From: a virus
Lineage: Duplodnaviria; Heunggongvirae; Uroviricota; Caudoviricetes
Direction: 5' to 3' (one strand)
Length of the DNA stretch: 64,000 nucleotides
IMG/VR virus record: IMGVR_UViG_2778261035_000005
Part shown: positions 1 through 64,000 of the stretch, one piece after another
How positions within the stretch are numbered: position 1 is the first letter of the stretch
Layout: each line of letters opens with the position of its first letter
Notes under the pieces: generated by a model
Told to the model about the DNA's origin: nothing
The model's database searches: none
Seen by the model: the letters and a program-made list of their open reading frames with translations, nothing else
Position numbers and translations under genes: made by a program

Positions 1-1038
1 AAGATGTCCAAGTCTCGCGGCACCTTTATTAAAGCCAGCACCTGGCTGAATCATTTTGACGCTGACAGCCTGCGTTACTACTACACTGCGAAACTCTCTT
101 CGCGCATTGATGATATCGATCTCAACCTGGAGGATTTCGTTCAGCGCGTGAATGCCGATATCGTGAACAAAGTGGTTAACCTGGCCTCCCGTAATGCAGG
201 CTTTATCAACAAGCGTTTTGACGGCGTGCTGGCAAGCGAACTGGCTGACCCGCAACTGTACAAAACCTTTACTGATGCTGCTGAAGTGATTGGTGAAGCA
301 TGGGAAAGCCGCGAATTTGGTAAAGCGATTCGTGAAATCATGGCGCTGGCTGATCTGGCTAACCGCTATGTCGATGAACAGGCTCCGTGGGTGGTGGCGA
401 AGCAGGAAGGGCGCGATGCCGATCTGCAGGCGATTTGCTCTATGGGCATTAACCTGTTCCGCGTGCTGATGACGTACCTGAAACCGGTACTGCCGAAACT
501 GACTGAACGTGCAGAAGCATTCCTGAATACAGAACTGACCTGGGATGGTATCCAGCAACCGCTGCTGGGCCATAAAGTGAATCCGTTCAAGGCACTGTAT
601 AACCGCATCGACATGAAGCAGGTTGAAGCACTGGTGGAAGCATCCAAAGAGGAAGTAAAAGCCGCTGCCGCGCCAGTAACTGGCCCACTGGCAGATGATC
701 CGATTCAGGAAACCATCACCTTTGACGACTTCGCCAAAGTTGACCTGCGCGTGGCTCTGATTGAAAACGCGGAGTTTGTCGAAGGTTCTGACAAACTGCT
801 TCGCCTGACGCTGGATCTCGGTGGCGAAAAACGTAATGTCTTCTCCGGCATTCGTTCCGCTTATCCAGATCCACAGGCACTGATTGGTCGTCACACCATT
901 ATGGTGGCCAACCTGGCTCCGCGTAAAATGCGCTTCGGTATCTCCGAAGGCATGGTGATGGCTGCTGGCCCCGGCGGGAAAGATATCTTCCTGTTAAGCC
1001 CGGATGCTGGTGCTAAACCAGGCCACCAGGTTAAGTAA
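1..1038 (+). CDS. metG: methionyl-tRNA synthetase, C-terminal part (5' end upstream of window)
   Basis: Frame open from window edge; translation starts at class I KMSKS motif and ends ...AKPGHQVK, recognised from memory as enterobacterial MetRS; stop 1036-1038. Confidence 0.93.
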
Positions 1039-1059
1039 TTAAGCAACCATTCTTCACAA

Positions 1060-1085
1060 TGCCCGGCAATACGCTGGGCATTTTC
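1060..1085 (+). terminator. rho-independent terminator after metG
   Basis: GC hairpin tgcccgg...ctgggca followed by TTTT. Confidence 0.5.
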
Positions 1086-1121
1086 ATTTAGACACAATCC
1101 CTTCTGATTTACACATACCCT

Positions 1122-1188
1122 AAAACAATTTGTTTTCTGCCTTTTGTTGATTGAGATAATAAACCACATAAGAAAACAACTTGTTTTG
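1122..1188 (+). promoter_or_regulatory. promoter/operator cassette: two AAAACAA-N-TTGTTTT palindromes flanking a GATAAT box
   Basis: Palindromes at 1122-1136 and 1173-1187, GATAAT at 1154-1159, immediately upstream of RBS/ATG 1200; same cassette recurs at about ten other gene starts. Confidence 0.55.
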
Positions 1189-1199
1189 GAGTGGTTTAA

Positions 1200-1499
1200 A
1201 TGTTGAACATTACCCAAGCCTACCAGGTGGCATTGATCAGCTCATCTCATACATCAGAGGAAGATGCTCGCCGATTCATGATCGCAAGCAATGAGCTGGA
1301 TTGGGTTTCACAAATTGAGTACGGTTGCATTGTCCACGCCGGGTTACAGGACGATGACTGGAAAGATGAGTTGCGTCGATATGGTATATCCGAGGGCGCG
1401 ATTGCGAACATTCAGAAAGTACTTGATGTAGGCTTTGACTCTGTACATTTTGATTGTGGCGCACCGGTCGTTGAAGGGCTTGAGTGCTGGCAATGGTAA
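1200..1499 (+). CDS. hypothetical small acidic protein (99 aa)
   Basis: ORF with GGAG RBS just 5'; own promoter-palindrome cassette. Confidence 0.55.
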   Translation: MLNITQAYQVALISSSHTSEEDARRFMIASNELDWVSQIEYGCIVHAGLQDDDWKDELRRYGISEGAIANIQKVLDVGFDSVHFDCGAPVVEGLECWQW

Positions 1500-1535
1500 T
1501 CCGGCAATCGCTTCATACTAGATAACGGAGAATTT

Positions 1536-1721
1536 ATGCTTAAAGAAGACTCATATCTACTAAAGGCGCTTGAAATGCGTGGCGTTGAACCTACAGTGAA
1601 AAACGCCCACGATATCTACCTTCAGTTTTCACCGGAGCTGAAACGGCTCATAAATCAATACGGGGTTAATGACTCAAGTGTTAAAGCGATGATAGATGAT
1701 GAATTAGACCATCTCATCTAA
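1536..1721 (+). CDS. hypothetical small protein (61 aa)
   Basis: ORF with GGAG-like RBS (acggag) upstream; short. Confidence 0.4.
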   Translation: MLKEDSYLLKALEMRGVEPTVKNAHDIYLQFSPELKRLINQYGVNDSSVKAMIDDELDHLI

Positions 1722-1873
1722 TCGTTATCCTATGATAATGGTTTCACTTTGAGATTGTTATTTTTCATAGCCAAAGCTGATGTTTGTGGAAGGTGGATTG
1801 ATAAACGGATGCGTATTTAGGTTATACAAGTGAGAAAATTGATAATATATAAACGCGATTTTTATGTGATGGA

Positions 1874-2443
1874 ATGGATGTGATGGAAACCCAGAACCAA
1901 CAAACAAAACCTCTGAATAACATTTATGCGTGGATTCTAGCGTTCATGCCTTTCTTCTTTGGAGTATTGCCGGAAGAGTATACCAATTACGCTATTATAA
2001 TTGGGGGTGTAACTACCATCGGTTTGTTAGTAGCTGACAGAATGGCTCTATCGGAGTCTGGCTGTGAACCACCTTCAATTCTATGGGGGGTATTCCTCCT
2101 GCCTGTCTATCTCTGGAAGCGCGCGACTATTACAAAAGGCAGCAGAGTGCCATTTATCATAATCGTTGCGTCGCTGGCTTGGATTATCTTCATCGGCATC
2201 CCACACAAGGACGAGGTTGCTCTTGAAGAAGCAGCCTGCCCTCTCGTGACAACTATTCTGAAAGAGAATAACGGTTCGACTGCACCAAAATGTATGAAGG
2301 TGACAATAGAGGACAAGGTGACGGATAAGTTCTATAGAGCAACGGCTACACTAGACAATGGTAATGACATTAACATTACTCTGGAACTTACCGGTGACAG
2401 GAACTTCTACGTCCGTGTTCCAAATGTTTATCTGAACAACTAA
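1874..2443 (+). CDS. hypothetical membrane protein (189 aa)
   Basis: ORF with several hydrophobic helices in N-terminal two-thirds. Confidence 0.5.
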   Translation: MDVMETQNQQTKPLNNIYAWILAFMPFFFGVLPEEYTNYAIIIGGVTTIGLLVADRMALSESGCEPPSILWGVFLLPVYLWKRATITKGSRVPFIIIVASLAWIIFIGIPHKDEVALEEAACPLVTTILKENNGSTAPKCMKVTIEDKVTDKFYRATATLDNGNDINITLELTGDRNFYVRVPNVYLNN

Positions 2444-2569
2444 CGGTTGCAACTTATTGATAATGGCGGTCACAATTTGATTCTTTTCTATAAGAATCCG
2501 TTGATCGCCACTACTCCCCTTCCATACCTGCAATCATAACCTTAAATATCAATAGGTTATGGTTGTTTA

Positions 2570-3300
2570 TACAAATAAGAAAACAACTAAATAACAGATC
2601 AACGAAACGTCAACGCTTTCACCCGATTTGGTCTAAAAAATTGATGTTTTCACACATCACTTCTTATACCCGTAACTCTACGCAGCAGACAGCGCCACAG
2701 CGTCCAATTTTCACCACAGACGACTCAACACACCACCAACAAAAACACACGCTCAAAATCGCTCCCGTTGCGTTACATAACCATATAAACAACTTATTTT
2801 CAGGCATAACAAAACAACTAAATAACACACATGCCATTCCCCAAAACAACCAACCTCTTTATGGCAGGCTACCGAAAAGACCCACCTCTTCTTCCCAGGC
2901 TACCGGACAACCAACCTAACTTTCACAGGCAATCCGAAAACATTCATACGCGCGATACCCACGATACGCCATTCCCCAAATAGCGAAGCACACCAGAATC
3001 ACTGAAACCCCCAACGAAGCCTGTAACCGCAAGGTTTCTCTCAATCCCAAAAGACACGAAACATAACAATCACGGGAAATGCCATTACCCAATACACGAA
3101 TAACTACAAAAGCCTTTCACACACTCCAGACAAACAACTCAAACACAACAACGAAAGGAATCGCCCACCTGCCATTACTCCATACACAGAGAAGAACAAT
3201 CACCAAAACGACGAGAACACCCCATAGAAGAACCACCGCAAAACGAACGAAACCACATACACCGACAGAGAAAACAACACACCCAATTCACCAACAGAAA
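2570..3300. other. strand-asymmetric A+C-rich tract (G and T nearly absent on + strand), no credible ORF
   Basis: Direct reading: long runs of only a/c; internal repeats (aaaacaactaaataaca at ~2580 and ~2810); ORF-track proteins here are low-complexity T/P/Q/H/N/K strings. Confidence 0.8.
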
Positions 3301-3484
3301 TAGTCGCCGTATAGAACATTCTGGAAGGAGTGAGCATTAACGCCTATAGAGAGGTTGAGACAGATAAAACACAACATGTATAGCGAAGAAGCCAGGTATG
3401 TATAAGTGGGGAGGGAAGGAGGGGTGTCGCCTCCTTTTTCGTATTTATTCAACTCCTGATTTTATCCCCCCGTAACACCCCTAC

Positions 3485-3645
3485 GGTCAGCCTTCGGTCA
3501 ATACAGGGAAAAGGCTGCATCCTGCTACAGAAACGGCTGGGTTGCCTTCGGGGAACGGCTGGGGATTTTCAGGGAAACGGTCGAGTTGCCTGTGTGGATT
3601 TCGGGAAAAGGCTCGATGCCGGTTCAGGAACGGCGGCGTACCGGT
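3485..3645. repeat. iteron-like array of ~6-7 degenerate ~22-bp direct repeats (core GGGAAACGGCTGG)
   Basis: cagggaaaaggctg / cagaaacggctgggttgcc / tcggggaacggctgggg / tcagggaaacggtcgagttgcc / tcgggaaaaggctcgatgcc / tcaggaacggcggcg in tandem. Confidence 0.6.
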
Positions 3646-3953
3646 ATAGCGAGAGGGAGAGTTGCGGCTACCCACCTGTAATGTGCGGGAAGAAGAGAGG
3701 CGCTCACGTGCAGGTGAACTTACTTACCGCTGGATTCCCTCTGAATGCCCAGCTACAGCATAATTGTGCCAGACAGCCAACGGGTCACAATCGATTTCAG
3801 TAGGTTTTCGGGGAGATGATTATTCTGCCCACCAGCCACCTTCGGCTACTAAATCAGAATAATGTAAAAAGTGTACTCGGTACTGAACCTGAAAACTCAC
3901 TGCCAAAACCACATTCACCGGAATAAAATCCTTTTTCGACTGTGCGTTATTGC

Positions 3954-3990
3954 GATAATAACACCATCAAGAAAACATGTTGTTTAAGGA
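3954..3990 (+). promoter_or_regulatory. promoter/operator cassette (GATAAT + palindrome)
   Basis: gcgataataacaccatcaagaaaacatgttgtttaagga; near-identical to cassettes at 6091 and 6575. Confidence 0.55.
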
Positions 3991-3997
3991 TTGCTTT

Positions 3998-4327
3998 ATG
4001 TTTACAAATATCGACATCAACCAAATCAAGAAATTAACTCAAAAAGAGTTTGATCAGTTTTATGAGTTAGAAGGTTGGTCTTCCACTCTGATCAATTCGC
4101 GGTGGGTGCTTGAGCTGATGACTCGTGATGACGCACCTGCTTTGATGATTTGCGACATGGGTGAAGATGCTGACTTTATGGATATGAGCGAATTTTGTGT
4201 GGACACATACAACCGCAGCCAGAAGTACTACTTCACATGCGATAGCGAAAATGACGTGATTTCTAAGGTCTATCTTCACCTCGTCCAGCATTGGGACGTT
4301 CAGGAGTTTCTTGAAGTATTCGAGTAA
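3998..4327 (+). CDS. hypothetical small acidic protein (109 aa)
   Basis: ORF; ATG 3998 chosen because the track start at 3977 lies inside the operator palindrome; RBS aagga upstream. Confidence 0.55.
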   Translation: MFTNIDINQIKKLTQKEFDQFYELEGWSSTLINSRWVLELMTRDDAPALMICDMGEDADFMDMSEFCVDTYNRSQKYYFTCDSENDVISKVYLHLVQHWDVQEFLEVFE

Positions 4328-4453
4328 CCCCAACCAAAGCCAGCATTGCTGGCTTAATTTCTCTATAGCCGCAGGGAAGAACCTGCATATAGCTCATGCA
4401 CCTGATCAATATGCTTTGTAGCCGTTTTCTTACTGGTATTATTTACGCCATTG

Positions 4454-4469
4454 AGAAAACAAGTTGTTT
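4454..4469 (+). promoter_or_regulatory. operator palindrome GAAAACAAGTTGTTTA
   Basis: Perfect AAACAA-G-TTGTTT palindrome 12 nt upstream of ATG 4481. Confidence 0.5.
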
Positions 4470-4480
4470 ACGGAGTTGTG

Positions 4481-4792
4481 ATGAAAAAATCATTGGTTCT
4501 TGGTCTGGACAAAGACCAGAAGAGAAAAGAGAAGCCTACGCTGGTTGCTCAATTAACTTTGCTGGACATCGTTGCCAATGGAACCTCTATTCGTCTGTTC
4601 CGTGAAACAGCGGTGTCTTTCGATAAAAACACCTTTACTCGTTATGTAATGAATGTTCGTCGCCAGCGTGGAAAAGGCTGGGTGGCATTTCAAAGAATGT
4701 GGCCGGAACATCAGCTCGAACTGGCTTTGATGGAAGTTAACCGCGTGGCCCAGCAAGAGATTCAGAGAGCATCAGTGATGGCAATAGCCTGA
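4481..4792 (+). CDS. hypothetical protein (103 aa)
   Basis: ORF, RBS acggag; track TTG start 4451 lies in operator so ATG 4481 preferred. Confidence 0.55.
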   Translation: MKKSLVLGLDKDQKRKEKPTLVAQLTLLDIVANGTSIRLFRETAVSFDKNTFTRYVMNVRRQRGKGWVAFQRMWPEHQLELALMEVNRVAQQEIQRASVMAIA

Positions 4793-4826
4793 TAATGTGC
4801 AAGTGGTAATTAGTCGACCGTACGAC

Positions 4827-4856
4827 AGCCCCGCCATCCTTACGGGGCTTTTTTGT
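4827..4856 (+). terminator. rho-independent terminator
   Basis: agccccg...cggggct hairpin followed by TTTTTT. Confidence 0.65.
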
Positions 4857-4918
4857 ATTGTAAGTACATACTTACGATCATAGAATAGAAAAATAACCAA
4901 TACACTACGGAGAGTGAA

Positions 4919-5314
4919 ATGACCGTTAAACGCGAAAAACTGACAGTTGATGTTTACTATGCCTCTGAAACCGCCGAAGGTAAGAATGTGGCAAAAATTA
5001 CCGTTGTTACGTACAACACCGAAACTGGTGCCGAAGTCCAGGCCAGTACGATCGTGCGTAAAGGTGATGCCTCCGGCGGCGAGTACGCGACTCAATACCA
5101 GTCCATTCTCGATGCAACTGACCCGCTGCTGCTGAAAATCGAGAACTACTTCCGCCAGGTTGATGAAGAGGTGTTTGAAACCATGATGAATATGGTTAAC
5201 ACCGTATTCGCCTCCAGCCTGAATACCAACACTACCTGGATTGGTCAGTACGGCCTGCGCATTACCTCTGGCATTCCTGCCGACACCTTAATCCCTGAAA
5301 GCGTATTCGCTTAA
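4919..5314 (+). CDS. hypothetical protein (131 aa)
   Basis: ORF with RBS (ggagag) upstream and terminator downstream. Confidence 0.55.
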   Translation: MTVKREKLTVDVYYASETAEGKNVAKITVVTYNTETGAEVQASTIVRKGDASGGEYATQYQSILDATDPLLLKIENYFRQVDEEVFETMMNMVNTVFASSLNTNTTWIGQYGLRITSGIPADTLIPESVFA

Positions 5315-5323
5315 TCCTCTTTA

Positions 5324-5350
5324 AATGGCGCGTAAACCGCGCCATTTTAT
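5324..5350 (+). terminator. rho-independent terminator
   Basis: aatggcgcg-taaac-cgcgccatt hairpin then TTAT. Confidence 0.6.
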
Positions 5351-5357
5351 TATGCCC

Positions 5358-5380
5358 GATAACAATTTGTTTTCTGCCTT
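5358..5380 (+). promoter_or_regulatory. operator palindrome (AACAATTTGTTTTCTGCCTT variant, as at 1122)
   Basis: gataacaatttgttttctgcctt matches 1120-1141 nearly base for base. Confidence 0.5.
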
Positions 5381-5431
5381 ATCTGATTTGTGAAAATGAT
5401 TTCACTGAAGCAACTTAATAAGGAAACCATC

Positions 5432-5806
5432 ATGGGACTTGATATCTATATCGAGACGCAGCCTAAAAACGATCTGAATAACGAGGCATCCAGAAAGCAG
5501 GTTGCTTACTTCCGTAAGTTCAATGCGCTCGTTGGGTGGATGGAGCGCAACGTAGGTGAAGTCGAAAATTGTGAGCTTTTAGAATTAACGATGAATGACA
5601 TTTGCCTTCTGAAAGCTCATTTGATGCACATAAACGAAAGCAATTGCGAAGAGTACTTGCCTACCCGGGAAGGTTTTTTCTTCGGCAGTCAGGAGTACGA
5701 CGAAGGTTACTGGCATGATGTGGGGGAGTTGAAAGAGCTTGTGGAAGATCTGATTAAGAACCACGACTTTCACAATAATAGACTGACCTTCTGCGCCTGG
5801 TGGTAA
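5432..5806 (+). CDS. hypothetical acidic protein (125 aa)
   Basis: ORF; ATG 5432 has aaggaa RBS, upstream GTG/ATG candidates do not. Confidence 0.5.
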   Translation: MGLDIYIETQPKNDLNNEASRKQVAYFRKFNALVGWMERNVGEVENCELLELTMNDICLLKAHLMHINESNCEEYLPTREGFFFGSQEYDEGYWHDVGELKELVEDLIKNHDFHNNRLTFCAWW

Positions 5807-5808
5807 AT

Positions 5809-5952
5809 ATGGGCGATTTCAAGAAACGCCTGAAGGAGAGAGCCGAGATGGTCAGAAAGCGAAACGCCTCTTCTGTCATCAGATACGCAAGGCAGTTTAG
5901 TCGCAACAACAAATCAGTTGAGGAAAAGATCCTTAGCGTAATCGGGCGATAA
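5809..5952 (+). CDS. possible small basic peptide (47 aa), translationally coupled
   Basis: ATG overlaps stop context of previous gene; ends just before terminator hairpin; below ORF-track size cut-off. Confidence 0.3.
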   Translation: MGDFKKRLKERAEMVRKRNASSVIRYARQFSRNNKSVEEKILSVIGR

Positions 5953-5956
5953 TTAT

Positions 5957-5982
5957 TAAGACCACCAGCATTGGTGGTCTTA
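5957..5982 (+). terminator. rho-independent terminator
   Basis: aagaccaccagcattggtggtctt hairpin; paralogous to hairpin at 6429. Confidence 0.6.
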
Positions 5983-6090
5983 AATGACTTTTAATAACCT
6001 AAGGTTAATTTTAAACCTGGCTATCAACTTCCAGAACCTTTCTTGTGTATTCAGCCTGTATTAACTTCTTTTATGCCTTATCTACACTGC

Positions 6091-6122
6091 GATAATTACA
6101 CCAACAAGAAAACAACATGTTT
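6091..6122 (+). promoter_or_regulatory. promoter/operator cassette (GATAAT + palindrome)
   Basis: gcgataattacaccaacaagaaaacaacatgttt. Confidence 0.55.
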
Positions 6123-6141
6123 ACGCAGTGAGGATATGCTC

Positions 6142-6423
6142 ATGACTGATTTCACCATTACCACCAAAGCACAAAATGTATTCCTCGAATCATGGCTGGA
6201 CTTGCCGGAAACAGAACAGCAAGAAATGGATCATGTGGATTATGACGAGCAGGTAAGCACGCGATTCTTCCACTTTGAGGGCTGCGTTTACGACATTGCC
6301 GACTTCATGCGAGATGACCGCTTCCCTGAATGGCACGCCAGTTATCCACTAAACGCCTTTGCCATGCTGATGATCCGTGTGGATGATTCAGGGGATACCA
6401 TCGACATCGGTCTGCTCCACTAA
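6142..6423 (+). CDS. hypothetical small acidic protein (93 aa)
   Basis: ORF; ATG 6142 is 7 nt after RBS tgaggat; many D/E residues. Confidence 0.55.
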   Translation: MTDFTITTKAQNVFLESWLDLPETEQQEMDHVDYDEQVSTRFFHFEGCVYDIADFMRDDRFPEWHASYPLNAFAMLMIRVDDSGDTIDIGLLH

Positions 6424-6428
6424 AGGCT

Positions 6429-6452
6429 AAGGCCACCAATGCTGGTGGCCTT
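6429..6452 (+). terminator. rho-independent terminator
   Basis: aaggccaccaatgctggtggcctt hairpin. Confidence 0.6.
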
Positions 6453-6574
6453 AAATGACCATCCTGTTTCCCTCAGGCTAATAACACCAACCTCTTACCT
6501 CCAGGCAACCGACAAACCCACCTGTTCCCGTCCGGCTACCGCAACTTTCCACTTTGACGCCTTATTCGTACAAC

Positions 6575-6607
6575 GATAATTAACACCAACAAGAAAACAA
6601 TTTGTTA
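6575..6607 (+). promoter_or_regulatory. promoter/operator cassette (GATAAT + palindrome)
   Basis: acgataattaacaccaacaagaaaacaatttgtta. Confidence 0.55.
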
Positions 6608-6627
6608 TTTACGATAAGGAATTAATC

Positions 6628-7110
6628 ATGAATTTTATCGCTACTGTGAACGCACCCGCACATGGCAATATCGCTGTAACGTTCTCTGACATTGAAAAAC
6701 GAGTACTTGGTGCATGGCGCGACAATGAGACGGTAGAACTGTCAGTACAAGAAAAATGCATTATTGCACGCGACATCATTGGTAATCGTCGTTACTCGCG
6801 GGTATTTGAGAAAGCGTATGTGGTAAATTCTGGATTCGGAACGTTCGTCTTCCCGGTACGCTCCGGGCGATTCTGCCAGTCCAAGCTGATTGAGTTCGCT
6901 ACGCAGATTTCTGTCTGGATTAAAACTCAATCGTCGTTCAAATTTTCCGACGATGAAGCAGTATCGCAGGGGATGCGAATCGCCAACAATGCAATTAAAT
7001 GCAAAAATATTACGTATACCGCTGGCGTTGACACATGGAAACTGTTTTGCGCTAACTTTATGCTGAATGTATACGCAAGCAACCGCATCCACATCCTTGA
7101 TGGCGTGTAA
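6628..7110 (+). CDS. hypothetical protein (160 aa)
   Basis: ORF with RBS aagga and downstream hairpin. Confidence 0.55.
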   Translation: MNFIATVNAPAHGNIAVTFSDIEKRVLGAWRDNETVELSVQEKCIIARDIIGNRRYSRVFEKAYVVNSGFGTFVFPVRSGRFCQSKLIEFATQISVWIKTQSSFKFSDDEAVSQGMRIANNAIKCKNITYTAGVDTWKLFCANFMLNVYASNRIHILDGV

Positions 7111-7115
7111 CTGAG

Positions 7116-7141
7116 AAGAGGGCCAGAAACGGCCCTTTCTC
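7116..7141 (+). terminator. terminator-like hairpin
   Basis: gggcc-agaaac-ggccc with flanking AGA/TCT. Confidence 0.45.
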
Positions 7142-7144
7142 TAT

Positions 7145-7290
7145 AGACACCAGCTGCCGCAGGGAAATTTTCAGAAACGGCGAGGAACGTATTCATGAGC
7201 CGACGGGAAACGGCCAGGATTTTTTCGGGAAACGGCTGCATTCGCCTTTATGTAGAAAAAAACATCGGGAAGCTGGTGGAATCCAACCAG
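7145..7290. repeat. second iteron-like array (GGGAAACGGC units)
   Basis: cagggaaatttt / cagaaacggcgagg / acgggaaacggccagg / tcgggaaacggctgcattcgcc / atcgggaagctgg. Confidence 0.55.
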
Positions 7291-7655
7291 CGGTTGTCGG
7301 ACAGGCGAGCGGGGAAAATTATGATGACTTTCGTCGCCTGAGACATCCAGATTTCTTTCGTAGCATAATCACATACGTGATTAAGTGGTGTGATTATGTG
7401 AAAAATCACGCGCACATAATACGCGAGCGGATACGGAACAAAACAAAATGCCGATCCGCGCCGACAAATAAACGCGGATCACATAGCAAGACTAAAAGCC
7501 AATGATTAACCATACGCTATAGCGCAATATAACGCGTTTTAAGCGCGTTAATGTGTTAAGTAATGGGTATGTACTGGTAAGGATATAAAAGCGCGTCTAT
7601 GGCGTTATTTGGGTGCTTATTTTTATGTTGTTGGAGTGAGTTAAAGACAATAAAA

Positions 7656-7722
7656 AACGCGCCATCATTGGCGCGTTATGGTGGGAGTATTGGAAACGAA
7701 AAAAAGCGCCCATAGTGGGCGC
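7656..7722. terminator. pair of hairpin terminators (bidirectional) at 3' end of leftward operon
   Basis: aacgcgcc-atcatt-ggcgcgtt and gcgccca-tag-tgggcgc flanked by A-run / T-run. Confidence 0.6.
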
Positions 7723-7728
7723 TCGATT

Positions 7729-7959
7729 TTATTTGTGTAAACTGATTTTAAATCCCATTTCTACAAACGCTTTTAACATTAAAAATATATCAGCGTCGTT
7801 CACGTCTGCTTTTTTTCGCTCCTGGTCGCTCAATAAGTCAATTTTGCGCGTCGTTTCATCTATAAGCTCGACTGCGCGCCCAGCGTAACCAGCGATCCCA
7901 GCGATGCGATTAACATAATATTCATTATGGACGTTAACGCCAGCGATAAGAACAAACAT
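7729..7959 (-). CDS. hypothetical protein (76 aa)
   Basis: ORF, last gene of leftward operon. Confidence 0.45.
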   Translation of the reverse strand: MFVLIAGVNVHNEYYVNRIAGIAGYAGRAVELIDETTRKIDLLSDQERKKADVNDADIFLMLKAFVEMGFKISLHK

Positions 7960-7980
7960 GATTAAGCTCCTTAAAAAAAA

Positions 7981-8184
7981 TTAAATAGAATTTTGAAGTT
8001 TTCCGATTAATGCGCTTAAACGTAAGTATTCACGTTTGCGCTTGCAATCTCGCTTGCTGTTAAGCAAATCAGAAAACGTAAAATTTAATTGGTCGCGTTG
8101 CGCGATTAAATCATCGATTAATTCCAGTTTATAAGCGCGATACTTTGCGCGATATTCCGCGCGGATCTTGTCATAGCTGACCAT
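7981..8184 (-). CDS. hypothetical protein (about 68 aa)
   Basis: ORF; start moved to internal ATG 8184 with aaggag RBS, because hairpin 8202-8220 overlaps the track start. Confidence 0.45.
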   Translation of the reverse strand: MVSYDKIRAEYRAKYRAYKLELIDDLIAQRDQLNFTFSDLLNSKRDCKRKREYLRLSALIGKLQNSI

Positions 8185-8201
8185 TTTTAAAGCTCCTTTA
8201 A

Positions 8202-8220
8202 AGCGCCCATAGTGGGCGCT
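8202..8220. terminator. intercistronic hairpin (same sequence as 7706-7722)
   Basis: agcgcccatagtgggcgct repeated verbatim. Confidence 0.5.
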
Positions 8221-8232
8221 TGATTCCATTAA

Positions 8233-8883
8233 TTACGCTTTGAAAGCATCAGCTAAATAATTGTAGAAATCATTTTTAATGAAGCGATATTGCTGAGTAC
8301 CAGCTTTCGCGCTCCCAGCTCCTTTGACTTTTTCAACAAGTCCAAGACGTTCGCAAAGATTGATCAACTGGTTGGCTTGAGTATAGCCAGCGTCCAATTT
8401 AATTTCACACGCTTTTTTAGCTTCATTCATTAAATCGAAAACAGCGCCATTGGTGAACGTGTCGATCTCGTCGTTAATCATATCGATTAAAGCGAATACA
8501 CGAGATCCTGACATATCAGCGATGGAATAAACGCATTTACCAGATTTAATTGATTTAACCAGATAAACCAGTTTTTCCAGAGAATAACTATTAGTCATTG
8601 CATCACGGAAAAATACTTCTGGCGCTTGTTTGCTTGCTTTAATCGCATAGTAGAAAACAGAGCATAATTTTTCGTCTTCTACTGCGTTTACGACGTTGTT
8701 GATGAAGTAAGCAAGTTTAGTGGTCGCAGCTTGCATATTTGCTTTGTCTGCTTTAGTGTGCGTACCATTTTTATAATGTTCGTTATATGTTTGAGTTGCC
8801 AGATCTGCTTTTTCGCGCAGTTCATCGGATACAATAGATGCAGCTTCAATGATGGATTTTTTAGAAATGATAATGTTAGCCAT
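8233..8883 (-). CDS. hypothetical protein (216 aa)
   Basis: ORF with RBS aggaaa. Confidence 0.55.
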   Translation of the reverse strand: MANIIISKKSIIEAASIVSDELREKADLATQTYNEHYKNGTHTKADKANMQAATTKLAYFINNVVNAVEDEKLCSVFYYAIKASKQAPEVFFRDAMTNSYSLEKLVYLVKSIKSGKCVYSIADMSGSRVFALIDMINDEIDTFTNGAVFDLMNEAKKACEIKLDAGYTQANQLINLCERLGLVEKVKGAGSAKAGTQQYRFIKNDFYNYLADAFKA

Positions 8884-9166
8884 GATAATTTTTCCTTATG
8901 TAAATTTAAAATTTATTGTCGTTAGCGTCTTCGCTTTCGACGAGTTCAATTATCGATACGCGAAAAAAGATTGCAAGTGTTTTTTTTAAATTTTTTGCAG
9001 GGATGAAAGTCCTAGAAATAAAAGCGAGATCGTCGAAGGTGTTCCCTAAATAAATAATCGATTGCGGCTTTAGACCTTATATATATTTAGGTTATTTGAT
9101 TTGTAGATATAAAGAAGTGATGTGAAAAATAATAACCGGACTTAGCCGGTTATTAACCTTATAGAT

Positions 9167-9475
9167 TTATTGAACAGACTCTACAGCCTTACGATTGGTG
9201 TCAAATAGCGCATCAACGAACTGTGCCGATGACTCGCTAGATTCGCAATCCAACATTGCCCGTTCTTCATTTGCCACTTTCTTACACAGTTCCACATTCT
9301 CACCTATCGCTTTTCCTGCTTTTACGGCTGCCGAAAATTGATACATGCAAACTGATACATTCTGAGACGTTGAGCACACGTCATTCATCAGCGACTGAAT
9401 GACAGGCTTATAGTCCATTGCATTTGCCGCAACTGAGCAAAGTAAAAATAATGGTGGTAACAATATCGATTTCAT
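9167..9475 (-). CDS. secreted Cys-rich small protein (102 aa)
   Basis: N-terminal signal peptide MKSILLPPLFLLCSVAANA; 6 Cys in mature part. Confidence 0.55.
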   Translation of the reverse strand: MKSILLPPLFLLCSVAANAMDYKPVIQSLMNDVCSTSQNVSVCMYQFSAAVKAGKAIGENVELCKKVANEERAMLDCESSESSAQFVDALFDTNRKAVESVQ

Positions 9476-9478
9476 AAC

Positions 9479-10003
9479 TCAAAAAGGCAAAATTCGTTCA
9501 ACCCAATCGAACAAAACAACTATTTTTCTACCGTTCTCGACACGTAGTGTAACCTGACAAGCATCTGCGCCTGCTGACACCCCCTCAATTTCACGGCCAT
9601 CCGCCATGTACACCCTTATAGATTTGTTTGCTTTGTAGGCTTGGTTGCAAATTGCAAAAAAATCGCGGCGTGATGGCCGATTATCGACATAATCAGGGTG
9701 AACTGTTAGTCGACCTTTGAAATCGTGAGCGATACTGTCAACCACACCTGATTCAATTGTACTAATGCGTTCAAGTGGGAGCCTTATACGATTTTCTTTG
9801 TCAAAAGGGGCTGGGCAAAGGTCAACTTTGTTACGAGATGGCATGAGGCCATAAACGTACATGCAAAACGCCTGGCCATCTTCGAGAGTGACCCTTACAG
9901 GAATTTGTTCTCTGCGCCAGAACATCAGTAGTTTTTCAACGTTAGTGTAATCTCGCGGCCAGAGTTCAGCTTGGATACCGTAGGTAATATCTTTGGTTGT
10001 CAT
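9479..10003 (-). CDS. hypothetical protein
   Basis: ORF; start trimmed to ATG 10003 to avoid overlap with upstream lipoprotein gene. Confidence 0.45.
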   Translation of the reverse strand: MTTKDITYGIQAELWPRDYTNVEKLLMFWRREQIPVRVTLEDGQAFCMYVYGLMPSRNKVDLCPAPFDKENRIRLPLERISTIESGVVDSIAHDFKGRLTVHPDYVDNRPSRRDFFAICNQAYKANKSIRVYMADGREIEGVSAGADACQVTLRVENGRKIVVLFDWVERILPF

Positions 10004-10007
10004 GTCA

Positions 10008-10430
10008 TCACAGAGTTGTTGGCAGAATGTCGATGTCACCAGAATTGCTGGTGAACACCCTGAACGCTTTTGTGTCTCCATTCTTCAGAGTCGTTTCTCG
10101 CTCTTGACGAGCGGGGTTTAGAGCACATAAACCTGCACCTTCAAGAGATGCACCCACAATTAATTCTCCGGCATTTAAATGGAAAGTCGCTTTTTCGCCT
10201 GTAGCCAGTTTTGCGACAGTTTCGCCGTTGATGAAAATGGAAGCATCACATCCAGCTCCTACAAAACCTGTGTCTCTCATTACCACCAACGTAGCTGGCG
10301 CTGCGCTTTGATACTTGAACACTTTGGCCTGCGGTGCTGGTTTGGCGTCATGGATTGATATTGGGCGTGATTGGCACGCGGTAAGCATCAACACTGGTAA
10401 CGTTAGTAGAGGGAGAAGCGAGTATTTCAT
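10008..10430 (-). CDS. lipoprotein (141 aa)
   Basis: Signal peptide with lipobox LTAC (MKYSLLPLLTLPVLMLTAC). Confidence 0.6.
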   Translation of the reverse strand: MKYSLLPLLTLPVLMLTACQSRPISIHDAKPAPQAKVFKYQSAAPATLVVMRDTGFVGAGCDASIFINGETVAKLATGEKATFHLNAGELIVGASLEGAGLCALNPARQERETTLKNGDTKAFRVFTSNSGDIDILPTTL

Positions 10431-10498
10431 GATAGTTTTAGAACAGAAAGTGAACAGTATGGGAGACTTCATCTTTGTCTCCCTAATTGATAGCGTGA

Positions 10499-10777
10499 TT
10501 ATTTTAATCTGCTTAATAGCGTTTCGAGATCTTCCTTTGTCATATTAGAGTTCTCATAGATACGCATGATTTTCTCACGAGTCTTAGCGGAAGCCCCGAC
10601 AGAAGATATAACCTTGTCAAAGTCGGCCATTGTCAATTGTTCCAGAATGGTATTTATGACTTCAGCCTTAGACATTTTGATATTTTTTTCTTTTAGTTTC
10701 ACTTGAAACTTTCCAAGTTTGTCATTGGCCTTATCAGACAATGCTACCTGACAGTAAGTTGTTTTCTTTTCACTCAT
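10499..10777 (-). CDS. hypothetical protein (92 aa)
   Basis: ORF directly downstream of helicase gene, 2-nt gap. Confidence 0.5.
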   Translation of the reverse strand: MSEKKTTYCQVALSDKANDKLGKFQVKLKEKNIKMSKAEVINTILEQLTMADFDKVISSVGASAKTREKIMRIYENSNMTKEDLETLLSRLK

Positions 10778-10779
10778 AA

Positions 10780-12339
10780 CTAATCTCGTTTCAGAACTCC
10801 AAAATCGAATGCTCCATCAATAGGCAATACACCTTCTGCAAAGCCAGGTGTGGTGTCGATGATGTGTTTTCGCTCATAAGAGTGAGACAACAGGTATTTG
10901 TTGCTAATGTCAATGAAATCAGTGATAAAACACACGTTTGCCTGATTTTTTTTGGCTCGTAAGCCACGACCGACACGCTGTCTCATTTCAACTTCTGCTT
11001 TCCCACCACCAGCAAGAATGACCGCACCAACGCTTGGCACATCAACACCAACATCCAGAATAGTCGAGCCTATTAAAACATCTATTTCACCAGACGCTAA
11101 ACTATTCAGCTTTGCTTGCCTTGTCGTCTGGTTAGATTCCCCATAGATGAAATCAACTTTAAGACCTGACTCCTTCATCATCTCCATCAGGATTTGCCCG
11201 TGGCGTTTAAGACGAACCAGAGTCATGCAGTTGAGTGAATGTTGCTTATAAAGCAATGCCTCGCGCACAATGGCCTCGTTACGTCCCAAATTATACACGA
11301 TCCCCAACTGATAAGCCTTTTGGTAGGCGGTGCTCATACCAACTCTAAAATTGAGGTGTTTGTTGGCAAGTTCGGCCTTGATTCTGGCCTCGTCTGGCTT
11401 GTAGGCAACTTTATGATAAAGGAAGTACGGCTTTGCCAGAATGCCTCGATCAATCAGGTACTTTTCTGTGACTTTAATTTCAATTCGCCCGGCCACCGCC
11501 ATCAGGCGCATGTTGGCTTCCGTCGAATCCTTCATGAACGGCGTGGCTGTAAGCGCCAGACGATAGTCTGCGTTCACACATAATCTGGCGATGTCATAGA
11601 AATTTGAGCCTGAAGACTCATGCGCCTCTTCCAGAATAAGAAGAGAGACACTTGAAAGGAAGCGTTTCACCAACTCCCGACGTTTGAGGTGGTAGCTTTT
11701 CTTATCTGGTGTTGCATCGCGTGGTGGTTCTTCGAGGAAACTTGCAAGAGTTTGAACTGTAGCGACGTTGATATGTCGTGATACCTGGAACTCACCCGAG
11801 CCAATGACTCCAACCTTTTGGTCTTTTAACCACGGTTCGCCATTTTCGGCGCGGTAGTCGATGGATCTCTGGAAGTTTTCGGCCATTTGAAACATCAGAA
11901 CAGAGCGGGTTGTTAAAAATAATGTCATTCGACCGATACGTGCAGCTGCTTTGCAGGCAACGTTAGATTTCCCGCCACCAGTAGCGATCTGCGCAATCAT
12001 CATTCCCTCTCGAACCAGTGTTTCCACAGTCTGATCCTGATACGCATAATCAGGATTGTATGGGAATGGGTTAACCGCAGGATTTGGTTTACCAAGCGCC
12101 GGGGCTTTGTCTTTGCGGATATGAACACATTTGATGCCCGCCTTGTTCAAGTTCGCCGCTACAGGCTTGGCAAAGCCAGCAGGGAACGAGTTTCTACTCC
12201 AGTTGAACATCGTGCTTGTGCCCTTCCAGTCGCCAGTCTCGACTTCGTAGCTCAACATCTGTTGCACCATTTGCTTTACCTTGTCATCTGCGCCAGAAAT
12301 AAGCGCATTAACTGCGTTAGATACAATCCGAACAGTCAT
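10780..12339 (-). CDS. superfamily 2 DEAD/DEAH-type helicase
   Basis: Walker A ATGGGKS, DEAH-like LILEEAHE, motif III LTATP, motif VI QRVGRGLR. Confidence 0.8.
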   Translation of the reverse strand: MTVRIVSNAVNALISGADDKVKQMVQQMLSYEVETGDWKGTSTMFNWSRNSFPAGFAKPVAANLNKAGIKCVHIRKDKAPALGKPNPAVNPFPYNPDYAYQDQTVETLVREGMMIAQIATGGGKSNVACKAAARIGRMTLFLTTRSVLMFQMAENFQRSIDYRAENGEPWLKDQKVGVIGSGEFQVSRHINVATVQTLASFLEEPPRDATPDKKSYHLKRRELVKRFLSSVSLLILEEAHESSGSNFYDIARLCVNADYRLALTATPFMKDSTEANMRLMAVAGRIEIKVTEKYLIDRGILAKPYFLYHKVAYKPDEARIKAELANKHLNFRVGMSTAYQKAYQLGIVYNLGRNEAIVREALLYKQHSLNCMTLVRLKRHGQILMEMMKESGLKVDFIYGESNQTTRQAKLNSLASGEIDVLIGSTILDVGVDVPSVGAVILAGGGKAEVEMRQRVGRGLRAKKNQANVCFITDFIDISNKYLLSHSYERKHIIDTTPGFAEGVLPIDGAFDFGVLKRD

Positions 12340-12382
12340 AAACCTCTTTCCTTAGTGCCTTTTGTATGTTATTTGGCTATTA

Positions 12383-12404
12383 TAATAAGTAAGTGATTAC
12401 CTAG
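12383..12404. promoter_or_regulatory. TAAGTA-family motif in divergent promoter region
   Basis: taataagtaagtgattacctag between helicase (-) and ParB-like (+) genes. Confidence 0.4.
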
Positions 12405-13102
12405 TGGATTGTAGCAATAAAATGGATGTAAAAATCACGATTTTGCAGGTTGATGTTGCCAACCTTCGCCCGAATACCTGGAACACCAATTCGGTTGGTG
12501 CGCAGAATTTTGAAAAACTGAAAGGTTCTATCGAAAAATTGGGCTTTTTTAAGCCAATTTTGGCTCGTGAACTTGAAGATGGATTTTTTGAAATCCTCGG
12601 CGGCGAACATCGCTGGCGTGCTGCTATTGAGCAAGGAATTTCAACGGTTCCGGTGCTTTCTGTGGGCAAAATTAGCGATGTCGTAGCTAAACAGATGTCA
12701 CTGGTGGACAACGAGCGATACGGTGAAGACGACCAAATCGCATTGCAACGCTTCATTGAAGAAATTCAGTCAGAACTTGACTATCAACTGTCTGAAATCG
12801 CCCCGTATGACGACGAAATCTCGATGGTTTTAGCAAAAGAGGCGGCAATCGACCTTGAAGCACTGGAGGCGTTGTCTCGTGGTAGTGATGAGCCTGTCGA
12901 TACCGACAAACGAGAGAAAACCGAACGTGTGGGTGCGGAACATCAGACCATGCGCTTCAAAGTAACTTTCGATGCGTCAGATCGTGTTGCAGAAACCATA
13001 AAAAACATCATCAAAGAGCAGGCTATTAACACCGGTAATGAAATGGAGAACGCTGGTGAGGCTCTGGTGTGGCTGGTCGACTACTACAAGGAGCGTATGT
13101 AA
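12404..13102 (+). CDS. ParB/Srx-like nuclease-domain protein
   Basis: ParB N-terminal domain signature ...FEILGGEHRWRAA...; GTG 12404 or ATG 12422. Confidence 0.7.
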   Translation: MDCSNKMDVKITILQVDVANLRPNTWNTNSVGAQNFEKLKGSIEKLGFFKPILARELEDGFFEILGGEHRWRAAIEQGISTVPVLSVGKISDVVAKQMSLVDNERYGEDDQIALQRFIEEIQSELDYQLSEIAPYDDEISMVLAKEAAIDLEALEALSRGSDEPVDTDKREKTERVGAEHQTMRFKVTFDASDRVAETIKNIIKEQAINTGNEMENAGEALVWLVDYYKERM

Positions 13103-13770
13103 TGACCAAAAAGTTTGAAATCGTATATCGCGACCCGGCAGATCTTATTCCCTATGAGATGAATGCCAAAAAGCATGATGAACAGCAGATCCGAGATCTA
13201 GCCGCAGCCATTAAAAAGCGCGGATTTGACCAGCCAATTACGGTCGATAAGAACGACGTAATTATTACTGGCCACGGCCGCCGTGAGGCTGCAATTTTTG
13301 CTGGACTTGAGCGCGTACCGGTTATTGTTCGCGATGATCTCAGTGATGACGAGGTTCGTGCGAAGCGCCTTGAAGATAACCGACTTGCCAGCATTGATTA
13401 CGATGCAATTAAGCTACAGAAAGAGCTTGAGTCGCTTGTTCTGGACGATATCGAGGTTTTCGGCTTTGAAGAGCGTGAGTTGAATGTTCTCGTTGGCAGC
13501 ATGACAGAAGAAATGGACACCGACTCGCTAGTTATCGATCTTGGCGAAGAAACTAAACGACAGAAGGATGAACACACCGAGATCAGTCGTGAAGTTGCAG
13601 CGGAAGAAGTACGTGTTGTCGACGTATTGGGCTTTAAAACGCTTCCTGCTGGCTCTGCCATTGTTGTTGGTGATTTGCTTGCCCACATGGAAGAAATGAC
13701 GGGAGAAAGCGGGGTAGACGCATTTGTGGCATATGCGGAGAAGATCTCTTCCGGGGAGATGGCTGCATGA
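13102..13770 (+). CDS. second ParB/Srx-like domain protein
   Basis: ...VIITGHGRREAAIFAG... ParB-like motif; start overlaps previous stop (taATGa). Confidence 0.7.
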   Translation: MTKKFEIVYRDPADLIPYEMNAKKHDEQQIRDLAAAIKKRGFDQPITVDKNDVIITGHGRREAAIFAGLERVPVIVRDDLSDDEVRAKRLEDNRLASIDYDAIKLQKELESLVLDDIEVFGFEERELNVLVGSMTEEMDTDSLVIDLGEETKRQKDEHTEISREVAAEEVRVVDVLGFKTLPAGSAIVVGDLLAHMEEMTGESGVDAFVAYAEKISSGEMAA

Positions 13771-14432
13771 GCAAATACATCATCAACGTATCGTTTCAGA
13801 CACGCGTAAATAAAACCACGCGCACGTTGGAAATCGCTGAGTCGTTCGGGCTTGGCCTGGACGAAAAAGAGTGGACGCTTTACGACAATCTGGAGCTGGA
13901 AGTGAAGCAGGGCGATGTGGTGTACATCACCGGCCAATCCGGTTCCGGCAAATCCGTTGTGCTGCGCGAGTTGCAACGACAGATGAAGGATGAAGGGCTG
14001 TCTGTAGCCTCCATCGATGATTTTACCTTCGATAATGAGGTTAACGTCATCGATCAGTTGGGCAAAACGACCAGCGATGCGCTTGGGTTGTTATCTATGG
14101 CTGGTCTGAACGATGCATATCTGTTTGTTCGCAAGCCTTCTGAAATGTCAGACGGTCAGAAATATCGTCTCAAGATTGCCAAACTGATTGAGTCAGGCGC
14201 TAAAGTGTGGGCTGCTGACGAGTTCGGCGCTGTTCTCGACCGTGTAACCGCTCAGGTTGTGGCGTCTAACCTCCAGCGTGCCGCTCGAAAGGTTGGTGCG
14301 ACGGTAATGGTGGCGACGACTCACGAAGACCTGAAGAACGCGCTGCGCCCGGATATGCAGATCACCAAGCACTACAAAGAACGCGTGAAGGTGGAATATC
14401 ACAATGGTAGTCATGATGAGGTCCATTCATGA
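13767..14432 (+). CDS. ABC-type P-loop ATPase
   Basis: Walker A GQSGSGKS, ABC-signature-like MSDGQKYR, Walker B VWAADEF, H-loop ATTHE; overlaps neighbours by 4 nt. Confidence 0.7.
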   Translation: MSKYIINVSFQTRVNKTTRTLEIAESFGLGLDEKEWTLYDNLELEVKQGDVVYITGQSGSGKSVVLRELQRQMKDEGLSVASIDDFTFDNEVNVIDQLGKTTSDALGLLSMAGLNDAYLFVRKPSEMSDGQKYRLKIAKLIESGAKVWAADEFGAVLDRVTAQVVASNLQRAARKVGATVMVATTHEDLKNALRPDMQITKHYKERVKVEYHNGSHDEVHS

Positions 14433-15319
14433 CGGACATCATCATTAAACGCTACCGCCCTGAAGAGTTTCCGCGTCATCTGGACTTTCTGGAGCGAATG
14501 ACTGTTACAAAGGGAACTGTAGAGGACTGGCACGCTCTTAAGTCGCTTCACTACAAAACAGACGGCAAACCTTTCGCGCCAACTTACTATCGCTGCGAAC
14601 TTGATGACCGTCTGGTGGGCGTCGTGGTTATGGCTTACCCGAAACTACTGTTGGCACCTCGCCACCGCATGTTTCCTAAGTTGAAACCAACCACTAATAC
14701 CACCGTGGCTAACCAGTACTGGGGTCGGTACGTGAATAACAACTTTGCGGTGATCAGTCGCTCAGTTGTGGATACTCAGTATCGTGGCGTAGGCGTCTCT
14801 TATCGAATGATTAACCTGGTTAGCAGGATGCATGACCGGCCAATCATTGAGATCCAGTCCTCGATGAGCAAATACAATCCCTTCGCCATGAAAGCAGGGT
14901 TTAAGTTCATCCGCCCTGAGCGACCGAAGAGCTATGAAAGTGCACTGCGTGTATTCCAGCGCCATTTCCGTTCCGACCCGGGTGATAACGAGGCGATCGT
15001 CAAAGAGTTGTTCGCAATGAGCGAGTCTCGTCGTCGCCGTGCACTGCGTGATCTGGTGGCGGACTACCACAAGAACAGTTCCCTGGCAAAAGCTGGGCGG
15101 AATCGTGGCACGACGATTCAGGACATTGCCGACAGTCTGGTGGACGAGGCCAGCATTGTGAAGCTGCTCAAGGACATTCACAACCTGAGCTTTACGTCTC
15201 CGTTGTATGGTGTGTACCGAAACCCTGACTTTGGCCGTCGACTGCCTGACACGCTGCCACTGCTGGCATTCGACAAACAACCTTTGGATAAACCGTTAGA
15301 AATTGCTTTACCGGCATAA
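14429..15319 (+). CDS. GNAT-fold-like protein (296 aa)
   Basis: Acetyl-CoA-binding-like motif VVDTQYRGVGVSYRMINLV; weak assignment. Confidence 0.45.
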   Translation: MTDIIIKRYRPEEFPRHLDFLERMTVTKGTVEDWHALKSLHYKTDGKPFAPTYYRCELDDRLVGVVVMAYPKLLLAPRHRMFPKLKPTTNTTVANQYWGRYVNNNFAVISRSVVDTQYRGVGVSYRMINLVSRMHDRPIIEIQSSMSKYNPFAMKAGFKFIRPERPKSYESALRVFQRHFRSDPGDNEAIVKELFAMSESRRRRALRDLVADYHKNSSLAKAGRNRGTTIQDIADSLVDEASIVKLLKDIHNLSFTSPLYGVYRNPDFGRRLPDTLPLLAFDKQPLDKPLEIALPA

Positions 15320-15328
15320 GGATTTGCC

Positions 15329-15595
15329 ATGACGTTAACCGATAAACAAAAGGACATCATCAAAACGCTCAATCTCGGTTATGAGCGAGGTCATCTACTT
15401 GACCTGGACGAATTGCTTGAAGTTTTGCCGTACAAGACAACCAAGCAAAGTATCCAGTTCTCAATTCGCGCTCTGATAAAAAAGGGGCTGGTGGAGAAAG
15501 GGCATACGCGCCAACGCAGTGACAATCGCTATCACCGCCGGACTCTTGGGTTAACCACTTTAGGTCGAGCCAAAGCGAAGTTACTGGTGATGTAA
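15329..15595 (+). CDS. small basic protein, possible winged-helix DNA binder
   Basis: 88-aa ORF; helix-rich basic segment SIRALIKKGLVEKG. Confidence 0.4.
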   Translation: MTLTDKQKDIIKTLNLGYERGHLLDLDELLEVLPYKTTKQSIQFSIRALIKKGLVEKGHTRQRSDNRYHRRTLGLTTLGRAKAKLLVM

Positions 15596-15626
15596 TCGGT
15601 CTGGGAGCTTATTTAAAGACCTGCAT

Positions 15627-15675
15627 CTGTATATATAAATAATAAGTAACTTATTAAATATATACGGAAGCAGGC
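15627..15675. repeat. ~50-bp AT-rich palindromic element, copy 1
   Basis: ctgtatatataaataataagtaacttattaaatatatacggaagcagg; near-identical copy at 47203-47252. Confidence 0.75.
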
Positions 15676-15710
15676 TTCGTAAGACATGCCAGACCTAATT
15701 AAACACCCCA

Positions 15711-15750
15711 GAAAACAAGTTGGTTAGCAGATGCAGTAAACAAGTTGTTT
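15711..15750 (+). promoter_or_regulatory. operator palindrome plus half-site (GAAAACAAGTTGG ... AAACAAGTTGTTT)
   Basis: Same motif family as left-arm cassettes. Confidence 0.5.
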
Positions 15751-15751
15751 T

Positions 15752-15780
15752 AGAGCGCATGGACGCGCTCTGTGTGTTTT
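15752..15780 (+). terminator. terminator-like hairpin in leader of packaging operon
   Basis: agagcgc-atggac-gcgctct followed by gtgtgtttt, 12 nt before TerS start. Confidence 0.45.
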
Positions 15781-15790
15781 AGAGGGATCT

Positions 15791-16423
15791 ATGACGGTCG
15801 AAAAAGACGAGGTAAAAACTCGCCTGACACCAGCGGAGTGGGCCGAAGCTGAAGCCAAATGGACGTCAGGCGAATATACACTCTCAAAGCTGGAGGAAGA
15901 GTACGGCATTCGTCGTGAAACACTCTCCAGACATTTCAAAAAGCGAGGATTAGAGAAAGGCGCGGACTCTGTTGGGAAGATGGTTCGTGAGTCTCTTAAA
16001 TCTGACGCAGAGCTTCGCGCTAAAGCCCGTGCGGAAAAGATAGAAGAACGTCGTACACGTTATGACGGCTGGGCGTATGCGTTGGGGCAGATGGTGATGG
16101 TCGAAGTCACTACGGCCAAACGTGAGGGTAAGCCTTTAGGGGCGATTGAGGATTCTCTCAAGAGCTTACAGAGAGCCAGTAATACCCTTGCAAAATGCTT
16201 TGAAGTTTCGTCCAAAGCATTGGGCATGGATCATGCGGAAAATGACGAGGAAGAAATTCCGAACCTGGTATTTGGTGAGCTTACGCCTTCCCAGGTGGCG
16301 AAATTACGTCAGGAAGACGACGAGCCTGAAATCATCGATGACGAATTGCTTGAGACGTTGGAAGAAGAAGCTCTAAGCGAATTTGATGCGACAGATGATG
16401 GAAGTGAAGGGGAGGACGAATAA
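15791..16423 (+). CDS. terminase small subunit candidate
   Basis: Position immediately 5' of TerL with ATGA overlap; HTH-like N-terminus, acidic C-terminus. Confidence 0.5.
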   Translation: MTVEKDEVKTRLTPAEWAEAEAKWTSGEYTLSKLEEEYGIRRETLSRHFKKRGLEKGADSVGKMVRESLKSDAELRAKARAEKIEERRTRYDGWAYALGQMVMVEVTTAKREGKPLGAIEDSLKSLQRASNTLAKCFEVSSKALGMDHAENDEEEIPNLVFGELTPSQVAKLRQEDDEPEIIDDELLETLEEEALSEFDATDDGSEGEDE

Positions 16424-17679
16424 TGGCAATCCCGTCCTCGCTCAGTCTTGTGCAACTGCATTCTGGACAGATGAAAGTCTTCCAGTCTCCGCATCGATTT
16501 AAAGTTGTTTGTGCTGGTCGACGCTGGGGAAAATCCCGGTTGTCGATCTCCACTATTATTCGTGCGGCGGCAAAGGAAAAAAAGCAAAGGGTCTGGTATG
16601 TCGCTCCTACATACCAGATGGCTCGCCAGATTTTGTGGGACGATCTACAGGAAGTTCTGCCTCGTAAGTGGGTTAGGAAAAAGAACGACACCACGATGAC
16701 AATCGTGTTGAAGAACGGTTCGGAGATCGCCCTCAAAGGTGCTGATAAGCCTGACACTCTGCGCGGCGTAGCGTTGCATTTTGTAGTGCTTGATGAATTT
16801 CAGGATATGAAGGCTGACACCTGGTACAAGGTGTTACGACCTACTCTTTCATCGACACGCGGCGGTGCACTGATCATTGGTACGCCAAAAGGCTTCTCGG
16901 AATTTCACAAACTGTGGACTATAGGCCAGAACGTAGAGCTGCAAAGAAAGGGACAGTGGAAGAGCTGGCAGTTTGTAACTGCCGATTCTCCGTTTGTACC
17001 TACGGCGGAAATTGAAGCTGCTAAGAACGATATGGACCCGAAATCGTTCGCTCAGGAGTACCTGGCGAGCTTTGAGAACATGTCCGGGCGCGTTTACTAC
17101 CCGTTCGATCGTAACGTGCATGTAAAACCGCTTCAGTTCAACCCTCGGTTGCCTATATGGGTAGGGCAGGACTTCAACATTGACCCGATGTCTTCAGTAA
17201 TTTTGCAACCTCAGCCAAATGGTGAGCTATGGGCAATTGATGAATTGGTGCTCTTTTCCTCTAACACGGCAGAGGTTTGTGATGAGCTTGAGAGACGCTT
17301 CTGGCGCTGGAAATCACAGATAACGGTATTTCCAGATCCGGCAGGTGCTTATCGCCAACATGCTCGCGGGGAGTCTGACGTCGACATATTCAAAGAGAAG
17401 GGATTCTTACGTGTCGATTATTCGAAAAAGCACCCGCCAATTGCGGATCGTGTTAATGCTGTTAACCGAATGCTGATGACCGCATCTGGAGATATCCGGC
17501 TGTATATCGATCCGAAGTGCAAGCATTTGATTGATTCACTGGAAAAAGTCATCTACAAGCCTGGAACACGAGATATGGATAAGACAGGTGGCATTGAGCA
17601 TAGTGCAGACGCATTGGGCTATCCAGTACATCGTAGGTATCCAGTCAAAAACCGTGTTATTCTTGGTGGTTCTCGATAG
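16423..17679 (+). CDS. terminase large subunit
   Basis: Walker A CAGRRWGKS, Walker B HFVVLDEF, C-terminal nuclease-like region. Confidence 0.85.
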   Translation: MAIPSSLSLVQLHSGQMKVFQSPHRFKVVCAGRRWGKSRLSISTIIRAAAKEKKQRVWYVAPTYQMARQILWDDLQEVLPRKWVRKKNDTTMTIVLKNGSEIALKGADKPDTLRGVALHFVVLDEFQDMKADTWYKVLRPTLSSTRGGALIIGTPKGFSEFHKLWTIGQNVELQRKGQWKSWQFVTADSPFVPTAEIEAAKNDMDPKSFAQEYLASFENMSGRVYYPFDRNVHVKPLQFNPRLPIWVGQDFNIDPMSSVILQPQPNGELWAIDELVLFSSNTAEVCDELERRFWRWKSQITVFPDPAGAYRQHARGESDVDIFKEKGFLRVDYSKKHPPIADRVNAVNRMLMTASGDIRLYIDPKCKHLIDSLEKVIYKPGTRDMDKTGGIEHSADALGYPVHRRYPVKNRVILGGSR

Positions 17680-17705
17680 GTAAGTAATTATCTAAGGTTA
17701 TTCAA

Positions 17706-19280
17706 ATGGAATTGAACGACAAACAAATTAAGGATCTGGTGGCGCGACGCCACCCGGAATACGAAAAGAAAAAAGAACATTGGGACTTCCTCGCCAGCAC
17801 TTACGCTGGCGGGCGTGGTTGGTTTACAGACAATATCTTTCGTTACTTTAAAGAGGGAGATCAGGAGTTTAAGGAGCGAGTTGAACGTGCTTATCGCTTC
17901 AACCATACTCGTGAGGTGGTAAACCTCATCAACAAATATCTCTTTAAAGAAGACATTCATAGAAATATCGAAGAGGCACCAGAGCAGATCCGCATTTTCT
18001 GGAAACGTGCGACTCGCCAGAATGCCTCTATTGACTCATTTATGGCCGCTATTGATTTGCAGTCGTCTATTTACGGTCGCATATGGGTTGTTGTCGATAG
18101 CACGATGAGTGGTGATGTTGAGTCAGTAGCTGACGAGAAAAAGAAAGATGCTCGCGCCTACGCCTACTGGATTTCACCTCAGCAAATGCTGGATGTGGCA
18201 TGGGACGACGACGGGAATATGTTGTGGGCGTTAATTGTGGAAGTCGCTCGTGATGACGCAGATCCTTTTACTTCTACAGGTCAGGAATACCAACGTTATC
18301 GTCTGTGGACACAAAACGAGTGGTATCTGTTCCGTGAGGAAGTGAAGAAGGGCGCTGGTGGAGCAGGTCGCCGTCAGGCAAAAGTTATTTTAGAGGATAG
18401 CGGTGAGCATAATCTCGGCGTAGTTCCTGTGTTTCCTGTTGATTGTATTGGAGAAAGTGAATCACCGTATTTCAGCCCATCGTTGATCGATGATATCGCT
18501 TATCTTGATCGTGCGGTTGCAAACTATCTGTCAAACCTTGATGCCATTATTCAGGATCAGACATTTAGCCAGTTGGCTATACCGGTACAGTCGCTTTTAC
18601 CTGGTGATGAAAACCACACTAAAGTGCTTGAAATGGGCACAAAGCGAGTCTTCACCTACGATTCTGAAGGTGGAAACCAGCCGTTTTATCTGTCACCAGA
18701 CCCGAAACAAGCTCAGATGATCATCACTACGATTAAGACGGTGATTAACGAAATCTACCATTCAGTTGGTGTAGCTGGTGAGCGAACGAAGCAGGACAAC
18801 GCACAGGGAATCGATAATTCATCTGGTGCCGCAAAAATGTATGACTTCCAGCGTGTAAATAGCTTGCTTGTCACAAAAGCAGAGCGTCTGGAAAGGGCTG
18901 AACGCCAAATCATGCTACTGGTTGCGAAATGGATGGGGGTAGATCTGGACGAAGACCACTCTTTAATTGCGTATCCAGAAAGTTTCGATATTCGTGGCCT
19001 TACTGATGAATTTTCTGTTGCCGAGAAACTGTCATTACTTCAGGCACCGGACTCTGTACGTCGTCACCAGATGGAAATGCTTATTGAGAAGATTTTCCCG
19101 AACATTACTGAGGCGATGAAAAAGGAATTTGATAAAGATCTCTTGAATTTTCCTCCAAAAAATGATCTAAATACCCTTGAAAATAAGTCAGTACTTACTT
19201 ATGATCGTGGTACAGCCCAAGAAAGCGGGCAAGATCAACCCCGAGGGAATGGGGACTCATCTACTCAAGAGAACGAGTGA
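17706..19280 (+). CDS. portal protein
   Basis: 524-aa ORF directly after TerL; size and order. Confidence 0.7.
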   Translation: MELNDKQIKDLVARRHPEYEKKKEHWDFLASTYAGGRGWFTDNIFRYFKEGDQEFKERVERAYRFNHTREVVNLINKYLFKEDIHRNIEEAPEQIRIFWKRATRQNASIDSFMAAIDLQSSIYGRIWVVVDSTMSGDVESVADEKKKDARAYAYWISPQQMLDVAWDDDGNMLWALIVEVARDDADPFTSTGQEYQRYRLWTQNEWYLFREEVKKGAGGAGRRQAKVILEDSGEHNLGVVPVFPVDCIGESESPYFSPSLIDDIAYLDRAVANYLSNLDAIIQDQTFSQLAIPVQSLLPGDENHTKVLEMGTKRVFTYDSEGGNQPFYLSPDPKQAQMIITTIKTVINEIYHSVGVAGERTKQDNAQGIDNSSGAAKMYDFQRVNSLLVTKAERLERAERQIMLLVAKWMGVDLDEDHSLIAYPESFDIRGLTDEFSVAEKLSLLQAPDSVRRHQMEMLIEKIFPNITEAMKKEFDKDLLNFPPKNDLNTLENKSVLTYDRGTAQESGQDQPRGNGDSSTQENE

Positions 19281-19301
19281 TAAGTAACAAAAGGAATTTT
19301 T

Positions 19302-20189
19302 ATGAATCTGTGGCAAATGCTTTTGGCCCGTCGTGGTCTGATGGATGTCGCTGAAGCGCATGAGCGTGGAGGCGCTGGCGGTGTAGCTGCTGATAATGAG
19401 CAGAGTACACAAGATCCTGACAAACAGGGTGAACAAAAAGAGCAGCCGAAGGGCGATGACGAATACGCTGGCATGACTCAGGAAGAGTTACTGGCCGAAC
19501 TTCGTAAAACCAAGAAAGCTGGTGCTGAACTGCTGAAGGAGAACATGAAGCGCAAAGAGAAAGAGCGCACATTGGCCGATCAGCTTGCTCAGTACGGTGA
19601 TATCGATCCGGCTCGTGCTCGCCAGCTTTTAGAAGCTGAACAGGCCGCAGAAAACGCACGTCGTGAGGCGGAGCAAGCTGAACTGGAGCGTCGTGGTGAG
19701 TTCGATGCTGTTAAAAAACAGATGATCGAAGCACACCAGGCAGAGCTGGCACAGCGTGACGAACGTTATGCAGCACTGGAAAGTGAAAACGCATCACTGA
19801 AATCTCAATTAGTCGAGATGACCGTGGGCGCTTCCTTCAGTAACTCTCTCTTCCTACGTGACAAAGTTCTGATGACCCCGGCAAAAGCCCGCGTGATCTA
19901 CGGTTCTCATTTTGAAGTGGGTGAAGACGGTAGCGTAGTGGGTTATGACAAACCGGCAGGTCACAAAGAACGAGCTGTTCTGGTTGACGGTGAAGGTAAG
20001 CCGTTGCCGTTTGAATCCGCGATTGAACGCATTGTGCGGGCAGATCCGGAAGCTGACGCATTGATGCGTAGCGAAGCCAAGCAGGGTGTAGGCTCACATT
20101 CCAAATCGACCTACACAATATCCCAACCGAAGAACAAGTCGACTATGGATAAGTTGGCCTCCGGTCTGGGGAAAATTGGACTTAAGTAA
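19302..20189 (+). CDS. scaffolding protein
   Basis: Charged, coiled-coil-rich 295-aa protein between portal and capsid. Confidence 0.55.
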   Translation: MNLWQMLLARRGLMDVAEAHERGGAGGVAADNEQSTQDPDKQGEQKEQPKGDDEYAGMTQEELLAELRKTKKAGAELLKENMKRKEKERTLADQLAQYGDIDPARARQLLEAEQAAENARREAEQAELERRGEFDAVKKQMIEAHQAELAQRDERYAALESENASLKSQLVEMTVGASFSNSLFLRDKVLMTPAKARVIYGSHFEVGEDGSVVGYDKPAGHKERAVLVDGEGKPLPFESAIERIVRADPEADALMRSEAKQGVGSHSKSTYTISQPKNKSTMDKLASGLGKIGLK

Positions 20190-20214
20190 CATCTAAATCA
20201 AAGGGAATTGATAG

Positions 20215-21090
20215 ATGCCATTACTGCGTGAAGAAGCTGAAAAGCTGTCTAACAACGAACTTGAACAGGGTGTGATCGAAACTATCATCGATCGCGATGA
20301 CCTGTTTGCCATCCTGCCTTTTATGAAAATTAATTCAAAGGCATATCTGTACAACCGTGAAAAAACGCTGAGTGAAGCTACCTTCATCGACGTTAACGAC
20401 ACCATCCCTGAAGGTGCAGCAACCTTCGAAGAATGCGTTGCGAAACTGCGTATTCTGGCTGGTGACGTAGACGTTGATAAATTCCTGGCGACCACTATGG
20501 CCGACACCAACAACCAGTTGGCTATTCAGGTTCGTCAGAAAGTTAAAGGTCTGGCTCGTGCGTTCCGTCGCAACCTGATTTTGGGTGACTCCAGCTCCAA
20601 CAACAAGGCGTTTGACGGCATTCCACGCCTGATGCACGCAGATCAGAAGATCGATATCGCCGGTGCATCTATGACTTTCTCTATGTTCGACGAACTGGTC
20701 GATGCGGTGAAAGATCTTGGTGCTGACTGCATCATGATGCGTTCAGAGCACCTGCGTGCTTACCGTGCGCTGCTGCGTACAGTAAACGTAGGTCCGTCTG
20801 AAATCATGATGGAGAACTTCGGTCGTCCGATGCTGTGTCATAACGGCGTTCCGTTCATCATCAACGACTTCATCCCGACCGATGCTGGCAAAGCAAGCAT
20901 CTACTGCCTGCATCTGTCAGAAGAGAACGGCGTTACTGGTCTGTATGGCGGCGACAACGCAGGTATCGTTGTTGAAAACATTGGTACTGTACAGAACAAA
21001 GACGCAGTACGTACCCGTGTGAAGTGGTACTGCTCTCTGGCGAATAAGCACGATAAGGCTATCGCTGCACTGACCAATGTAAAAATTTAA
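20215..21090 (+). CDS. major capsid protein
   Basis: 291-aa ORF, strong RBS, followed by strong terminator; position after scaffold. Confidence 0.75.
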   Translation: MPLLREEAEKLSNNELEQGVIETIIDRDDLFAILPFMKINSKAYLYNREKTLSEATFIDVNDTIPEGAATFEECVAKLRILAGDVDVDKFLATTMADTNNQLAIQVRQKVKGLARAFRRNLILGDSSSNNKAFDGIPRLMHADQKIDIAGASMTFSMFDELVDAVKDLGADCIMMRSEHLRAYRALLRTVNVGPSEIMMENFGRPMLCHNGVPFIINDFIPTDAGKASIYCLHLSEENGVTGLYGGDNAGIVVENIGTVQNKDAVRTRVKWYCSLANKHDKAIAALTNVKI

Positions 21091-21122
21091 TCAGTGTGGT
21101 AGATAGGTAGTTATCTATGTTA

Positions 21123-21150
21123 AAGGGTGGGCTATACGCCCACCCTTTTT
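21123..21150 (+). terminator. rho-independent terminator after capsid gene
   Basis: aaagggtgggc-tata-cgcccaccctttttg. Confidence 0.75.
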
Positions 21151-21163
21151 GTAGGAGCGAGAA

Positions 21164-22084
21164 ATGCCAGAACAAAAGATGAAGATTACGGAAGAGGCAT
21201 TTTCGGATTTTACGGGGCATATGTGCCGTGCCGGATTTACCAATTCTATCTCCGATGAACCTTTAACCGAGCGGCAACAAAGTCAGCTATCTGCTTGTTT
21301 GCAGGCGGTTCCCCTCTCCCAATCCGTAAACATAACCCCGGCTTCACCGTCAGTTTTGGTTGGGAAAACTGTTCAACTTAGTGCAGGTATTAGTATGGGT
21401 AAGAGTGCCAGTTCATTCACCTGGAAGTCAGCAAATGACCAAATTGCAACCGTTAACGGCACTGGATTAGTAACTGGCGTAGCACCAGGCAAAGTAAAAA
21501 TTACTGCAACTGATCAGGAAACCCAGCTTTCCGCTTCAGTGGAAGTCACCGTAAATCCGGTAGCCGTTCAATCCGTAACGGTAACGCCAGAATCAACGTC
21601 TGTTGAGAAAGGGAAATCAGTCAGTCTGAAAGCGAATGTTCAGCCGTCAAATGCGACGAATAAGGCTGTTACCTGGTCTTCCAAAAATGAAGATAAGGCA
21701 ACGGTAGACCAGAGCGGGAACGTTACTGGTGTAGAAGTTGGCACTGCGACGATTGAGATCGTTTCCCAAGATGGCAGCAAAAAGGGAACTGCAACGGTGG
21801 AAGTAACTGCGCCTGTTGTGGCTGTTACCGGCGTCGAAATCGACCCAAATAGCACAACCGTTGAGGCAAACAAAACTGTTCAGCTGACCGCAAATGTCGA
21901 GCCGGCAGGAGCAACAAATAAAACCGTTACTTGGGAATCCAAAAATACCGAGTTTGCAACGGTGGATAGCGAAACCGGTGTTGTAACTGGCGTTGCGGCT
22001 GGTACTGCCACAATCGAGGTTACTACCCAAGATGGTAGCCACAAAGCGACAGCGACCGTAGAAGTCACTGCTGCACAGGAATAA
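21164..22084 (+). CDS. Ig-like (BIG2) repeat protein, probable capsid decoration
   Basis: Three tandem repeats of the pattern TVxLxAxVxPxxATNKxVTWxSxNxxxATVDxxGxVTGV. Confidence 0.7.
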   Translation: MPEQKMKITEEAFSDFTGHMCRAGFTNSISDEPLTERQQSQLSACLQAVPLSQSVNITPASPSVLVGKTVQLSAGISMGKSASSFTWKSANDQIATVNGTGLVTGVAPGKVKITATDQETQLSASVEVTVNPVAVQSVTVTPESTSVEKGKSVSLKANVQPSNATNKAVTWSSKNEDKATVDQSGNVTGVEVGTATIEIVSQDGSKKGTATVEVTAPVVAVTGVEIDPNSTTVEANKTVQLTANVEPAGATNKTVTWESKNTEFATVDSETGVVTGVAAGTATIEVTTQDGSHKATATVEVTAAQE

Positions 22085-22128
22085 TCAATATTGGGCGGCG
22101 AAAGCCGCCCATGTAGAGAGAATGCGTT

Positions 22129-22563
22129 ATGAAACCAGCAAAAATTGTTTTATTAGAACCGCAATTTTCCGGTTATTCGGGAATGTTGTGCGGCGTTCAG
22201 TTCGAGAACGGGGTGTCCGTAGCGGAGTTGCCTTTTATCGATCAGCAAAGGATTTGTGCCTCAATGCGAGCATCAACAGTCGAGGGCAAAAATGTTTCTC
22301 CGTCTGCCGCATACAGTGATCGTGGCGAGTTGACCGCAGACCTGATTACCGAGCCAGCAGCACCTGACATTGTGCCAATGAAACGTGGGACACCAGATGA
22401 ACCGGCCAAACAGATCCAGACTTTCACACGAGAAGAGTTGGAGTCAATTGCAGACAATGAAGGCATTGCCGGTCTACGTGTGATTGGTAATCAGGTTGGT
22501 GTCAAAGCGAAAGGAATTGTCGAGATGATTGAAGGCATCCTGAAAGCACAAGGCGGTGAGTAA
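22129..22563 (+). CDS. head/connector-module protein
   Basis: ORF in structural operon. Confidence 0.45.
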   Translation: MKPAKIVLLEPQFSGYSGMLCGVQFENGVSVAELPFIDQQRICASMRASTVEGKNVSPSAAYSDRGELTADLITEPAAPDIVPMKRGTPDEPAKQIQTFTREELESIADNEGIAGLRVIGNQVGVKAKGIVEMIEGILKAQGGE

Positions 22564-23396
22564 TGGCGCAGATCGACTCGTATCGTAGCGGTGAAGCTGT
22601 TTCCCTTTCATTTGCCTTCAACGTGCTGGATATCGAATCTGCTACCTACACAGTAAAGGACAGCACCGGGGCTATTCTCGTTGATGGCGAGCCGCTAGAA
22701 ATTACCAGCGGTCAAATGTCGATTCCGGTTGTCGTGTCGGCTGAATATAACCAGCTCTCTGAGAAAGAACGCGATCTGCGGTACGTCATTGTGAAGGCTG
22801 TTGCATCGGGTCTGACGCATGAAGAGCGGCAAATGTATGTTCTGCTGAATAGTTTTGAACTGTCGATACCAGAACAGTCGTTTGCAACTGTCGCTGATGC
22901 TCAAATGCAGGCGATCGATATGCTGAATGGGGACACTTTGCTGTCGGATGGTGAAGGCTTAATGCGCAAGCGTCTCATTGAGGCTACCAGACGAATTAAA
23001 ACTTTACCGTTCTCAATCCGCAAAATTCTACGTATCGACTTTGACCGATACGATCGCCCTCAAAATATGCTGAATGTGTATGACATTCCGTGGGGAGCAG
23101 ATGGAGCGTACCGGCATGATTTAGTCGATTGGGAAAAGATGACGCAGGAGAAGTTTGAAGAGTTCCCTGACTACTTCAAAGAAGCGTTGATGCTTGCCGT
23201 TGTCAACGAAGCGTGTGAGATCGCAAATGGCAATGATGTTGCCGCAGCACGAGAGGATGGCATTTTGTCAGAGTCAATCGGTGAAACAACCAACATGTAC
23301 CGTACCGGTAAAGCTGCAAACGTGCATGTGGCTCGCAGTACCTGGCGCTTGCTGGTCAGTTACATCAACAACCGTATGATTGTTCGCCGTGCGTAA
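22563..23396 (+). CDS. head/connector-module protein
   Basis: ORF, start overlaps previous stop. Confidence 0.45.
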   Translation: MAQIDSYRSGEAVSLSFAFNVLDIESATYTVKDSTGAILVDGEPLEITSGQMSIPVVVSAEYNQLSEKERDLRYVIVKAVASGLTHEERQMYVLLNSFELSIPEQSFATVADAQMQAIDMLNGDTLLSDGEGLMRKRLIEATRRIKTLPFSIRKILRIDFDRYDRPQNMLNVYDIPWGADGAYRHDLVDWEKMTQEKFEEFPDYFKEALMLAVVNEACEIANGNDVAAAREDGILSESIGETTNMYRTGKAANVHVARSTWRLLVSYINNRMIVRRA

Positions 23397-23475
23397 CGCC
23401 AGTCGCATTATTTACTTTTGGTCGAAAGGGTTTTTGGCCAGTAATGAGAGCGACCGACAACAACAGAGAGAGAGC

Positions 23476-23820
23476 ATGAATATTTCGTGGCAAACAGAAA
23501 TTGCGATCTACCGCTTTGGCGCAAAGAACGTTTACGGCGAGGCGCAATTACAATTCGTCAGGAAGACGAATGTCGGCGTGGTTAAGTTCGAACAGAGTAA
23601 TGAGAAATCGTCAGTTCGTGCTGATAGCTCTGGTAGTCGTGGTAAGGCGAGTCTGGAGCTGTTTGATGCTGTGTTAGTTGTCCCTTTAGAAGCGGCTGTA
23701 CAACTTGATGATGTGCTGATCCTTGAAGGTCAAAAATTAAAGGTGTCCAGTGTTCATCGCCGCTGGGGGCTACGAGGAAGACCTGGGCATCTTGAAGTAG
23801 GGGCGAATATATGGGTCTGA
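23476..23820 (+). CDS. head-tail joining protein candidate
   Basis: ORF; internal ATG chosen to avoid overlap with previous gene. Confidence 0.4.
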   Translation: MNISWQTEIAIYRFGAKNVYGEAQLQFVRKTNVGVVKFEQSNEKSSVRADSSGSRGKASLELFDAVLVVPLEAAVQLDDVLILEGQKLKVSSVHRRWGLRGRPGHLEVGANIWV

Positions 23821-24284
23821 AATACGATGCGCATCAGTTCAAACGTGCGGGGAATCGACTCAACAACAGCCAGAAAGCATTTAAGCGATATCTTATCCGG
23901 GACATGGAAAAGCTGGCGCGTTTGGTTGAGCGTCTCAGCCGTGCAATGGCCCCGCTGGAAACCGGATCTCTGGAGACAGCCATCTTTGCCAGGGTGATTA
24001 AAGAAGGTTATTCAGGGCTGCGTATTAAGCTTTCTGTGTCTGGAGCAAAACCACGTCAGGGGCATCCGGGCGTAGAAGTAGGTGACTATGCTAAGTACAT
24101 GGAGCTGGGTAAATACCGACTCGGTTATCTTTCTCGAATGAAGAACGTGACAAACCCACCAATTGCCGGTGTTAAACCCCGTGTTGGGCCACACTTTCTG
24201 GAAAGAGCGGTGGAAATTAGCGAGAAGCAGTTCTCAGAAGCGATTCTTGAGGCTGCCAGAAAAGCCGGATTTACGAGAGGTTAA
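23811..24284 (+). CDS. head-tail joining protein candidate
   Basis: ORF in structural operon. Confidence 0.45.
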   Translation: MGLKYDAHQFKRAGNRLNNSQKAFKRYLIRDMEKLARLVERLSRAMAPLETGSLETAIFARVIKEGYSGLRIKLSVSGAKPRQGHPGVEVGDYAKYMELGKYRLGYLSRMKNVTNPPIAGVKPRVGPHFLERAVEISEKQFSEAILEAARKAGFTRG

Positions 24285-24285
24285 T

Positions 24286-24669
24286 GTGTTTATTGAAGCG
24301 TTTGCAAGTTTGATGCAGAAGGCAAAGATTGGCACGGTCGGGACTGACATTTTCTGTCACTACTTGCCTGCCAATGTGAAATCTGGCGTCCTGCTTATTA
24401 ACCCAAATACCGGCATCAGCATCGATCATGAGCTACAGGGCTTTTATCACGAATCATTCACAATCATTGTGCGTGGTTCGTCAATTACTACGACGGTTGA
24501 GAAAGCCAATAAAATCATTGAGATGTTTCCAGTAGAGGAAACGGAATCTGGTGGTGTTTATTTTCGACTTGTACGACCGATGGCGATGCCAATCATTTAT
24601 CCCAAAAATGATGGGGCATTAATAGAAGCAGGCATTCCTGTTGAATTTGCTGGCTATTTATTGAATTAA
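24286..24669 (+). CDS. tail completion protein candidate
   Basis: GTG 24286 directly after previous stop; track ORF 24163 otherwise overlaps 120 nt. Confidence 0.4.
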   Translation: MFIEAFASLMQKAKIGTVGTDIFCHYLPANVKSGVLLINPNTGISIDHELQGFYHESFTIIVRGSSITTTVEKANKIIEMFPVEETESGGVYFRLVRPMAMPIIYPKNDGALIEAGIPVEFAGYLLN

Positions 24670-24677
24670 CTCAATTG

Positions 24678-24693
24678 GTAAGTATATACTTAC
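24678..24693. promoter_or_regulatory. perfect palindrome GTAAGTATATACTTAC
   Basis: Member of TAAGTA motif family, upstream of major tail gene. Confidence 0.45.
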
Positions 24694-24743
24694 TATTAGC
24701 GCAATGAATGCGTAGAATTAACGGAAAAAGGAGTTTTCCATCA

Positions 24744-25490
24744 ATGTCTAATACCCATGTAAAAAACATCAAACTTGGTGCCTGTAAGGTGTCGTTTGGT
24801 GGTGTGGATTTGGGTTACACCAAAGGTGGTGTTCAGGTTGAAGTAGCCACTGAAACGCTGAAAGTCACCGTCGATCAGTTGGGGCAGACCGTAATTTCCG
24901 AATTAGTTCAGGGGCGCAACATTACCATCACCGCGCCTCTGGCTGAGTCTGTACTCCAAAACATGGTTGACCTGATGCCTGGTTCTACTCTGAGCGAAGA
25001 TGACAACTCTGTCACGATCACATCTGCACAGGGCGTTAACCTGATTGATGTGGCGAAGGAGCTGGTTCTGACTCCGCAGGACACCACCGACTATGTGTTG
25101 ACCATCCCGAAAGCGGCAACCGCGGGCAACTTCACTATGACCTACCAGTCTGATGATGTTCGTGTGTTCTCTGTTCAGTTCAGCGCATACCCGGATGATG
25201 AAGGCGTTCTGGGCAAAATGAGCGGTCCTAAACCGGTAAAAACTGTGTCGATCTCACCGGAATCTCCAACCGTAAAAGCTGGAGAAACTGTGCAACTGAC
25301 AGCCGAAATCACTCCAGCTGATGCCGCAGACAAAACCGGTGTTTGGGAATCCGAAGACCAGGAAAAGGCCACGGTAGATCAAACGGGTCTTGTGCGCGGT
25401 GTGGCGCAGGGTACTGCAAACATCTCCTTCACCAGCAATAGCGGTTCTAAGAAGGCTACTAAGTCAGTAACGATTAACTCCGCAGATTAA
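24744..25490 (+). CDS. major tail protein with C-terminal Ig-like (BIG2) domain
   Basis: aaggag RBS before ATG 24744; C-terminus has the same BIG2 pattern as 21164 gene; position before G/GT and tape measure. Confidence 0.7.
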   Translation: MSNTHVKNIKLGACKVSFGGVDLGYTKGGVQVEVATETLKVTVDQLGQTVISELVQGRNITITAPLAESVLQNMVDLMPGSTLSEDDNSVTITSAQGVNLIDVAKELVLTPQDTTDYVLTIPKAATAGNFTMTYQSDDVRVFSVQFSAYPDDEGVLGKMSGPKPVKTVSISPESPTVKAGETVQLTAEITPADAADKTGVWESEDQEKATVDQTGLVRGVAQGTANISFTSNSGSKKATKSVTINSAD

Positions 25491-25545
25491 TCAGTAATTA
25501 AGCAGAGGCTCAGGATGAGCCTCTCTTTTAAAAGGATTTTAACCA

Positions 25546-25863
25546 ATGACCAAATTACTCGATCTCGATTCCATTCTGCCTCCGAAGAAAAGCATCAAAT
25601 TTGGCGGTCAGGAATATCCCATCGTTGAAATGACGGTAGGTCTGTTCGTTTCCATCAAGCAGATGGAAGGCAAAGATCTCATGAACATGTCTCCTGTTGA
25701 GCAAGTGACAGCTTATGCAGATCTGGTTCGTAAGGTTATCCCTTCAGTACCTGACGAAGTTCTTGAAAAACTGACTGTTCCGCAACTCCAGCAGATCTTC
25801 ACCTTCGCTATGGAAGTGATTGATGAAGAAAACGAAAAAGCGGCTGGCGAAGGGGCAAAGTAA
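25546..25863 (+). CDS. tail assembly chaperone (lambda G-like)
   Basis: Small ORF between major tail and tape measure genes. Confidence 0.6.
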   Translation: MTKLLDLDSILPPKKSIKFGGQEYPIVEMTVGLFVSIKQMEGKDLMNMSPVEQVTAYADLVRKVIPSVPDEVLEKLTVPQLQQIFTFAMEVIDEENEKAAGEGAK

Positions 25864-26213
25864 TTTCCCGCGATGAATCCGGGACAAGGACCGTCTCAAT
25901 AGATCTCGGATTCTATTTCAGTCGTGTAGTTGCTCACTACGCCGTGTCGCCATTAGAGCTACTGAACGTTCCTCTCACGATGTTCTGGATGCTCAGTCGC
26001 AATATAGACCGTCTGCGTGCGGAAGAGGATGTCCGCAACTTACAAGTCGCTCGTGCGTCCCAGGCGGATGGCGAGGCTGTGAAGGCGTTCATGGAGGGTT
26101 TGCAACTCAGGATTGGAAGACCAGTCGTAACAGATAAAGTCTACGATCCAAGCCAGGATAAGGCAGACCCTGACGCCAAAGAGCAACTGATGCAAATATT
26201 TGGCAGAGGATGA
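25857..26213 (+). CDS. frameshift extension of tail chaperone (lambda GT-like), reached by -1 slip
   Basis: The -1 frame is open across the G stop (CAAAGTAA) and continues to 26213, overlapping tape-measure start. Confidence 0.45.
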   Translation, partial: KVISRDESGTRTVSIDLGFYFSRVVAHYAVSPLELLNVPLTMFWMLSRNIDRLRAEEDVRNLQVARASQADGEAVKAFMEGLQLRIGRPVVTDKVYDPSQDKADPDAKEQLMQIFGRG

Positions 26214-29200
26214 CAAGGGAATGTCACAAAACGTAGAGTTTATCCTGTCGCTGGAAGACAAACAGTTTACAGCGTCAATCGATCGTGCGGGGAAACTGCT
26301 TACTCGATTTGGTGAGCAGGTAACAAAGCCTGCTCAAAAAATCCAAACCTTTGAACGCTCTTTGGGTTCGGTCGCCCGTATCATTGGCGTTCTGGAAAGC
26401 AAGCTCGATTCTACGGCAGATAAACTACAGGATGTAGCTGCCGGTTTTGAGCTTGCTTCAGATGCTACGCGTAAAATGCGTGGCAACATCACCAGCCTCA
26501 ATTCTGGTCTTAAAGCCCTGATTGAGCGCGTCGATACGACAACTTCTTCAGTAGATAAACTCACCGCGTCATTACGTAAAGTGCAATCAGAGCTAAATGA
26601 TTTCTCTGATTGGGCGACCTATGCAAGCAAAAGCGCAAGCCGCTTTGGTACGGAGGTCAAAGAAGCCTCTGCGTCCGTGAGTGGCATGAATACGCGCCTT
26701 AATACCACGACGAAGCGACTCAGTAATTGGGGTGTCACAACGAGTCAGGCTGCCGAGGGACTGAAAAAGGTTCGTGAGCAGATGGACGAAGTTATCGGAC
26801 GTCAGCAACTGATTAGCAAGCCGGTACGCGTTCGTACATCTGGCAGTGGCGATGGTGGTAGCGGGCAGCGTAGCGGCGCTTCTAGTCACAGCGGTAAAAA
26901 TAACGAAGGAGGTATGTTCTCTGGCCTTCGTGGCAACATTTTCCTGCTTGGCGAGATCGGAGATGCAGCCAGAACGATTACTGACATCATGTTTGGGTGG
27001 CAGAAGCCTATTGTTGAAGCTGCGGCCGAAATGGAACGTATGCGGGTGATGCTTCGAGGGTTGAATAAGGAGAAGTCCAACCCTGGCCAGGCTGCCGCTG
27101 ATGATATGAAGTACATCGTAGACATGGCGCAAAATGCGCCGTTCGCGATGCAGGCGTTAACAGATTCCTTCGTGAAGTTTCGTTCTGCTGGCTTAGATCC
27201 AACCGATGGCTCTCTGAAGGCGCTGGTGGACTCCGTTGCTCGTTTTGGTGGTGATAGTGAGCTGTTGAAACGTGCGGCTGTGGCCGTTCAGCAGATGTCC
27301 GGTAAGGGCGTCGTGTCAATGGAAGAGCTACGTCAGCAATTAGGTGAAGCCGTTCCTAACGCGATGCAGGCAATGGCAGACGCCGCAGGCATCACTATGG
27401 GGGAACTGACTAAAGCCGTTGCCAGCGGTACGGTTGAGGCAAAGCAGGCGTTGTCTCTGATGTTTGTTGGTCTGCGTGCGGAGAACGAGAACGCAGCGAA
27501 AGACATGATGCAAACCTACACAGGTGCGCTGGCACAACTTCAGACCTCATTTACGCTATTTGCAGATCGTGTTGGTCAGGCCGGATATCTGGATTCTCTA
27601 TCAAAGGGGATGAAAGAACTGGCTTCAATCATGAATAGCGCGGAAGGGATTTCGTTTGCCAATTCTTTAGGTTCGGGGTTAACGACGGCAATCGATGGGT
27701 TGCGTCAGCTTGCTCAATGGTTAGCAAAGAACCAAGAGTTGGTAATTAATCTCGGTAAGGTTGTGGCCGCGATGGTTGCGTTCAAACTGATGCGAGCAGG
27801 GGTCATGGGGGTAGTTGGCGCTGGCAGCCAGATGGTTAGCACCTTTGCCACGATGGCGACCGCTATACAGACTCCATTTAACCTCGGCGCTACAGCAGTA
27901 ACTCGATTCAATCGTGCGGCACGTCTGGGGCTGGCTCCGATCCCCTCTCTTATTTTCGCCATCCGTGGGGCGATTACGGGGCTTAAAGGCGCTTTTGCAG
28001 GATTAACGGCGTTCATTGCGGCAAACCCTATAGGGGCAGCATTTACAGTCGCCACTGTAGCTGTTGCTGGCCTAATCACGTACATGACCATGCTCCGCAG
28101 CGAAACTTCAAAGGTCGTTGACGAGATTAGGAAAATACCAGAGGCGATGACGGCGGCCAAACGTGCACAAATGGCCGACCGCGCAGAAAAGCTCGAAAAG
28201 CAGATTCTTGCTGATCAACGAGCATTAAAAACTGGTGAGGGTGTTAATTACGTATCTAACTCTGCCGGTGTTATTACTCACAAAGAGTCGAAGGCTGACA
28301 TCGAAGCACGCCTGAAAAAAAATCAGGAGGAGTATCAAAAGATAACCGGCACGATAGCTCTTGGTGACGGCGCTGTAGCAAAGCGTTTGGCTAAAGAGGC
28401 TGCCGAATCTCAGATTGAGAAAATTCGAGCGGAAAACCAGATTTTCGCGGCAACATTCGTGAAAGCCCGGCAAGAGGCTCTGGATAAGATCCGGAAAATC
28501 AATGATGACGGTTCACTTTCAGATGACGAAAAGAACAAGCTATTGGCACCGTTACGTGAAACGGTAAACAAAAGCTATCTGGAGCCTGCGCAAAAACTGG
28601 TTGATTCACTTTCTTCTCGTAAGAATGCGACCGAGAAGCAAATTGCGACTCTTAATGATCAGCTTGAAAAAGCCAAAAAGGATGGAAATACCGAGCAGAT
28701 CCAGAAACTGCAAGGCAGTATTCGTGGTTATCAGGAGCATTTGGAAGCCGTTGCTCAGGAGCTGACTCAGGCAGAGTTCGAGAGAGATAACGCGGCCAAA
28801 ACTGGTAAGGGCGTAATGTCAAACCAGGGGACTGTTCTGGGGTTAGGTACAACTGATAAAGCTGCTCAGAAGGCGTTGGCGCAATATATGCGAAACCAGA
28901 TGGATTCTGCGACTTATCAGCGTACTTTGCCTGACGGCACTCCGATGATGGACTTCGAAGGTAAGCCGATTATTGGGCCTAAACAACTCAAGACGCAGCT
29001 TAATTTGCAGAAAGCATCCAGTGCCAGCTCTCTGGAGAAAATGAGCGATGAAGAGCGTGCCGCAGCCATTGCCGCACTTACTAAAGCTCGTGAACAGGAT
29101 GCAGCAGCTGCCGAGAAAGCAGCCCAACGATCAGCTAACGCCTCGCAGCGTGCGGCCAAGAAGGAACAGGCAGCGCAACAGAAACTGGCAGCCGGATACC

Positions 29201-30774
29201 AGAAGGCTCTGGACAAGGCTGATCAGCTTATGGGGCAAATGGGTGAAAGCTCTAAGGCTACGGTATCGTTTGATCAGTCTCTTCGCGATACAACGAAATC
29301 GCTGACAGATTTGGCTAATGCGGTACCTAACGAGTTCATCACTCAAGAGATGATCGACAAGGCGAAAAAACGTCTTGAAGACCTCAAAAATGCGACACCT
29401 GAATATCGCGAGATGTTTAATCGCCGCAATGTTGAGCAGATGATCTCCACTTGGGCACCGGAGGCGGATTCCATTATTAGTGCTGGCTATACGCCGTCTC
29501 GCGAAGAGAAAGTTGCTGATTTCGAAGACACCTACAACCGCAATCTCAAAGCGTTGATAGAACTTCGTGATAAGGCGTCTGATCCTAAAGTTGTGGCGCT
29601 TTATACAAAGAAAATCAATCAACTGATTGCTGCTGGCAATACCGCGCTTATTAAAGAGACGGGGACTGCGACGCAGAAGTTGGCACTGGAATACGAAAAT
29701 CTGGCAGAGCAGATCGAAAGCACCTGGACTGATTTGTTTAGTGGCTTAACTGATGTCCTGACTGATTTCGTTATTAACGGGAAGATGAGCTTCTCCAGCC
29801 TATCTCAGTCCATTTTGAAAGATATCACCAATATGGTCGTGAAGTCGCAGATCACGCTGCCTCTAATGAACATGTTGGGGATGGGAACCACCGCAGCTGG
29901 TAGTTCACAGAGTGGTAATTTGCTCACCGGGGTTGCTTCCGCAGTTGCCAATCAAGGTGTGCGCATAAGCAACACTGTTAATGGCGACAAGTCGGTAGGA
30001 GAAGCCACGAAGGAGACGTCCAGTTCGGTAACTGGATTGGGGCAAACAACACAGCAGACCACCAGCGCAATTGGCACTGCAACAAATGCGATTGGTAGCT
30101 GGGTATCAGGGCTATTTGATAGCACCGAAGCCAAAGATGCTGAGACAAAAGCAGTGAAGGATTCCATCTTCTCGATGCAGAACCTCAGCTCTGTTACCGG
30201 CGCGCTGTCTGCCGCGTTTGCAATGCTTGGAGCTAATGCTTCCGGCTCTGGTAATAAGTGGTTGAGTTTTGGAGCAACGGTTGCATCTGGTCTTGTTTCA
30301 GCTTGGGCTGGCGGTGGTTTCGACAGCGTGACATCAAGCTCTGCTAAAACCGCAACCAGCAGTGTGGCTGACGGAACTAAAGGCATTCCTGCAATCCCGA
30401 AGTTTGCAAATGGAGGAATATTCGGAAAAGACGGCGTGATCCCGCTCCGGGCATACCAGAAAGGCGGTATTGCTAACTCGCCTCAATTAGCGTTGTTTGG
30501 GGAAGGTTCTATGAATGAGGCGTATGTTCCATTGCCTGATGGCCGAACAATCCCTGTAACGCTCAGTACCGATGGTATGAGTGGAGGCGGAAATGTTCTT
30601 TCTCCTGTATCAATTGAGATCAACGTCCATAGTGACGGTAGCACGACAGAATCCGGCGATACAGAAAGCATATGGAACAATGCCGCTCAACGGATGAAAG
30701 CAATCGCGCTTGAGACTATCGCTCAAGAGAAACGCCCTGGCGGGTCACTCAACCCAAACACTCAACGTAACTAA
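26200..30774 (+). CDS. tail tape measure protein
   Basis: 1524 aa, helix-rich with hydrophobic central segment; position. Confidence 0.9.
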   Translation: MAEDDKGMSQNVEFILSLEDKQFTASIDRAGKLLTRFGEQVTKPAQKIQTFERSLGSVARIIGVLESKLDSTADKLQDVAAGFELASDATRKMRGNITSLNSGLKALIERVDTTTSSVDKLTASLRKVQSELNDFSDWATYASKSASRFGTEVKEASASVSGMNTRLNTTTKRLSNWGVTTSQAAEGLKKVREQMDEVIGRQQLISKPVRVRTSGSGDGGSGQRSGASSHSGKNNEGGMFSGLRGNIFLLGEIGDAARTITDIMFGWQKPIVEAAAEMERMRVMLRGLNKEKSNPGQAAADDMKYIVDMAQNAPFAMQALTDSFVKFRSAGLDPTDGSLKALVDSVARFGGDSELLKRAAVAVQQMSGKGVVSMEELRQQLGEAVPNAMQAMADAAGITMGELTKAVASGTVEAKQALSLMFVGLRAENENAAKDMMQTYTGALAQLQTSFTLFADRVGQAGYLDSLSKGMKELASIMNSAEGISFANSLGSGLTTAIDGLRQLAQWLAKNQELVINLGKVVAAMVAFKLMRAGVMGVVGAGSQMVSTFATMATAIQTPFNLGATAVTRFNRAARLGLAPIPSLIFAIRGAITGLKGAFAGLTAFIAANPIGAAFTVATVAVAGLITYMTMLRSETSKVVDEIRKIPEAMTAAKRAQMADRAEKLEKQILADQRALKTGEGVNYVSNSAGVITHKESKADIEARLKKNQEEYQKITGTIALGDGAVAKRLAKEAAESQIEKIRAENQIFAATFVKARQEALDKIRKINDDGSLSDDEKNKLLAPLRETVNKSYLEPAQKLVDSLSSRKNATEKQIATLNDQLEKAKKDGNTEQIQKLQGSIRGYQEHLEAVAQELTQAEFERDNAAKTGKGVMSNQGTVLGLGTTDKAAQKALAQYMRNQMDSATYQRTLPDGTPMMDFEGKPIIGPKQLKTQLNLQKASSASSLEKMSDEERAAAIAALTKAREQDAAAAEKAAQRSANASQRAAKKEQAAQQKLAAGYQKALDKADQLMGQMGESSKATVSFDQSLRDTTKSLTDLANAVPNEFITQEMIDKAKKRLEDLKNATPEYREMFNRRNVEQMISTWAPEADSIISAGYTPSREEKVADFEDTYNRNLKALIELRDKASDPKVVALYTKKINQLIAAGNTALIKETGTATQKLALEYENLAEQIESTWTDLFSGLTDVLTDFVINGKMSFSSLSQSILKDITNMVVKSQITLPLMNMLGMGTTAAGSSQSGNLLTGVASAVANQGVRISNTVNGDKSVGEATKETSSSVTGLGQTTQQTTSAIGTATNAIGSWVSGLFDSTEAKDAETKAVKDSIFSMQNLSSVTGALSAAFAMLGANASGSGNKWLSFGATVASGLVSAWAGGGFDSVTSSSAKTATSSVADGTKGIPAIPKFANGGIFGKDGVIPLRAYQKGGIANSPQLALFGEGSMNEAYVPLPDGRTIPVTLSTDGMSGGGNVLSPVSIEINVHSDGSTTESGDTESIWNNAAQRMKAIALETIAQEKRPGGSLNPNTQRN

Positions 30775-30816
30775 CTATCGACTGCCCCGACCGGGGCAGT
30801 CTCACAAGGATGTGAG

Positions 30817-31152
30817 ATGGAAAGACAAACGTTTAATTGGTATCCAGATTACGAATCTGAAAAGAGCGTAAAACCGAATGTAACGGTACTTAATTTTGGT
30901 GATGACTACGAGCAGCGACAGGCTCAAGGTCTTAATCGTATTAAAGAAGAATGGTCGTTAACCTTTACCAGATCATACAACGAAATTAATGCAATCGATG
31001 ACTTCCTGACTGAGCGATCAGGTGTTGAATCGTTCTATTGGGTTAATCCAAGAGGCAAGCAGATTGTAGTTGTATGTGACAGTCATACGGTCAAGCGATA
31101 TCAGGGGTACTGTGTCTTAACTGCTACATTCAGACAAGTATTTGAGGCTTAA
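30817..31152 (+). CDS. minor tail protein (lambda M-like)
   Basis: 111 aa directly after tape measure; M-L-K-I-J order. Confidence 0.65.
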   Translation: MERQTFNWYPDYESEKSVKPNVTVLNFGDDYEQRQAQGLNRIKEEWSLTFTRSYNEINAIDDFLTERSGVESFYWVNPRGKQIVVVCDSHTVKRYQGYCVLTATFRQVFEA

Positions 31153-31234
31153 GCATCTGGATAAGTAAGTACTAATTTACTATCATTGTGGCGCTGACAG
31201 GATGTTAGCGCCTACTTATTTCAAGGATGAAACA

Positions 31235-31933
31235 ATGGGAATTAAAGCTGATATTCAGAGCTTATCTCCCTCTGCACTCATTGAGTTGTTCGTATTGGAT
31301 ATGTCGAACACAACTTCAGGGGGGAAGCTATTCTTCCACGCCGGAACAAACGAACTGATGCAACCGGTCGTCTGGCAAGGAGTGACATACGAGCCGTGGC
31401 CAATCAAAGCATCAGGCTTTGACAAAACTGGCCAGGGAACGTTGCCACGTCCAAAAATTCAGGTATCGAACTTTGCCGGAACCGTCTCTGCGGAAGTTCA
31501 GGCGAACGATGATCTTGTTGGCTGCCGCATTATTCGCAAGATGACGCTGGCTCGCTTCCTCGATGCCGTTAATTTTAAAGACGGCAACCCAACAGCAGAT
31601 CCAAACCAACATTTCCCGGATGAAATGTGGTTTATCGAACAGAAAACTCTCGAAACTCATCAGGTTGTCGAGTTTGAATTGTCCAGTGTGTTCGATTTGA
31701 TGGGGGTGCAACTGCCGTATCGTCAGATCATTAAAAACACCTGCCCGTGGAAATACCGAGGGCCAGAATGCGGCTATACCGGTCCATATTTCGACAAAAA
31801 TAACCAGCAGACGTCTATGTCTGGTGCGGATTACTGCACAAAACGTTATGACGCCTGTAATGCGCGTCGGAATTATTTTGCCGACGGTGTGATCCATTTT
31901 GGCGGATTTATTGGAGCTACGCGGTATGGGTAA
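31235..31933 (+). CDS. minor tail protein (lambda L-like)
   Basis: Cys cluster near C-terminus (CPWKYRGPECGY...C...C) as in L-type proteins. Confidence 0.7.
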   Translation: MGIKADIQSLSPSALIELFVLDMSNTTSGGKLFFHAGTNELMQPVVWQGVTYEPWPIKASGFDKTGQGTLPRPKIQVSNFAGTVSAEVQANDDLVGCRIIRKMTLARFLDAVNFKDGNPTADPNQHFPDEMWFIEQKTLETHQVVEFELSSVFDLMGVQLPYRQIIKNTCPWKYRGPECGYTGPYFDKNNQQTSMSGADYCTKRYDACNARRNYFADGVIHFGGFIGATRYG

Positions 31934-32723
31934 TAAAGCAATCCCTGAGCTTGGCTCTGACGTTATGCAGCGAATCTATCTCTGCGCCATAAATCGCTAC
32001 CCTAATGAAGCGTGTGGCTTTCTGGTTAGAACTAATGGCGACAAATATCGCTTTATGGAAGCGCGGAATGTTTCGGAGAACCCGCAGAACACTTTTGTAA
32101 TGCACGTTGACGACATTATGGCGGCAGAGGATGCGGGTGATGTTATCGCAATCTGGCATTCACATACTGATGAATCAGCAGAAGCATCTTATGCCGATCG
32201 TGCAGGCTGCGAAGCGACGGAAGTTCCGTGGATGATTCTGGCTATTCGCAAGAATGTTGAGGGAGATGCCCCTTTCCATTTTAGCGAGATGAATGTGATC
32301 ACACCTGATGGTTTCGAAATGCCATACCTGGGCAGACCGTATGTATTTGGCGTATTTGATTGCTGGATGTTGTGTCGGGACTATTTGAAGCGTGAGTTTA
32401 ACGTCGAACTAAACCCGAACGCACACCTGCATATTCCATCGTGGTACACCGGCGATAACGACATTCTCGATCAGAACTACCGAAACGAAGGATTGGTACG
32501 GCTTGCGCCCGGAACAGAACCTCAACGTGGGGACGTCTTCTTTATCCAATACGGAAAAATGCCTGACCACTGTGCGGTTTATATCGGCGATGGAATGATT
32601 CTTCATCACCAGATCGACCGCCTTAGTTGTCGTGCTTATTACGGCGGGATGTATCAGAAACATACGACGCATCACTTGCGTCACAGAGACTTGCTCAAGG
32701 GAGATGAGACGTGTCTGAGTTAG
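31926..32723 (+). CDS. tail tip protein (lambda K-like; JAB/MPN + NlpC/P60)
   Basis: JAMM-like IWHSHTDESAEASYAD and Cys/His peptidase motifs (FDCWMLC, HCAVY). Confidence 0.75.
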   Translation: MGNKAIPELGSDVMQRIYLCAINRYPNEACGFLVRTNGDKYRFMEARNVSENPQNTFVMHVDDIMAAEDAGDVIAIWHSHTDESAEASYADRAGCEATEVPWMILAIRKNVEGDAPFHFSEMNVITPDGFEMPYLGRPYVFGVFDCWMLCRDYLKREFNVELNPNAHLHIPSWYTGDNDILDQNYRNEGLVRLAPGTEPQRGDVFFIQYGKMPDHCAVYIGDGMILHHQIDRLSCRAYYGGMYQKHTTHHLRHRDLLKGDETCLS

Positions 32724-33304
32724 TTCATGTGCAGCTTGGCGGCCCTATGGCCAAACATTTTGGCCGCCACTGGCATCTAAAGGTGCGCAATACAAAACAG
32801 GCTCTGGATTTAATTGAGGCCAACAAGCCAGGGTTTAAAGCATGGATGAAGCGCAACATCAAAACCTATGACAGATACCACATCCAGATCACCAATAAAC
32901 AGGGCCACAAGTGGTCTGTGGACGAGAGTGAATATCAGATGATGGGGCAGTCTGACAACATTGCAAAAATCCGCATTACCCCTGTTCCGCGAGGGAGCGG
33001 CGGATCTGCTTTTGGGTGGTTTCAGACGGTAGTAGGGGCCGCTTTGTTGGTTGTATCGGCGGTAATGATGCCTGCTTTAGCACCTCTCGGTTTGTCACTG
33101 ATGATGGGCGGTATATCACAAATCATATCGCCGCAAGCCACTAACGAAAGTGTGAGGCAAGCGGATAATTCGAACTCATATTATTTCGACGGCCCTCAAA
33201 ATACAGAAAACCAGGGAAACCCAGTACAACTTATCTACGGCGAGGAAATTCTGGTTGGCTCACAGGTTGTGAGTTCTTCAATCACGATTGACCAGCTAAT
33301 GTAA
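32711..33304 (+). CDS. tail assembly protein (lambda I-like)
   Basis: 197 aa with hydrophobic glycine-rich centre; position. Confidence 0.65.
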   Translation: MSELVHVQLGGPMAKHFGRHWHLKVRNTKQALDLIEANKPGFKAWMKRNIKTYDRYHIQITNKQGHKWSVDESEYQMMGQSDNIAKIRITPVPRGSGGSAFGWFQTVVGAALLVVSAVMMPALAPLGLSLMMGGISQIISPQATNESVRQADNSNSYYFDGPQNTENQGNPVQLIYGEEILVGSQVVSSSITIDQLM

Positions 33305-33315
33305 ACAAGGATTTT

Positions 33316-36300
33316 TTGAACATGGAACAGTTCAAGAAGAAAAAGCTACCGCTGTTTATTGCCGGTGCGGGTGGTAAAAAAAGCAGCAAAAGCTCCAGCC
33401 GTACACCGGTTGAAGCCGACGATACCGTAAATTCTCGTGCAATGGCCGCTATCCTCGATCTTCTTGGGGAAGGGGTAATTGGCGGCTTAGTAAATGGCGC
33501 AAGATCTATTTTTATCGACGATCTGCCGATTGTAAATGAAGACGGTTCCTCCAACTTCAGCGGAATCACATGGGATTTTCGCGACGGTTCACAAGACCAG
33601 ACTCCAATGTCTGGCTTTGATTTCGTTGAAACGCCTAAATCCGTCAATATCCAGTTAAAAAAAACACATTATGTAACGGTTTCAATCGATAACGATGAAG
33701 CTGATCGGGTTCGTGTCATCATGAAGTTTCCTTCTTTGCGAAGCATAGATAAAAAAACTGGTGACACGAACGGTACGACTGTTGAGTACAAGTTCCAGAT
33801 AGCAAATGGCGACTCAACATTTGTAGATGTGGTCGCGGAAGGTGAAAAAAGCGTTGGCATTAAGCTAACAGCAAAGAAGACCAGCGTTTATTACCGTAGC
33901 TACGAGCTGAAGCTGCCTAAGCCTGGACGCGCATACAAGGTTCGTGTAGTCCGTATTACCGATGATAACAGTAGCCAGTATCTCTATAACGATACATGGG
34001 TGGATTCAATCGGGGAAATTGTCGATACACCGATGAACTATCCAAACTCTGTTTTAGTTGGATTGAAGGTAAACTCTGAGCAATTCGGCAGCACCATGCC
34101 ATCTCGCTCTTATCTGGTGCGTGGCCTAAAAATTCGAGTACCTTCAAACTATAACGAGTCCAGTAACACTTACGCTGGGGTATGGGATGGCACTTTTAAG
34201 CTGTTGTCTTCTTCGAACCCCGCGTGGATTCTCTTTGATTTGCTGACCAATGCTCGATATGGCCTTGGTCAGTATGTGTCGGAATCTATGATTGACCTTG
34301 GCCAGTTGTACCAGATTGGTCGATATTGTGACGAAGAGGTCGATGATGGCTTTGGTGGCAAAGAGAAACGCTTTGCAATCAATACGCAGATCACCAGTCG
34401 ACAGGACGCATACCGACTAATTCAGGATATTGCTGGAGCATTCCGCGGCATGGTGTTTTGGGCTGGTGGGATGGTTAACATCATGCAGGATAGCCCATCA
34501 GATCCGGTAATGATGTTTACCAACTCTAACGTCAAAGATGGATTGTTTACCTATAAAGGTTCTGCGCGTAAAGATCGCCCATCCGTTGCGCTCGTAACCT
34601 ACAACAACAAGGAGGACGGTTATAAGCAAAACATCGAGTACGTTGAAGATCAGGACGCAATGCGCCGTTATGGTGAGCGTAAGACAGAAGTCGTAGCATT
34701 TGGCTGTACAAGCCGAGGGCAGGCTCACCGAGTTGGTTTGTGGCTTTTATATACCGCCAGAATGGAGTCGGATGTAATTACATTTACTGCCGGCTTAGAC
34801 GCGTCATTTCTGATGCCTGGTGAAACCGTTCTGATTCAGAACAAATATCGCGCAGGCAAACGTAACTCAGGTCGAATTGTGGCGTTTACCAAAAACAGCG
34901 TCACACTCGATGCGCCGGTGTCGTTAGCCAAAGGCGGCTGCTTTATTCGAATACTGAATCAGGAAGGCAAAATCGTTGAACGCGATGTTCTTGAAACTGG
35001 CGAAAATATAACAAAAGTTACGTTTTCAAAATCCCTGTCTTCGGCTGAAACGCCTGTTTTGAACGGCGTCTGGACTATTACAGAACCAGACCTCGAACCT
35101 ATGCGCGTTCGCATCGTTAACATCGCGCAGGGGGAAACGCCGGGTAGCTTTGACATCACCGCTGTTGAGAACAATCCGTCTAAATATGAGGCGATCGACA
35201 ATGGTGCAACGCTTATCCCGCAAAATACGACGGTATTGGACCCGACTTACTCCAAGCCGTCTAATTTGCAAATCACCGAAGGGACTTATCTCTCAAGCCC
35301 TGGCAACCTGTCAGTAAAACTGACTGCAACATGGGAAGGGAAATCTCCAGAGTATTGGATCAGTTGGCGACGTTCTGATGAAAACAATGTATCGAACTGG
35401 CAATCGGCGCGTGTAACCGAAGAGCAATACGAAATCGTTAATGTTGCGGAGAATGGACGCTACGACTTCCAGCTGTATGCGGTTTCATTCAACGGTAAAA
35501 AAACAGAGATTATCAGTACCGTTTATCAGGTGCTGGGCACAATGACACCGCCAGATGCCCCAACGTCATTAACGGTCGTTGGAGACTATCGTAATGTGAT
35601 ACTGAATTGGGTTAATCCAGATTCGGTAGACCTTGATCACATTAATGTTTACGCATCCCAGACCAACAATCTGGATACGGCGAAACTGATCGCAGAGTCT
35701 GCAAGCACCACCTTTACACATGCTGGTCTTGGGGATAGCGAAACGTGGTATTACTGGGTTCGAGCATCGAACAAGCGAGGTATGTTAAGTCCTCCGAACT
35801 CAAACTTGGGTACAGAGGCGACAACTCGCGATGTACTGTCGTTCCTGACTGGCAAAATTACATCTTCCGAGCTTGGTCAGGCTCTGCTTGAGGACATCAA
35901 CAGCAAAGTCTCTCAAGAAGCAGTTGACGAGTTAAATGAGCATATCAACCAGAGCGTCGAATCTTTGGAGGGGTCGGTAAACGACGTTAAGGAAGATATA
36001 GCTGAATTAGATAAGCAGTTCAGCGATAACCTCGCGGATTTTGAAATAAAATTCAACGAGCGTAGCGATGCTTTGGAGAACGCACAAACCGAGCTTAAAG
36101 GTGAGGTTTCGGCAACGATCGACAAGGTCAATGAAGCGTTTGAAAAAATTGATGCTACTGATGCTGCAATTGTTGAAATCGAAAACACCGTATCTGAACA
36201 CGATAAAGCTCTCGCTAATACAGTCGAGGCAATAAAGGCTGCAAGAGATGAAGCGGCGGCTCTTATTGCTAAGGAAAGCGAGGCTCGTGTTGAAGGCGAT

Positions 36301-38049
36301 GCTGCAAACGCTAAACAATTGGAAGTGTTGCAGTCAACGGTAGAGGAAAGCTCCGCTGCCGTTGAAGAAATGAAAAAGACGGTTGCAGAGGTCGATCGTG
36401 CAAGTGCAGAACTGACTACGAACATTGAGGCTTTGGCCAAAACAAATATTGACCTGGCTCTTCGTCAAGATGAAGACCAGCACAAGCAGATGGTCAATAA
36501 CGCGAAGATCGCAACAACACAGAAAACCTTTGCTGATGATATGTCTGCAATGGCCACGAAGGTTGAGGAAATTCGCGTAGAAATTGGCGAAGACATTAAG
36601 GCCAGTATTCTGGAAGAGTCCACCGCTCGTGCCGATGGCGATGAAGCGTTGGCAAAGCGTGTCACTCAGCTGCAATCTAAGTTTGAAGGAGATATCAGCG
36701 CGGCGATTAGTACAGAGCAGGAGGCTCGTACATCTGCCGATGAAGCTCTGACGACACAGATCACTCAGCTTGAGTCGAAAGTAAGCAACGATATCGTCGC
36801 AGCTATTAAGGAAGAGCAAGAAGCCCGAGCAACGGAAGATTCGGCTCTGGCAAGCCAGATCACCCAACTTCAGGCAAAGGTTGATGATGATATTTCTGCT
36901 GCAATACGTAGTGAGCAGGAGGCCCGAGCAAGCGGGGACTCTGCGTTAGCCAAACAAATAAACCAGCTTCAGTCAAAGGTTGACGGTGATATATCCGCGG
37001 CCATCACTCAGGAGCAGGAGGCCAGAGCAAGTGCTGACCAGGCGCTCTCACGAGAAATTAACAGCCTGCGAGCACAAACCGGAACTGATATTGCCGCAGC
37101 GGTTGCTGTAGAGACAAAAGCAAGGACTGATGCCGATAGTGCATTGTCTACCCAGATTACGTCTCTTACAGCAAAAGCTAATGATCTCGAGGCGTCTCTT
37201 GCCAGAGAAACAACGGCTCGTGCAGATGGTGATACCGCTTTAACAAAAGAGGTTTCAAGTTTAAAAGCACAGACAGCGAAAGATATTAGTGCGGCCGTTG
37301 CAGTTGAAACGCAGGCTCGAACTGATGCTGACTCGGCGTTGTCGTCTCAGATCACCAAGCTGACCTCTCAATACAAAGAGGATATTAAAGCGGCTGTAGC
37401 AACCGAAACGAAAACGCGTACAGAGCAAGATGCTGCATTGGCGACTCAAATCACAAACTTAGAGTCTCAAACAGCAGCCAACATTTCTGCGGCGGTCACA
37501 ACTGAAACGACAGCGAGAACGCAGGCAGATAATGCTCTAAGTGGGCGAATCGATACTCTGAAAGCAGAGGTGGATGGAAATACCGCGACAATTCAACAGC
37601 AGGCAACAGCCATTGCTGATACCAACAAAAAAGTCTCAACCGCGTGGACGTTGAAAATGGAGACTTCAACGAGCGGAGGGCAGAAGTATGTTGCCGGTAT
37701 TGCGCTTGGTATCGACACCACCGGTCTTTCTCAGTTTTTGGTGCAGGCGGACAGATTTGGTTTGGTCAACTCTGTTAACGGGAAGATCACCACGCCATTT
37801 GTTATCGAAAACAGTATCGCCTATATGAATGGTGCGTATATCAAGGATGGCACAATCACCAATGCAAAAGTAGGCGATCTGCAATCTACCAATTTTGTTA
37901 GCGGTAGATCTGGATGGCGGTTCGGCAAAAATGGAACGCTTGAGATTAACGGTAATAGCGGCGGCAATGGGCGATTGGTCATAAATGGTCAGCGGATTGA
38001 CGTTTATGACGATAACAACGTCCTCCGAGTGAGAATTGGCCTTCTGTGA
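33316..38049 (+). CDS. host specificity / central tail fibre protein (lambda J-like) with inserted tandem coiled-coil repeats
   Basis: 1577 aa; J-like N-terminal two-thirds; ~36.25-37.6 kb holds ~14 repeats of EQEARxxADxALxxQITxLxSKVxxDIxAAI. Confidence 0.8.
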   Translation: MNMEQFKKKKLPLFIAGAGGKKSSKSSSRTPVEADDTVNSRAMAAILDLLGEGVIGGLVNGARSIFIDDLPIVNEDGSSNFSGITWDFRDGSQDQTPMSGFDFVETPKSVNIQLKKTHYVTVSIDNDEADRVRVIMKFPSLRSIDKKTGDTNGTTVEYKFQIANGDSTFVDVVAEGEKSVGIKLTAKKTSVYYRSYELKLPKPGRAYKVRVVRITDDNSSQYLYNDTWVDSIGEIVDTPMNYPNSVLVGLKVNSEQFGSTMPSRSYLVRGLKIRVPSNYNESSNTYAGVWDGTFKLLSSSNPAWILFDLLTNARYGLGQYVSESMIDLGQLYQIGRYCDEEVDDGFGGKEKRFAINTQITSRQDAYRLIQDIAGAFRGMVFWAGGMVNIMQDSPSDPVMMFTNSNVKDGLFTYKGSARKDRPSVALVTYNNKEDGYKQNIEYVEDQDAMRRYGERKTEVVAFGCTSRGQAHRVGLWLLYTARMESDVITFTAGLDASFLMPGETVLIQNKYRAGKRNSGRIVAFTKNSVTLDAPVSLAKGGCFIRILNQEGKIVERDVLETGENITKVTFSKSLSSAETPVLNGVWTITEPDLEPMRVRIVNIAQGETPGSFDITAVENNPSKYEAIDNGATLIPQNTTVLDPTYSKPSNLQITEGTYLSSPGNLSVKLTATWEGKSPEYWISWRRSDENNVSNWQSARVTEEQYEIVNVAENGRYDFQLYAVSFNGKKTEIISTVYQVLGTMTPPDAPTSLTVVGDYRNVILNWVNPDSVDLDHINVYASQTNNLDTAKLIAESASTTFTHAGLGDSETWYYWVRASNKRGMLSPPNSNLGTEATTRDVLSFLTGKITSSELGQALLEDINSKVSQEAVDELNEHINQSVESLEGSVNDVKEDIAELDKQFSDNLADFEIKFNERSDALENAQTELKGEVSATIDKVNEAFEKIDATDAAIVEIENTVSEHDKALANTVEAIKAARDEAAALIAKESEARVEGDAANAKQLEVLQSTVEESSAAVEEMKKTVAEVDRASAELTTNIEALAKTNIDLALRQDEDQHKQMVNNAKIATTQKTFADDMSAMATKVEEIRVEIGEDIKASILEESTARADGDEALAKRVTQLQSKFEGDISAAISTEQEARTSADEALTTQITQLESKVSNDIVAAIKEEQEARATEDSALASQITQLQAKVDDDISAAIRSEQEARASGDSALAKQINQLQSKVDGDISAAITQEQEARASADQALSREINSLRAQTGTDIAAAVAVETKARTDADSALSTQITSLTAKANDLEASLARETTARADGDTALTKEVSSLKAQTAKDISAAVAVETQARTDADSALSSQITKLTSQYKEDIKAAVATETKTRTEQDAALATQITNLESQTAANISAAVTTETTARTQADNALSGRIDTLKAEVDGNTATIQQQATAIADTNKKVSTAWTLKMETSTSGGQKYVAGIALGIDTTGLSQFLVQADRFGLVNSVNGKITTPFVIENSIAYMNGAYIKDGTITNAKVGDLQSTNFVSGRSGWRFGKNGTLEINGNSGGNGRLVINGQRIDVYDDNNVLRVRIGLL

Positions 38050-38142
38050 TAGTAGAAAAAAATATTTACATCGGTAAAAATAAGTAGGTACTTACTTTAT
38101 GGTGGGCAAGGATAGCCCACCAAATCAAGGAGCATATTCAAC

Positions 38143-41100
38143 ATGTGGTACAGGGAAGGTACTATCACATTTACACAGGGTAGCAATACCCTCGTTGGTG
38201 TTGGAACAGCCTGGAACGTAACAGCTAATGGTGTGTTGCCGGGCATGATCGTCATTGGCCCCGACAATAAGCTGTATGAGATCAAGCGCGTAACCAGTGA
38301 TACAAACATTGTTCTCTCAGAACCTTATACCGGCGAAACTCAGTCTGAAGTTCCGTGCCGAATCATTACGACCTATGAAGGTGACTTAACGCAGTTTAGC
38401 GCGCGCTTTACTGCACTAATGTCGCGTATGTCGGCTGATTCCAAGTCTATGCGCAGTTGGTTGACTGCTCTTGATGAGGTGACAATCGAGCGTGAAGACG
38501 GTACAGAAGTGACCGTTAAGCCGCTAATGCAGATCGTCAACGAGCACAACGAAAACGTTGAGTGGTATAAAAATAACACTGACGCGATTGATGCTGCTGG
38601 CGACAAAGCTCGTGAGGCGGCGGCCAGTGCTGCCGCAGCGGCAGAAAGCGCCAATACCGCTGGAGAAAAAGCATCTCAAGCGTCTCAAAGTGCATCCGCT
38701 GCGGCATCCTCACAAAGTGCTGCAAGTGCGAGTGCAACTGCTGCGAAAAGATCTGAAACGAACGCAGAGGCCGCCAAAGAAGCGGCAGCAGAATCAGCGT
38801 CTGTAGCATCGACCAAAGCATCGGAGGCTGCAATATCTGCGTCCAGTGCCTCTGCATCTAAGGATGCAGCCAAAGCATCAGAGACTAACGCTTCATCGAG
38901 TGCAAACGCGGCTGCATCATCGGCAACAGAAGCTGCAAATTCCTCTAAGGCAGCAAAAACGTCAGAGGCAAACGCAAAAGCATCTGAAACGGCAGCCGAA
39001 CAGAGTGCATCGTCTGCAAACAGTTCGAAATCTGCGGCAGAAGCGTCAGCAAGTGCAGCCTCAGCAAGTGCGGATAGTGCTTCATCAAGTGCAACAGCGG
39101 CAGGAAAATCTGCGGATAGCGCATTGTCATCCGCGACAACAGCTACCACAAAAGCGACAGAGGCGACGAGTCAGGCTACAGCTGCTAAAAATTCAGCATC
39201 GGCAGCAAAAACCTCTGAAACAAATGCAAAGACCTCAGAAGACAATGCTGCTTCCTCTAAGGCGGCAGCTGCTGAATCTGCAAGTTCTGCGTCTGCATCA
39301 GCCACCTCAGCATCCGCTTCAAAAGATGAGGCGACCAAGCAGGCATCAGCAGCGAAGAGCAGTGCTTCAACGGCATCCACGAAGGCAACAGAGGCGGCAG
39401 GCAGTGCGACAGCTGCATCTCAGAGCAAAACTGCTGCTGAATCCGCTGCGACCCGTGCGGAAGCTGCCGCTGATCGTGCTGAAGAGATTGCCGGTGCAGT
39501 TGCGATGGAAGACGCAAGCCTTACCACCAAAGGTGTTGTGAAACTTAGCAGTGCTGTCGACAGCACCAGTGAATCGCTGGCCGCAACGCCAAAAGCAGTT
39601 AAAGCAGCCAATGACAATGCGAATAGCAGGGTGCCATCTAACCGAAAAGTTAACGGTAAAGCACTGACTGCGGATATCACATTAACGCCGAAAGATATTG
39701 GTACTTTAAATTCAGTAACGATGTCTTTCTCTGGCGGGGCTGGGTGGTTCAAACTGGCTACGGTTACCATGCCACAAGCGAGTTCCATCGTTTACATCGC
39801 ATTGATTGGTGGCGCTGGTTACAACGTCGGCTCCCCACATCAGGCAGGCATTTCAGAACTGGTTCTACGAGCAGGCAATGGAAACCCCAAAGGGATTACA
39901 GGTGCTTTGTGGAAGCGTACAGCTGTCGGATTAACGAATTTCGCCTGGATCAACACATCCGGCGATACATATGATATTTACGTTGAGATTGGCAATTATG
40001 CGACGAGTGTAAATATCCATTGGGATTGTACTGCAAATGCGACAGTTTCTATTTATACATCGCCAACATATTCAGCGAGTAAGCCTTCCAGCGTTACCGA
40101 TGGTGTTGTTTATACGATGTATAGCACACATCAGAAACCGACGCCGTTAGATATTGGTGCACTGCCAACAACCGGAGGAACAGTTTCAGGTCCGTTGTCT
40201 GTTACTGGTGGGATCACCGGAACATTAAATGGTAATGCAAGTACAGCAACGAAATTACAGACGGCAAGATCTATCGGTGGAGTTGGTTTCGACGGTTCTG
40301 CCAATATTAATCTTCCAGGTGTAAACACTACGGGTAATCAGAACACCACTGGTAATGCCGCAACTGCTACAAAACTACAGACGGCAAGAACTATCGGCGG
40401 CGTGAGCTTTGATGGTACTGCAAATATTAATTTGCCAGGTGTTAATACGACTGGTAATCAGAATACAACAGGTAATGCGGCTACTGCTACGAAGTTGCAG
40501 ACTGCGCGTACTATTAATGGGGTGTCGTTTGACGGTTCGGCAAATATTTCCTTGTCACCAGCAAATATAGGTTGCCCAGCATCTCCTACTGGTTGGTTAA
40601 CTACAGGAAGTAATGGCGGAGCAATAACAACAGCCCAGTTAGTGACGTTATTGCAAAATAATGGAGCCTTTAACACAAAGTCATGGATTGCTCGATGTGC
40701 GTGGGCCTATGCCAATAGTGCAACCATACCAAATAGTGAAACTGGTTGTGGCGTTATTCCATTGGCAGGAGCTGTTATAGAGGTATTTAATAACGGTAGT
40801 AGCTCAAACAATTATACGATCCGTATAACAACGGCCACAACGACGAGTGTCTCTGGTGCTCTCACTAATGCGGAGTTTATCTATGTATTTAATGGCACAG
40901 ATTATTCTCCAGGATGGCGAAGAGTATATAACACGAAAAACAAACCAACAGCCTCTGATGTCGGTGCATTACCTCTTACCGGTGGTACATTATCTGGAGG
41001 TTTGACATCTTCTGGCGAGATCATTTCAAAATATGCAAATGGTTTCCGCATTGCTTACGGTAGCTTTGGGTTCTTTATCCGTAATGATGGGTCGAACACA

Positions 41101-42171
41101 TATTTCATGCTAACAGCATCAGGAGACACATTAGGTTCATGGAACGGTTTGCGACCGATTACAATTAACAATACCAGCGGTGCTGTATCAATTGGTAATG
41201 GACTAAATGTGACTGGTGGCGTAAATGGTAGTTTGAACGGTAATGCTTCAACAGCTACGAAGTTGCAAACAGCGAGAAACATCAATGGTGTTAAGTTTGA
41301 TGGCTCAGGCGATATCAACATTAATACATTGGTATCTCGTGGCCGAGTTACGGCGTTAAGCGGTTCTGCTCAAGGTACTGCTGGCATTCAAATGTACGAG
41401 GCGTACAGCAATAGCTACCCGACCACGTATGGCAACGTATTGCACATGAAAGGTGCGAGTGCTGCTGGTGAGGGCGAGTTGCTTATTGGCTGGAGTGGTA
41501 CGAGCGGTGCACATGCGCCGGTTTTCATTCGCTCCCGAAGAGATACCACTGATGCGGCATGGTCAGCGTGGGCGCAGGTATATACCGCTAAGGATTCAAT
41601 ACCTGGTGTGAATACAACCGGTAATCAGAACACTACTGGTAATGCTGCCACCGCCACAAAATTGCAGACAGCAAGGAAAATTGCTGGTGTGGCGTTTGAT
41701 GGCTCTGCCGATATTACTTTGACTGCGGCTAACCTTAATGCCTATACGAAAACAGAGGTAACAAACCTTCTAAGTTCCTATGTGAAGAGCAGTGCTCTTC
41801 CAAGTATGACTGTGCGAACTTCCTCTGTTTCAGGTGGGGATATGGGCATGAGTTTGTCCACATTCATTAGCCACCTAAAATCAAATGGGGCGTTTAGCAA
41901 AAGTTATTGGATTGGCTTTGGCGATGCTATGGGATTCAATGCTGGCAGTATCAACAATATAACGGGATTTGGTGCTGTAGAATTAGCAGAATCTATAATC
42001 GAAGTTTTTAATCTACCTAACGGTGATTATACAATTCGTTTAACAACGTCACATAAAGCTGACTACGGTGGAGTTACAAACGCAATCCTCGTTTATCACT
42101 ACCGTAGTAATAGAAGTCCGTCAGGTCAATGGCTGAAATTTGCAGGTACTGTTGGGGCAACAAGTAACTGA
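38143..42171 (+). CDS. side tail fibre (lambda Stf-like)
   Basis: Ala/Ser-rich KTSETNAK-type repeats and repeated GNQNTTGNAATATKLQTAR...FDGSANINLPGVNTT motifs typical of Stf/long tail fibres. Confidence 0.8.
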   Translation: MWYREGTITFTQGSNTLVGVGTAWNVTANGVLPGMIVIGPDNKLYEIKRVTSDTNIVLSEPYTGETQSEVPCRIITTYEGDLTQFSARFTALMSRMSADSKSMRSWLTALDEVTIEREDGTEVTVKPLMQIVNEHNENVEWYKNNTDAIDAAGDKAREAAASAAAAAESANTAGEKASQASQSASAAASSQSAASASATAAKRSETNAEAAKEAAAESASVASTKASEAAISASSASASKDAAKASETNASSSANAAASSATEAANSSKAAKTSEANAKASETAAEQSASSANSSKSAAEASASAASASADSASSSATAAGKSADSALSSATTATTKATEATSQATAAKNSASAAKTSETNAKTSEDNAASSKAAAAESASSASASATSASASKDEATKQASAAKSSASTASTKATEAAGSATAASQSKTAAESAATRAEAAADRAEEIAGAVAMEDASLTTKGVVKLSSAVDSTSESLAATPKAVKAANDNANSRVPSNRKVNGKALTADITLTPKDIGTLNSVTMSFSGGAGWFKLATVTMPQASSIVYIALIGGAGYNVGSPHQAGISELVLRAGNGNPKGITGALWKRTAVGLTNFAWINTSGDTYDIYVEIGNYATSVNIHWDCTANATVSIYTSPTYSASKPSSVTDGVVYTMYSTHQKPTPLDIGALPTTGGTVSGPLSVTGGITGTLNGNASTATKLQTARSIGGVGFDGSANINLPGVNTTGNQNTTGNAATATKLQTARTIGGVSFDGTANINLPGVNTTGNQNTTGNAATATKLQTARTINGVSFDGSANISLSPANIGCPASPTGWLTTGSNGGAITTAQLVTLLQNNGAFNTKSWIARCAWAYANSATIPNSETGCGVIPLAGAVIEVFNNGSSSNNYTIRITTATTTSVSGALTNAEFIYVFNGTDYSPGWRRVYNTKNKPTASDVGALPLTGGTLSGGLTSSGEIISKYANGFRIAYGSFGFFIRNDGSNTYFMLTASGDTLGSWNGLRPITINNTSGAVSIGNGLNVTGGVNGSLNGNASTATKLQTARNINGVKFDGSGDININTLVSRGRVTALSGSAQGTAGIQMYEAYSNSYPTTYGNVLHMKGASAAGEGELLIGWSGTSGAHAPVFIRSRRDTTDAAWSAWAQVYTAKDSIPGVNTTGNQNTTGNAATATKLQTARKIAGVAFDGSADITLTAANLNAYTKTEVTNLLSSYVKSSALPSMTVRTSSVSGGDMGMSLSTFISHLKSNGAFSKSYWIGFGDAMGFNAGSINNITGFGAVELAESIIEVFNLPNGDYTIRLTTSHKADYGGVTNAILVYHYRSNRSPSGQWLKFAGTVGATSN

Positions 42172-42189
42172 TTTAGACATTATTTATAT

Positions 42190-42221
42190 GGCTGTGAGGT
42201 TTAAAATGCGATCTCACAGCC
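42190..42221 (+). terminator. terminator after tail fibre gene
   Basis: ggctgtgag...ctcacagcc hairpin. Confidence 0.55.
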
Positions 42222-42290
42222 GCAATCATAGGGATATATTAGTGAGTTACTAGATACGAATTTGAACAGCCGTTAAACGGTATATACATA

Positions 42291-42310
42291 GATAGGTAAG
42301 TATATACCTA
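42291..42310. promoter_or_regulatory. palindrome ATAGGTAAGTATATACCTAT
   Basis: TAAGTA-family motif upstream of lysis cassette. Confidence 0.45.
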
Positions 42311-42373
42311 TAATTGAAAGGAGAAGTGTGATATAAATCCGCCATCCCGATTTGACTTTTCATGGAGGAAAAC

Positions 42374-42697
42374 ATGTCGAACGAGATGGCGGGCGTTACA
42401 ACAGAGCAAGTTGAGCGTATAGCCGCGATCGTTGCTCGGGAGGTTGTTGGCAAATTAGGTAAAGAGCTACGTGAAGAAATTGGCCAGGAGGTCAATGATC
42501 AGCTGAAAACCTACTTTGGTGATATGACCCCGGCGCAACATAGTATTCAACACTCCAATCTGGACAAACTCCTTAACCGGTTAGATTCCATCTCAAGTGG
42601 GTTCTTTGGCGGCATTGTTTCTAAAATAACGTCGTTCATTATTACCGCACTGCTTTTGGGGTTAGCCGCGTATGGCGTAAAAAGTGGACTGCAATAA
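42374..42697 (+). CDS. holin candidate (small protein with C-terminal TM helix)
   Basis: ggagg RBS before ATG 42374; hydrophobic ITSFIITALLLGLAAYGV; first gene of lysis cassette. Confidence 0.4.
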   Translation: MSNEMAGVTTEQVERIAAIVAREVVGKLGKELREEIGQEVNDQLKTYFGDMTPAQHSIQHSNLDKLLNRLDSISSGFFGGIVSKITSFIITALLLGLAAYGVKSGLQ

Positions 42698-42710
42698 CAG
42701 GAGATCAAGG

Positions 42711-43403
42711 ATGAAGACTCCGAGAGGCATTCGTAATAATAACCCCGGTAATCTTGATAAAGGATCACCGTGGCAAGGTCTGGTTGCGAATCCAGACGAA
42801 CCGCGCTTTTGCACGTTTAAAGACCCTGTTTGGGGGATTCGTGCGCTGGCGGTGACTCTAATTACCTACCACGATAAACGTCGCGCAAAAGACGGCACAA
42901 GTATCGATACCATTCGTGAAGTTATTGAACGCTGGGCACCGCCGAATGAAAACAATACTGACGCCTACATTAATGAGGTTTCTAAAGCCGTTGGTGTAAC
43001 CGCAGACATGATCATCGATCTGCATGATTACGACATCCTTCGACCTTTGGTTGAGGCAATCATTCGCCACGAGAATGGCCGAGGCCCGCTAAAAACGCTG
43101 AACACCTGGTATGCGGCAGAAGTTATTGAGGAAGGTCTGCGTCGAGCTGGCGTTGTTAAGCCGGTGAAAACCGTGAAGGCTGTTCCTGTAACTAAAGAAA
43201 CCGCAGGCGCAACTGTTACAGCAGGTATTGGTCTGGCGCAGCTGGCCGATGTTATGCCGCAGGTTTCCGCTGCTATGGATAAAGCACAAGGTCATATCTC
43301 TAGCGGGGATACAGTACGCATCATCTTCGGTATTGCCACTATTGTTGTGGCAGGATTCATTGCCTGGTCGCAGGTAAGAAAACATCAGAAAGGGATGGTC
43401 TAA
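42711..43403 (+). CDS. endolysin candidate with C-terminal membrane anchor (family not recognised)
   Basis: Position holin-X-Rz-Rz1; caggag RBS before ATG 42711; C-terminal hydrophobic helix. Confidence 0.35.
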   Translation: MKTPRGIRNNNPGNLDKGSPWQGLVANPDEPRFCTFKDPVWGIRALAVTLITYHDKRRAKDGTSIDTIREVIERWAPPNENNTDAYINEVSKAVGVTADMIIDLHDYDILRPLVEAIIRHENGRGPLKTLNTWYAAEVIEEGLRRAGVVKPVKTVKAVPVTKETAGATVTAGIGLAQLADVMPQVSAAMDKAQGHISSGDTVRIIFGIATIVVAGFIAWSQVRKHQKGMV

Positions 43404-43404
43404 T

Positions 43405-43656
43405 ATGCTAGGCAGCCTGATGACAAAGCTAAAAGTTGCTTTGATTACGCTGGCTGCCGTTCTTTTCGTTCTTGTCGGCGCTTACACGATGGGCGGGAAT
43501 GCGGCGCGACGAGCAATGGAAGAGAAGGCAAAACAGGAAGACAGAAAACGACTTCAAAGCACAGTGGAAGTGGTGAATGAGACGAGCAATAAAATACGTC
43601 AGAAAGATGCTTCTGCCGTTCATCGTGAGTTGTATGATAAGTGGGTGCGTCATTAA
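43405..43656 (+). CDS. i-spanin (Rz-like)
   Basis: N-terminal TM helix then charged coiled-coil-like segment; 83 aa. Confidence 0.6.
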   Translation: MLGSLMTKLKVALITLAAVLFVLVGAYTMGGNAARRAMEEKAKQEDRKRLQSTVEVVNETSNKIRQKDASAVHRELYDKWVRH

Positions 43657-43792
43657 ACCACAAACCGCCAGCGTATTGTTCTGCGATGGAGCTGGGCCTA
43701 TCTATATCAGCAATAATGATGTGATGACCGAAGAAACCGAACGCCAAATCCTTTTTCACAATACGATGGGAGAGAGAGTTTGCGGTTGGTGA
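43607..43792 (+). CDS. o-spanin (Rz1-like lipoprotein), overlapping Rz out of frame
   Basis: Lipobox MISGC; starts inside Rz in another frame and extends beyond it. Confidence 0.55.
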   Translation: MLLPFIVSCMISGCVIKPQTASVLFCDGAGPIYISNNDVMTEETERQILFHNTMGERVCGW

Positions 43793-43799
43793 TGCGAAG

Positions 43800-43817
43800 T
43801 TCCCCTCACTTGAGGGG
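43800..43817. terminator. bidirectional terminator between lysis genes and toxin gene
   Basis: cccctcacttgagggg hairpin. Confidence 0.55.
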
Positions 43818-43823
43818 AGTACA

Positions 43824-44345
43824 TTATTCTTCGAACAATTTTTCGATAGATTTTGTAGGATAGAACAAAGAACGCTCGTTGTTACCAACCAGCTGGATAA
43901 AGCCTAAACTTTTATAAAACGCCTTGGCTTTGTCATTTAACGCCTCAACGAAAAGTCCATGAATGCCTACAGCAAGAGATGCATTGTACACAACGCGCAT
44001 TGCATGTGTTACAAGCATTGAGCCAAATCCTTGACCTTGAAGGGACTTGTCCAAAGCCAGCCTACCCAAAGTAACACTTGGAACATTCCGATAAGGTACC
44101 TTCTTTTGCTGGCTTCTTGAAGGTAAGGACTCCTTTTCAAAGCAGCTACCTGACAAAGTGTAATACCCTAACACTTTTGGTCTGCCTTCTTTCGTGCAAA
44201 GCACATAAGCGCGAAGAATTTTTCCCTCATGCTGCCTTTTTAAGTGGTTGGTTAAAAAGGCATTTAGTGATTCTTCACCGCAATCAAAACCATTCAAATC
44301 ATAATCTTTCTCTCCAGAGAAAATTTCTATCTTTATATTATCCAC
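43824..44345 (-). CDS. GNAT-family acetyltransferase toxin (TacT/AtaT-like)
   Basis: GNAT motif GRLALDKSLQGQGFGSMLV; immediately downstream of DUF1778-type antitoxin. Confidence 0.75.
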   Translation of the reverse strand: MDNIKIEIFSGEKDYDLNGFDCGEESLNAFLTNHLKRQHEGKILRAYVLCTKEGRPKVLGYYTLSGSCFEKESLPSRSQQKKVPYRNVPSVTLGRLALDKSLQGQGFGSMLVTHAMRVVYNASLAVGIHGLFVEALNDKAKAFYKSLGFIQLVGNNERSLFYPTKSIEKLFEE

Positions 44346-44352
44346 GAGTAAA

Positions 44353-44622
44353 CTACTCCATGCTTTTCAGACGATCAGCAGCTCGTTTCAGCTTGTCGTT
44401 CGGTGCCGGAGGATTGCTTATAGCGTCCATAACCAGATTCCAGGATTCTTCATTCAGAACTAGTCTACGGTGTTGCTCTATAACTTTCACGGCACGTTCA
44501 GATGCACTGCTAACCATAAACTGAGTAATGCTCTGGTTAGACATTGCGGCAGCTTCCTCGATGATGCTTTTATCGTCATCGGTTAATCTCAAATCGATGC
44601 GCTGCTTTTTTAGTGCTGACAT
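44353..44622 (-). CDS. DUF1778/RHH antitoxin (TacA/AtaR-like)
   Basis: MSALKKQRIDLRLTDDDKSIIEEAA... characteristic N-terminus; antitoxin-first order. Confidence 0.75.
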   Translation of the reverse strand: MSALKKQRIDLRLTDDDKSIIEEAAAMSNQSITQFMVSSASERAVKVIEQHRRLVLNEESWNLVMDAISNPPAPNDKLKRAADRLKSME

Positions 44623-44890
44623 GTATTCCTCCTGATGGCCGTGATGTAGGAAGGCCATCAATCTCCTCTGTTCAAACTGAGTTTTCGACTCAAAAATTAC
44701 TTTAAAAGGCTATAGCCCATTACGTGTGCATTATCAAATTGTGTACGGCATATCACCGTACTTGTAATATAGAGGTCATTGTTACTTTTTTCAACAGACA
44801 AATACAAGCTATGATTGCCAATTGTTAATCACAACCTACCATTTAACCTTTACACCGCAGCCGTAGGCATTTAGGCTATATCACATATAA

Positions 44891-44906
44891 GAAAACAAGT
44901 TGTTTC
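44891..44906 (+). promoter_or_regulatory. operator palindrome GAAAACAAGTTGTTTC upstream of parA
   Basis: Same palindrome family as left arm. Confidence 0.5.
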
Positions 44907-44940
44907 AGACAATAATAATAGACGCAAAGGGAACTCTCCA

Positions 44941-45609
44941 ATGACCAAGATCTTTGTGGTTGGCGGCACAAAGGGCGGGCCTGGCAAATCCACCGTTGCC
45001 CAGCAAATTGCCGTTTGCCTGAAAGTCAAAAAGAAGAAGAAGGTTTATATCACTGATATAGATATTCAGCGCACGACAACAAGCTGGTGTGAAGACCGTC
45101 GACAGAACGAAGACCTTGAGCTGATTCCTTTTGCATACGTTCAGGATGACATCATTAAGCACCTAAAATCGCTTCAGGGTAGAGCTGAGTTTGTAGTGGT
45201 AGATGCTGGTGGCTTTGACTCCGAAATTCAGCGACAAGCGATGCTGATGGCCGACGTTATCATTATCCCGCTTCGTCCTAAGCGTCGTGATTTGAAATCT
45301 CTGCGTGACATCGATCCTATTATCGACAATGTTCGTAATGTAAACGATAAAGTGAAGGTCCGCGCGGTCATGAACCAGTGCCCGGCTTTGCCATCACAAG
45401 TGTCTCGCATTCTGGCGGCTAAAGAGATTGTCGAGACGTTTGGCATCGAGTCTGCGCCAGTCAATCTATATAACCGCAACGTCTACGATGATGCGGAAGA
45501 GTCTGGTCGTTCTATCTTTGAAATGACCGGTAGCGAGCGCGACAAAAAGGCGGAAGCCGAGTTTGAAGAATTTGTAGATTATCTGTTGAGTCTGGAGGAA
45601 GAAGAATAA
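44941..45609 (+). CDS. parA: ParA-family partition ATPase
   Basis: Deviant Walker A GGTKGGPGKST; 222 aa. Confidence 0.85.
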   Translation: MTKIFVVGGTKGGPGKSTVAQQIAVCLKVKKKKKVYITDIDIQRTTTSWCEDRRQNEDLELIPFAYVQDDIIKHLKSLQGRAEFVVVDAGGFDSEIQRQAMLMADVIIIPLRPKRRDLKSLRDIDPIIDNVRNVNDKVKVRAVMNQCPALPSQVSRILAAKEIVETFGIESAPVNLYNRNVYDDAEESGRSIFEMTGSERDKKAEAEFEEFVDYLLSLEEEE

Positions 45610-45968
45610 TGTCCATGAAAATGGGTGACCTAGCAAAGCGCAAAGAGCCTGATGCACCGGCCAAGAACACAACTCCTTTGCGCCAACCAGTCAGACCACA
45701 GGGACGCCCGACTCGTGGCAAAGAGAAAATTAAAAGCCGCACAATGTCACTGGAAGACGAATACTTCGAACTGCTGGAGATGATGAAGTTCATCCCTCGC
45801 TTCGAGAAATTCACCCGCTCTGATGTGATTCGTGCTGCTATTTTCCATCTTGCGGAGAAGACACCGCAGGAAATCGAGGACATCGTAAAGCTGAACGAGG
45901 CGATCACAGCTGCCGATGTCACGATGCGTACCGATGAAATTAAACGCGAGTTGATGAAGAAAGGTTAA
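45609..45968 (+). CDS. RHH centromere-binding protein (ParG-like)
   Basis: Basic disordered N-terminus + C-terminal RHH-like segment; ATGA overlap with parA. Confidence 0.55.
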   Translation: MSMKMGDLAKRKEPDAPAKNTTPLRQPVRPQGRPTRGKEKIKSRTMSLEDEYFELLEMMKFIPRFEKFTRSDVIRAAIFHLAEKTPQEIEDIVKLNEAITAADVTMRTDEIKRELMKKG

Positions 45969-45971
45969 TAA

Positions 45972-45997
45972 TGTGGGCTGTCTAGCCCACATTATTT
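45972..45997 (+). terminator. terminator after partition operon
   Basis: aatgtgggc-tgtcta-gcccacatt then TTTT. Confidence 0.6.
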
Positions 45998-46019
45998 TAA
46001 TTAAAGTGGAGTGATAATT

Positions 46020-46772
46020 ATGCATTCGTTAGTATTTGCATTTAAAAACATACTCAAGAATGTTATAAACATACTAGGGATGTTAAATATTTTTTTGTCT
46101 GTGAGGGTGAGGAGAAAAGATATAAAAGATAAATTAAAGGAACTTAACAAAGAAAAAGAACAATTAAAAAGCGAAGAAATTATTATTGATTTATACAAGA
46201 AAAAACTCGCATCTAGCAAGGGGAAAGCTAATGATAAAATCAAAGGAAAAATAATTCACTATATTATTGCTAGAGAGTTGGGGAATGATCCTGATAATGA
46301 AGATTTGCGACATAATCTTTTTACAAAGATAAAAGAATCAGAAGAACAGGTTGAAGTTCTGGTTCATCAAAGAGAAGTAAGTGAGCAGGCGAACAAAAAA
46401 GAAACGGTTGTCAATTTATTTTTATTGTATGAAAAAAATAAATTGTTTAAAGCTAAGGGGTTGGCTGTGTTTCTTATAGTTATAAACTTAATTATAGTTG
46501 CGACTCTCGATCTTCCAGCTTGGTCATTGATTATAAGTTTTTTTATTCTCTCTTTGATTATGTTGAAAGATCAGATACTTACTATTCGTGTCTCTAAAGG
46601 ATATTTTGGCACAAGTGCGTATGAAGCGGTTCAATTGCTTAAATTCATCAGAGAAAATTCAGACAAATTTGACTCAGATGATAATGACGGTAGCCCACGA
46701 CGGATATTGAATCCGAAGGGAACAACAAAAAAATCAGACAACCTATTCGATAAAGGGTGGCAAAATGTTTGA
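46020..46772 (+). CDS. AT-rich gene: membrane protein (about 250 aa)
   Basis: N-terminal TM, K/E-rich coiled-coil segment, two more TM helices; composition visibly more AT-rich than flanks. Confidence 0.55.
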   Translation: MHSLVFAFKNILKNVINILGMLNIFLSVRVRRKDIKDKLKELNKEKEQLKSEEIIIDLYKKKLASSKGKANDKIKGKIIHYIIARELGNDPDNEDLRHNLFTKIKESEEQVEVLVHQREVSEQANKKETVVNLFLLYEKNKLFKAKGLAVFLIVINLIIVATLDLPAWSLIISFFILSLIMLKDQILTIRVSKGYFGTSAYEAVQLLKFIRENSDKFDSDDNDGSPRRILNPKGTTKKSDNLFDKGWQNV

Positions 46773-47187
46773 CCTTGACGCCATCACTAAGTTCTTAAAT
46801 CAGTGTTTTGATCTACTTTTGCTCAAGCAGCCTTTAAGAACTGTTTTCGGAATACTGATTGGTTTCATTATTTTTGTTTTTGTTTACACGTTTAGGTTTG
46901 CGATAGCTCAAGATTTTTATGAAATAGATGGCGTGCATTACGCTGCATGTTTCGTCATCGGTGTTTTAGTTGTTCACACAAGAACATTTTTTGACGTTAT
47001 CAAGGGCACCGCAGTTGATGAAGAAATAGATAGTATGATCAGAGTTATTACGAAGCAGCCACACCTATCTAACCATCAAAAAAACATAATGATTGCTGAA
47101 ATACTTCAAAAAGAAATTGCAGCCATAAGTCAAAAGAGATTGGATAAAGTTGCACAAGAAATAACGGAGAAAAAGACAACTGATTAA
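46765..47187 (+). CDS. AT-rich gene: small membrane protein with two TM helices
   Basis: Overlaps stop of previous gene; hydrophobic segments LRTVFGILIGFIIFVFVYTF and VHYAACFVIGVLVV. Confidence 0.55.
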   Translation: MFDLDAITKFLNQCFDLLLLKQPLRTVFGILIGFIIFVFVYTFRFAIAQDFYEIDGVHYAACFVIGVLVVHTRTFFDVIKGTAVDEEIDSMIRVITKQPHLSNHQKNIMIAEILQKEIAAISQKRLDKVAQEITEKKTTD

Positions 47188-47202
47188 TTTAATTACCTGT
47201 TT

Positions 47203-47252
47203 CTGTATATAAATAATAAGTAACTTATTAAATATATATACGGAAGCAGGTC
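47203..47252. repeat. ~50-bp AT-rich palindromic element, copy 2
   Basis: ctgtatataaataataagtaacttattaaatatatatacggaagcagg. Confidence 0.75.
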
Positions 47253-47358
47253 TTTTAAAAGACACCCACCAGAACAACTCCCTTCCGTTTCCACTTCCAA
47301 AAACTGCCACCAGTCGCTATCATCCGCTCATTGTGATAAGTAAGTAACTACCTACCAG

Positions 47359-48108
47359 GTGAGCCACATGAGCCAAATCTTTTTCGATACCATCGACAAC
47401 AACCAGTACGACTTCATGACAGAGTGGAATACCGCTGTTATGGACAAGTGGGTTGCTGAAAACATTGGTTTGTCGCGCTGCAAAGACGAGGCTGAACTCT
47501 TCGAGACGAAGTGGTTTGATTACCGCGACATGCATCCTCTCATGGCCACCTGCCTTTTTACGGAGGCATACAAACGTCAGTACTCAAATATCATGCTGAC
47601 GCACGGTCGCGAACACTTTGAAACAGCTCCGTTCACCACCGGGTTAAAACGCCTGCCTTATCAGGAGTTGTCGACTGCCAATAAAACGTCTCTATGGAAA
47701 GCACGCCAGTTTGCTGACCGCTATTGCTGCTCATACGACTACTTTATCTCCACCGTTCTTTCCGCAGCTGCACGACGGCTGTGGGACAAGCTGCCGCGCC
47801 CACAGCATTTATGGCAGCCAGAACTGATTGAGATATTTGAAGAGAAATTAGCCAGACGCGCAACAACCCGTCTGGATGACTCTCTGGTTAGCTTTAAGCA
47901 TATGGGAGACATGCAGTTCAACCCGATTCAGGAAAGCTATTTTGAATGGATTCTGGAGCGTTTGCGCACCATCCCTCGCAGTAAGCGCATACGCGCAATT
48001 TTCTCCGCTATCTGGCTAATGGAAATCGTTCCAGAGCGCCTTATTTCCGCCCACTTTCCAGAAGAACTGGAAGAAGCACGGCGGTTTATTGATCCCCTAT
48101 CTAATTAA
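47359..48108 (+). CDS. hypothetical protein (249 aa), possibly replication-associated
   Basis: ORF (GTG 47359 or ATG 47368) immediately upstream of helicase. Confidence 0.5.
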   Translation: MSHMSQIFFDTIDNNQYDFMTEWNTAVMDKWVAENIGLSRCKDEAELFETKWFDYRDMHPLMATCLFTEAYKRQYSNIMLTHGREHFETAPFTTGLKRLPYQELSTANKTSLWKARQFADRYCCSYDYFISTVLSAAARRLWDKLPRPQHLWQPELIEIFEEKLARRATTRLDDSLVSFKHMGDMQFNPIQESYFEWILERLRTIPRSKRIRAIFSAIWLMEIVPERLISAHFPEELEEARRFIDPLSN

Positions 48109-48118
48109 CTAATACTAG

Positions 48119-48134
48119 AAAACAATTTGTTTAA
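48119..48134 (+). promoter_or_regulatory. operator palindrome GAAAACAATTTGTTTA upstream of helicase
   Basis: Same palindrome family. Confidence 0.5.
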
Positions 48135-48151
48135 AAAACAAAGGAAAGCAC

Positions 48152-49492
48152 ATGACCGAACTTTGCCATACAGGACGCGGGCTGTCCGAAGAGTTTGATG
48201 AAGATTTCCAGAACAGACTGACGGCATATTTTTGTCGTGATCACGAGTTTCTTACTCGTGCGGGAGATCTGGTTGTGCCTAGCCAATTTGCCAATGCGGC
48301 CAATGCCATATTGGTTAATATGGTTTCGGGCTATTACCGTATGTACAAGAGCGCGCCTTCTTCATCTGCGATTCTGGATATGCTTAAGCGTGCGAAACGC
48401 GATAAGACCATCCGTGAGGAACTCTTCCCGGATGTTGTTGCTGCGTTTAAGCGCATCCTTGCAGAAAAATTGTCTGATACCTCGTACATGGTTGACCAGG
48501 TATCCACATTCGCAAAAAGTGTAGCGTTTGATGATGCTCTGATTAAAGCTGCTGAACTGAAAGAGAAGGGCGACTTTCAGGGGGCGATGGCAATCATGGC
48601 CAAGGTTCAGCAGATAGGCTCGAACGAAGCGACCGGAATCTATGACTACTACACCTCCGCAAGTGAGCGATTGAAAGCGCGTGAATATGAGGCTTCAGAG
48701 GAGTATGTGCCAAACAGCATTACAACTGGACTCCCTCTGCTTGATAGATTGCTGTACCAAAAAGGCTGGGCAAAGCGCGAAATGGTGCTCTTCATGGGTT
48801 TTGCTAAATCCGGTAAATCGACCGCAATGGGTGAGTTTTCCATAAACGCAACGCTTGCTGGCTACAATGTTCTGTATCTCTCGCTGGAGGTTCACACCAC
48901 CATTTTATCCGACCGTTTTGATGCAAGATTGTCGGAGACAGAAATGTCCAAGCTGGTGGAACGGCGCGATGAGGTTCATCGTAAGTTGGCAGAGTTGGGA
49001 GCCACGAAGGGGATTGGTAGTTTGTGGGTGGTTGAGCGTCCGTCAGGAAGTATGTCACCGGCAGATCTGGACCGTATGCTTAACAGCATGAAAGCCAACG
49101 GCATGGTGCCTGACATGGTTGTTGTCGACTACGCAGATTTGATGCGTGCCAGTTATGACCTTCGTGATGATCGCGCCAACATTCGTAGTATCTACACCGA
49201 TTTACGTGCTCTTTATGACAAGCATAACGTTGCTGGAATAACGGCATCGCAGACAAACCGTGAAGGTGGCGCGTCAGAAGTTGCCACAATGATGCACGCC
49301 GCCGACAACATCGAAAAAGTACGTATTGCTGACCTGGTAATAACGATCAACAAAACCGAAGAAGAAGAAGCGAAAGGAGAGGCTCGTCTCTACTTTGCTG
49401 GTTCGCGTAACCAGCAGGGAGGGATCAGCATTCGCGTTAAACAAAACCTCGAACAAATGCGCTTCATTGAGCGAATCTTAGACGTTACCTAA
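48152..49492 (+). CDS. DnaB-like replicative helicase (RecA-fold)
   Basis: Walker A GFAKSGKST, Walker B VVVDYADLM. Confidence 0.65.
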   Translation: MTELCHTGRGLSEEFDEDFQNRLTAYFCRDHEFLTRAGDLVVPSQFANAANAILVNMVSGYYRMYKSAPSSSAILDMLKRAKRDKTIREELFPDVVAAFKRILAEKLSDTSYMVDQVSTFAKSVAFDDALIKAAELKEKGDFQGAMAIMAKVQQIGSNEATGIYDYYTSASERLKAREYEASEEYVPNSITTGLPLLDRLLYQKGWAKREMVLFMGFAKSGKSTAMGEFSINATLAGYNVLYLSLEVHTTILSDRFDARLSETEMSKLVERRDEVHRKLAELGATKGIGSLWVVERPSGSMSPADLDRMLNSMKANGMVPDMVVVDYADLMRASYDLRDDRANIRSIYTDLRALYDKHNVAGITASQTNREGGASEVATMMHAADNIEKVRIADLVITINKTEEEEAKGEARLYFAGSRNQQGGISIRVKQNLEQMRFIERILDVT

Positions 49493-49573
49493 AAAATAAG
49501 CGTGGAGAACACCTCCACGCTTGATTCATTGGTGAAACAACTTTTCTTTTGCCAAACCACAAAAGAAAAACAC

Positions 49574-50755
49574 ATGAGCCTTTATGTTATATCAACATTT
49601 AGGTTGGTAACAATATTGCCTGTTAAAAGTGGAATTATCGTGAGCGAGCTGAAAGAGTTAATTACCGAATTAGATTTTGAACAATGGTTGGACACTGAAG
49701 GTATCGTTTATCGACGTGGAGGCGTGAGTACTCGCGGTCGTGAAGTGAATATCAAGGAGTGTCCGGTATGCGGCAGCTCCAACTGGAAGGTATATTTCAA
49801 TCTGACCAGTGGCGTCGGTAAATGCTTCGCTGGTGATCATCCCGAAGAGATTCAGTTCAATAAGCTGGTCTTCCTCAAGCACTACAGCGGCAAATCACGA
49901 CGACAGTTCGAGGAATATGTGCAGAACGCCCTTCTTTCCCAGGGGTGGGCACCAAAGAAAGAAGAGCTAGTGCTTGCAAGCACAGTCGAGTTAGAGGGGC
50001 CAGTTGCACTCCCTCGTCATTACGAACTTCCTATAGATGGCCGTCTTCCAGACTATCTGGTTGAACGAAATATATCGCCTGAAATGGCAAAGTATTTTGA
50101 CCTACGATACTGCGTCGAAGGTAAGCACGCCTATGTAGATCCGTATACAGATCAGGTTAAAGGACAGATATTCGATATGCGAATACTGATACCGGTTTAC
50201 GATCTGGATGGGGTAATGAAGACATTTCAGGGACGAGACATTACCGGTACAGCAGAACGCCGCTACCTCTTTCCTATGCAGCTTCCAGCTTCAGGTAAGT
50301 TTCTCTACAACGGCTATAATGCAGTCGGCAAACAGACTGTAGTTGTCTGTGAGGGGGCGTTCGATGTTATGGGGGTTAAACGAGCTATTTTTGACGAAGA
50401 AACATTACGTGATTACGTGGAACCAATAGGAACGTTCGGGATGCATCTATCTGGTAACACCACTCAGGATGCAGAAGATCAGTTAGGCGCGTTCCTGACG
50501 CTCAAGGCGCGTGGGTTACGTAATGTGATCATGATGTGGGATAGTGAAAAGCAAGCTATACGAAACACTATGGCCGCAGCCAGGCGACTGACCAGTATCG
50601 GTCTTAATGTGAAAATTGCATGTTTGGGCGAGGAAGGACTCGACCCCGGCGATGCGACCCCGGGGCAGATTATCAAAGCCTACTATTGCGCAAAACCTTA
50701 CTCACGACAGCTTGAACTTTTAAGCAAGGTAAAAGGCATAGCAGCATTAGTTTGA
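49574..50755 (+). CDS. DnaG-type primase (zinc ribbon + TOPRIM)
   Basis: CPVCGSSNW...CFAGDH zinc ribbon; TOPRIM VVVCEGAFD and MMWDSEKQ; start uncertain (49502 GTG / 49574 ATG). Confidence 0.75.
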   Translation: MSLYVISTFRLVTILPVKSGIIVSELKELITELDFEQWLDTEGIVYRRGGVSTRGREVNIKECPVCGSSNWKVYFNLTSGVGKCFAGDHPEEIQFNKLVFLKHYSGKSRRQFEEYVQNALLSQGWAPKKEELVLASTVELEGPVALPRHYELPIDGRLPDYLVERNISPEMAKYFDLRYCVEGKHAYVDPYTDQVKGQIFDMRILIPVYDLDGVMKTFQGRDITGTAERRYLFPMQLPASGKFLYNGYNAVGKQTVVVCEGAFDVMGVKRAIFDEETLRDYVEPIGTFGMHLSGNTTQDAEDQLGAFLTLKARGLRNVIMMWDSEKQAIRNTMAAARRLTSIGLNVKIACLGEEGLDPGDATPGQIIKAYYCAKPYSRQLELLSKVKGIAALV

Positions 50756-51892
50756 ACCAGTATTAGTCACGTACACATTGACCGAAAATGATTTAACTTC
50801 TGTGTTGAAGTTGTCAGTCATTACCGCGAGGTAGGCATTCTTGGTATCTCTGAATTGCTTCAGTATGATTTGAACGTTATCGGTGCAAACAAACGAGGTA
50901 GCCAGATTGCCTCCTTTCTCTGAAAAATCCTTCAGGAAGGTGCAGTCAACTTTGCCATCATTAGCGGTGAAGGTAGCATCATCACCCTGCCAGGTAAATG
51001 TAGCGTTAACGCCCTTATCAATGGATTTAGCAATAAGTCGCTGGGTGGCGGATTTTGTTTTGGCTTTGGAAGCCGGCGCTCGATATTTGCCGCTTTCTTT
51101 CAGTTCTGCAATGTAATCACAGCCATTTTTATCTTCTTTATCACAAGCAGCCTGATAAAGCTCAGCTGCTTTTTTATAGTCTTTTTTAACCCCTTCACCA
51201 TACTCATACATAATGCCAAGATTTGTCATGGCATCGGCGTTTCCGAGTTCAGCAGCTTTTTTATACCACTTAATTGCTTCGGCATCGTTGCGTTTAACAC
51301 CTAAACCGTCATCGTATAAGGTGCCTAATGCGAACATGCCATCTGAACTACCTTGATCCGCCGCTTTTTTGTAATAAGTAAAAGCTTTTTTATAACTCTT
51401 TTGTACACCTTTACCATATTGGTAATACGCACCAAGAAGGTAGCTAGCTTTAACATACCCGGCATCAGAGGCTAGATTGAAGTATTTAATGGCGAGCGCA
51501 TGATCTACTTTACCAAGCATCCCCTTTTGATAAATAGCACCAAGATTGTTATAGGCTCTACCTTCACGAGCATCTCCCGCAAGTTTGTAGTACTCAACTG
51601 CTTTATTTAAGTCTTTATCTACACCCTCGCCAAATGTGTACATAACCCCAAGTGCATAATATGCTACTTTGTCTCCCTTTTCTGCAGCGAGATCAATCCA
51701 CTTCTTGGCCTCAACTACATCCTTATCAAAACCATTGATACCATCAAAATAATTTGTCCCTAACTCACTTTGTGCTGCGGTATCCCCTGCGGTAGCGGCT
51801 TCTATCAGCGTTTGTTTATTGTCTGCGTTAACGAATCCAGAGCTAAAAAGCAAAGTTAATGCCAGCAACGATGAAGATTTTATGTATTTCAT
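50747..51892 (-). CDS. secreted Sel1-repeat protein
   Basis: Signal peptide MKYIKSSSLLALTLLFSSGFVNA, then ~8 Sel1-type repeats and a ~110-aa C-terminal domain. Confidence 0.8.
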   Translation of the reverse strand: MKYIKSSSLLALTLLFSSGFVNADNKQTLIEAATAGDTAAQSELGTNYFDGINGFDKDVVEAKKWIDLAAEKGDKVAYYALGVMYTFGEGVDKDLNKAVEYYKLAGDAREGRAYNNLGAIYQKGMLGKVDHALAIKYFNLASDAGYVKASYLLGAYYQYGKGVQKSYKKAFTYYKKAADQGSSDGMFALGTLYDDGLGVKRNDAEAIKWYKKAAELGNADAMTNLGIMYEYGEGVKKDYKKAAELYQAACDKEDKNGCDYIAELKESGKYRAPASKAKTKSATQRLIAKSIDKGVNATFTWQGDDATFTANDGKVDCTFLKDFSEKGGNLATSFVCTDNVQIILKQFRDTKNAYLAVMTDNFNTEVKSFSVNVYVTNTGSN

Positions 51893-52125
51893 ATTTTTTG
51901 TTCTGTTGATATAGGATGAACAGTTTAGACGCGGCAAGTGTCAAGTGTGCGAAAAATGGTACTTAAATTTAGTTAATATGTCAGCTTTGTTGATTTAGTT
52001 TATGGTCGGTAAAGTTACTAGGAAACTAATAACCATAAGAAATAGTACGTCATTTAATTATTGTGGCACTGCTCGTGTTTTGATTAACTAATACCTGCGA
52101 TAAATATAAATAAAGGGAAGCCAAC

Positions 52126-52539
52126 ATGAGCAAAAATAAGCTGATTTTAACAGGAGCTTTATTGTCTTTGTTTGCTTTAGTGGGGTGTAAGCCTACAGAC
52201 GAGAAGGCTATTGCTCTGGGCCAACAAGCAATTGCGGATGATATGAAAGATCCCACGTCGGTGATGTTTAGGAAAGATAAGTTTGTCAGGACTGATCATG
52301 ACGATGGGAGTGTGACAGGCTTTGTGTGCGGAGAATTGAACGCCAAAAATGGCTTTGGTGCATACGTGGGCTATCACTCATATGTTGTTGAACTCGAAAT
52401 GAAGCCAAAGGGCATGTTTTCGAAAGGGGTGGTATACAAAATCCTATCGAAGTCGTTGGCACCTAATGATCCTCATGACTTACAGCGTTATAAGCAGGTC
52501 TACAGAAAGATGTGCAACAGTGAGGCTGTAGCTCATTAA
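52126..52539 (+). CDS. lipoprotein
   Basis: Lipobox LVGC in MSKNKLILTGALLSLFALVGC; RBS aaggga. Confidence 0.65.
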   Translation: MSKNKLILTGALLSLFALVGCKPTDEKAIALGQQAIADDMKDPTSVMFRKDKFVRTDHDDGSVTGFVCGELNAKNGFGAYVGYHSYVVELEMKPKGMFSKGVVYKILSKSLAPNDPHDLQRYKQVYRKMCNSEAVAH

Positions 52540-52664
52540 TGGTGAATGCCGGGCAGACTATAAGCCCGGCATCTTCGTATAGGGAACTATTGCGCCTAAA
52601 ATGATAAGTAGATACATACTTAGTTTTTTGTAAGAATACTTTCATCTGTTAGCTAGGAGTTGGT

Positions 52665-53441
52665 ATGAAAGACGAAATTCAGAAATTGGCCTGTGACATC
52701 ATTGATAAAACAGGTTTAGAAATCAGCGAGGGCAGTCGACTAGACATCATTGGAAAGGCCGTCAATACAGCAATGAATCATATCGCTGCTCGTATGGACG
52801 AGATCCCGCTACCAGGGTTGCCTTATCTGAAAGTTGAGTTACACGTATGGGGCGAACCTTCTTGTGCACGGCGTTCTGCATTAGTTGTTTTTATTAGCAA
52901 AGAAAACCCGCTCAGTCTTAAAGTGCAGGTTGGAGCATGGCTTGATGGCAGAGTGATCTACACAAATACCGTTTTTTGTCTTTCAAACGACGAAACTATT
53001 GAAGCGGCCATTCAAGAAGCAGTTCTAGCAATGCGCAGCAGCGGTTTGATGAAGAATAACTACGAAGAGTACTTGCGTTCGATAAGTGGTGAAAAGACAT
53101 TATCTCTGAAAGCAGATTTCGTTACCCCGAAAAATCTGTTGGAAGTTTTGATTAATAAAGGGGCTAATAGTGCCGTAAATGTAATCAGAGAGAGTGAATA
53201 CGCGTCTCTTTGGGATATGTGCAAAAGCCAGTTGGATCTTGTGCATATCGTTGTTGATGCGGGGAAGGCTTGTGATGGCGTAATGGCGGAATTTGCTGGG
53301 AAGATGGTCAGGATTGCTAACGAATTACCGATGATTAAGCAAGAGGCTAAATCATACGCCACCAATCATGTCACAGAGCTTCTTGCCCCTTATCGCTTAG
53401 AAAGCGATCAGCGCAAGATGATTAGCTGGGGAAGTTGGTAA
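52665..53441 (+). CDS. hypothetical protein (258 aa)
   Basis: ORF with RBS aggag. Confidence 0.5.
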   Translation: MKDEIQKLACDIIDKTGLEISEGSRLDIIGKAVNTAMNHIAARMDEIPLPGLPYLKVELHVWGEPSCARRSALVVFISKENPLSLKVQVGAWLDGRVIYTNTVFCLSNDETIEAAIQEAVLAMRSSGLMKNNYEEYLRSISGEKTLSLKADFVTPKNLLEVLINKGANSAVNVIRESEYASLWDMCKSQLDLVHIVVDAGKACDGVMAEFAGKMVRIANELPMIKQEAKSYATNHVTELLAPYRLESDQRKMISWGSW

Positions 53442-53508
53442 GCTCTCTGTGTGTCGTTTTTTACGCAAACAATGATAGGTAAGCACAAGATTATTTCTGG
53501 CGGTAATT

Positions 53509-53979
53509 GTGAAAGCTGATTTATCAAAAATCCCTTCTATTTCAGGAAATAACGGTTATTCACTTCGTTGTGAGGAAGTAAAGATAAACGGTGAGTCGGC
53601 ATATTGCAGCTATTCCGTTTGCCAGCACACCATTCTTGCCTTCAAAGAAAACCGTCTTCCTCGAACTTCTTTCCAGTCGTGCGCAACCGCTATTAAAGCA
53701 GGCAAATGCAAGGCGTTAAAAATGATGGTTGAAGAGATTCGTAAAGGAGAATCTCTGTATTTCGAAGATATGACCGCACTCATTAAGGAGGTTGAAGAAC
53801 GGAATAAACAAGCCAGAACTATAAAACGAAAACGTGACAGTGTAACGATTAATAGCATGGTTAAGAAGAGCGCCACATCACAAACAGCGATCACTGACGT
53901 GTATGCGGCGTTGCTTGAAGAAACAACAAAAGAAACACATGAGCAAATCGATCAACATATGGAGGCAAAACAACAATGA
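53509..53979 (+). CDS. hypothetical protein with Cys-rich N-terminus
   Basis: ORF (GTG start); C-x11-C-x4-C-x17-C arrangement. Confidence 0.45.
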   Translation: MKADLSKIPSISGNNGYSLRCEEVKINGESAYCSYSVCQHTILAFKENRLPRTSFQSCATAIKAGKCKALKMMVEEIRKGESLYFEDMTALIKEVEERNKQARTIKRKRDSVTINSMVKKSATSQTAITDVYAALLEETTKETHEQIDQHMEAKQQ

Positions 53980-55298
53980 AAAAGTTGATCGCACTTAAGC
54001 ATAAGCTGGACGAAATGAAAGCTATGGGAACCAATGCAAAAAAAGAGGCATTGGCCAACATGGATGACTTCGAGCAAAGCATGGTTTCATTGATGCTCAA
54101 CCCTTTCATCCGTTTTGGGGTAAAGAAATACAAAGTGGTAGAGCCGCTTAGTGAGTCCGTCCCAAGTGACGAAAAAGCCATTGATATACTGAATAAGCTG
54201 GCCTCTCGCGAGCTGACGGGGAACGCAGCAATAGCTGCTGTTGAGTCTATCGTGGCGTCAATGTGCGCCGATGGGCAGGACGTCTTCCGTCGTTTCCTCT
54301 TAAAAGATCCGAAAGCTGGCGTTGGGATTAGCCTATGCAACAAGGTTTTTGAAAATCCCATTCCGAAATTCGAGGTGCAGCTGGCGTCACCGTATAAAGA
54401 AAAAGGCGACAAATACCCCTTCAAGCCAAACCCTAAAGCAAAATGGCCGATGATTGGCAGCCTTAAGCTCGATGGTTTGCGAGTAATTTGCGAGGTTATT
54501 GTTGACGAGGAAGAGGTTAACTTCCTTTCTCGTACTGGTAATCCAATCACGTCTCTCGATCACTTAAAGCCAGCCATGCTCGAATTAGGCAAACTTTCAG
54601 GCCACAAACACATCTTCTTCGATGGTGAAGGAACAGCCGGTTCATTTAACCAGTCCGTATCTGCATTGCGCAAAAAGAACGTGCAGGCAATTGGCGCTAT
54701 TTATCATGTTTTCGACTTCTTCCTACCGGAATGGCGAGCACAGGCTAAATCCAAAGAGTATGCAAAGACAGGTATGAAGCTGAAAGAGCGCCTGGCTATG
54801 CTGGTGGCGTTGTTCAAAAACGATCGCAGTGAAGGCTACACACAAGACATTCACCTGCATCCGTTCTACATCATCCATAGCCACGAAGACTTCATCGAAC
54901 GCTTCATGAAACGCCTGGACGATAACGAAGAAGGGGAGATGGGCAAAGATCCGAACTCTGTTTACGAGTTTAAACGTACCCGCAGCTGGTGGAAGTTAAA
55001 AGACGAAGACTCAGAAGATGGTGAAATTATCGACTTTGAGCCGGGCGACCCGGACTCTGGTTTTGCCAACACGCTTGGAAAAATTGTTATTCGCCTTGAA
55101 AACGGTGTGATTGTTCGTGCGAGCGGCATTAAGCATAAATATCTGGACGAGATCTGGAACAACAAAGAGAAGTACCGTGGTCGTATTGTCGAGGTTCATT
55201 GTCACGAGAAAACGCCGGATGGCAGCTTACGCCACCCACGACTGAAATGGCCGCGTTGCTTACGCGATACAGAAGATCGAATCGGAGATAAAGAATGA
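53976..55298 (+). CDS. ATP-dependent DNA ligase
   Basis: Adenylation motif I KLDG (SLKLDGLRVI) with downstream nucleotidyltransferase-like motifs. Confidence 0.75.
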   Translation: MKKLIALKHKLDEMKAMGTNAKKEALANMDDFEQSMVSLMLNPFIRFGVKKYKVVEPLSESVPSDEKAIDILNKLASRELTGNAAIAAVESIVASMCADGQDVFRRFLLKDPKAGVGISLCNKVFENPIPKFEVQLASPYKEKGDKYPFKPNPKAKWPMIGSLKLDGLRVICEVIVDEEEVNFLSRTGNPITSLDHLKPAMLELGKLSGHKHIFFDGEGTAGSFNQSVSALRKKNVQAIGAIYHVFDFFLPEWRAQAKSKEYAKTGMKLKERLAMLVALFKNDRSEGYTQDIHLHPFYIIHSHEDFIERFMKRLDDNEEGEMGKDPNSVYEFKRTRSWWKLKDEDSEDGEIIDFEPGDPDSGFANTLGKIVIRLENGVIVRASGIKHKYLDEIWNNKEKYRGRIVEVHCHEKTPDGSLRHPRLKWPRCLRDTEDRIGDKE

Positions 55299-55474
55299 TG
55301 CTCGGCTGGATGATTGCATTTTTAGCAGTTGGTTTTTTCATCGGTATTGTGGTGATGTCCAGTTGCATTAATGACTACATTAAAAACGGTGTTATAGAAA
55401 GACGCGGTCGCATTTATCGCATTGTAGAAATAACCAACACCGTGAAGGAGATTAAGGATGATCGTATTAAGTAA
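55295..55474 (+). CDS. small single-TM protein (59 aa)
   Basis: ATG overlaps ligase stop; paralogous to 55670 ORF; below ORF-track size cut-off. Confidence 0.35.
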   Translation: MMLGWMIAFLAVGFFIGIVVMSSCINDYIKNGVIERRGRIYRIVEITNTVKEIKDDRIK

Positions 55475-55673
55475 ACGGGAGAAGGAAACACTTTATGAAA
55501 TCAGTAAGTGGCCGGAGTTCCCTGAGTACTGGAAGCCTAAAACGCGGGCTAAGTTAGAGCGGTTAGGGTTGGTTGCAAACGTTTCTGAAACGAGGGGGTC
55601 GGCCAACTACCAGTTAACTGATAAAGGGAAAGTATTGCTACAGCAATTAGTAGAATCAGGAGCGTTAAAATGA
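55458..55673 (+). CDS. small protein (71 aa)
   Basis: Good RBS aaggag before ATG 55458. Confidence 0.5.
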   Translation: MIVLSKREKETLYEISKWPEFPEYWKPKTRAKLERLGLVANVSETRGSANYQLTDKGKVLLQQLVESGALK

Positions 55674-55822
55674 TTCCATACATCTCATTAGCTTTTATGG
55701 GTGGCTTTCTTATCGGCTTCGGCATCTGTCGTGATTTAATTAAGCAGGAACTTAAAACCAAAACACTGTGCATCGGAAAGCGTGTGTATCGGGTAGTTCA
55801 TGAAACAAAGGTTAGAAAATGA
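55670..55822 (+). CDS. small single-TM protein (50 aa)
   Basis: MIPYISLAFMGGFLIGFGIC...; begins with the 13-bp repeat AATGATTCCATAC. Confidence 0.4.
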   Translation: MIPYISLAFMGGFLIGFGICRDLIKQELKTKTLCIGKRVYRVVHETKVRK

Positions 55823-56109
55823 GCAATTTAACTTCTTGGGACTGGTGGTTGGCCACCTATTTCTTAGCGGCCGGAGTCGCATTCGCCTTTTACGTAGGTC
55901 AGTTAGTCGTAAAACTGTTGCTGATTAAATTTGCTAGTCATAAACGTATCGATGATGGTCTGTGGCGTCTTGGCACCCTGGTGGAAACTCGCTACGGGCA
56001 ACTTAAGGAGAACGAAACCATTACTATCCAAGCGAAACGATTCACTGCCACCATCACAAGAACACCTAGTCGTAGAGTGGCCTTGATCAAAAAAGTCGCA
56101 ACCGAATAA
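55819..56109 (+). CDS. membrane protein (96 aa)
   Basis: ATGA overlap with previous ORF; N-terminal TM helix. Confidence 0.5.
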   Translation: MSNLTSWDWWLATYFLAAGVAFAFYVGQLVVKLLLIKFASHKRIDDGLWRLGTLVETRYGQLKENETITIQAKRFTATITRTPSRRVALIKKVATE

Positions 56110-56115
56110 AAACAC

Positions 56116-56140
56116 AATGATAAGTATTTACTTACTTATC
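56116..56140. promoter_or_regulatory. palindrome GATAAGTA-N6-TACTTATC
   Basis: gataagtatttacttacttatc. Confidence 0.45.
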
Positions 56141-56682
56141 TTTTATGTATAAGATGACTTTGTTTTCGTTGAGACGCGACTGTTTGAACTTAAATACAAG
56201 TGCAAACGAAGAAGTCTATCTGGCAGTAGCCTAATAAGCCAAACACCAGCGAGGTCAGTTTCCAGCCTCGTTACCGAAATGGGACACACTGAGCGAGTGT
56301 GATTGCAGAACGCAGGAGGGAACATGAATGTTCCCTCCGATGAAGTAACAGAATGGGCGGTCAGTATATTTTCAACTCATATACGACTCCCGGATTCTTA
56401 TCCAATGACCGCCCATCCTGTTACGTCATTTTGTTCAATTATGTCGTTTATACTGGGTTAAAAAGCGGCGACGTAGCCCGGCTGGTATGGTTAGCCAGCA
56501 CACAACGTTGAGGCCATTACATTTTTATCAATTCTAAGGTTCTATTCACAGAGATACCGGCGAGCGTTGATATGTAACATGTTGGGCAAACATTCAATCG
56601 GAGTAGTGGCCTCAACGTTGTGAAGACAGGATAGTTGTGTAGGTTTAACCACTGTTGCCATTGGTGCCTGTTTTCACAACAA

Positions 56683-56772
56683 ATGATTCCATACATCACA
56701 TTGTATAAATTACAAAGTAAGTGCAGTCCTCAGAAACATCATCTACTTAAAGATTTTGCCTTCTACTATTGA
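56683..56772 (+). pseudogene. truncated duplicate of the 5' end of the 55670 small-ORF
   Basis: AATGATTCCATAC repeated; frame closes after 29 codons. Confidence 0.3.
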
Positions 56773-56888
56773 GCGAAGTCGAAAGCGTCTGGCACTAACG
56801 AAAAGTGCAAGTAGCGGTGCGTTTCCTGGCAGAAACTAAACCGTCGCGATTGGCACTGTTGAGTAATAAATACTGGCAGTGCCGAATT

Positions 56889-56963
56889 GATGGTGTAGCT
56901 CAGCGGTAGAGCAGTTGGCTGTTAACCAACTGGTCGGTGGTTCGAATCCACCCACCATCGCCA
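56889..56963 (+). tRNA. tRNA-Asn (anticodon GTT)
   Basis: Cloverleaf read by hand: acceptor gatggtg/caccatc, anticodon loop ctGTTaa, T-loop ggtggttcgaatccacc, 3' CCA. Confidence 0.85.
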
Positions 56964-56965
56964 AT

Positions 56966-57041
56966 GCCGGTTTAGCTCAGTTGGTAGAGCACCTGCCTTG
57001 TAAGCAGGATGTCAGCGGTTCGAATCCGTTAACCGGCACCA
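56966..57041 (+). tRNA. tRNA-Thr (anticodon TGT)
   Basis: acceptor gccggtt/aaccggc, anticodon stem cctgc/gcagg, loop ctTGTaa, T-loop ttcgaat, 3' CCA. Confidence 0.85.
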
Positions 57042-57254
57042 ACACAACAGGAAAGAGCATTGAGAACCGCCGAGACTGCCCTGTTTGAAGCGTAAGTCCG
57101 TGCAAACGTCATACAGTGCTCTTTTCGTTGTGGTGAATGCGGCTAAGCGCACGCGGGGAAATGGTTATATTGATCCTTTGTGATGACTATTGGCTCCGTC
57201 CACGGTGGATAACCAGCCAAAGGACACCGGGAAGCACCCGGCACCACAACAATT

Positions 57255-57341
57255 GGAGAGTAGGGAGCATGGTGCTCAAGCGGTCTTGAAAACCGTCCCA
57301 TTGCGCAAGCGATGATGGTTCGATTCCATTACTCTCCGCCA
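57255..57341 (+). tRNA. tRNA-Ser-like (anticodon TGA, long variable arm), D-arm atypical
   Basis: acceptor ggagagt/actctcc, anticodon loop ctTGAaa, variable-arm hairpin cattgc-gcaa-gcgatg, T-loop ggttcgattcc, 3' CCA. Confidence 0.6.
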
Positions 57342-57496
57342 GACACAGCGTTGAGCGGTTTGGCCTTTTAATCACCCAGATTAAGACTCCGCTAACATAA
57401 ACCAGACCGCTCAACGCTGTGATAGACAATTACGGCAGACGTTCTTAACCATAGCTTGCTAACATCCTAGCAACACTTTTTTTCAGCGCAAAATTC

Positions 57497-57521
57497 AAAG
57501 GGGCTTCGGCCCCTTTTTGGC
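57497..57521. terminator. bidirectional rho-independent terminator
   Basis: aaaggggcttcggcccctttttgg. Confidence 0.75.
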
Positions 57522-57525
57522 TGGG

Positions 57526-58806
57526 TTAATTAAAACCGAATGAATCAAGTTCTGCTTTTAATTTATCGACCATTTTTTCAACTTCAACCACAATTTCGCC
57601 AATCACCTTTTCTTTGTGTTGATTAGAGCTAAGTTCAAAATAGGCGTTATATAACGCATAACGAGACAGAAAATTTCTAATCTCATTAGCGGGTCTAATG
57701 GTGTAGCCATCGGTTAACACGATATCGGTCTGTCTAGAGTGCTTCTCGTTGAGTTTTATTAGCCGCTTTATCTGTTTTTCATCCTTGAGCACTATCACTT
57801 TGTTAGCTGCAATTTCAAGCTCCCAGCCGACAAAATAACGCAGCGTAGAATTTAATTTAGCCACTTCCTCGGCTGCAATTTCCATTTTCAGCTCAATGTA
57901 GTTTCGCATATGCATAGGTAGGTCATTAAATCTTTGCAGCAAATGTTGTCGGCAGGGGTTGTTGTAAGACCAAAGAACTGCAAACGTAAGCCTATGATAA
58001 CAGCTTATCGCATTGGTATTACAGGCCGAATCACCAACAATCATGCGATCAACATAAAACTCTACGTCTTTTTGGTATTCTTTATTGAATATATCAGCGG
58101 CATAGGTGTCCAGGTAATGAACTTTAGATATTGCATCTTCAAAGAAAAGTTCATTTTCGAAGAAGTTGTATTTGTTCAGGAGACGATAAAGTTTCTTTGC
58201 GTCGTAGGTTTTGCTATTGTCGACATTAAGACCAAAAATAGCAATCAGCAGACTTACTTTTGGACTAATGCTGTTGCGCAGTTGTTCTATGTAAGATCTC
58301 TTTTCACTATCCGCAGATGACGGCAGATAGAAGTCTTTATCTACATAATTTAGAATTAAAATAATGTGGTTAACATACTTAATATAAACAGGGTTTTTTG
58401 TTGCATAGTAATAAACGCCCTTGACGACTTTTATATTCAATTTCAAATTGTACTGACTATCATCCAGTAAGGTTTTGTTAACATCCTCAAGTAATTTATT
58501 ATGCTGTTCAAGTAATATGCCGTACCATTCCTTAAAAGAAGATTTTTTCATTTCAAGAAGCGAAGCCGCCGTCAGCCTGGTCGCTCTCATTGCCGCCTTT
58601 GCACTATGCCTTGCCTCATAAGCGGCCCATGCTGTGGCTAAAAAGGCAAGTGAAGTAGCAAGCGTACCTATAACCTCTACGTTTTCCTTGACGGTATCCC
58701 AGAAAATAATCATCACTGTCCCAAGTATGAGGATTAACAAAACAGGCATTTTATCAGTGTCTTTGGTTAATTTTGAAACTGAATGATACCTAATCGACCA
58801 TACCAT
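57526..58806 (-). CDS. AT-rich gene: membrane-anchored protein (426 aa) of unknown function
   Basis: Two N-terminal TM helices then ~330-aa soluble domain; no motif recognised; composition visibly AT-rich. Confidence 0.6.
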   Translation of the reverse strand: MVWSIRYHSVSKLTKDTDKMPVLLILILGTVMIIFWDTVKENVEVIGTLATSLAFLATAWAAYEARHSAKAAMRATRLTAASLLEMKKSSFKEWYGILLEQHNKLLEDVNKTLLDDSQYNLKLNIKVVKGVYYYATKNPVYIKYVNHIILILNYVDKDFYLPSSADSEKRSYIEQLRNSISPKVSLLIAIFGLNVDNSKTYDAKKLYRLLNKYNFFENELFFEDAISKVHYLDTYAADIFNKEYQKDVEFYVDRMIVGDSACNTNAISCYHRLTFAVLWSYNNPCRQHLLQRFNDLPMHMRNYIELKMEIAAEEVAKLNSTLRYFVGWELEIAANKVIVLKDEKQIKRLIKLNEKHSRQTDIVLTDGYTIRPANEIRNFLSRYALYNAYFELSSNQHKEKVIGEIVVEVEKMVDKLKAELDSFGFN

Positions 58807-58955
58807 TTCAGCTAGTTTAAAGCTGTCTTGCCGGTTCTAGTGTGTCAACCTCACAAAGCCATTTCTGCTTAGTAACCAAACACATTAAATAGGTAATGAC
58901 TCACCTATTCATTTTAGCTATAGTCACGACACTTACTCACTTGAAAGGACTCTAT

Positions 58956-59081
58956 ATGGGAAACAAACGTAAACAGGCGCGTCGCGCAGCTCGTCAGGCA
59001 GTGAAGTCAAAGCCACGCATCCACGGCTACGAAATTGACACAATCATCGTTAATGAACAGCAGTTGCACGAGGTGAAGTGA
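58956..59081 (+). CDS. possible small basic protein
   Basis: ATG 58956 with RBS aaggac; ATGA overlap with glutaredoxin gene. Confidence 0.3.
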   Translation: MGNKRKQARRAARQAVKSKPRIHGYEIDTIIVNEQQLHEVK

Positions 59082-59326
59082 TGAAAGTCGTTATCTACGG
59101 ACGAGATAACTGCTCATACTGCAAACGTGCGGTCGAGCTGGCGAAGCAACTAAAGGGACATGGCTACGGTGATTATGAGTACATAAACATCACCACTGCC
59201 GGTATCGATAAGGAAAAACTTAGCGAAATTGTTGGTAAACCGGTAGAGACTATCCCCCAGGTGCTGATCGATGGCCAGCCGATTGGCGGATACACAGAGA
59301 TGGCATCTTTCGTAAGTTTCTTATAA
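59078..59326 (+). CDS. glutaredoxin-like protein
   Basis: CxxC active site (YGRDNCSYCKRA) and thioredoxin-fold size (82 aa). Confidence 0.75.
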   Translation: MMKVVIYGRDNCSYCKRAVELAKQLKGHGYGDYEYINITTAGIDKEKLSEIVGKPVETIPQVLIDGQPIGGYTEMASFVSFL

Positions 59327-59364
59327 GTAAAAGCCACATCTTTGTACATATAGTACATATAACA

Positions 59365-59388
59365 AAAAAGGCCCATATGGGCCTTTTT
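59365..59388. terminator. bidirectional terminator
   Basis: aaaaaggcccatatgggccttttt. Confidence 0.75.
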
Positions 59389-59510
59389 CATAACTTCTAG
59401 CTAACCACTACAGTGGCTTAAAGACCACTTCACCCTTGCGTTCAGCTTCAGCTTTAGCAGTCATGAATCGTTTGATCATTTCGACTTTGCTAGCATGGAT
59501 AGTTTTAAAA

Positions 59511-60065
59511 TCAATCTTCCCTTTGTTTTGGGTAGTGTTGTGTTCGTATCGCATAGGAAGCTCCGTCATTTAAATAAGTTAGGCCACGCTCTTGTGTAAA
59601 TCTCTTCACATATCTCTTGTATGTGGCCATCAGTTCTTCGCGTTCTGCCGCAAAGAATAAAATCTGTATGCCTTCATTGTCGGCAACTTTGAGCATTAAG
59701 TCAACTAAAGTACCGTAAAGGTATTGAAGTTCACCTAAAGTAAGATTAAAAGACCCTTCGGGTTTGGCAAATACGTTAATTGGCTCTTCCGCTCCAAGAG
59801 CGACATTCTGGAGCTGTTCTTGCTGCCTGTCAAGTTGAATCATGTCCACAAAACTAACGACAGATACACACAACCCATAAACATCAGCACCTAACATATT
59901 ATGCATAGTTTCTGCGGCAACAGGATCTAAAGAAGGAGGGCAAAAGACTAAACGGTATCTAGCCTTACGAGCTTCATTGCCAGAGAAAACAAAGTCTATA
60001 TCTAAATATGACAGATCACCCGGCAATGAAGCCAAACCAGGTGTAACCAACTTATGCAAGTGCAT
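59511..60065 (-). CDS. hypothetical protein (184 aa)
   Basis: ORF. Confidence 0.45.
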   Translation of the reverse strand: MHLHKLVTPGLASLPGDLSYLDIDFVFSGNEARKARYRLVFCPPSLDPVAAETMHNMLGADVYGLCVSVVSFVDMIQLDRQQEQLQNVALGAEEPINVFAKPEGSFNLTLGELQYLYGTLVDLMLKVADNEGIQILFFAAEREELMATYKRYVKRFTQERGLTYLNDGASYAIRTQHYPKQRED

Positions 60066-60201
60066 CTGTCTCGAATCCCTCTTTATTAGTATAAGTTGTC
60101 TTATTGTACCCTACCAAACGTTTATATGCATTGTTATGTATTATTTTGATTTTCAATATTACCTCCTAGAACGAAGGGTAGATTTCAAAAAACGCACCCT
60201 C

Positions 60202-60234
60202 AATGATTCCATACCTACTATGTATGGAATCATT
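60202..60234. repeat. inverted repeat AATGATTCCATA-N9-TATGGAATCATT upstream of integrase (candidate recombination site)
   Basis: 12-bp perfect arms; left arm is third copy of AATGATTCCATAC (also at 55669 and 56682). Confidence 0.5.
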
Positions 60235-60332
60235 ACTGAAAATGAGTTACTTTTACTCTTGATCCTATAAGAATCTATGCCTAATATACTGTTTACTTAT
60301 ACAGTGCATCGGCGTAACTCGGTGATTGTCAT

Positions 60333-61436
60333 ATGAAAAATAGCTTTGACAGAGCACGCGCTGCGGAGAACACCTCAAAAGAGGCGATTGAGTATCTCGA
60401 AAGAGCATCTCAAATGCAGGCCGTTATGATCTCCCAGGTCAGCAATGACATGAGATTCTCGGACGCATTCATGTTATTCACTCGCTTATCTCTGCTGATA
60501 ACAAGACGTCGGCCAGAGATCGCTGTTCATTGTATTTTGATACATGTTTTGCCGCACATTGCCGATGTAAAAGTAAGTGATATTAATAGGTTCATGGTGA
60601 ACCAACTGGTCAACCCACTAATACTGGATGGCAAAATTGTTATGGGTCGCCGCGTTTTCTCTCTGATGAAGCAGTTCCTCAGCTGGTGCGCCTTCCAGGG
60701 GATGATCGACGTGTCACCGTTAAACGATATGTCACTTAACAAAGTTGCCGGTGGCGCAAAGCCCACACCTCGCGAGCGGAAGCTAACCGACGCAGAGGTA
60801 TGGGTGTTCTGGAATATATGGGACTACTTCAATGTGTGTGCTGGTACAAAATGGGCGGCCAGGCTATGTCTTGTATCCGCAAGACGACCTGACGAAGTAC
60901 TGCGGGCTAAAAAAAGTGAGTTCAACCTCCAGCGTGGGGTTTGGAATCAAGGCAAGAGAAACAAATCAGCCCGTGAGCATTCTCTGCCTTTAAGCACATT
61001 AATGCGCACATGCATTGAAGAGTTATTCGAATATGGTAAAGGCAGCCAGTGGCTTGTGCCTTCGAATAAAAAAATCGGGAAAGATCTTCCGATGTCTAAA
61101 GTGGCAATAGCCCAGGCATTACGCCGTATCCTGGAACGACCAGAACTGATGGAGCTTGAGCCATTTACACCACGAGATTTGCGTCGTACTGCGCGTAGTT
61201 ACTTCCCAGCATTAGGCATAAGCCAGGAGGTATCACGTAAAATCATGAACCACAGTCTTGAGGGGATAGATCGGGTCTACGACCGGCACGATTATATGGA
61301 CGAGATGCGAGACGCCTTAGAAAGTTTCTCGACGTACATCGCATCAATCGTAGAGCAACCGGATTTAGACGAAATTGACCACAAATTCAAGGGAGATCGT
61401 CTATCGACAGAGCTTATTCGTGTAAATTTTTCATAG
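60333..61436 (+). CDS. tyrosine integrase / site-specific recombinase
   Basis: C-terminal catalytic motifs ...PRDLRRTARS... and NHSLEGIDRVYDRHDY (H-x-x-R ... Y). Confidence 0.75.
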   Translation: MKNSFDRARAAENTSKEAIEYLERASQMQAVMISQVSNDMRFSDAFMLFTRLSLLITRRRPEIAVHCILIHVLPHIADVKVSDINRFMVNQLVNPLILDGKIVMGRRVFSLMKQFLSWCAFQGMIDVSPLNDMSLNKVAGGAKPTPRERKLTDAEVWVFWNIWDYFNVCAGTKWAARLCLVSARRPDEVLRAKKSEFNLQRGVWNQGKRNKSAREHSLPLSTLMRTCIEELFEYGKGSQWLVPSNKKIGKDLPMSKVAIAQALRRILERPELMELEPFTPRDLRRTARSYFPALGISQEVSRKIMNHSLEGIDRVYDRHDYMDEMRDALESFSTYIASIVEQPDLDEIDHKFKGDRLSTELIRVNFS

Positions 61437-61817
61437 AGACTTTATGGCCTCAACAACCTTTTGTGATGCGCCTTTCTCTTTACCGAATCGCTCGTTATAT
61501 GCAGCAAGAACCTGTTTTTCGTCCTCGTTAAGAGGAGCAGTGCCTTCTTTGTATAAAAATGCTGCGAGTTCGGGTTGGCGTTCTTCCAGCACCATCATCA
61601 TAAGACGACTTGGCTCAATACCCAGTGCCAGCGCCAGCGGACGAACCTTATCGATAGGCAAAGGAATTTTGCCGCTTTTAATTAAAGAAAGGTTGTTGGC
61701 GTTTTTATACCCAATTGTTTTGGCTATCTGGGCCTGGCTCATAGGTGAGGATTCAATCAACCCTGCGATAAAAGCAGCGTAGCGACTTTCTATAAATTCA
61801 ATCTTGTTGTCAGACAT
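61431..61817 (-). CDS. XRE-family HTH repressor (CI/Cro-like)
   Basis: HTH MSQAQIAKTIGYKNANNLSLIKSGK; divergent from downstream rightward genes. Confidence 0.7.
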   Translation of the reverse strand: MSDNKIEFIESRYAAFIAGLIESSPMSQAQIAKTIGYKNANNLSLIKSGKIPLPIDKVRPLALALGIEPSRLMMMVLEERQPELAAFLYKEGTAPLNEDEKQVLAAYNERFGKEKGASQKVVEAIKSL

Positions 61818-62068
61818 TGTTACAACCTTTGCGCGTTCAATTCTCTCTGGTAAGTGCTTACCGATATTACATCAAAGGTTAGGGTTGTAAAGCTATTATC
61901 ATTTTTTTCGGCAGGCACTTTAAAGACCGGACAAAGACCAATGCATGGTGAAAAACTAGCCCCAAATAGGTAAGAAAATTAACTTGCATCTAATATGGAT
62001 GTATTCAGTATTGATATAAATTTTAGTAGTATTCCTTACAATAGTATAAGTAAGAATGGATTGATTGA

Positions 62069-62281
62069 ATGAACACCACTATTTCCAGCCTAATAGCTCT
62101 TGAGATCGGACACGTACAAAAATTAGCTGATGAGTGTGTAGCTGACATCCTCACCGAGCTACCGAATGAGCAGATTGAGGTTGGTGTGAATGACACAACT
62201 GGCTTTATATTCGAACTTAACAACAAACGCTTCACGCTTATCAATACCGGCTCCGGGTCTTTAGCCGTCAGAACCTGTTAA
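62069..62281 (+). CDS. small protein (70 aa), Cro-position
   Basis: ORF divergent from repressor. Confidence 0.35.
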   Translation: MNTTISSLIALEIGHVQKLADECVADILTELPNEQIEVGVNDTTGFIFELNNKRFTLINTGSGSLAVRTC

Positions 62282-62379
62282 TCCCTCTTCTACCTGCGCG
62301 AATGGCTTAGTTCCCTGTTCGCGCAGTGCTACATTAAACACACTAGTAAATAATTTGTTTTCATAACAAAGGATTAGCC

Positions 62380-64000
62380 ATGTCCAAAAAACGTTCCATC
62401 AAAGAGGTTCAGGACTTCCGTGACAGTGTAAAACGAGTAGTCGCTCTCCTTTCAGGTAAAAACATCCCTGTTGCAGAACGAGGGGACGACGCTTATGTAC
62501 GCTATAACGATGATGGAGAGCCAATTCTCGTAAACATCCCATCAATCCCAGATAACGCAACACCGGCATTGATGAATGCAGTACGCGGATTTCTAGATCA
62601 TGAAGTTGCTCACATTTTGTTTACCGATATTCATGTGTCCAACAAAATGAGAGAAAAAGGACACGTCCCTTCCTGGTCACTATGGAATGCCTTAGAAGAC
62701 GTGTTCATCGAGCGAAAAATGGGGCAGGTCTTTAACGGAACAAGACGTAATCTGATGGCAACTCAGCGCCTGATAATCGAAAAAGTCTTTAAACCAAAGG
62801 CTTCAGAGGCTATTACTTATTGTGGCAAAGATCAGCGCGCGCTTTTTCTAAACTTCTTTCTCTGTCCGGTTGTAAGAGCCTGGGATGGCCAAGCACCGTT
62901 CGTAGATTTCATGGATGAATACTGGCCTGTCATTGAGAAACCAATTTCATTATTAAAAGAACATGGTATCGATGTGGCCGTGCGTAACATGTCTTGCACC
63001 GAGGATTGTTTAAAGGTGGCTGCGACCATAGCTAAGATCCTCAAAGACACAGAAAGTGAAAGCAAAGGTAAGGAGTCAGCTCCGGGAAAAACTCCCGATC
63101 CTTCAGACGCTGACCAAGCGGATTCCTCTGGAGAAAGTAATGAAGACAATGAAGATCACAAGACACATGAGATGCTAGATAACCACATATCTATAGATGA
63201 TGAGTCACACGGTAAGTACATACATGATGATAACGATAGTGATGATTCAGATAATTCTGAATCATCAGAAACAATATTCGATGATACAAAAAATGATAAA
63301 GAGGTATTAGATTCTGATACTTCCAATAGCGCGACGACAGAAGCAACTACCTCGGATCACGAAAAAAGAAAAACGGCAGAAGACGGCTCTTCAGACATTC
63401 CCACTCCGTCCAAAATGAGTCTGGAAGAGGCTTTAGAGGAGCTTGATAGCATGGAAGATGAAGTCGGAGGCATGACAGAAGATGCACTATCCGAAACGAT
63501 TAAAAGCGAGTTAACAGAAAGCTCGAAAAGCGAATACAGGCCATACAATCGCTCATACGACTTCATCGGTTCGATTGATCAGGCAGAAGCCCATATCAAA
63601 CGGCTTATTAAAACATTCTCCGATATTGATTTAGGTGGATATCCAATCAGCCGTTATCGCATCGTTCCTGAAGGCAACCAACTCTTCGACAAATATATTG
63701 AAAAGCATCTTTCGTCAGGTGTTTCGTCGACGCTGGCAAAAGACCTGGAGCGTGCAATTGCAAGCAGAAACAGAGTTCAGTTTATACCGGGCCAGCGTCG
63801 GGGGCGCATTCATGGTTCTAGTATCTACAGATTAGCAATGAATGATGATCGCGTGTTTCGTAAAAAAGAAGAATCTAAGGCCGTTAACGCCTGTGTTCAA
63901 CAAGTGATTGATTTATCAGGTTCAATGAGCGGCGAAACGATTAAACTGGCTCTTGCAAGTGCATATACCATCGCCGATGCGCTTGATCGAATAAATGTTC
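62380..64000 (+). CDS. CobT-like protein with acidic linker and C-terminal vWA domain (3' end beyond window)
   Basis: ATG 62380 after palindrome taatttgttttc and RBS aaggat; D/E/S-rich region; MIDAS motif DLSGSM near window end; not in ORF track because no stop in window. Confidence 0.65.
   Translation, partial: MSKKRSIKEVQDFRDSVKRVVALLSGKNIPVAERGDDAYVRYNDDGEPILVNIPSIPDNATPALMNAVRGFLDHEVAHILFTDIHVSNKMREKGHVPSWSLWNALEDVFIERKMGQVFNGTRRNLMATQRLIIEKVFKPKASEAITYCGKDQRALFLNFFLCPVVRAWDGQAPFVDFMDEYWPVIEKPISLLKEHGIDVAVRNMSCTEDCLKVAATIAKILKDTESESKGKESAPGKTPDPSDADQADSSGESNEDNEDHKTHEMLDNHISIDDESHGKYIHDDNDSDDSDNSESSETIFDDTKNDKEVLDSDTSNSATTEATTSDHEKRKTAEDGSSDIPTPSKMSLEEALEELDSMEDEVGGMTEDALSETIKSELTESSKSEYRPYNRSYDFIGSIDQAEAHIKRLIKTFSDIDLGGYPISRYRIVPEGNQLFDKYIEKHLSSGVSSTLAKDLERAIASRNRVQFIPGQRRGRIHGSSIYRLAMNDDRVFRKKEESKAVNACVQQVIDLSGSMSGETIKLALASAYTIADALDRINV

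What the first reader, a model, noticed from the sequence alone, without database searches (positions are those of the whole stretch)
9167..12339. Leftward operon pairing an SF2 helicase with a lipoprotein and a secreted Cys-rich protein
The helicase has full DEAD/DEAH-type motifs but is short (519 aa) and is followed by a 92-aa ORF, a lipoprotein with lipobox LTAC and a signal-peptide protein with six cysteines. Envelope proteins in an early operon are classic candidates for superinfection exclusion or receptor masking; the helicase may serve recombination or replication restart.
Basis: inference. Interest (0 to 1): 0.45.

Follow-up and report, generated by a model that had tools for sequence, protein, structure and literature searches.

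The report
Phage-plasmid helicase operon with hidden FljA homolog

Summary
The ORFs are real and the coordinates are right. The window is an SSU5-like phage-plasmid, 100% identical here to E. coli plasmid pWP4-S18-ESBL-07_2.

The interval holds five minus-strand genes, not four:
- an XPB/UvsW-like SF2 helicase (519 aa)
- a 92-aa partner
- a lipoprotein (lipobox LTAC)
- a 102-aa Sec-exported protein with five cysteines, four of them invariant in the mature part (not six)

A conserved terminator hairpin closes the unit.

In enterobacterial SSU5-like elements, the FljA-like gene occurs about 1:1 with the helicase, and orf92 followed the helicase in every locus examined. The lipoprotein and the 102-aa protein are exchangeable cargo.

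The FljA-like protein is 34% identical to genuine FljA. It models as two tandem Sm/Hfq-like domains. No flagellin gene accompanies it. It is intact in about 345 Klebsiella plasmids, so flagellin may not be its main target.

Homologs of the lipoprotein sit between tail genes K and I of unrelated temperate phages. This gives contextual support to the exclusion idea.

The helicase is accessory, because the element encodes its own DnaB-like helicase, primase and DnaE.

The finding is ordinary overall and moderately interesting only for the orphan FljA homolog. No function has been tested.

The parts
12340..12421 (.). 82-bp divergent control region between the helicase operon and the rightward ParB-like operon. 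It contains a conserved TATAAT on the minus strand at 12384..12379.
   Evidence: It is 79-98% identical across 7 phage-plasmids, with 61 of 83 alignment columns invariant, although helicase synonymous sites are saturated. The promoter role is inferred. The consensus scan did not call it.
10780..12339 (-). SF2 DNA helicase/translocase, 519 aa, XPB/UvsW-like
   Evidence: Pfam ResIII 55.1, DEAD 54 and Helicase_C 49.9 bits, all above cut-off. PHROG 16 'DNA helicase' E 1.5e-93. Motifs I, II, III and VI are present. PDB best matches are XPBII 1.7e-12, Rad25 and UvsW 2e-8. It is 90-99% identical across enterobacterial SSU5-like elements and 42-47% in Acinetobacter ones.
10499..10777 (-). orf92, a small partner of the helicase starting 2 nt after its stop codon; possibly a ribbon-helix-helix DNA-binding protein
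   Evidence: PHROG 1466 E 5e-46, function unknown. It follows the helicase in every locus examined, and the ORF after the Acinetobacter helicase aligns with it at 21% identity. The RHH reading rests on the sequence pattern only. Pfam and PDB searches were negative.
10008..10430 (-). Outer-membrane lipoprotein, 140 aa from the conserved M15 (the ORF extends to 10472). The lipobox is LTA|C with Gln at +2, and two further Cys are invariant.
9479..10003 (-). FljA-family protein, 174 aa, starting 4 nt after the lipoprotein stop codon. Predicted to be a tandem Sm/Hfq-like RNA-binding protein.
9167..9475 (-). orf102, a Sec-exported periplasmic protein (83 aa when mature) with four invariant cysteines, starting 3 nt after the FljA-like stop codon
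   Evidence: PHROG 9536 E 6e-55, function unknown. The signal peptide and AxA site are kept in five homologs of 67-70% identity. C34, C43, C64 and C77 are invariant. dN/dS is 0.08-0.14. Present in 259 plasmid records.
9130..9155 (-). Intrinsic terminator hairpin with a 10-bp stem (TAATAACCGG/CCGGTTATTA) followed by a T-run, 11 nt after the orf102 stop codon
   Evidence: Found by the terminator scan and as an inverted repeat. The stem is invariant and the loop variable in five diverged phage-plasmids.

Best explanation
SHOWN. The interval is the conserved leftward 'helicase operon' of an SSU5-type phage-plasmid. It has five tightly spaced minus-strand genes. A strongly conserved 82-bp divergent control region lies upstream and a conserved terminator hairpin lies downstream.

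INFERRED, DNA-handling head. This part consists of an XPB/UvsW-like SF2 translocase and an obligate 92-aa partner that may be a ribbon-helix-helix protein. The element already encodes DnaB-like, primase, DnaE, ligase and RepB functions. I therefore take this helicase to remodel forks or branched recombination intermediates during phage-plasmid replication, not to act as the replicative helicase.

INFERRED, tail behind a recombination breakpoint. This part holds two exchangeable envelope morons flanking an RNA-binding regulator. The morons are an outer-membrane lipoprotein and a periplasmic protein with four invariant cysteines (two probable disulfides). The regulator is the FljA-like protein, built from two Sm/Hfq-like domains.

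INFERRED, the FljA-like protein. By analogy with FljA it should bind an mRNA leader and block translation. It is a core gene of enterobacterial SSU5-like elements, lacks any linked flagellin gene, and stays intact in Klebsiella elements. I commit to its primary target being a transcript of the phage-plasmid itself or of a host function common to all hosts. Flagellin mRNA would then be at most a secondary target in motile hosts.

INFERRED, the envelope proteins. The lipoprotein most plausibly alters the envelope of the carrier cell to exclude incoming phage. The role of the periplasmic protein is open.
For: - Identity of the element: 100% match to pWP4-S18-ESBL-07_2, 99.3% to phage CMS-2020a and 79% to SSU5.
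- Gene reality and families.
- Operon architecture: gaps of 2, 68 (26 from the ORF's first ATG), 4 and 3 nt; conserved terminator and control region.
- Helicase class. The element has its own replisome genes.
- Core versus cargo: the helicase is in 1003 plasmid records and the FljA-like gene in 835. Genus counts are almost identical: Klebsiella 346/345, Escherichia 229/229, Enterobacter 92/92, Yersinia 62/62. The lipoprotein is in 421 records and orf102 in 259.
- Breakpoint: against phage Cyrano, dS is 0.09 in the helicase but 1.08 in orf92 and 1.36 in the FljA-like gene. The middle slot holds different genes in pSTM_Phi, Klebsiella pC110 and Cyrano.
- FljA kinship and fold. Shared motifs are DI(T/S)YG..AE.WPRDY, PSRRD(F/Y)F.ICN, DACQV and FDWV.RI.
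- No flagellin or hin in the window or in the whole 110-kb reference plasmid.
- 826 of 835 FljA-like copies are near full length.
- The whole FljA family gives only 29 hits among 1.84 billion representative proteins, about six of them full-length clusters.
- Lipoprotein as a mobile moron near tail-tip genes.
Against: - No expression, binding or phenotype data exist for any of the five genes, and no paper on them was found.
- The only tested activity in the FljA family is fliC repression, and an orphan plasmid-borne fljA makes E. coli non-motile (PMC2652032). Flagellin therefore remains a live candidate target.
- No candidate RNA target was identified in the element. The fliC-leader similarity search gave only chance-level hits.
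- The Klebsiella argument assumes long residence in Klebsiella, and that Klebsiella lacks flagellin (textbook knowledge, not tested here).
- The RHH call for orf92 has no HMM support.
- The lipoprotein model is low confidence, and it matches no PHROG family annotated for exclusion and no PADLOC defence family.
- Whether all five genes share one transcript has not been shown. A weak promoter-like site lies at 10527..10498.
Confidence: 0.45

Rival explanations
1. Flagellin silencing (lysogenic conversion). The FljA-like protein binds the host fliC mRNA leader and blocks its translation, so carrier or infected cells stop making flagella. Together with the outer-membrane lipoprotein and the periplasmic protein, this remodels the cell surface. 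Possible benefits are protection from flagellotropic phages, energy saving, or evasion of flagellin recognition.
For: - Full-length homology to FljA with the most conserved blocks shared.
- FljA family members act post-transcriptionally on fliC. The pBSSB1 derivative pBSSB2 carries fljA-z66 with a disrupted fljB gene and makes motile E. coli non-motile (PMC2652032).
- Most host genera of these elements are flagellated: Escherichia, Salmonella, Enterobacter, Citrobacter, Cronobacter.
- The gene is absent from the distant Acinetobacter elements, whose hosts lack flagella.
Against: - About 345 Klebsiella and 62 Y. pestis plasmids keep an intact copy. Klebsiella copies retain the invariant N-terminal motif.
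- Identity to genuine FljA is only 34%.
- The gene behaves as a core gene rather than a moron.
- From general knowledge, not tested here: pHCM2-carrying S. Typhi CT18 still expresses H:d flagella.
Confidence: 0.3
2. The genes downstream of the helicase form a superinfection-exclusion or receptor-masking module made of envelope proteins. The helicase is an unrelated replication or recombination function.
For: - The lipoprotein and orf102 are exported, accessory and frequently exchanged.
- Lipoprotein homologs lie between tail genes K and I, next to the receptor-binding J gene, in lambdoid and other temperate phages.
- A lipoprotein cannot be a virion part, because it is exported.
Against: - The model ignores the FljA-like gene that sits between the two envelope genes.
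- The envelope proteins match no PHROG family annotated for exclusion and no PADLOC defence family.
- No sequence match to any solved structure.
- SSU5 itself lacks orf102.
Confidence: 0.2
3. The helicase is the motor of a defence or anti-defence system of the PbeA, Dnd-restriction or type III restriction kind, and the downstream genes are its partners.
For: PADLOC PbeA E 7e-23. NCBIfam dnd_restrict_1 59 bits. Pfam ResIII.
Against: - All matches cover only the generic helicase core and fall far below family cut-offs (59 against 600 bits).
- There is no nuclease or sensor domain. The N-terminal 98 aa match nothing.
- No partner gene of those systems is present.
- The gene is a syntenic core gene next to the ParB and terminase block, even in Acinetobacter elements.
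Confidence: 0.05

Closest known systems
Salmonella FljA, the phase-1 flagellin repressor (Pfam PF03614). Comparator here: the hin-fljB-fljA copy on pS2122_1.
   Same: Same Pfam family at 281.7 bits. Same length (174 against 179 aa). 34% identity end to end, with shared motif blocks.
   Different: No adjacent flagellin gene or Hin invertase. A core gene of a phage-plasmid lineage. Also present in elements of non-flagellated hosts. Its RNA target is unknown.
Plasmid-borne fljA-z66 of the S. Typhi linear plasmid pBSSB1 and E. coli flkB-type repressors
   Same: An FljA-family gene carried on a mobile element. It silences the chromosomal fliC post-transcriptionally, including in E. coli (PMC2652032).
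   Different: Those genes sit directly downstream of a flagellin gene and are close to canonical FljA. The paper reports 67% identity to S. Typhimurium LT2 FljA and 98% to an E. coli phase-1 repressor. The protein here is an orphan and only 34% identical.
Hfq and Sm/Lsm RNA-binding proteins
   Different: Two such domains lie in one chain. The Pfam Hfq score is below cut-off, 19.1 against 27 bits. The halves show no significant sequence similarity to each other. Ring formation is untested.
Archaeal XPB/Rad25, phage T4 UvsW and RecG (SF2 DNA translocases)
   Same: Two RecA-like domains with motifs I, II, III and VI. These are the best matches among solved structures.
   Different: Scores are far below the ortholog cut-offs (XPB 50.9 against 610 bits). 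The UvsW match covers only residues 338-485. The N-terminal 98 aa are unassigned.
Phage-encoded envelope morons such as T5 Llp, phi80/N15 Cor and lambda Bor/Lom (comparison from general knowledge)
   Same: A temperate-phage-encoded outer-membrane lipoprotein. Family members are inserted beside tail-tip and receptor-binding genes.
   Different: No sequence or fold match to these proteins turned up in the searches. No exclusion phenotype is known. In this element the gene lies in the helicase operon, not in the tail module.
mEp390 gp17 and the Y. pestis pMT1 putative lipoprotein (PHROG 890)
   Same: The same protein family: 38% identity to mEp390 gp17 and 82% to the pMT1 copy.
   Different: None in kind. 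All members are uncharacterised.

Membership tests
SF2 helicases (DEAD/DEAH/ResIII) | Walker A (motif I), DExH-type motif II, motif III and the arginine-finger motif VI in two RecA-like domains | tested here: met
   ATGGGKS, EEAH, TAT and QRVGRGLR are present. Pfam ResIII, DEAD and Helicase_C score above their cut-offs.
XPB or UvsW orthologs | Full-length match above the curated ortholog threshold, including the N-terminal damage- or branch-recognition domain | tested here: not met
   NCBIfam XPB scores 50.9 bits against a cut-off of 610. The UvsW match covers only residues 338-485. The N-terminal 98 aa match nothing.
FljA (PF03614, repressor of phase-1 flagellin) | Sequence membership above Pfam's gathering score and a full-length alignment to a genuine FljA | tested here: met
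   281.7 bits against a cut-off of 24. 34% identity, E 2e-37, residues 1-171 aligned to residues 4-172 of FljA.
FljA (PF03614, repressor of phase-1 flagellin) | Genetic linkage to an alternative flagellin gene (fljB or flk) and, in Salmonella, the hin switch | tested here: not met
   tblastn with FljB and Hin finds nothing in the window or in the 110-kb reference plasmid. No flagellin is annotated there.
FljA (PF03614, repressor of phase-1 flagellin) | Binds the fliC mRNA 5' leader and blocks FliC synthesis | not testable with these tools
   This needs motility assays, FliC western blots or RNA-binding assays. No fliC-leader-like sequence exists in the element.
Sm/Hfq fold | N-terminal helix followed by five strongly bent strands, with structural superposition on Hfq | tested here: met
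Sm/Hfq fold | Sequence membership (Pfam Hfq) and ring oligomerisation | tested here: not met
   Pfam Hfq scores 19.1 bits against a cut-off of 27. Oligomeric state cannot be tested here.
Bacterial lipoproteins | Signal peptide ending in the lipobox [LVI][ASTVI][GAS]C with an invariant Cys | tested here: met
   MKYSLLPLLTLPVLMLTA|C. The Cys and the M15 start are invariant in 15 homologs.
Known phage superinfection-exclusion or defence proteins | Sequence match to a PHROG or PADLOC family annotated for exclusion or defence | tested here: not met
   The lipoprotein matches only PHROG 890 'lipoprotein'. orf102 matches only families of unknown function. Neither has a PADLOC hit.
DUF2846 (PF11008) | Score above the gathering threshold | tested here: not met
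   17.8-18.1 bits against a cut-off of 34.3, covering only 48 residues.
LecB/PA-IIL-type lectins | Lectin beta-sandwich fold with calcium- and sugar-binding residues | tested here: inconclusive
Sec-exported periplasmic proteins (orf102) | An n-h-c signal peptide with an AxA cleavage site, conserved among homologs | tested here: met
   The region MK + hydrophobic core + A-x-A | MDYKP is kept in five homologs while its sequence drifts. No dedicated signal-peptide predictor was available.
Single operon | Same strand, short gaps, one promoter region and one terminator | tested here: inconclusive
   The gaps are 2, 68, 4 and 3 nt. The terminator and the upstream region are conserved. No transcript data exist, and a weak internal promoter-like site lies at 10527..10498.

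The most novel reading that the evidence does not exclude
The FljA family is at root a phage-plasmid gene family. It would be a tandem-Sm RNA-binding translational regulator that serves as a core component of SSU5-like elements and controls a phage-plasmid or general host transcript unrelated to flagella. That would explain why it survives in Klebsiella and Y. pestis elements. On this reading, the Salmonella/E. coli flagellin repressor FljA is a domesticated offshoot, recruited into the hin-fljBA switch alongside a phage-type invertase.
Probability: 0.35. Interest if true: 0.6.

Novelty: new member of a known kind. Interest (0 to 1): 0.38.

Why it matters
SSU5-like phage-plasmids are common. 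A match to this interval is present in 240 of 5,426 complete E. coli genomes, always on plasmids, and the helicase is found in about 1000 plasmid records, including S. Typhi pHCM2 and Y. pestis pMT1. Many carry resistance genes, yet their core genes are mostly 'hypothetical'.

Showing what the FljA-like protein binds would answer one of two questions. If it binds fliC mRNA, these elements switch off motility and a major antigen in their hosts, which bears on serotyping, immunity and flagellotropic phages. If it binds something else, that would uncover a new RNA-level control circuit in phage-plasmids and the evolutionary source of the classical flagellar phase-variation repressor.

The lipoprotein family is a widespread temperate-phage moron of untested function. 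It is a cheap target for exclusion assays.

Tried and rejected
- fliC 5' leader mimic in the element, as a possible self-target of the FljA-like protein: blastn-short gave only chance-level hits of 13 nt or less.
- PDB sequence searches for the FljA-like protein, lipoprotein, orf102 and orf92: nothing meaningful.
- Pfam at E up to 10 for orf92, orf102, the lipoprotein and the helicase N-terminus: only noise, plus sub-threshold DUF2846.
- NCBIfam: no family for the four small proteins.
- PADLOC: only generic helicase-core and ATPase hits. The defence-system reading was rejected.
- Internal-repeat test of the two FljA-like halves with hhalign: not significant, probability 1.5%. The tandem-domain claim therefore rests on the model only.
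- BFVD fold search with the lipoprotein model: no match at E 0.001 or better, TM 0.42 or lower.
- The lipoprotein structure prediction itself was weak (pLDDT 60), so the LecB resemblance is kept only as a lead.
- Literature: no paper linked SSU5, pHCM2 or phage-plasmids to fljA, flagellin or motility. The primary FljA mechanism papers were not held.
- Rfam found no RNA family in or near the operon.
- The idea that the ORFs are chance ORFs was rejected on dN/dS and family matches.
- The PGAP start for orf102 (M20, no signal peptide) was rejected because the upstream 19 codons keep signal-peptide character in diverged homologs.
Full report
**What the window is.** The 3.5 kb around the finding is 100% identical to E. 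coli plasmid pWP4-S18-ESBL-07_2 (110 kb, non-mobilizable). It is 99.3% identical to Escherichia phage CMS-2020a and about 79% identical to Salmonella phage SSU5. The window is therefore part of an SSU5-type phage-plasmid. Window coordinate = plasmid coordinate + 3898. A match to the interval occurs in 240 of 5,426 complete E. coli genomes, always on plasmids. The complete five-gene arrangement occurs in 95 of them.

**Checking the observation.** The minus strand between 12339 and 9167 carries five genes, not four.

- **Helicase (12339..10780, 519 aa).** It has motif I ATGGGKS, motif II EEAH, motif III TAT and motif VI QRVGRGLR. Pfam ResIII, DEAD and Helicase_C all score above their cut-offs.
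- **orf92 (10777..10499).** It starts 2 nt after the helicase stop codon.
- **Lipoprotein.** The ORF reaches 10472, but the conserved start is M15 at 10430. The signal peptide ends in L-T-A-C, and that Cys is invariant in 15 homologs.
- **FljA-family gene (10003..9479, 174 aa).** It starts 4 nt after the lipoprotein stop codon. Pfam PF03614 'repressor of phase-1 flagellin' gives E 2.5e-84, and PHROG 1444 gives 1.9e-100.
- **orf102 (9475..9167).** It starts 3 nt further on.

Some E. coli records annotate orf102 from M20, without a signal peptide. I reject that start. In five homologs of 67-70% identity the first 19 codons stay open and keep the pattern MK-hydrophobic-AxA, while the mature part begins with the invariant MDYKPVIQSLMNDVC. 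The protein has five cysteines. The four in the mature part are invariant, and the one in the signal peptide is not.

All five are real genes. PHROG E-values are 5e-46 or better, and dN/dS is 0.05-0.17 wherever dS is not saturated.

**Operon boundaries.**

- A hairpin (TAATAACCGG-loop-CCGGTTATTA followed by a T-run) lies 11 nt after the orf102 stop codon. Its stem is invariant and its loop variable in five diverged elements.
- The 82-bp region upstream of the helicase, shared with the divergent ParB-like operon, is 79-98% identical. 61 of 83 alignment columns are invariant across seven elements whose helicase synonymous sites are saturated.
- That region contains a conserved TATAAT, but the consensus promoter scan did not call a promoter there.
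- A single transcript is therefore likely but not shown.

**Core versus cargo.** tblastn counts in 72,556 plasmid records were as follows.

| Gene | Records |
|---|---|
| Helicase | 1003 |
| FljA-like | 835 |
| Lipoprotein | 421 |
| orf102 | 259 |

- Helicase and FljA-like genus counts are nearly identical: Klebsiella 346/345, Escherichia 229/229, Enterobacter 92/92, Yersinia 62/62.
- The extra helicase records are mostly Acinetobacter elements (153 records at 42-47% identity), which have no FljA-like match.
- orf92 follows the helicase in every locus examined. The ORF after the Acinetobacter helicase aligns with it at 21% identity.
- Against phage Cyrano, dS is 0.09 in the helicase but 1.08 in orf92 and 1.36 in the FljA-like gene.
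- The slot between orf92 and the FljA-like gene holds different genes in pSTM_Phi, Klebsiella pC110 and Cyrano.
- The picture is a conserved head, a recombination-prone cargo slot, and a conserved FljA-like gene with an optional orf102.

**The helicase.** The closest solved relatives by sequence are archaeal XPBII (1.7e-12), Rad25/XPB, T4 UvsW (2e-8), RecG and UvrB. Every curated ortholog model scores far below its cut-off. The PbeA and Dnd-restriction hits cover only the generic motor core. The reference plasmid encodes a DnaB-like helicase, primase, DnaE, ligase, two exonucleases and RepB. This SF2 enzyme is thus an accessory DNA translocase. The orf92 sequence pattern (a strand, then two helices with 'KLSKAEIIN') resembles a ribbon-helix-helix protein, but no profile supports this.

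**The FljA-like protein.**

- *Kinship.* It aligns end to end with an annotated FljA from a hin-fljB-fljA cassette: 34% identity, E 2e-37. The shared blocks are DI(T/S)YG..AE.WPRDY, PSRRD(F/Y)F.ICN, DACQV and FDWV.RI.
- *Family size.* A profile search of 1.84 billion representative proteins found only 29 hits and about six full-length clusters. These are the phage-plasmid clade, canonical FljA and a few divergent forms. At least one divergent form is again from about 110-kb Klebsiella contigs.
- *Distribution among phages.* In the phage collection it occurs only in a dozen records of SSU5-like phages, plus two short fragments.
- *No linked flagellin.* No flagellin or Hin gene is present in the window or in the whole reference plasmid.
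- *Existing annotation.* Public records already label it: SSU5 has 'putative repressor of phase 1 flagellin', and a Typhi cluster whose longest contig is 106,747 bp, about the size of pHCM2, has 'repressor of fliC'. I found no functional study.

**What the FljA-like protein does.** FljA-type proteins block fliC translation. The pBSSB1 derivative pBSSB2 carries fljA-z66 with its flagellin gene disrupted, and it makes motile E. coli non-motile (PMC2652032). That makes flagellin silencing a serious hypothesis. Three observations argue against it as the main role.

- The gene is a core gene rather than a moron.
- 826 of 835 copies are near full length, including about 345 in Klebsiella and 62 in Y. 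pestis. Both hosts are non-motile by textbook knowledge.
- Klebsiella copies keep the invariant N-terminal motif.

I therefore favour a target common to all hosts or encoded by the element (about 0.45) over flagellin mRNA (about 0.3). No candidate target was found; a search for a fliC-leader mimic gave chance-level hits only.

**The envelope proteins.**

- *Lipoprotein sorting.* Gln at +2 predicts outer-membrane sorting, by the general +2 rule. Two further Cys are invariant.
- *Lipoprotein context.* This is more informative. Homologs of 27-51% identity occur in unrelated temperate phages. In E. coli phage mEp390, a linear N15-like Klebsiella plasmid-prophage and a Pseudomonas phage, they are inserted between tail genes K and I, just upstream of J. 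An exported lipoprotein cannot be a virion part. This is the classic position of a moron acting on the carrier cell's envelope, which gives indirect support to the exclusion idea.
- *orf102.* Nothing comparable is available for orf102. Its homologs are confined to SSU5-like elements, and it is absent from SSU5 and Cyrano.

**Verdict.** The operon is an ordinary, widely distributed and partly annotated module of a known phage-plasmid family. Its one feature of real interest is the orphan, core, tandem-Sm FljA homolog, whose function could be settled by simple motility and RNA-binding experiments.

Noticed in passing
window 12422-15600 (+); also L014:841-3413: Two ParB-N-domain proteins, an ABC-type ATPase and an ATPase/acetyltransferase-like fusion sit directly upstream of the terminase genes, divergent from the helicase. 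The same ParB/ABC block faces the helicase in the distant Acinetobacter phage-plasmid p1DB053. Its role (partition or packaging) is unclear. PADLOC gives weak mad3/mad8 and ParB-methyltransferase-type hits.
   Followed up: partly
window 10499-10780 (boundary just 3' of the helicase): There is a sharp recombination breakpoint. Against phage Cyrano the helicase has dS 0.09, while orf92 has 1.08 and the FljA-like gene 1.36. DNA-level similarity in many E. coli plasmids stops at about the same point.
   Followed up: partly
window 7729-8883 (-) and hairpins 7656-7724: A second leftward unit begins 246 nt after the operon terminator (the orf216 start at 8883). It holds orf216, orf82 (annotated as 67 aa elsewhere) and orf76, and ends in two tandem terminator hairpins. 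All are of unknown function. The PHROG and SSU5 label 'MIT family metal ion transporter' for the 67-aa protein looks doubtful.
   Followed up: partly
window 56889-57341 (+): Three tRNA genes (Asn-GTT, Thr-TGT, Ser-TGA) are carried by the phage-plasmid.
   Followed up: no
window 4-1038 (+): This is the 3' part of a phage-plasmid-encoded methionyl-tRNA ligase gene (metG), which lies next to an apbC-like gene in the reference plasmid. That is unusual cargo for a phage.
   Followed up: no
window 43824-44622 (-): A GNAT-family acetyltransferase and a DUF1778 protein form a pair on the minus strand, amid rightward phage genes. This is the usual layout of a toxin-antitoxin addiction module.
   Followed up: no
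window 9419-9475, 10431-10472; L001:4042-4554: Start codons are annotated inconsistently in public records. orf102 is cut to 83 aa (losing its signal peptide) in E. coli RefSeq records, but is full length in Salmonella, Klebsiella and Citrobacter records. It is unannotated in one pHCM2 record although the ORF is intact. The SSU5 FljA-like gene is annotated as 148 aa although homology extends to about 170 aa. The E. coli lipoprotein is extended to 154 aa.
   Followed up: yes
L015:2956-3378; L016:2920-3366; L017:3001-3363: The lipoprotein family (PHROG 890) recurs as an insertion between tail genes K and I, upstream of J. This is seen in an E. coli lambdoid phage, a Klebsiella linear plasmid-prophage and a Pseudomonas phage. 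The family is also present in Vibrio anguillarum phages.
   Followed up: partly
P0152 cluster; plasmids CP056499, CP110757, LR890700, CP037443: Rare, highly divergent FljA-family alleles (166 aa) occur on about 104-114 kb Klebsiella plasmids. They lack the otherwise invariant N-terminal DITYG..WPRDY motif but keep the C-terminal FDWV motif.
   Followed up: partly

Follow-up and report, generated by a model that had tools for sequence, protein, structure and literature searches.

What task is served by two consecutive ParB-like genes, an ABC-type ATPase gene and a GNAT-like gene that lie as a tight cassette on the packaging side of a tailed phage genome? The window, that is, the whole stretch of 64,000 nucleotides analysed here (IMG/VR record IMGVR_UViG_2778261035_000005), belongs to an SSU5-type E. 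coli phage-plasmid and shares 99.5% identity with phage Cyrano. The original prediction, made from the sequence alone, did not recognise this combination as a described system and proposed a DNA-marking, anti-defence or packaging-associated module.

Occurrence of the cassette

Among 5,426 complete E. coli genomes, 247 (~4.6%) carry the cassette, which is plasmid-borne in every case. Genome records of phages from other genera (nickie, the RHEph10 group and Stenotrophomonas phages) keep it as well, and further loci have been found on large contigs of 0.3 and 3.3 Mb, where they are probably integrated prophages. The order of the cassette genes is conserved within the SSU5/nickie/RHEph10 lineage, which could reflect plain vertical inheritance. 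SSU5-type phage-plasmids are clinically common in E. coli, Klebsiella and Salmonella, and some of them carry resistance genes. Salmonella LT2 is a host that supports SSU5 growth, and the recorded host of PhiR41_1 is E. coli K-12 MG1655.

Organization of the locus

The four plus-strand open reading frames, with junction overlaps of 1–4 nt, can be read directly from the sequence as originally described (Table 1): the ParB-A/ParB-B junction is TAATG (1-nt overlap), while both the ParB-B/ABC and the ABC/296-aa junctions are ATGA (4-nt overlaps). The start of ParB-A may be ATG 12422, as in the Cyrano annotation, instead of GTG 12404; ParB-B starts at ATG 13102, GTG 13069 being the start of the mechanical reading frame only. 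The tight translational coupling that had been proposed is not a family property, as relatives carry one to three extra small genes between cassette members. When the cassette and its neighbours were compared across seven loci of the lineage (L001–L007), a UvsW-like helicase gene was found to be transcribed divergently from the cassette in all seven.

The placement of the cassette upstream of the terminase holds as far as gene order is concerned, but the two are not adjacent, being separated, in this order, by a fifth small gene, a structured spacer of 195 bp and a candidate small terminase (TerS) of 210 aa. The fifth gene begins 9 nt past the 296-aa gene and is conserved together with the cassette, its homologues lying directly 3' of the GNAT gene in six of the seven loci (L001–L005 and L007). 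Its basic 88-aa product gives weak, sub-cut-off matches to Sta1/Lrs14 HTH models and is probably a winged helix. The spacer may serve as the cos/pac region; the linear Cyrano record ends at a point equivalent to window position 15657, at the cos-like palindrome and 62 bp from the end of the cassette, and the SSU5 record likewise stops 62 bp past the homologous small gene.

The TerS candidate has an HTH-like N-terminal region and an acidic tail, its stop codon overlaps the start of the large terminase (TerL) gene (TAATG), and its position is kept in L003–L007. The assignment is positional, because the protein has no Pfam or PDB match. A cassette member as the canonical small terminase was considered and rejected, as the position upstream of and coupled to TerL is taken by the 210-aa protein; none of the four cassette proteins matches a terminase model in Pfam or PHROG. 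The position of the cassette beside structural genes is equally compatible with a virion-delivered protein.

Table 1. Features of the cassette and its surroundings (window coordinates)
Feature	Position	Strand	Details
UvsW-like DEAD/ResIII helicase	10780..12339	-	Pfam ResIII 1.1e-14, DEAD 2.1e-14, Helicase_C 4.3e-13
ParB-A	12404..13102	+	232 aa from GTG 12404; 226 aa from ATG 12422
ParB-A box II GGEHRWRAA	12599..12625	+	Counterpart of GERRxRAA; aligned to B. subtilis and T. thermophilus Spo0J
ParB-B	13102..13770	+	222 aa
ParB-B box II GHGRREAA	13270..13293	+	Aligned to Spo0J
ABC-type ATPase	13767..14432	+	221 aa
ATPase Walker A GQSGSGKS	13932-13955	+	
ATPase signature MSDGQKYR	14145-14168	+	LSGGQ-like
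ATPase Walker B VWAADEF	14205-14225	+	
ATPase H-loop	14316-14330	+	
GNAT-fold acyltransferase (predicted)	14429..15319	+	296 aa
LHYK motif	14546..14557	+	H41, Y42, K43 invariant
Acyl-CoA pyrophosphate-binding loop QYRGVGVS	14777..14800	+	R119-x-x-G122-x-S124
Small basic protein, fifth operon gene	15329..15595	+	88 aa, pI 10.2; phrog_900 1.9e-45
Structured spacer, candidate cos/pac region	15596..15790		195 bp
Spacer AT-rich palindrome	Centre near 15648; arms 15620-15636, 15658-15674		cos-like
Spacer direct repeats CAGAAAACAAGTTGGTT (two copies)	15709, 15734		
Spacer terminator-like hairpin	15751-15772		
TerS candidate	15791..16423	+	210 aa; phrog_867 2.2e-100, 'DNA binding domain'
Large terminase TerL	16423..17679	+	Terminase_6N 3.1e-9, Terminase_3 2e-6, Terminase_6C 2.2e-4, phrog_10250 6e-64

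The two ParB-fold proteins

Profile searches bore out the predicted domains of the first three proteins. Both ParB proteins exceed the gathering cut-off of ParB_N PF02195 (26.3 bits), ParB-A with 49.9 bits (E 3.3e-13) and ParB-B with 35.2 bits (E 1.3e-8). Both are acidic (pI 4.55 and 4.53, respectively) and match phage families, phrog_723 at 2e-79 for ParB-A and phrog_930 at 1e-112 for ParB-B. Against TIGR00180 parB_part they reach 43.3 and 43.1 bits, below the cut-off of 58.45.

The two box II motifs were located where they had been reported (Table 1). The box II GxxR arginine and the box III asparagine of the NTP pocket are present in both proteins (GEHRWRAA/DNER in ParB-A, GHGRREAA/EDNR in ParB-B), but in the Spo0J alignments box I QPR is not conserved, and both proteins deviate from the CTPase consensus. 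ParB-A retains the glutamate and two of the three arginines of box II, with box I QPR changed to N-T-N, and Spo0J/ParB/Noc structures align with it at E 3e-9 to 1e-5; the Spo0J alignment extends into the helical region at low confidence, and the AF2 model of ParB-A has a pLDDT of 38. By these comparisons ParB-A appears to be the more canonical of the two, and in RefSeq it is named 'ParB/RepB/Spo0J family partition protein'. ParB-B has a histidine in place of the catalytic glutamate of box II and matches the ParB–methyltransferase family phrog_498 (1.2e-31) and PADLOC MTase_II (2.8e-17). It can be placed, on sequence grounds, in a GHxR-type ParB clade whose members partner with DNA-modifying enzymes, including as fusions to DNA methyltransferases.

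The ATPase and the GNAT-fold protein

The 221-aa ATPase matches ABC_tran PF00005 (5.8e-13, above cut-off) and phrog_293 (6e-59). It looks like a nucleotide-binding domain of the transporter type rather than of the SMC/Rad50 type that clamps DNA, and its matches include Lsa(A), an ABC-F protein of ribosomal protection. An ABC transporter was rejected as a reading, since none of the seven lineage loci has a membrane protein within or next to the cassette that could serve as a permease, and the ATPase is fused to a GNAT in relatives.

The 296-aa protein has a GNAT fold, a pI of 9.8 and a helical insertion of ~90 residues, seen in the model as a helical region at 165–255 before the last predicted strand. 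The GNAT-like acyl-CoA motif noticed originally is indeed present, between strand 106–114 and helix 116–134 of the model, though the protein matches no Pfam GNAT model. Across 37 homologues (41–83% identity) neither R119 nor G122 varies, S, A or G occupies position 124, and many polar residues are likewise unchanged. As with the LHYK motif, the fused families described below have an invariant HY pair, H245–Y246 in the long and H228–Y229 in the short form. The short fused relatives match Pfam Acetyltransf_1 at 1e-8 and 3e-9 and are linked to the 296-aa family by hhalign (95%, E 2e-8). All three subfamilies have a basic GNAT part (median pI 9.4–10.7), against a pI of ~6 for the ABC part. Because the CoA-loop and polar residues are invariant and the basic pI extends across the subfamilies, the GNAT is probably active and probably acts on a polyanion.

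A split form of a widespread viral family

Together, the ATPase and GNAT genes correspond to one ABC-ATPase–GNAT protein, here split in two. The profile of the 296-aa family finds many proteins of 440–900 aa in which an ABC domain precedes it at the N terminus; the gene order here equals the domain order there, and both halves match the fused proteins in phmmer searches (1e-41 to 1e-61 for the ABC half, 1e-10 to 1e-18 for the GNAT half). This family, named COG2401/MK0520 or 'ABC-type ATPase fused to a predicted acetyltransferase', has members on well over 1,000 viral contigs. Iyer et al. 2021 (PMC7824862) restate a prediction, made by Iyer, Zhang, Burroughs and Aravind in 2013, that a GNAT coupled to an ABC ATPase acylates a DNA base in an as yet uncharacterised modification. 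The view that the combination is undescribed thus has to be abandoned, even if no experimental report on DNA acylation by an ABC-ATPase–GNAT was found in the literature.

The co-occurrence suggested as a check is borne out across many viral loci. Of 80 short-form loci sampled from IMG/VR, 71 have a ParB-like gene immediately upstream on the same strand; downstream, in most of the 72 loci considered, the first large ORF encodes a TerL, drawn from several different families (Terminase_6N 27, Terminase_3 14, GpA_ATPase 7, TerL_ATPase 5). ParB-B is closest to the ParB proteins encoded directly 5' of short fused genes, 46 of 77 being found by phmmer (best 6e-28) and 71 of 77 by jackhmmer. The pair of ParB and short fused genes recurs in unrelated cultured phages (Gordonia Mariokart gp1–gp2 and Jace gp85–gp86, Leptospira LE4 gp14–gp15, Arthrobacter EastWest gp74–gp75), and a ParB + ABC-GNAT pair occurs in a Planctomycetota prophage remnant. 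The long fused form, of Bathyarchaeia-type viruses, follows TerL directly in 49 of 80 sampled loci and a tail protein in 11 more. ABC-GNAT genes overlap TerL in some loci; in Nonlabens phage P12024S the gene lies within the replication module, not beside the terminase. Long-form loci of the archaeal-type viruses are mostly devoid of ParB within 8 kb, and ParB is therefore not obligatory for the enzyme. These observations suggest that a widespread viral module takes, in the SSU5 lineage, the form of this cassette: its core would be the ABC-ATPase–GNAT enzyme, here in two genes, with ParB-B as the ParB-fold partner, and the lineage adds ParB-A as a second, more canonical paralogue and the putative winged-helix protein.

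Proposed function and alternative explanations

The reading that we prefer, and regard as quite possible though short of probable, is that the cassette acylates DNA late in infection, driven by NTP and assisted by ParB, and so marks phage DNA before packaging. The cassette would be expressed with the late genes, and phage DNA would be acylated before or during packaging. The ParB proteins would bind NTP, load onto DNA and then recruit or activate the enzyme, for which ParB–DNA methylase fusions, ParB176 with a phage thymine dioxygenase and DpdB with DpdA may serve as precedents. The ABC domains would form an ATP sandwich dimer that places two basic GNAT subunits on DNA, and may power base access or turnover, while the GNAT would move an acyl group onto the exocyclic amine of a base. 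Because the CoA loop is intact, acetyl- or acyl-CoA is the presumed donor; aminoacyl-tRNA, as in Mu Mom, would be the alternative. The outcome would be the shielding of phage DNA from host nucleases. The DNA-marking, anti-defence or packaging-associated role first suggested fits this evidence, as do the domain assignments. Literature searches yielded no report of a modified base in SSU5-like, nickie-like or RHEph10-like phages. The authors of the Mom study stress that the substrate cannot be read from the GNAT fold alone.

Other substrates would be conceivable for such an enzyme. The GNAT might be a late protein acetyltransferase, directed at nucleoid-associated proteins (stripped before packaging), at terminase, portal or capsid, or at a host defence or transcription factor, with ParB as a DNA tether. 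This is unlikely: the strongly basic GNAT part in all subfamilies and the constant partnership with a ParB of the DNA-methylase-fused clade are unexpected for a pure protein modifier, and no specific similarity to a RimI-like clade was established. The basic GNAT part would suit RNA too, TmcA sets a precedent for an ATPase and a GNAT acetylating the aromatic amine of a nucleobase, and soluble transporter-like ABC domains such as those of ABC-F (including the matched Lsa(A)) and ABCE1 work on ribosomes and tRNA. Nevertheless, an ATP-dependent GNAT that acetylates a base or the aminoacyl group of tRNA or rRNA in the manner of TmcA or the TacT/AtaT toxins, by which translation would be reprogrammed or anticodon nucleases evaded, seems quite improbable, as RNA modification offers no precedent for ParB-fold partners or a terminase-adjacent position, TmcA has a helicase-like ATPase that is non-homologous to ABC domains, and no tRNA genes lie near the cassette (the nearest in the window being at 56889–57341). 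A non-catalytic or accessory packaging factor, whose ParB proteins recognise or organise cos/pac, whose ATPase helps to assemble or regulate the terminase and whose GNAT is regulatory, would agree with the cos-like palindrome and TerS–TerL operon adjoining the cassette and with ABC-GNAT genes that, in viruses of bacteria as well as archaea, lie beside TerL genes of several families and in some cases overlap them. Little credence is given to this explanation, given the separate, conserved TerS candidate and the replication-module gene of P12024S; moreover, many tailed phages package their DNA without ParB or ABC-GNAT genes, and the catalytic-site residues of the GNAT are strictly conserved and therefore argue for chemistry rather than scaffolding.

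As ParB domains of phage polyvalent or late proteins such as P1 DdrB have been proposed to be packaged NTP-regulated DNases, as the ParB domain of a ParB-methylase nicks DNA, and as the cassette adjoins structural genes at the chromosome end, its products might be virion-delivered or early anti-defence effectors, the ParB proteins acting as NTPases or nickases and the acyltransferase being injected with the DNA against host immunity. The probability of this appears small: both ParB proteins are small, acidic and stand-alone, no encapsidation signal was found, and neither PADLOC nor PHROG assigned an anti-defence label. The cassette does not correspond to a named system of defined function either; a catalogued defence system was rejected because the PADLOC matches are generic (the MTase_II ParB domain and the P-loops of mad3/mad8/PtuA ATPases, with no match for the GNAT). 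Finally, two ParB-family genes on a plasmid-maintained element, one of them with the RefSeq name of a partition protein, might be taken for the partition system of the phage-plasmid, and the fold of the ParB N-terminal domain and the box II arginine motif are indeed shared with ParABS. That the cassette serves partition is, however, extremely improbable: it has no adjoining ParA with a deviant Walker A, the neighbouring ATPase being of the ABC type (signature MSDGQ), the TIGR00180 scores are sub-cut-off, the cassette is kept in other phage genera and on large, probably chromosomal contigs, and in the related Cyrano genome RepA and a MinD/ParA-like protein are encoded separately, at other sites.

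Should DNA acylation prove true, ATP- and ParB-dependent acyl transfer would join the short list of phage DNA modifications, among which Mu Mom is the sole characterised GNAT; a gene set of well over a thousand viral contigs, archaeal viruses included, would be explained, and a function would be assigned to genes on clinically common phage-plasmids of E. coli, Klebsiella and Salmonella. Somewhat more tentatively still, the module may represent a new class of post-replicative DNA hypermodification, in which a transferase of acyl groups (acetyl or aminoacyl), gated by NTP, loaded by ParB and driven by ATP, makes an N-acyl base on viral DNA in concert with packaging, common to phages with at least 3–4 terminase types, archaeal tailed viruses and SSU5-type phage-plasmids. 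Its linkage to several TerL families bears on how modification is coordinated with packaging. As the elements are tractable in the hosts of SSU5 and PhiR41_1, the 2013 prediction is directly testable.

Comparison with known systems

Mu Mom (PF25680) is a tRNA-dependent DNA adenine aminoacyl-transferase whose GNAT fold contains an HY/Arg active site and, between beta-6 and beta-7, a helical insertion that is essential. The predicted model of the 296-aa protein shows fold similarity to Mom, alongside the helical region 165–255, but in Pfam searches the protein does not match PF25680, and hhalign gave its family a probability of 0.2% with Mu Mom and of 0.6% with a profile of 27 Mom sequences; the sole stretch that hhalign pairs with Mom, in a match that is not significant, is the LHYK region, near Mom H58–Y59. 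Mom has no CoA loop and draws on Gly-tRNA; the 296-aa family, by contrast, keeps R-x-x-G-x-(G/A/S), and unlike the cassette Mom acts as a lone homodimer without an ATPase or ParB. The logic of TmcA/NAT10, in which an NTPase and a GNAT use acetyl-CoA on an exocyclic amine (N4-acetylcytidine in RNA), is similar by analogy only, as the ATPase is helicase-like and non-ABC, the substrate is RNA and there is no ParB.

Parallels exist for ParB proteins as partners of DNA-modifying enzymes. ParB176 activates the phage T-dioxygenase 5mYOX176 on dsDNA (PMC13229309), and DpdB is a ParB-like ATPase assisting DpdA (PMC12839542). By description, these are also stand-alone ParB-fold proteins with no obvious DNA-binding domain that assist dsDNA base modification, but the chemistry is oxidation or transglycosylation without an ABC ATPase, while acyl transfer is predicted for the cassette. 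ParB–acetyltransferase fusions are likewise known and bind GTP (PMC12704722). In the ParB–DNA methyltransferase fusions (phrog_498, B. cereus Bce_0392 type), whose ParB domain is the one matched by ParB-B, a ParB fold is coupled to a DNA-modifying unit, typically in a phage or prophage context; there the partner is a fused SAM-dependent methylase, and here a separately encoded, predicted ATP-dependent acyltransferase.

With the COG2401/MK0520-type fusions the cassette shares homologous halves in the same order, a ParB neighbour and a terminase-proximal viral context. It differs in that the halves are encoded by two genes, separated in relatives by one to three inserted genes, that its GNAT, with the ~90-residue helical insertion, is too divergent for Pfam GNAT models, and that it comprises two ParB paralogues, not one, together with the conserved small gene for the probable winged helix.

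A single enzyme divided into two genes

The window belongs to an SSU5-type phage-plasmid, and the ABC ATPase and GNAT-like genes of its four-gene cassette, which follow two ParB-like genes (ParB-A and ParB-B), are a single enzyme divided into two genes. All four open reading frames are present as the original prediction claimed, and the proposed overlaps of 1–4 nt were read at the junctions as 1, 4 and 4 nt (TAATG, ATGA, ATGA). The frames stand, but the start of ParB-B is ATG 13102, not GTG 13069 of the mechanical ORF, and that of ParB-A may be ATG 12422, as annotated in the closely related Escherichia phage Cyrano (OV696614). The ParB and ABC assignments were borne out by Pfam (ParB_N in ParB-A, 3.3e-13, and ParB-B, 1.3e-8; ABC_tran in the ATPase, 5.8e-13), and the motifs quoted earlier were found, together with a complete ABC motif set in the ATPase. 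When the cassette was scanned for promoters and terminators, the site count was not above that of shuffled sequence.

The 296-aa protein belongs to the GNAT superfamily. No match to it was found in Pfam, NCBIfam or PADLOC, and PHROGs (phrog_886) and GenBank mislabel it 'ABC transporter ATP-binding subunit'. In a 90%-clustered collection it has 341 homologues, nearly all of 285–310 aa, several of which were named 'ABC-type ATPase with predicted acetyltransferase domain' by JGI. Across 37 family sequences (41–83% identity), 37 positions are invariant, including R119 and G122 of the acyl-CoA loop R-x-x-G-x-(G/A/S), as well as H41-Y42-K43, R78-H79, R111, D115, E141, S144 and S147. Residues 165–255 are helical in the secondary-structure string and are followed by the last strand (259–264); the helical stretch may thus be an insertion preceding the final strand of the fold.

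A profile search with this family returned 881 cluster representatives, many of which are 440–900 aa long, with the matched region at about 200–480 and ABC_tran domains in the N-terminal part. The fused proteins share the N-terminal motif R-T-L-x-I/V-A-E-x-F-G-L-G with the window ATPase and the C-terminal motif Y-x-W-x-N-P with the GNAT, and the order of the two window genes matches their domain order. When the window proteins were compared by phmmer with the two halves of single ORFs, E-values were 1e-41 to 1e-61 for the ATPase and 1e-10 to 1e-18 for the GNAT. The Cyrano annotation already reads 'MK0520 protein, ABC-type ATPase fused to a predicted acetyltransferase domain'. In relatives, the ATPase/GNAT junction is an insertion hot spot that holds one to three unrelated small genes, including those for Phage_gp49_66, RyR-domain and DUF2829 proteins; because genes are inserted there, the two halves must assemble in trans. 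Some of the fused proteins P0165, P0179, P0204 and P0155 contain a LAGLIDADG-endonuclease intein within the ABC domain, and others of this set are predicted to be fused to a family-B DNA polymerase or a TFIIB repeat. These architectures could be real, or could be gene-call artefacts of archaeal viral contigs.

The two ParB proteins

ParB-B matches the ParB domain of phage ParB–DNA-methyltransferase fusions (phrog_498, 1.2e-31; PADLOC MTase_II, 2.8e-17), and ParB-A is nearer to chromosomal ParB, Spo0J and Noc (E 3e-9 to 1e-5). Relative to Spo0J, ParB-A keeps the glutamate and two of the three arginines of GERRxRAA, with box I QPR replaced by N-T-N; ParB-B keeps the GxxR arginine, with the glutamate replaced by histidine. 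This pattern of pocket residues makes NTP binding plausible for both proteins and hydrolysis uncertain. Both are acidic (pI 4.5). A structure search for ParB-A returned close homologues alone (85–100% identity). Its AF2 model (pLDDT 38) is unusable.

Three subfamilies and their gene neighbourhoods

Among cultured phages, the split form occurs only in siphoviruses of about 105–120 kb, namely the SSU5-like, Pseudomonas nickie-like and Rhizobium RHEph10 groups, Stenotrophomonas BUCTxx99 and ANB28, and Xanthomonas JGB6; it is also found on large contigs of other bacteria, which are probably prophages. A single gene order was observed in all seven loci examined: a divergent UvsW-like helicase, then ParB, ParB, ABC, GNAT, small protein, TerS-like, TerL and portal, with 0–3 unrelated small genes interposed between members. 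The 2,916-bp cassette region is 99.5% identical in Cyrano, 98.8% in E. coli phage-plasmid records and 85.7% in Salmonella phage SSU5. Among 5,426 complete E. coli genomes, 247 carry the cassette, always on plasmids (mostly of about 110 kb) and in no case on a chromosome; there, RefSeq labels the GNAT gene 'hypothetical protein' and ParB-A a partition protein.

Unrelated cultured phages, together with at least 595 IMG/VR contigs, carry the short fused form (about 360–400 aa). Pfam GNAT models recognise its acyltransferase domain directly, and hhalign shows this domain to be a homologue of the 296-aa family (95%, E 2e-8). A ParB-like gene lies immediately 5' on the same strand in 71 of the 80 best loci, as counted by jackhmmer seeded with window ParB-B (plain phmmer gave 46 matches, best 6e-28, and Pfam PF02195 38 of 77); ParB-B is the counterpart of this near-universal partner. 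In at least about half of 72 loci, the first large downstream ORF encodes a large terminase (Terminase_6N 27, Terminase_3 14, GpA_ATPase 7, TerL_ATPase 5; matches may share a protein), and the intervening gene frequently codes for a small terminase or HTH protein. Gordonia phage Mariokart encodes ParB (gp1), ABC-GNAT (gp2), a formyltransferase-like protein (gp3) and terminase (gp4); Leptospira phage LE4 encodes ParB (gp14) and ABC-GNAT (gp15), then TerL; and in a Planctomycetota prophage remnant the fused gene is followed by ParB and next by a split TerL. An aspartate 1-decarboxylase (beta-alanine/CoA precursor supply) lies 3' of some short forms, as in Jace (gp87) and 4 of 66 IMG/VR loci. Such decarboxylase and formyltransferase-like neighbours possibly hint at the identity of the acyl donor or at an additional step of modification.

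The long fused form (about 450–560 aa) comes mostly from Bathyarchaeia genomes and occurs on at least 421 IMG/VR contigs. In 49 of the 80 best loci it directly follows a same-strand TerL, whose identity was checked against Pfam, and in 11 more it follows a tail protein; a ParB within 8 kb was found in just three of the 80 and in none of the remainder. In 30 of 80 IMG/VR loci (L039–L118) the long fused gene is at the viral contig end or no more than 300 nt from it, and it tends to be the last gene of the viral region, as the cassette is in the SSU5 and Cyrano records.

Location beside the probable cos site

A spacer separates the small basic gene downstream of the cassette from the small terminase (TerS) candidate. 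The deposited linear end of Cyrano corresponds to window position 15657, within the spacer palindrome, and the SSU5 record ends at the homologous spot. The spacer is probably a cos/pac region with terminase-binding repeats, and these record ends make the cassette the final operon ahead of the probable cos site; on the circular molecule, the TerS candidate and TerL continue directly from it. A PDB sequence search with the 88-aa protein and the TerS candidate returned no match.

Coordinates of the cassette, the adjoining packaging region and features of related loci
Feature	Sequence	Position	Detail
Cassette	window	12404–15319 (+)	four genes
ABC ATPase	window	13767–14432	221 aa
GNAT	window	14429–15319	296 aa
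88-aa basic protein	window	starts 9 nt after GNAT gene	weak winged-helix matches
Spacer	window	15596–15790	195 bp, after 88-aa gene
AT-rich palindrome	window	centre ~15648	arms 15620–15636/15658–15674; inner arms 15632–15647/15649–15664
Direct repeats (17 nt, two copies)	window	15709, 15734	CAGAAAACAAGTTGGTT
Further repeat	window		TGTTTTAGAG, in spacer
Terminator-like hairpin	window	15751–15772	in spacer
TerS candidate	window	15791–16423	
TerL	window	16423–17679	
Three tRNA genes	window	56889–57341 (+)	Asn-GTT, Thr-TGT, Ser-TGA; far from cassette
Junction insert	L002	7994–8248	between ATPase and GNAT
Junction insert	L004	6961–7999	between ATPase and GNAT
Junction insert	L005	5646–5981	between ATPase and GNAT
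Junction insert	L006	5043–5898	between ATPase and GNAT
Methionyl-tRNA synthetase (annotated)	Cyrano OV696614	90996–93029	~12 kb upstream of cassette
'ASCH RNA-binding domain' (annotated)	Cyrano OV696614	62432–63076	L285 14433–15077; outside window
Aspartate 1-decarboxylase	Jace gp87 (L200)	5092–5517	3' of short form
Formyltransferase-like protein	Mariokart gp3 (L199)	1799–2446	3' of short form

By tblastn, homologues of the ASCH-annotated gene are confined to SSU5-like and nickie-like phages, all of them cassette carriers; this co-occurrence may be plain shared ancestry. The gene matches no Pfam model and lies outside the window, and it was dropped as a lead. The methionyl-tRNA synthetase annotated in Cyrano is a curiosity, as the donor of Mom is a charged tRNA.

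Likely function and alternatives

We tentatively propose that, late in infection, the cassette enzyme would acylate phage DNA in an ATP-driven, ParB-assisted reaction. The conserved core of the module is a predicted ATP-dependent GNAT; its usual partner, as judged from sequence, is a ParB from the clade that is elsewhere fused to DNA methylases; and the core is encoded with packaging and late genes in viruses with otherwise unrelated terminases. In each of the three subfamilies the GNAT part has a basic median pI (9.4–10.7; ABC part about 6), which points to a polyanionic substrate. Four published findings are in keeping with this picture. ParB-fold proteins activate or assist base modifiers, as ParB176 does with a T-dioxygenase (PMC13229309) and DpdB with DpdA (PMC12839542); ParB–acetyltransferase fusions exist (PMC12704722); Mom is a GNAT that modifies DNA adenine late in infection and binds DNA via an inserted helical element; and Iyer et al. 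(2013), as cited in PMC7824862 and PMC13229309, predicted DNA-base acylation for GNAT with ABC ATPase. This reading is nevertheless held at somewhat under even confidence, since the substrate of a GNAT cannot be named from its fold alone and there is no report of a modified base. Literature searches on COG2401, on SSU5 ParB/terminase or DNA modification, and on ABC ATPase with GNAT and ParB returned no experimental work.

Acetylation of proteins, such as nucleoid or packaging proteins, is unlikely but deserves some weight. It is improbable that the target is RNA or tRNA. Similarly small chances are given to a role in packaging without catalysis and to injected anti-defence effectors. A plasmid partition system (ParABS) was rejected as extremely improbable, because the cassette includes no ParA, its TIGR00180 score is under the cut-off, it also occurs in other phage genera and on large, probably chromosomal, contigs, and Cyrano, a relative, encodes a separate RepA as well as a MinD/ParA-like protein.

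Comparison with known systems

The cassette fits no catalogued defence system in PADLOC and is not a small terminase. Membership of the 296-aa protein in the Mom family was rejected at the sequence level. The ABC transporter implied by PHROG and GenBank names was also rejected, there being no permease and the protein so labelled being the GNAT half. The cassette genes entered the public record with the SSU5 sequence; the present analysis shows two of them to be a split fusion, quantifies the ParB linkage and, across bacterial and archaeal viruses, the terminase linkage, and places the cassette beside the probable cos site. It is a member of the ABC-ATPase–GNAT family of predicted DNA modifiers, within which it is a variant whose enzyme is split and whose ParB is duplicated.

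What the first reader, a model, noticed from the sequence alone, without database searches (positions are those of the whole stretch)
12383..56140. Family of TAAGTA-containing palindromes at most module boundaries
Intergenic motifs built on (GA)TAAGTA...TACTTA(TC) occur before many operon starts: 12383, 15645, 17675, 19277, 21100, 24678, 31159, 38087, 42291, 47217, 47337, 52601, 53471 and 56116. Several are perfect palindromes. This suggests an element-specific promoter consensus or a dimeric activator site distinct from the AAAACAA-TTGTTT operator.
Basis: seen in the sequence. Interest (0 to 1): 0.5.

Follow-up and report, generated by a model that had tools for sequence, protein, structure and literature searches.

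The report
Dispersed 20-bp operator palindromes, phage-plasmid
An SSU5-like phage-plasmid of E. coli carries about 22 copies of one 20-bp palindrome in the gaps before most of its lytic genes and at the promoter of its own repressor gene, most likely the binding sites through which that repressor keeps the virus silent; this is a familiar kind of control that has not been described for this widespread plasmid family.

Summary
The repeat family is real. The motif is a 20-bp dyad, ATARGTAAGT|ACTTACYTAT. The window holds 18 strand-hits with at most one mismatch, against 0.07 expected.

The window matches an E. coli SSU5/pSLy3-type phage-plasmid. That plasmid has about 22 copies, almost all intergenic. 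They lie at the same gene junctions in Salmonella SSU5, Klebsiella pJN2-26 and Yersinia pestis pMT1. A distant Acinetobacter relative has about 33 copies of a variant, AGTAAGCGCTTACT, at the same junctions.

Two (15645, 47217) belong to an unrelated 55-nt hairpin repeat.

The two arms vary independently, so this is a DNA site for a dimeric protein, not an RNA hairpin.

The most perfect core copy (61849-61862) lies one base downstream of the -10 of the XRE-family repressor gene's promoter. It is conserved there in six lineages examined and, with one change, in pMT1.

Elsewhere the palindrome overlaps -10-like hexamers or fills promoter spacers, in varying registers.

Best reading (about 0.5): dispersed operators of the prophage repressor, analogous to the P1 C1 operators.

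Rivals that remain open are an activator-dependent promoter element and a ParB-like binding site.

Novelty: a new member of a known kind.

The parts
12385..12404 (.). Palindrome ATAAGTAAGTGATTACCTAG in the 82-bp gap between the divergent UvsW-like helicase operon (-) and the ParB-like/late operon (+). A TATAAT hexamer abuts its left edge.
   Evidence: An orthologous site lies in the same divergent gap in Klebsiella (34775) and Acinetobacter (50310, inside TTGAAA-18-TATAAT).
17676..17695 (.). Palindrome ATAGGTAAGTAATTATCTAA filling the 26-nt gap between terL and the portal gene. It contains the terL stop codon.
   Evidence: The palindrome is conserved at this junction in SSU5 (2031), Klebsiella (40580), pMT1 (26541) and Acinetobacter (42978).
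19183..19202 (.). Palindrome ATAAGTCAGTACTTACTTAT inside the 3' end of the portal gene. It lies exactly between TTGAAA (-35) and TATGAT (-10).
   Evidence: promoter-like match, 10 of 12; the same arrangement in SSU5 3544 and Klebsiella 42093.
21099..21118 (.). Degenerate palindrome GTAGATAGGTAGTTATCTAT after the major capsid gene. A terminator-like hairpin follows at 21125-21145.
   Evidence: The Klebsiella orthologue is a perfect ATAGGTAAGTACTTACCTAT.
24674..24693 (.). Palindrome ATTGGTAAGTATATACTTAC before the Ig-like tail gene. It overlaps TTGAAT-18-TATACT.
31161..31180 (.). Palindrome ATAAGTAAGTACTAATTTAC(TATC) between the tail genes M and L. It overlaps TGGATA-17-TATCAT, and a hairpin follows at 31190-31212.
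38080..38099 (.). Palindrome ATAAGTAGGTACTTACTTTA before the 1342-aa tail fibre gene. A hairpin follows at 38101-38121.
42292..42311 (.). Palindrome ATAGGTAAGTATATACCTAT (14 of 14 core positions) before the holin/lysis genes. TATAAT overlaps its right edge.
47336..47355 (.). Palindrome ATAAGTAAGTAACTACCTAC 22 nt before the first gene of the helicase/primase block. It lies downstream of the parA operon, which is expressed in the lysogen.
   Evidence: PMC9928086 for expression in the lysogen
52604..52623 (.). Palindrome ATAAGTAGATACATACTTAG, followed by TGTAAGAAT (extended -10-like).
56120..56139 (.). Palindrome ATAAGTATTTACTTACTTAT (14 of 14 core positions). Downstream lie TATAAGAT and a conserved non-coding block at 56160-56189, upstream of the tRNA genes.
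58889..58908 (.). Palindrome ATAGGTAATGACTCACCTAT in a divergent intergenic region.
61849..61862 (.). Perfect 14-bp core GGTAAGTGCTTACC one base downstream of the -10 of the XRE repressor promoter. On the minus strand the promoter reads TTTACA (61886-61891), 16 nt, TAATAT (61864-61869). Putative autoregulatory operator.
   Evidence: The core is conserved in six lineages, and in pMT1 with one change. It is the best core match in the whole plasmid.
61431..61817 (-). Gene for a 128-aa XRE/Cro-C1-type helix-turn-helix protein next to the integrase gene. Candidate binding protein and prophage repressor.
   Evidence: HTH_19; PHROG transcriptional regulator. (all full-length, high-scoring homologues whose contig length is informative lie on contigs of about 100-116 kb from Enterobacterales, consistent with SSU5-like plasmids; recognition helix nearly invariant). 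(present in essentially every related plasmid, deleted in the lytic isolate SSU5). Called the putative repressor and expressed in the lysogen in PMC9928086.
12422..13102 (+). ParB-like protein 1 (226 aa), with a ParB N-terminal domain and a Spo0J-like helix-turn-helix region. Rival candidate binding protein.
4859..4876 (.).
53475..53483 (+).
19279..19288 (+).

Best explanation
**What it is.** The palindromes are a dispersed set of operators, that is, DNA binding sites for a dimeric regulator encoded by the phage-plasmid itself. The most likely binding protein is the 128-aa XRE-family prophage repressor encoded at 61431-61817.

**How it would work.** In the plasmid-prophage state, repressor dimers occupy about 22 sites. 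These sites overlap the -10 or spacer of weak-(-35) sigma-70 promoters, or simply sit in the short gaps at the head of nearly every lytic transcription unit. Those units cover the helicase operon, the ParB/terminase/head/tail/lysis operons, and the replication, recombination and nucleotide-metabolism genes. Occupancy blocks RNA polymerase binding or passage. A copy with a perfect core but poor outer bases covers the start region of the repressor's own promoter and would give negative autoregulation. Plasmid-maintenance and lysogen-expressed genes (toxin-antitoxin, parA, rep, the CYRAN_43 homologue) lack the site.

**Shown**
- The motif exists and is not due to chance.
- It is placed in intergenic DNA.
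- It is conserved at orthologous positions in other lineages.
- Its arms do not covary.
- A copy lies at the repressor promoter.

**Inferred**
- Which protein binds it.
- Whether binding represses or activates.
For: **The motif is real and intergenic**
-.

**Same motif at the same junctions in relatives**
- SSU5 has 16 sites against 0 expected. Klebsiella pJN2-26 has 18. pMT1 has 9.
- Motif columns are 82.5% identical across three lineages, against 57% for the flanking intergenic columns.
- A distant Acinetobacter phage-plasmid (TerL 60% identical) has about 33 copies of the variant AGTAAGCGCTTACT at the same junctions. A degenerate copy lies in the spacer of its XRE-homologue promoter, and that homologue's recognition helix is only partly conserved.

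**A DNA site for a dimer, not an RNA hairpin**
- 76.4% of cells are paired, against 76.7% in shuffles.

**Link to the repressor**
- A perfect core sits one base after the -10 of the XRE promoter. It is conserved in six lineages while the rest of that intergenic region diverges, and it is the best core match in the plasmid.
- XRE behaves as the lysogeny gene. It is found in 865 plasmids, with per-genus counts that mirror those of TerL. None of 822 related plasmids has the int-XRE deletion seen in the lytic isolate SSU5. It is expressed in the LF82 lysogen (PMC9928086).

**Geometry fits a repressor**
- Promoter-like patterns overlap the palindrome in the direction of the genes at 28 of 63 sites, against 8 of 63 on the other strand.
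- The register varies from site to site. Examples are TTGAAA-17-TATGAT and the Acinetobacter TTGAAA-18-TATAAT, where the palindrome fills the spacer.
- P1 C1 operators show the same variety of registers in the P1 annotation: Oref lies in a spacer, OrepL over a -10 and Ossb after a -10.
Against: **No binding data**
- The assignment to XRE rests on one autoregulatory-looking site and on co-occurrence. Every SSU5-specific gene shares that co-occurrence.

**Weak promoters**
- Most sites lack a recognisable -35. Matches are no better than background. Strong constitutive promoters that would need repression are therefore not evident.

**Features an activator model would also predict**
- A -10-like hexamer sits at a fixed position next to the palindrome in about half the sites.
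- In Acinetobacter, TATAAT abuts the palindrome in the direction of the genes.

**Awkward placements**
- Several late-region copies lie upstream of, not downstream of, terminator-like hairpins.

**No covariation evidence for XRE**
- The XRE recognition helix is almost invariant among the enterobacterial lineages. The one variant plasmid examined (P0032) showed no clear change in the motif.

**A rival protein fits equally well**
- A ParB-like protein with a helix-turn-helix region is encoded right next to one site, is 87-88% conserved and fits just as well.

**SSU5**
- SSU5 keeps all the sites without XRE, although the deletion may be recent.
Confidence: 0.5

Rival explanations
1. The palindrome is a promoter element that depends on an activator. 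An unidentified dimeric phage protein binds it, centred about 19-20 bp upstream of the transcription start. This substitutes for the missing -35 and lets host RNA polymerase use the adjacent -10 (TATCAT or TATTAT; TATAAT in Acinetobacter). The architecture resembles the Lpa-dependent late promoters of P1. The copy at the XRE promoter would then switch the repressor off during lytic growth.
For: - About half the sites have a -10-like hexamer at fixed positions, starting at position -3 or 18 of the 20-mer, and no -35.
- In Acinetobacter, TATAAT abuts the palindrome on the gene side in about 40% of sites.
- P1 late promoters consist of a 9-bp inverted repeat, AAGT(G/T)ACTT, then 4 nt, then the -10. 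The half-site letters AAGT/ACTT match the centre of this motif.
- Sites precede the head, tail and lysis genes, as late promoters do.
Against: - The flanks are symmetric. The -10-like hexamers are equally frequent on both strands (33 against 31, and 34 against 35).
- The register relative to the clearest -35/-10 pairs varies.
- The palindrome fills spacers of optimal length, 17-18 bp, which is a repressor position.
- Sites lie 10-20 nt from start codons and upstream of terminator hairpins.
- The same motif precedes replication and nucleotide-metabolism genes as well as late genes.
- There is no Lpa homologue, and no candidate activator has been identified.
Confidence: 0.2
2. The palindromes are loading or binding sites for the element's ParB-like protein or proteins (12422-13770). 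This would resemble the KorB OB sites of RK2, the Noc sites of Bacillus or the dispersed centromeres of N15. The function would be silencing, DNA organisation or packaging rather than classical operator control.
For: - ParB-like protein 1 aligns with Spo0J over both the N-terminal domain and the helix-turn-helix region.
- A palindrome lies 20-30 nt upstream of its gene in E. coli, Klebsiella and Acinetobacter.
- The protein is 87-88% conserved across lineages that share the motif.
- Placement of the sites without regard to promoter, terminator or ribosome-binding-site geometry would suit a role at the level of DNA structure.
Against: - The 20-26-bp site is longer than known parS, OB or Noc sites.
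- The conserved copy at the XRE promoter start is explained more simply by the XRE protein.
- The bias of overlapping promoter-like patterns towards the gene direction points to transcription.
- The ParB-like genes head the late operon, so their products would be scarce in the prophage.
Confidence: 0.12
3. The palindromes act as RNA hairpins in the transcripts, as processing, stability, translational-operator or antitermination signals. The binding partner might be the FljA-like RNA-binding protein encoded at 9479-10003.
For: - The sites lie in 5' untranslated and intercistronic regions, some directly abutting Shine-Dalgarno sequences.
- The element encodes a full-length FljA-family protein (Pfam PF03614, E 1.5e-84).
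- Salmonella FljA acts on fliC mRNA (PMC2652032).
Against: - The arms do not covary, and A-C mismatches are as common as G-U pairs.
- The predicted hairpins are weak, -4 to -8 kcal/mol.
- The motif is symmetric and works equally as a DNA site.
- The E. coli fliC 5' untranslated region has no such motif.
- The copy at the XRE promoter straddles the likely transcription start.
Confidence: 0.04

Closest known systems
C1 repressor operators of phage-plasmid P1
   Same: - One repressor of a plasmid prophage controls many scattered operons through more than 15 dispersed copies of one operator.
- The operators lie in varied registers: inside the spacer, over the -10 or just after the -10 (P1 annotation).
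- The repressor gene is itself under operator control.
   Different: - P1 operators are asymmetric 17-mers (ATTGCTCTAATAAATTT) bound by the unrelated C1 protein. Here the site is a 20-bp dyad and the candidate protein is a small XRE-type helix-turn-helix protein.
- In P1 the late genes are controlled indirectly through Lpa. Here the same motif also precedes the head, tail and lysis genes.
Stoperators of cluster A mycobacteriophages (L5 gp71); own knowledge, not checked here
   Same: - Two to three dozen copies of the immunity repressor's site are spread through the genome.
- Copies lie in short intergenic gaps, including gaps inside long operons with no promoter nearby.
- They silence the whole prophage.
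   Different: - Stoperators are asymmetric 13-mers whose orientation follows the direction of transcription. The present motif is symmetric.
- The hosts and proteins are unrelated.
Lpa-dependent late promoters of P1
   Same: - They have a -10 hexamer, no -35, and a short inverted repeat centred about 20 bp upstream of the start.
- The repeat is AAGT(G/T)ACTT, the same letters as the centre of this motif.
   Different: - The P1 box is 9 bp and its centre lies 9 nt before the -10. Here the site is 20 bp and its centre lies 7.5 nt before the nearest -10-like hexamer.
- There is no Lpa homologue.
- The motif is not restricted to late genes.
KorB OB sites of plasmid RK2 and the dispersed SopB centromeres of phage-plasmid N15 (own knowledge, not checked here)
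   Same: - A ParB-family protein binds a dozen or so (KorB), or a few (N15), dispersed palindromes on a plasmid or phage-plasmid.
- Binding affects the expression of neighbouring operons.
- A ParB-like protein with a helix-turn-helix region is encoded here, next to one of the sites.
   Different: - Those sites are 13-16 bp long.
- Binding by the ParB-like protein is untested here.
- The element's true partition genes, parA plus a small protein, lie elsewhere.

Membership tests
Dispersed prophage-repressor operator network (P1 C1 type, by function) | One sequence-specific site is repeated at many scattered loci of the element, far above chance. | tested here: met
   At least 13 of 14 core positions matched at 17 sites, against 0.15 expected. 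In the window, 18 strand-hits against 0.07 expected. Inside intergenic DNA, 11 against 0.055.
Dispersed prophage-repressor operator network (P1 C1 type, by function) | The sites overlap the core promoters of lytic operons. | tested here: inconclusive
   Promoter-like patterns matching at least 9 of 12 positions overlap 28 of 63 sites in the direction of the genes, against 8 of 63 on the other strand. Overall -35 matches are no better than background. No transcription-start data are available.
Dispersed prophage-repressor operator network (P1 C1 type, by function) | A copy of the site lies at the repressor gene's own promoter. | tested here: met
   GGTAAGTGCTTACC (61849-61862) lies one base after the -10 of the XRE promoter. 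It is conserved in six lineages and in pMT1.
Dispersed prophage-repressor operator network (P1 C1 type, by function) | The immunity repressor binds the sites. | not testable with these tools
   This needs gel-shift, footprint or ChIP experiments.
P1 C1 operator family (by homology) | The site is an asymmetric 17-bp operator, ATTGCTCTAATAAATTT, and a C1 protein is present. | tested here: not met
   The motif is a 20-bp dyad with an unrelated sequence. The candidate protein is XRE-type.
Mycobacteriophage stoperators | The site is asymmetric and its orientation follows the direction of transcription. | tested here: not met
   The motif and its flanks are symmetric.
P1 Lpa-dependent late promoters | An Lpa activator is encoded by the element. 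| tested here: not met
   tblastn and phmmer searches with P1 Lpa against the E. coli, SSU5, Klebsiella and Acinetobacter elements gave nothing below E = 0.4.
P1 Lpa-dependent late promoters | A 9-bp inverted repeat lies at a fixed distance of 4 nt upstream of a -10, and only before late genes. | tested here: not met
   The dyad is 20 bp. The register varies. The motif also precedes nrdA, thyX, dam, sbcD and the helicase/primase genes.
ParB/KorB/Noc-type binding sites | The element encodes a ParB-family protein with a helix-turn-helix domain. | tested here: met
   Residues 7-154 of the 226-aa protein align with Spo0J 1vz0 residues 23-171, E 2.7e-9. Both ParB-like proteins match Pfam ParB_N.
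ParB/KorB/Noc-type binding sites | The ParB protein binds the palindrome. | not testable with these tools
The site length of 20-26 bp is unlike the known 13-16-bp sites.
Structured RNA element, intrinsic terminator or REP-like hairpin | Base pairing is maintained by compensatory change; for terminators, a G+C-rich stem followed by a U run. | tested here: not met
   Pairing and covariation equal the shuffled control. The hairpins are weak and AT-rich with no T run. There is no Rfam match.
LexA (SOS) box | CTGT-N8-ACAG within a 20-bp dyad. | tested here: not met
   The consensus ATAAGTAAGTACTTACCTAT has no CTGT/ACAG. A true LexA box exists elsewhere on the plasmid, at L003:3554-3573.

The most novel reading that the evidence does not exclude
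The dyad is not an operator but the core of a phage-specific promoter class. In this reading an unidentified dimeric factor of the element, unrelated to P1 Lpa, binds about 20 bp upstream of the start, replaces -35 recognition and switches on essentially the whole lytic programme. The same factor would shut off the repressor promoter. The factor and its site would have co-diverged between the enterobacterial form (GGTAAGT.ACTTACC) and the Acinetobacter form (AGTAAGCGCTTACT).
Probability: 0.2. Interest if true: 0.6.

Novelty: new member of a known kind. Interest (0 to 1): 0.45.

Why it matters
SSU5/pHCM2/pSLy3/pKpn/pMT1-type phage-plasmids are found in hundreds of clinical Escherichia, Klebsiella, Salmonella, Enterobacter and Yersinia pestis isolates. 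About 800 records in the plasmid collection carry a TerL at least 80% identical. They carry resistance genes such as dfrA51.

The papers I could search and read say nothing about how their lysis-lysogeny decision is wired.

A defined operator and a candidate repressor give:
- a direct handle for ChIP, reporter and induction experiments;
- a sequence signature for recognising these elements and their transcription units;
- an explanation for why the lytic isolate SSU5, which lacks the int-XRE module, behaves as a virulent phage.

The Acinetobacter variant offers a natural specificity swap with which to identify the binding protein.

Tried and rejected
**RNA hairpin or translational operator**
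- Rejected by the covariation count and the weak folds.

**Target of the FljA-like protein**
- The E. coli fliC 5' untranslated region was fetched and has neither motif. There is no support for this idea, though it is not strictly excluded.

**Canonical sigma-70 promoter**
- For -10 hexamers fixed at the two preferred positions, -35 matches equal background and the mirrored strand.
- The positional profile of -10-like hexamers is symmetric.

**P1 Lpa-type late promoters**
- The P1 late-promoter sequences were extracted.
- The box is similar (AAGTnACTT), but there is no Lpa homologue and the spacing differs.

**Covariation between the XRE recognition helix and the motif**
- The only enterobacterial variant helix (P0032) came with no clear change in the motif across 20 kb.

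**Motif in unrelated phages**
- A scan of IMG/VR found it only in SSU5-like contigs.

**A second candidate operator in the immunity region**
- ATCTGATATAGAT occurs once only and is not repeated elsewhere.

**Literature**
- I found no description of this motif or of SSU5 regulation.
- One 2026 preprint on phage-plasmid heteroresistance that mentions 'promoter' often could not be opened.
- The P1 genome paper is not held.

**PDB sequence searches**
- The search with XRE gave only a marginal hit to a LexA helix-turn-helix (E 0.068). The search with the FljA-like protein gave nothing.

Full report
**Identity of the window**

The window is an SSU5-like phage-plasmid of E. coli.
- Positions 16000-38000 are 100% identical to plasmid pWP4-S18-ESBL-07_2 (NZ_AP022089, 110,167 bp, circular).
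- They are about 98% identical to Escherichia phage Cyrano, 80% to Salmonella phage SSU5 and 78% to Klebsiella phage-plasmids.
- After a 1-nt indel between about 5.5 and 6 kb, window coordinates equal record coordinates plus 3898.
- I fetched the whole plasmid, SSU5, Cyrano, Klebsiella pJN2-26, Yersinia pestis pMT1 and an Acinetobacter relative for comparison.

**The observation**

TAAGTA is enriched: 42 copies against 22.8 expected. TAAGTA...TACTTA pairs are enriched more strongly: 5 against 0.04.

Aligning all instances gives a 20-bp dyad, ATARGTAAGT|ACTTACYTAT. It has weaker symmetric extensions, an A at position -2 and a T at position 23.

| Test | Observed | Expected |
|---|---|---|
| Window, core ATARGTA-N6-TAYYTAT, at most 1 mismatch | 18 strand-hits | 0.07 |
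| Window, at most 2 mismatches | 39 | 1.8 |
| Whole plasmid, at least 13 of 14 core positions | 17 sites | 0.15 |
| Intergenic DNA shuffled within each region, at least 13 of 14 | 11 | 0.055 |
| Same, at least 12 of 14 | 26 | 0.8 |

Fifteen of the 17 whole-plasmid sites lie in the 13.6% of the plasmid that is intergenic.

- Ten are full members.
- Two (19277, 53471) are half-sites.
- Two (15645, 47217) belong to a different element. This is a 55-nt AT-rich hairpin with a G+C clamp, at 15620-15674 and 47196-47250. Its folding energy is -26 kcal/mol with a z-score of about -7. A third copy lies elsewhere on the plasmid.

**Distribution and conservation**

The motif continues around the whole plasmid. 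It precedes the uvsY-like, SPFH, sbcD, nrdA, thyX and dam genes and others.

Counts of sites matching at least 13 of 14 core positions in relatives:
- SSU5: 16, against 0 in shuffles.
- Klebsiella pJN2-26: 18.
- pMT1 of Y. pestis: 9.

The sites occupy the same gene junctions in these elements. Examples are the terL/portal junction, the 3' end of the portal gene, the gap after the capsid gene, and the gaps before the tail genes, holin, nrdA and dam.

In 12 orthologous triplets, 82.5% of motif columns are identical in all three lineages, against 57% of flanking intergenic columns. This figure carries an ascertainment caveat, because the sites were chosen by the motif.

A strict-pattern scan of IMG/VR found several hits per locus only in SSU5-like contigs. 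Unrelated contigs had single hits. The motif is therefore specific to this element family.

**DNA site or RNA structure?**

I aligned 56 sites from three lineages and scored them as an 11-pair hairpin.
- 76.4% of cells pair, against 76.7% after shuffling the 3' partners.
- The covariation score is 0.173, against 0.172 in shuffles.
- At the variable pair, A-C mismatches (18) are more frequent than G-U pairs (10).
- Predicted hairpins are weak, -4 to -8 kcal/mol.

Each arm is conserved for its own sequence. That is the signature of a dimeric DNA-binding protein.

**Relation to promoters**

The motif and its flanks are symmetric. -10-like hexamers (TAnnnT, matching at least 4 of 6 positions) start at position -3 in 33 of 63 sites and at position 18 in 34 of 63. 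The numbers on the mirrored strand are the same.

For those two fixed -10 positions, -35 matches do not exceed background.

When any register is allowed, promoter-like patterns matching at least 9 of 12 positions overlap the dyad in the direction of the genes at 28 of 63 sites. On the other strand the figure is 8 of 63. Orthologous sites are not independent; the split is roughly 10 against 3 per genome.

The clearest cases put the dyad exactly in the spacer:
- TTGAAA-17-TATGAT at 19177-19205.
- TTGAAA-17-TATTAT at record position 70886.

Other cases put a TTGATA-like -35 on the left arm and a -10 just beyond the right arm. In those cases transcription would start inside the 5' arm of the hairpin that follows. 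This may explain why some dyads lie upstream of terminator-like hairpins.

Three in-window sites lie only 20-27 nt from the next start codon. There a promoter for that gene hardly fits.

Variable register and spacer occupancy are what the P1 annotation shows for C1 operators (Oref, OrepL, Ossb). They are not what a fixed-geometry activator would show.

**The link to the repressor**

The 128-aa XRE-type protein encoded at 61431-61817 lies next to the integrase gene. It is the protein called the putative master repressor of Cyrano, and it is expressed in the LF82 lysogen (PMC9928086).

Its promoter reads TTTACA-16-TAATAT on the minus strand. One base later comes GGTAAGTGCTTACC (61849-61862), which is the exact core of the dyad.
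- This core is conserved in E. coli, Klebsiella, Salmonella, Citrobacter and E. fergusonii elements and in a second E. coli type, while most of the rest of that intergenic region diverges.
- It is also conserved in pMT1, with one change.
- It is the best core match anywhere on the plasmid, but its outer triplets are poor. That is the pattern expected of a weaker, autoregulatory operator.

XRE homologues are almost all on plasmids and contigs of the genera that carry SSU5-like elements, with a few weak partial hits elsewhere such as Thauera. They occur in 865 plasmids, and the per-genus counts mirror those of TerL.

SSU5, which was isolated as a lytic phage, lacks the phoH-to-int-XRE segment.
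- None of 822 related plasmids shares that deletion junction.
- The closest plasmid has int and XRE exactly there.

XRE is therefore very probably the lysogeny repressor. The only repeated, conserved dyad at its promoter is this motif.

Genes reported as expressed in the lysogen lack the dyad. These are the toxin-antitoxin genes, the genes downstream of parA in its operon, the CYRAN_43 homologue and the MinD-like gene.

**A distant relative**

The Acinetobacter baumannii plasmid p5847 has a TerL 60% identical and the same gene order.
- It carries about 33 copies of attATT-AGTAAGCGCTTACT-(t)ATAAT at the same junctions. These include terL/portal and parB/uvsW, where the dyad fills TTGAAA-18-TATAAT, and the gaps before sbcD and nrdA.
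- The inner GTAAG..CTTAC is shared with the enterobacterial motif. The outer bases differ.
- Its XRE homologue is 38% identical and has a related but different recognition helix, NQNMVSFIVRGK against NANNLSLIKSGK.
- A degenerate copy of the local dyad lies in the spacer of that gene's promoter, TTGGGT-17-TATAAT.

This shows an old, conserved regulatory system. It is compatible with co-divergence of XRE and its site. The ParB-like protein has diverged to a similar degree, so this does not prove which protein binds.

**Rivals**

1. *Activator-dependent, -35-less promoters in the manner of P1 Lpa.* P1 late promoters are AAGT(G/T)ACTT, then 4 nt, then the -10. The half-site letters are strikingly similar. 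However, no Lpa homologue exists here, the spacing differs, and the motif also precedes early-type genes.
2. *Sites for the ParB-like protein encoded at 12422-13102.* It has a Spo0J-like helix-turn-helix region, and a dyad lies just upstream of its gene.
3. *RNA elements, perhaps bound by the FljA-family protein encoded at 9479-10003.* This is disfavoured and by the absence of the motif in the fliC leader.

**Verdict**

The repeat family is real and specific to the element, and it is a protein-binding dyad.

The best-supported mechanism, at about 0.5, is a dispersed operator network for the XRE prophage repressor. In function it is analogous to the P1 C1 operators and to mycobacteriophage stoperators, but it uses a symmetric site and an unrelated protein.

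I found no description of it in the searchable literature. It is a new member of a known kind. Interest is moderate, because the plasmid family is clinically widespread and its regulation appears unstudied.

Noticed in passing
window 1121-1188, 3971-3985, 4455-4471, 5358-5374, 6108-6124, 6593-6609, 15711-15752, 44891-44907, 48118-48134, 62346-62362: A second intergenic palindrome family, GAAAACAAnTTGTTT, gives 25 strand-hits against 1.3 expected. It lies 10-25 nt before ribosome-binding sites and is usually preceded by a GATAAT -10 and a GCCTTAT box. In places it flanks the promoter on both sides. It precedes parA (whose operon is expressed in the lysogen), dnaB, terS and many small ORFs, so it marks a separate regulon.
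   Followed up: partly
window 15620-15674 and 47196-47250 (third copy at about position 91243 of NZ_AP022089): A 55-nt AT-rich perfect hairpin closed by a G+C clamp (CCTGC...GCAGG). Its folding energy is -26 kcal/mol with a z-score of about -7. There are three copies per genome, conserved in SSU5, Klebsiella and pMT1. One lies before terS and one between the parA operon and the replication genes. Its function is unknown; a strong bidirectional terminator or insulator is one possibility.
   Followed up: partly
window 9479-10003 (-): A full-length member of the FljA family (repressor of phase-1 flagellin; Pfam PF03614, E 1.5e-84). It is conserved in the E. coli, SSU5, Klebsiella and pMT1 elements. 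It may silence host flagellin or act on phage mRNAs. The fliC leader has neither of the two phage motifs.
   Followed up: partly
window 56160-56189: A non-coding block, TTGTTTTCGTTGAGACGCGACTGTTTGAAC, is identical in E. coli, SSU5 and Klebsiella, although the surrounding DNA diverges. It lies just downstream of palindrome 56120 and upstream of the tRNA genes. It has no Rfam match. It could be the leader of the tRNA transcript or a small RNA.
   Followed up: no
L004 (SSU5) about 42600-44040, compared with L139 2644-9017: The type phage SSU5 has lost a segment of about 7 kb that holds phoH, grx, the integrase, the XRE repressor and most of the 70-aa divergent gene. None of 822 related plasmids has this junction. 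SSU5 is therefore probably a virulent deletion derivative and not a typical member of its group.
   Followed up: yes
L003:3554-3573 (NZ_AP022089 103554-103573, outside the window): A perfect LexA box, TACTGTATGCATATACAGTA, lies 17 nt upstream of a 129-aa gene that encodes only an S24 peptidase domain. This may be an SOS-controlled induction factor. The gene is absent from SSU5 and Klebsiella.
   Followed up: no
window 59511-60065 (-): This is the homologue of CYRAN_43, reported at 723-fold above local background in the LF82 lysogen (PMC9928086). It has no Pfam domain and matches PHROG 28788, of unknown function. It carries no palindrome upstream.
   Followed up: no
window 12422-15595: The late operon begins with two ParB-N-domain proteins, two ABC-type ATPases (one annotated in Cyrano as fused to an acetyltransferase domain) and an 88-aa protein, all ahead of terS. 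The arrangement is conserved as far as Acinetobacter. It could be a DNA-modification or packaging-accessory module.
   Followed up: no
L144:4259-4924 (Acinetobacter plasmid p5847): The Acinetobacter relatives encode a sigma-70 family protein between the MoxR-like ATPase gene and dnaE. The E. coli element has only a 180-bp gap at that position.
   Followed up: no
L145 (phage P1) 2678-2696, 17251-17269, 20969-20987, 31212-31230, 38318-38336, 46608-46626: The -22 boxes of the P1 late promoters read AAGT(G/T)ACTT. These are the same half-site letters as the centre of the SSU5-type dyad (AAGT|ACTT), even though there is no Lpa homologue here. This may be coincidence or convergent use of the same sequence.
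   Followed up: partly
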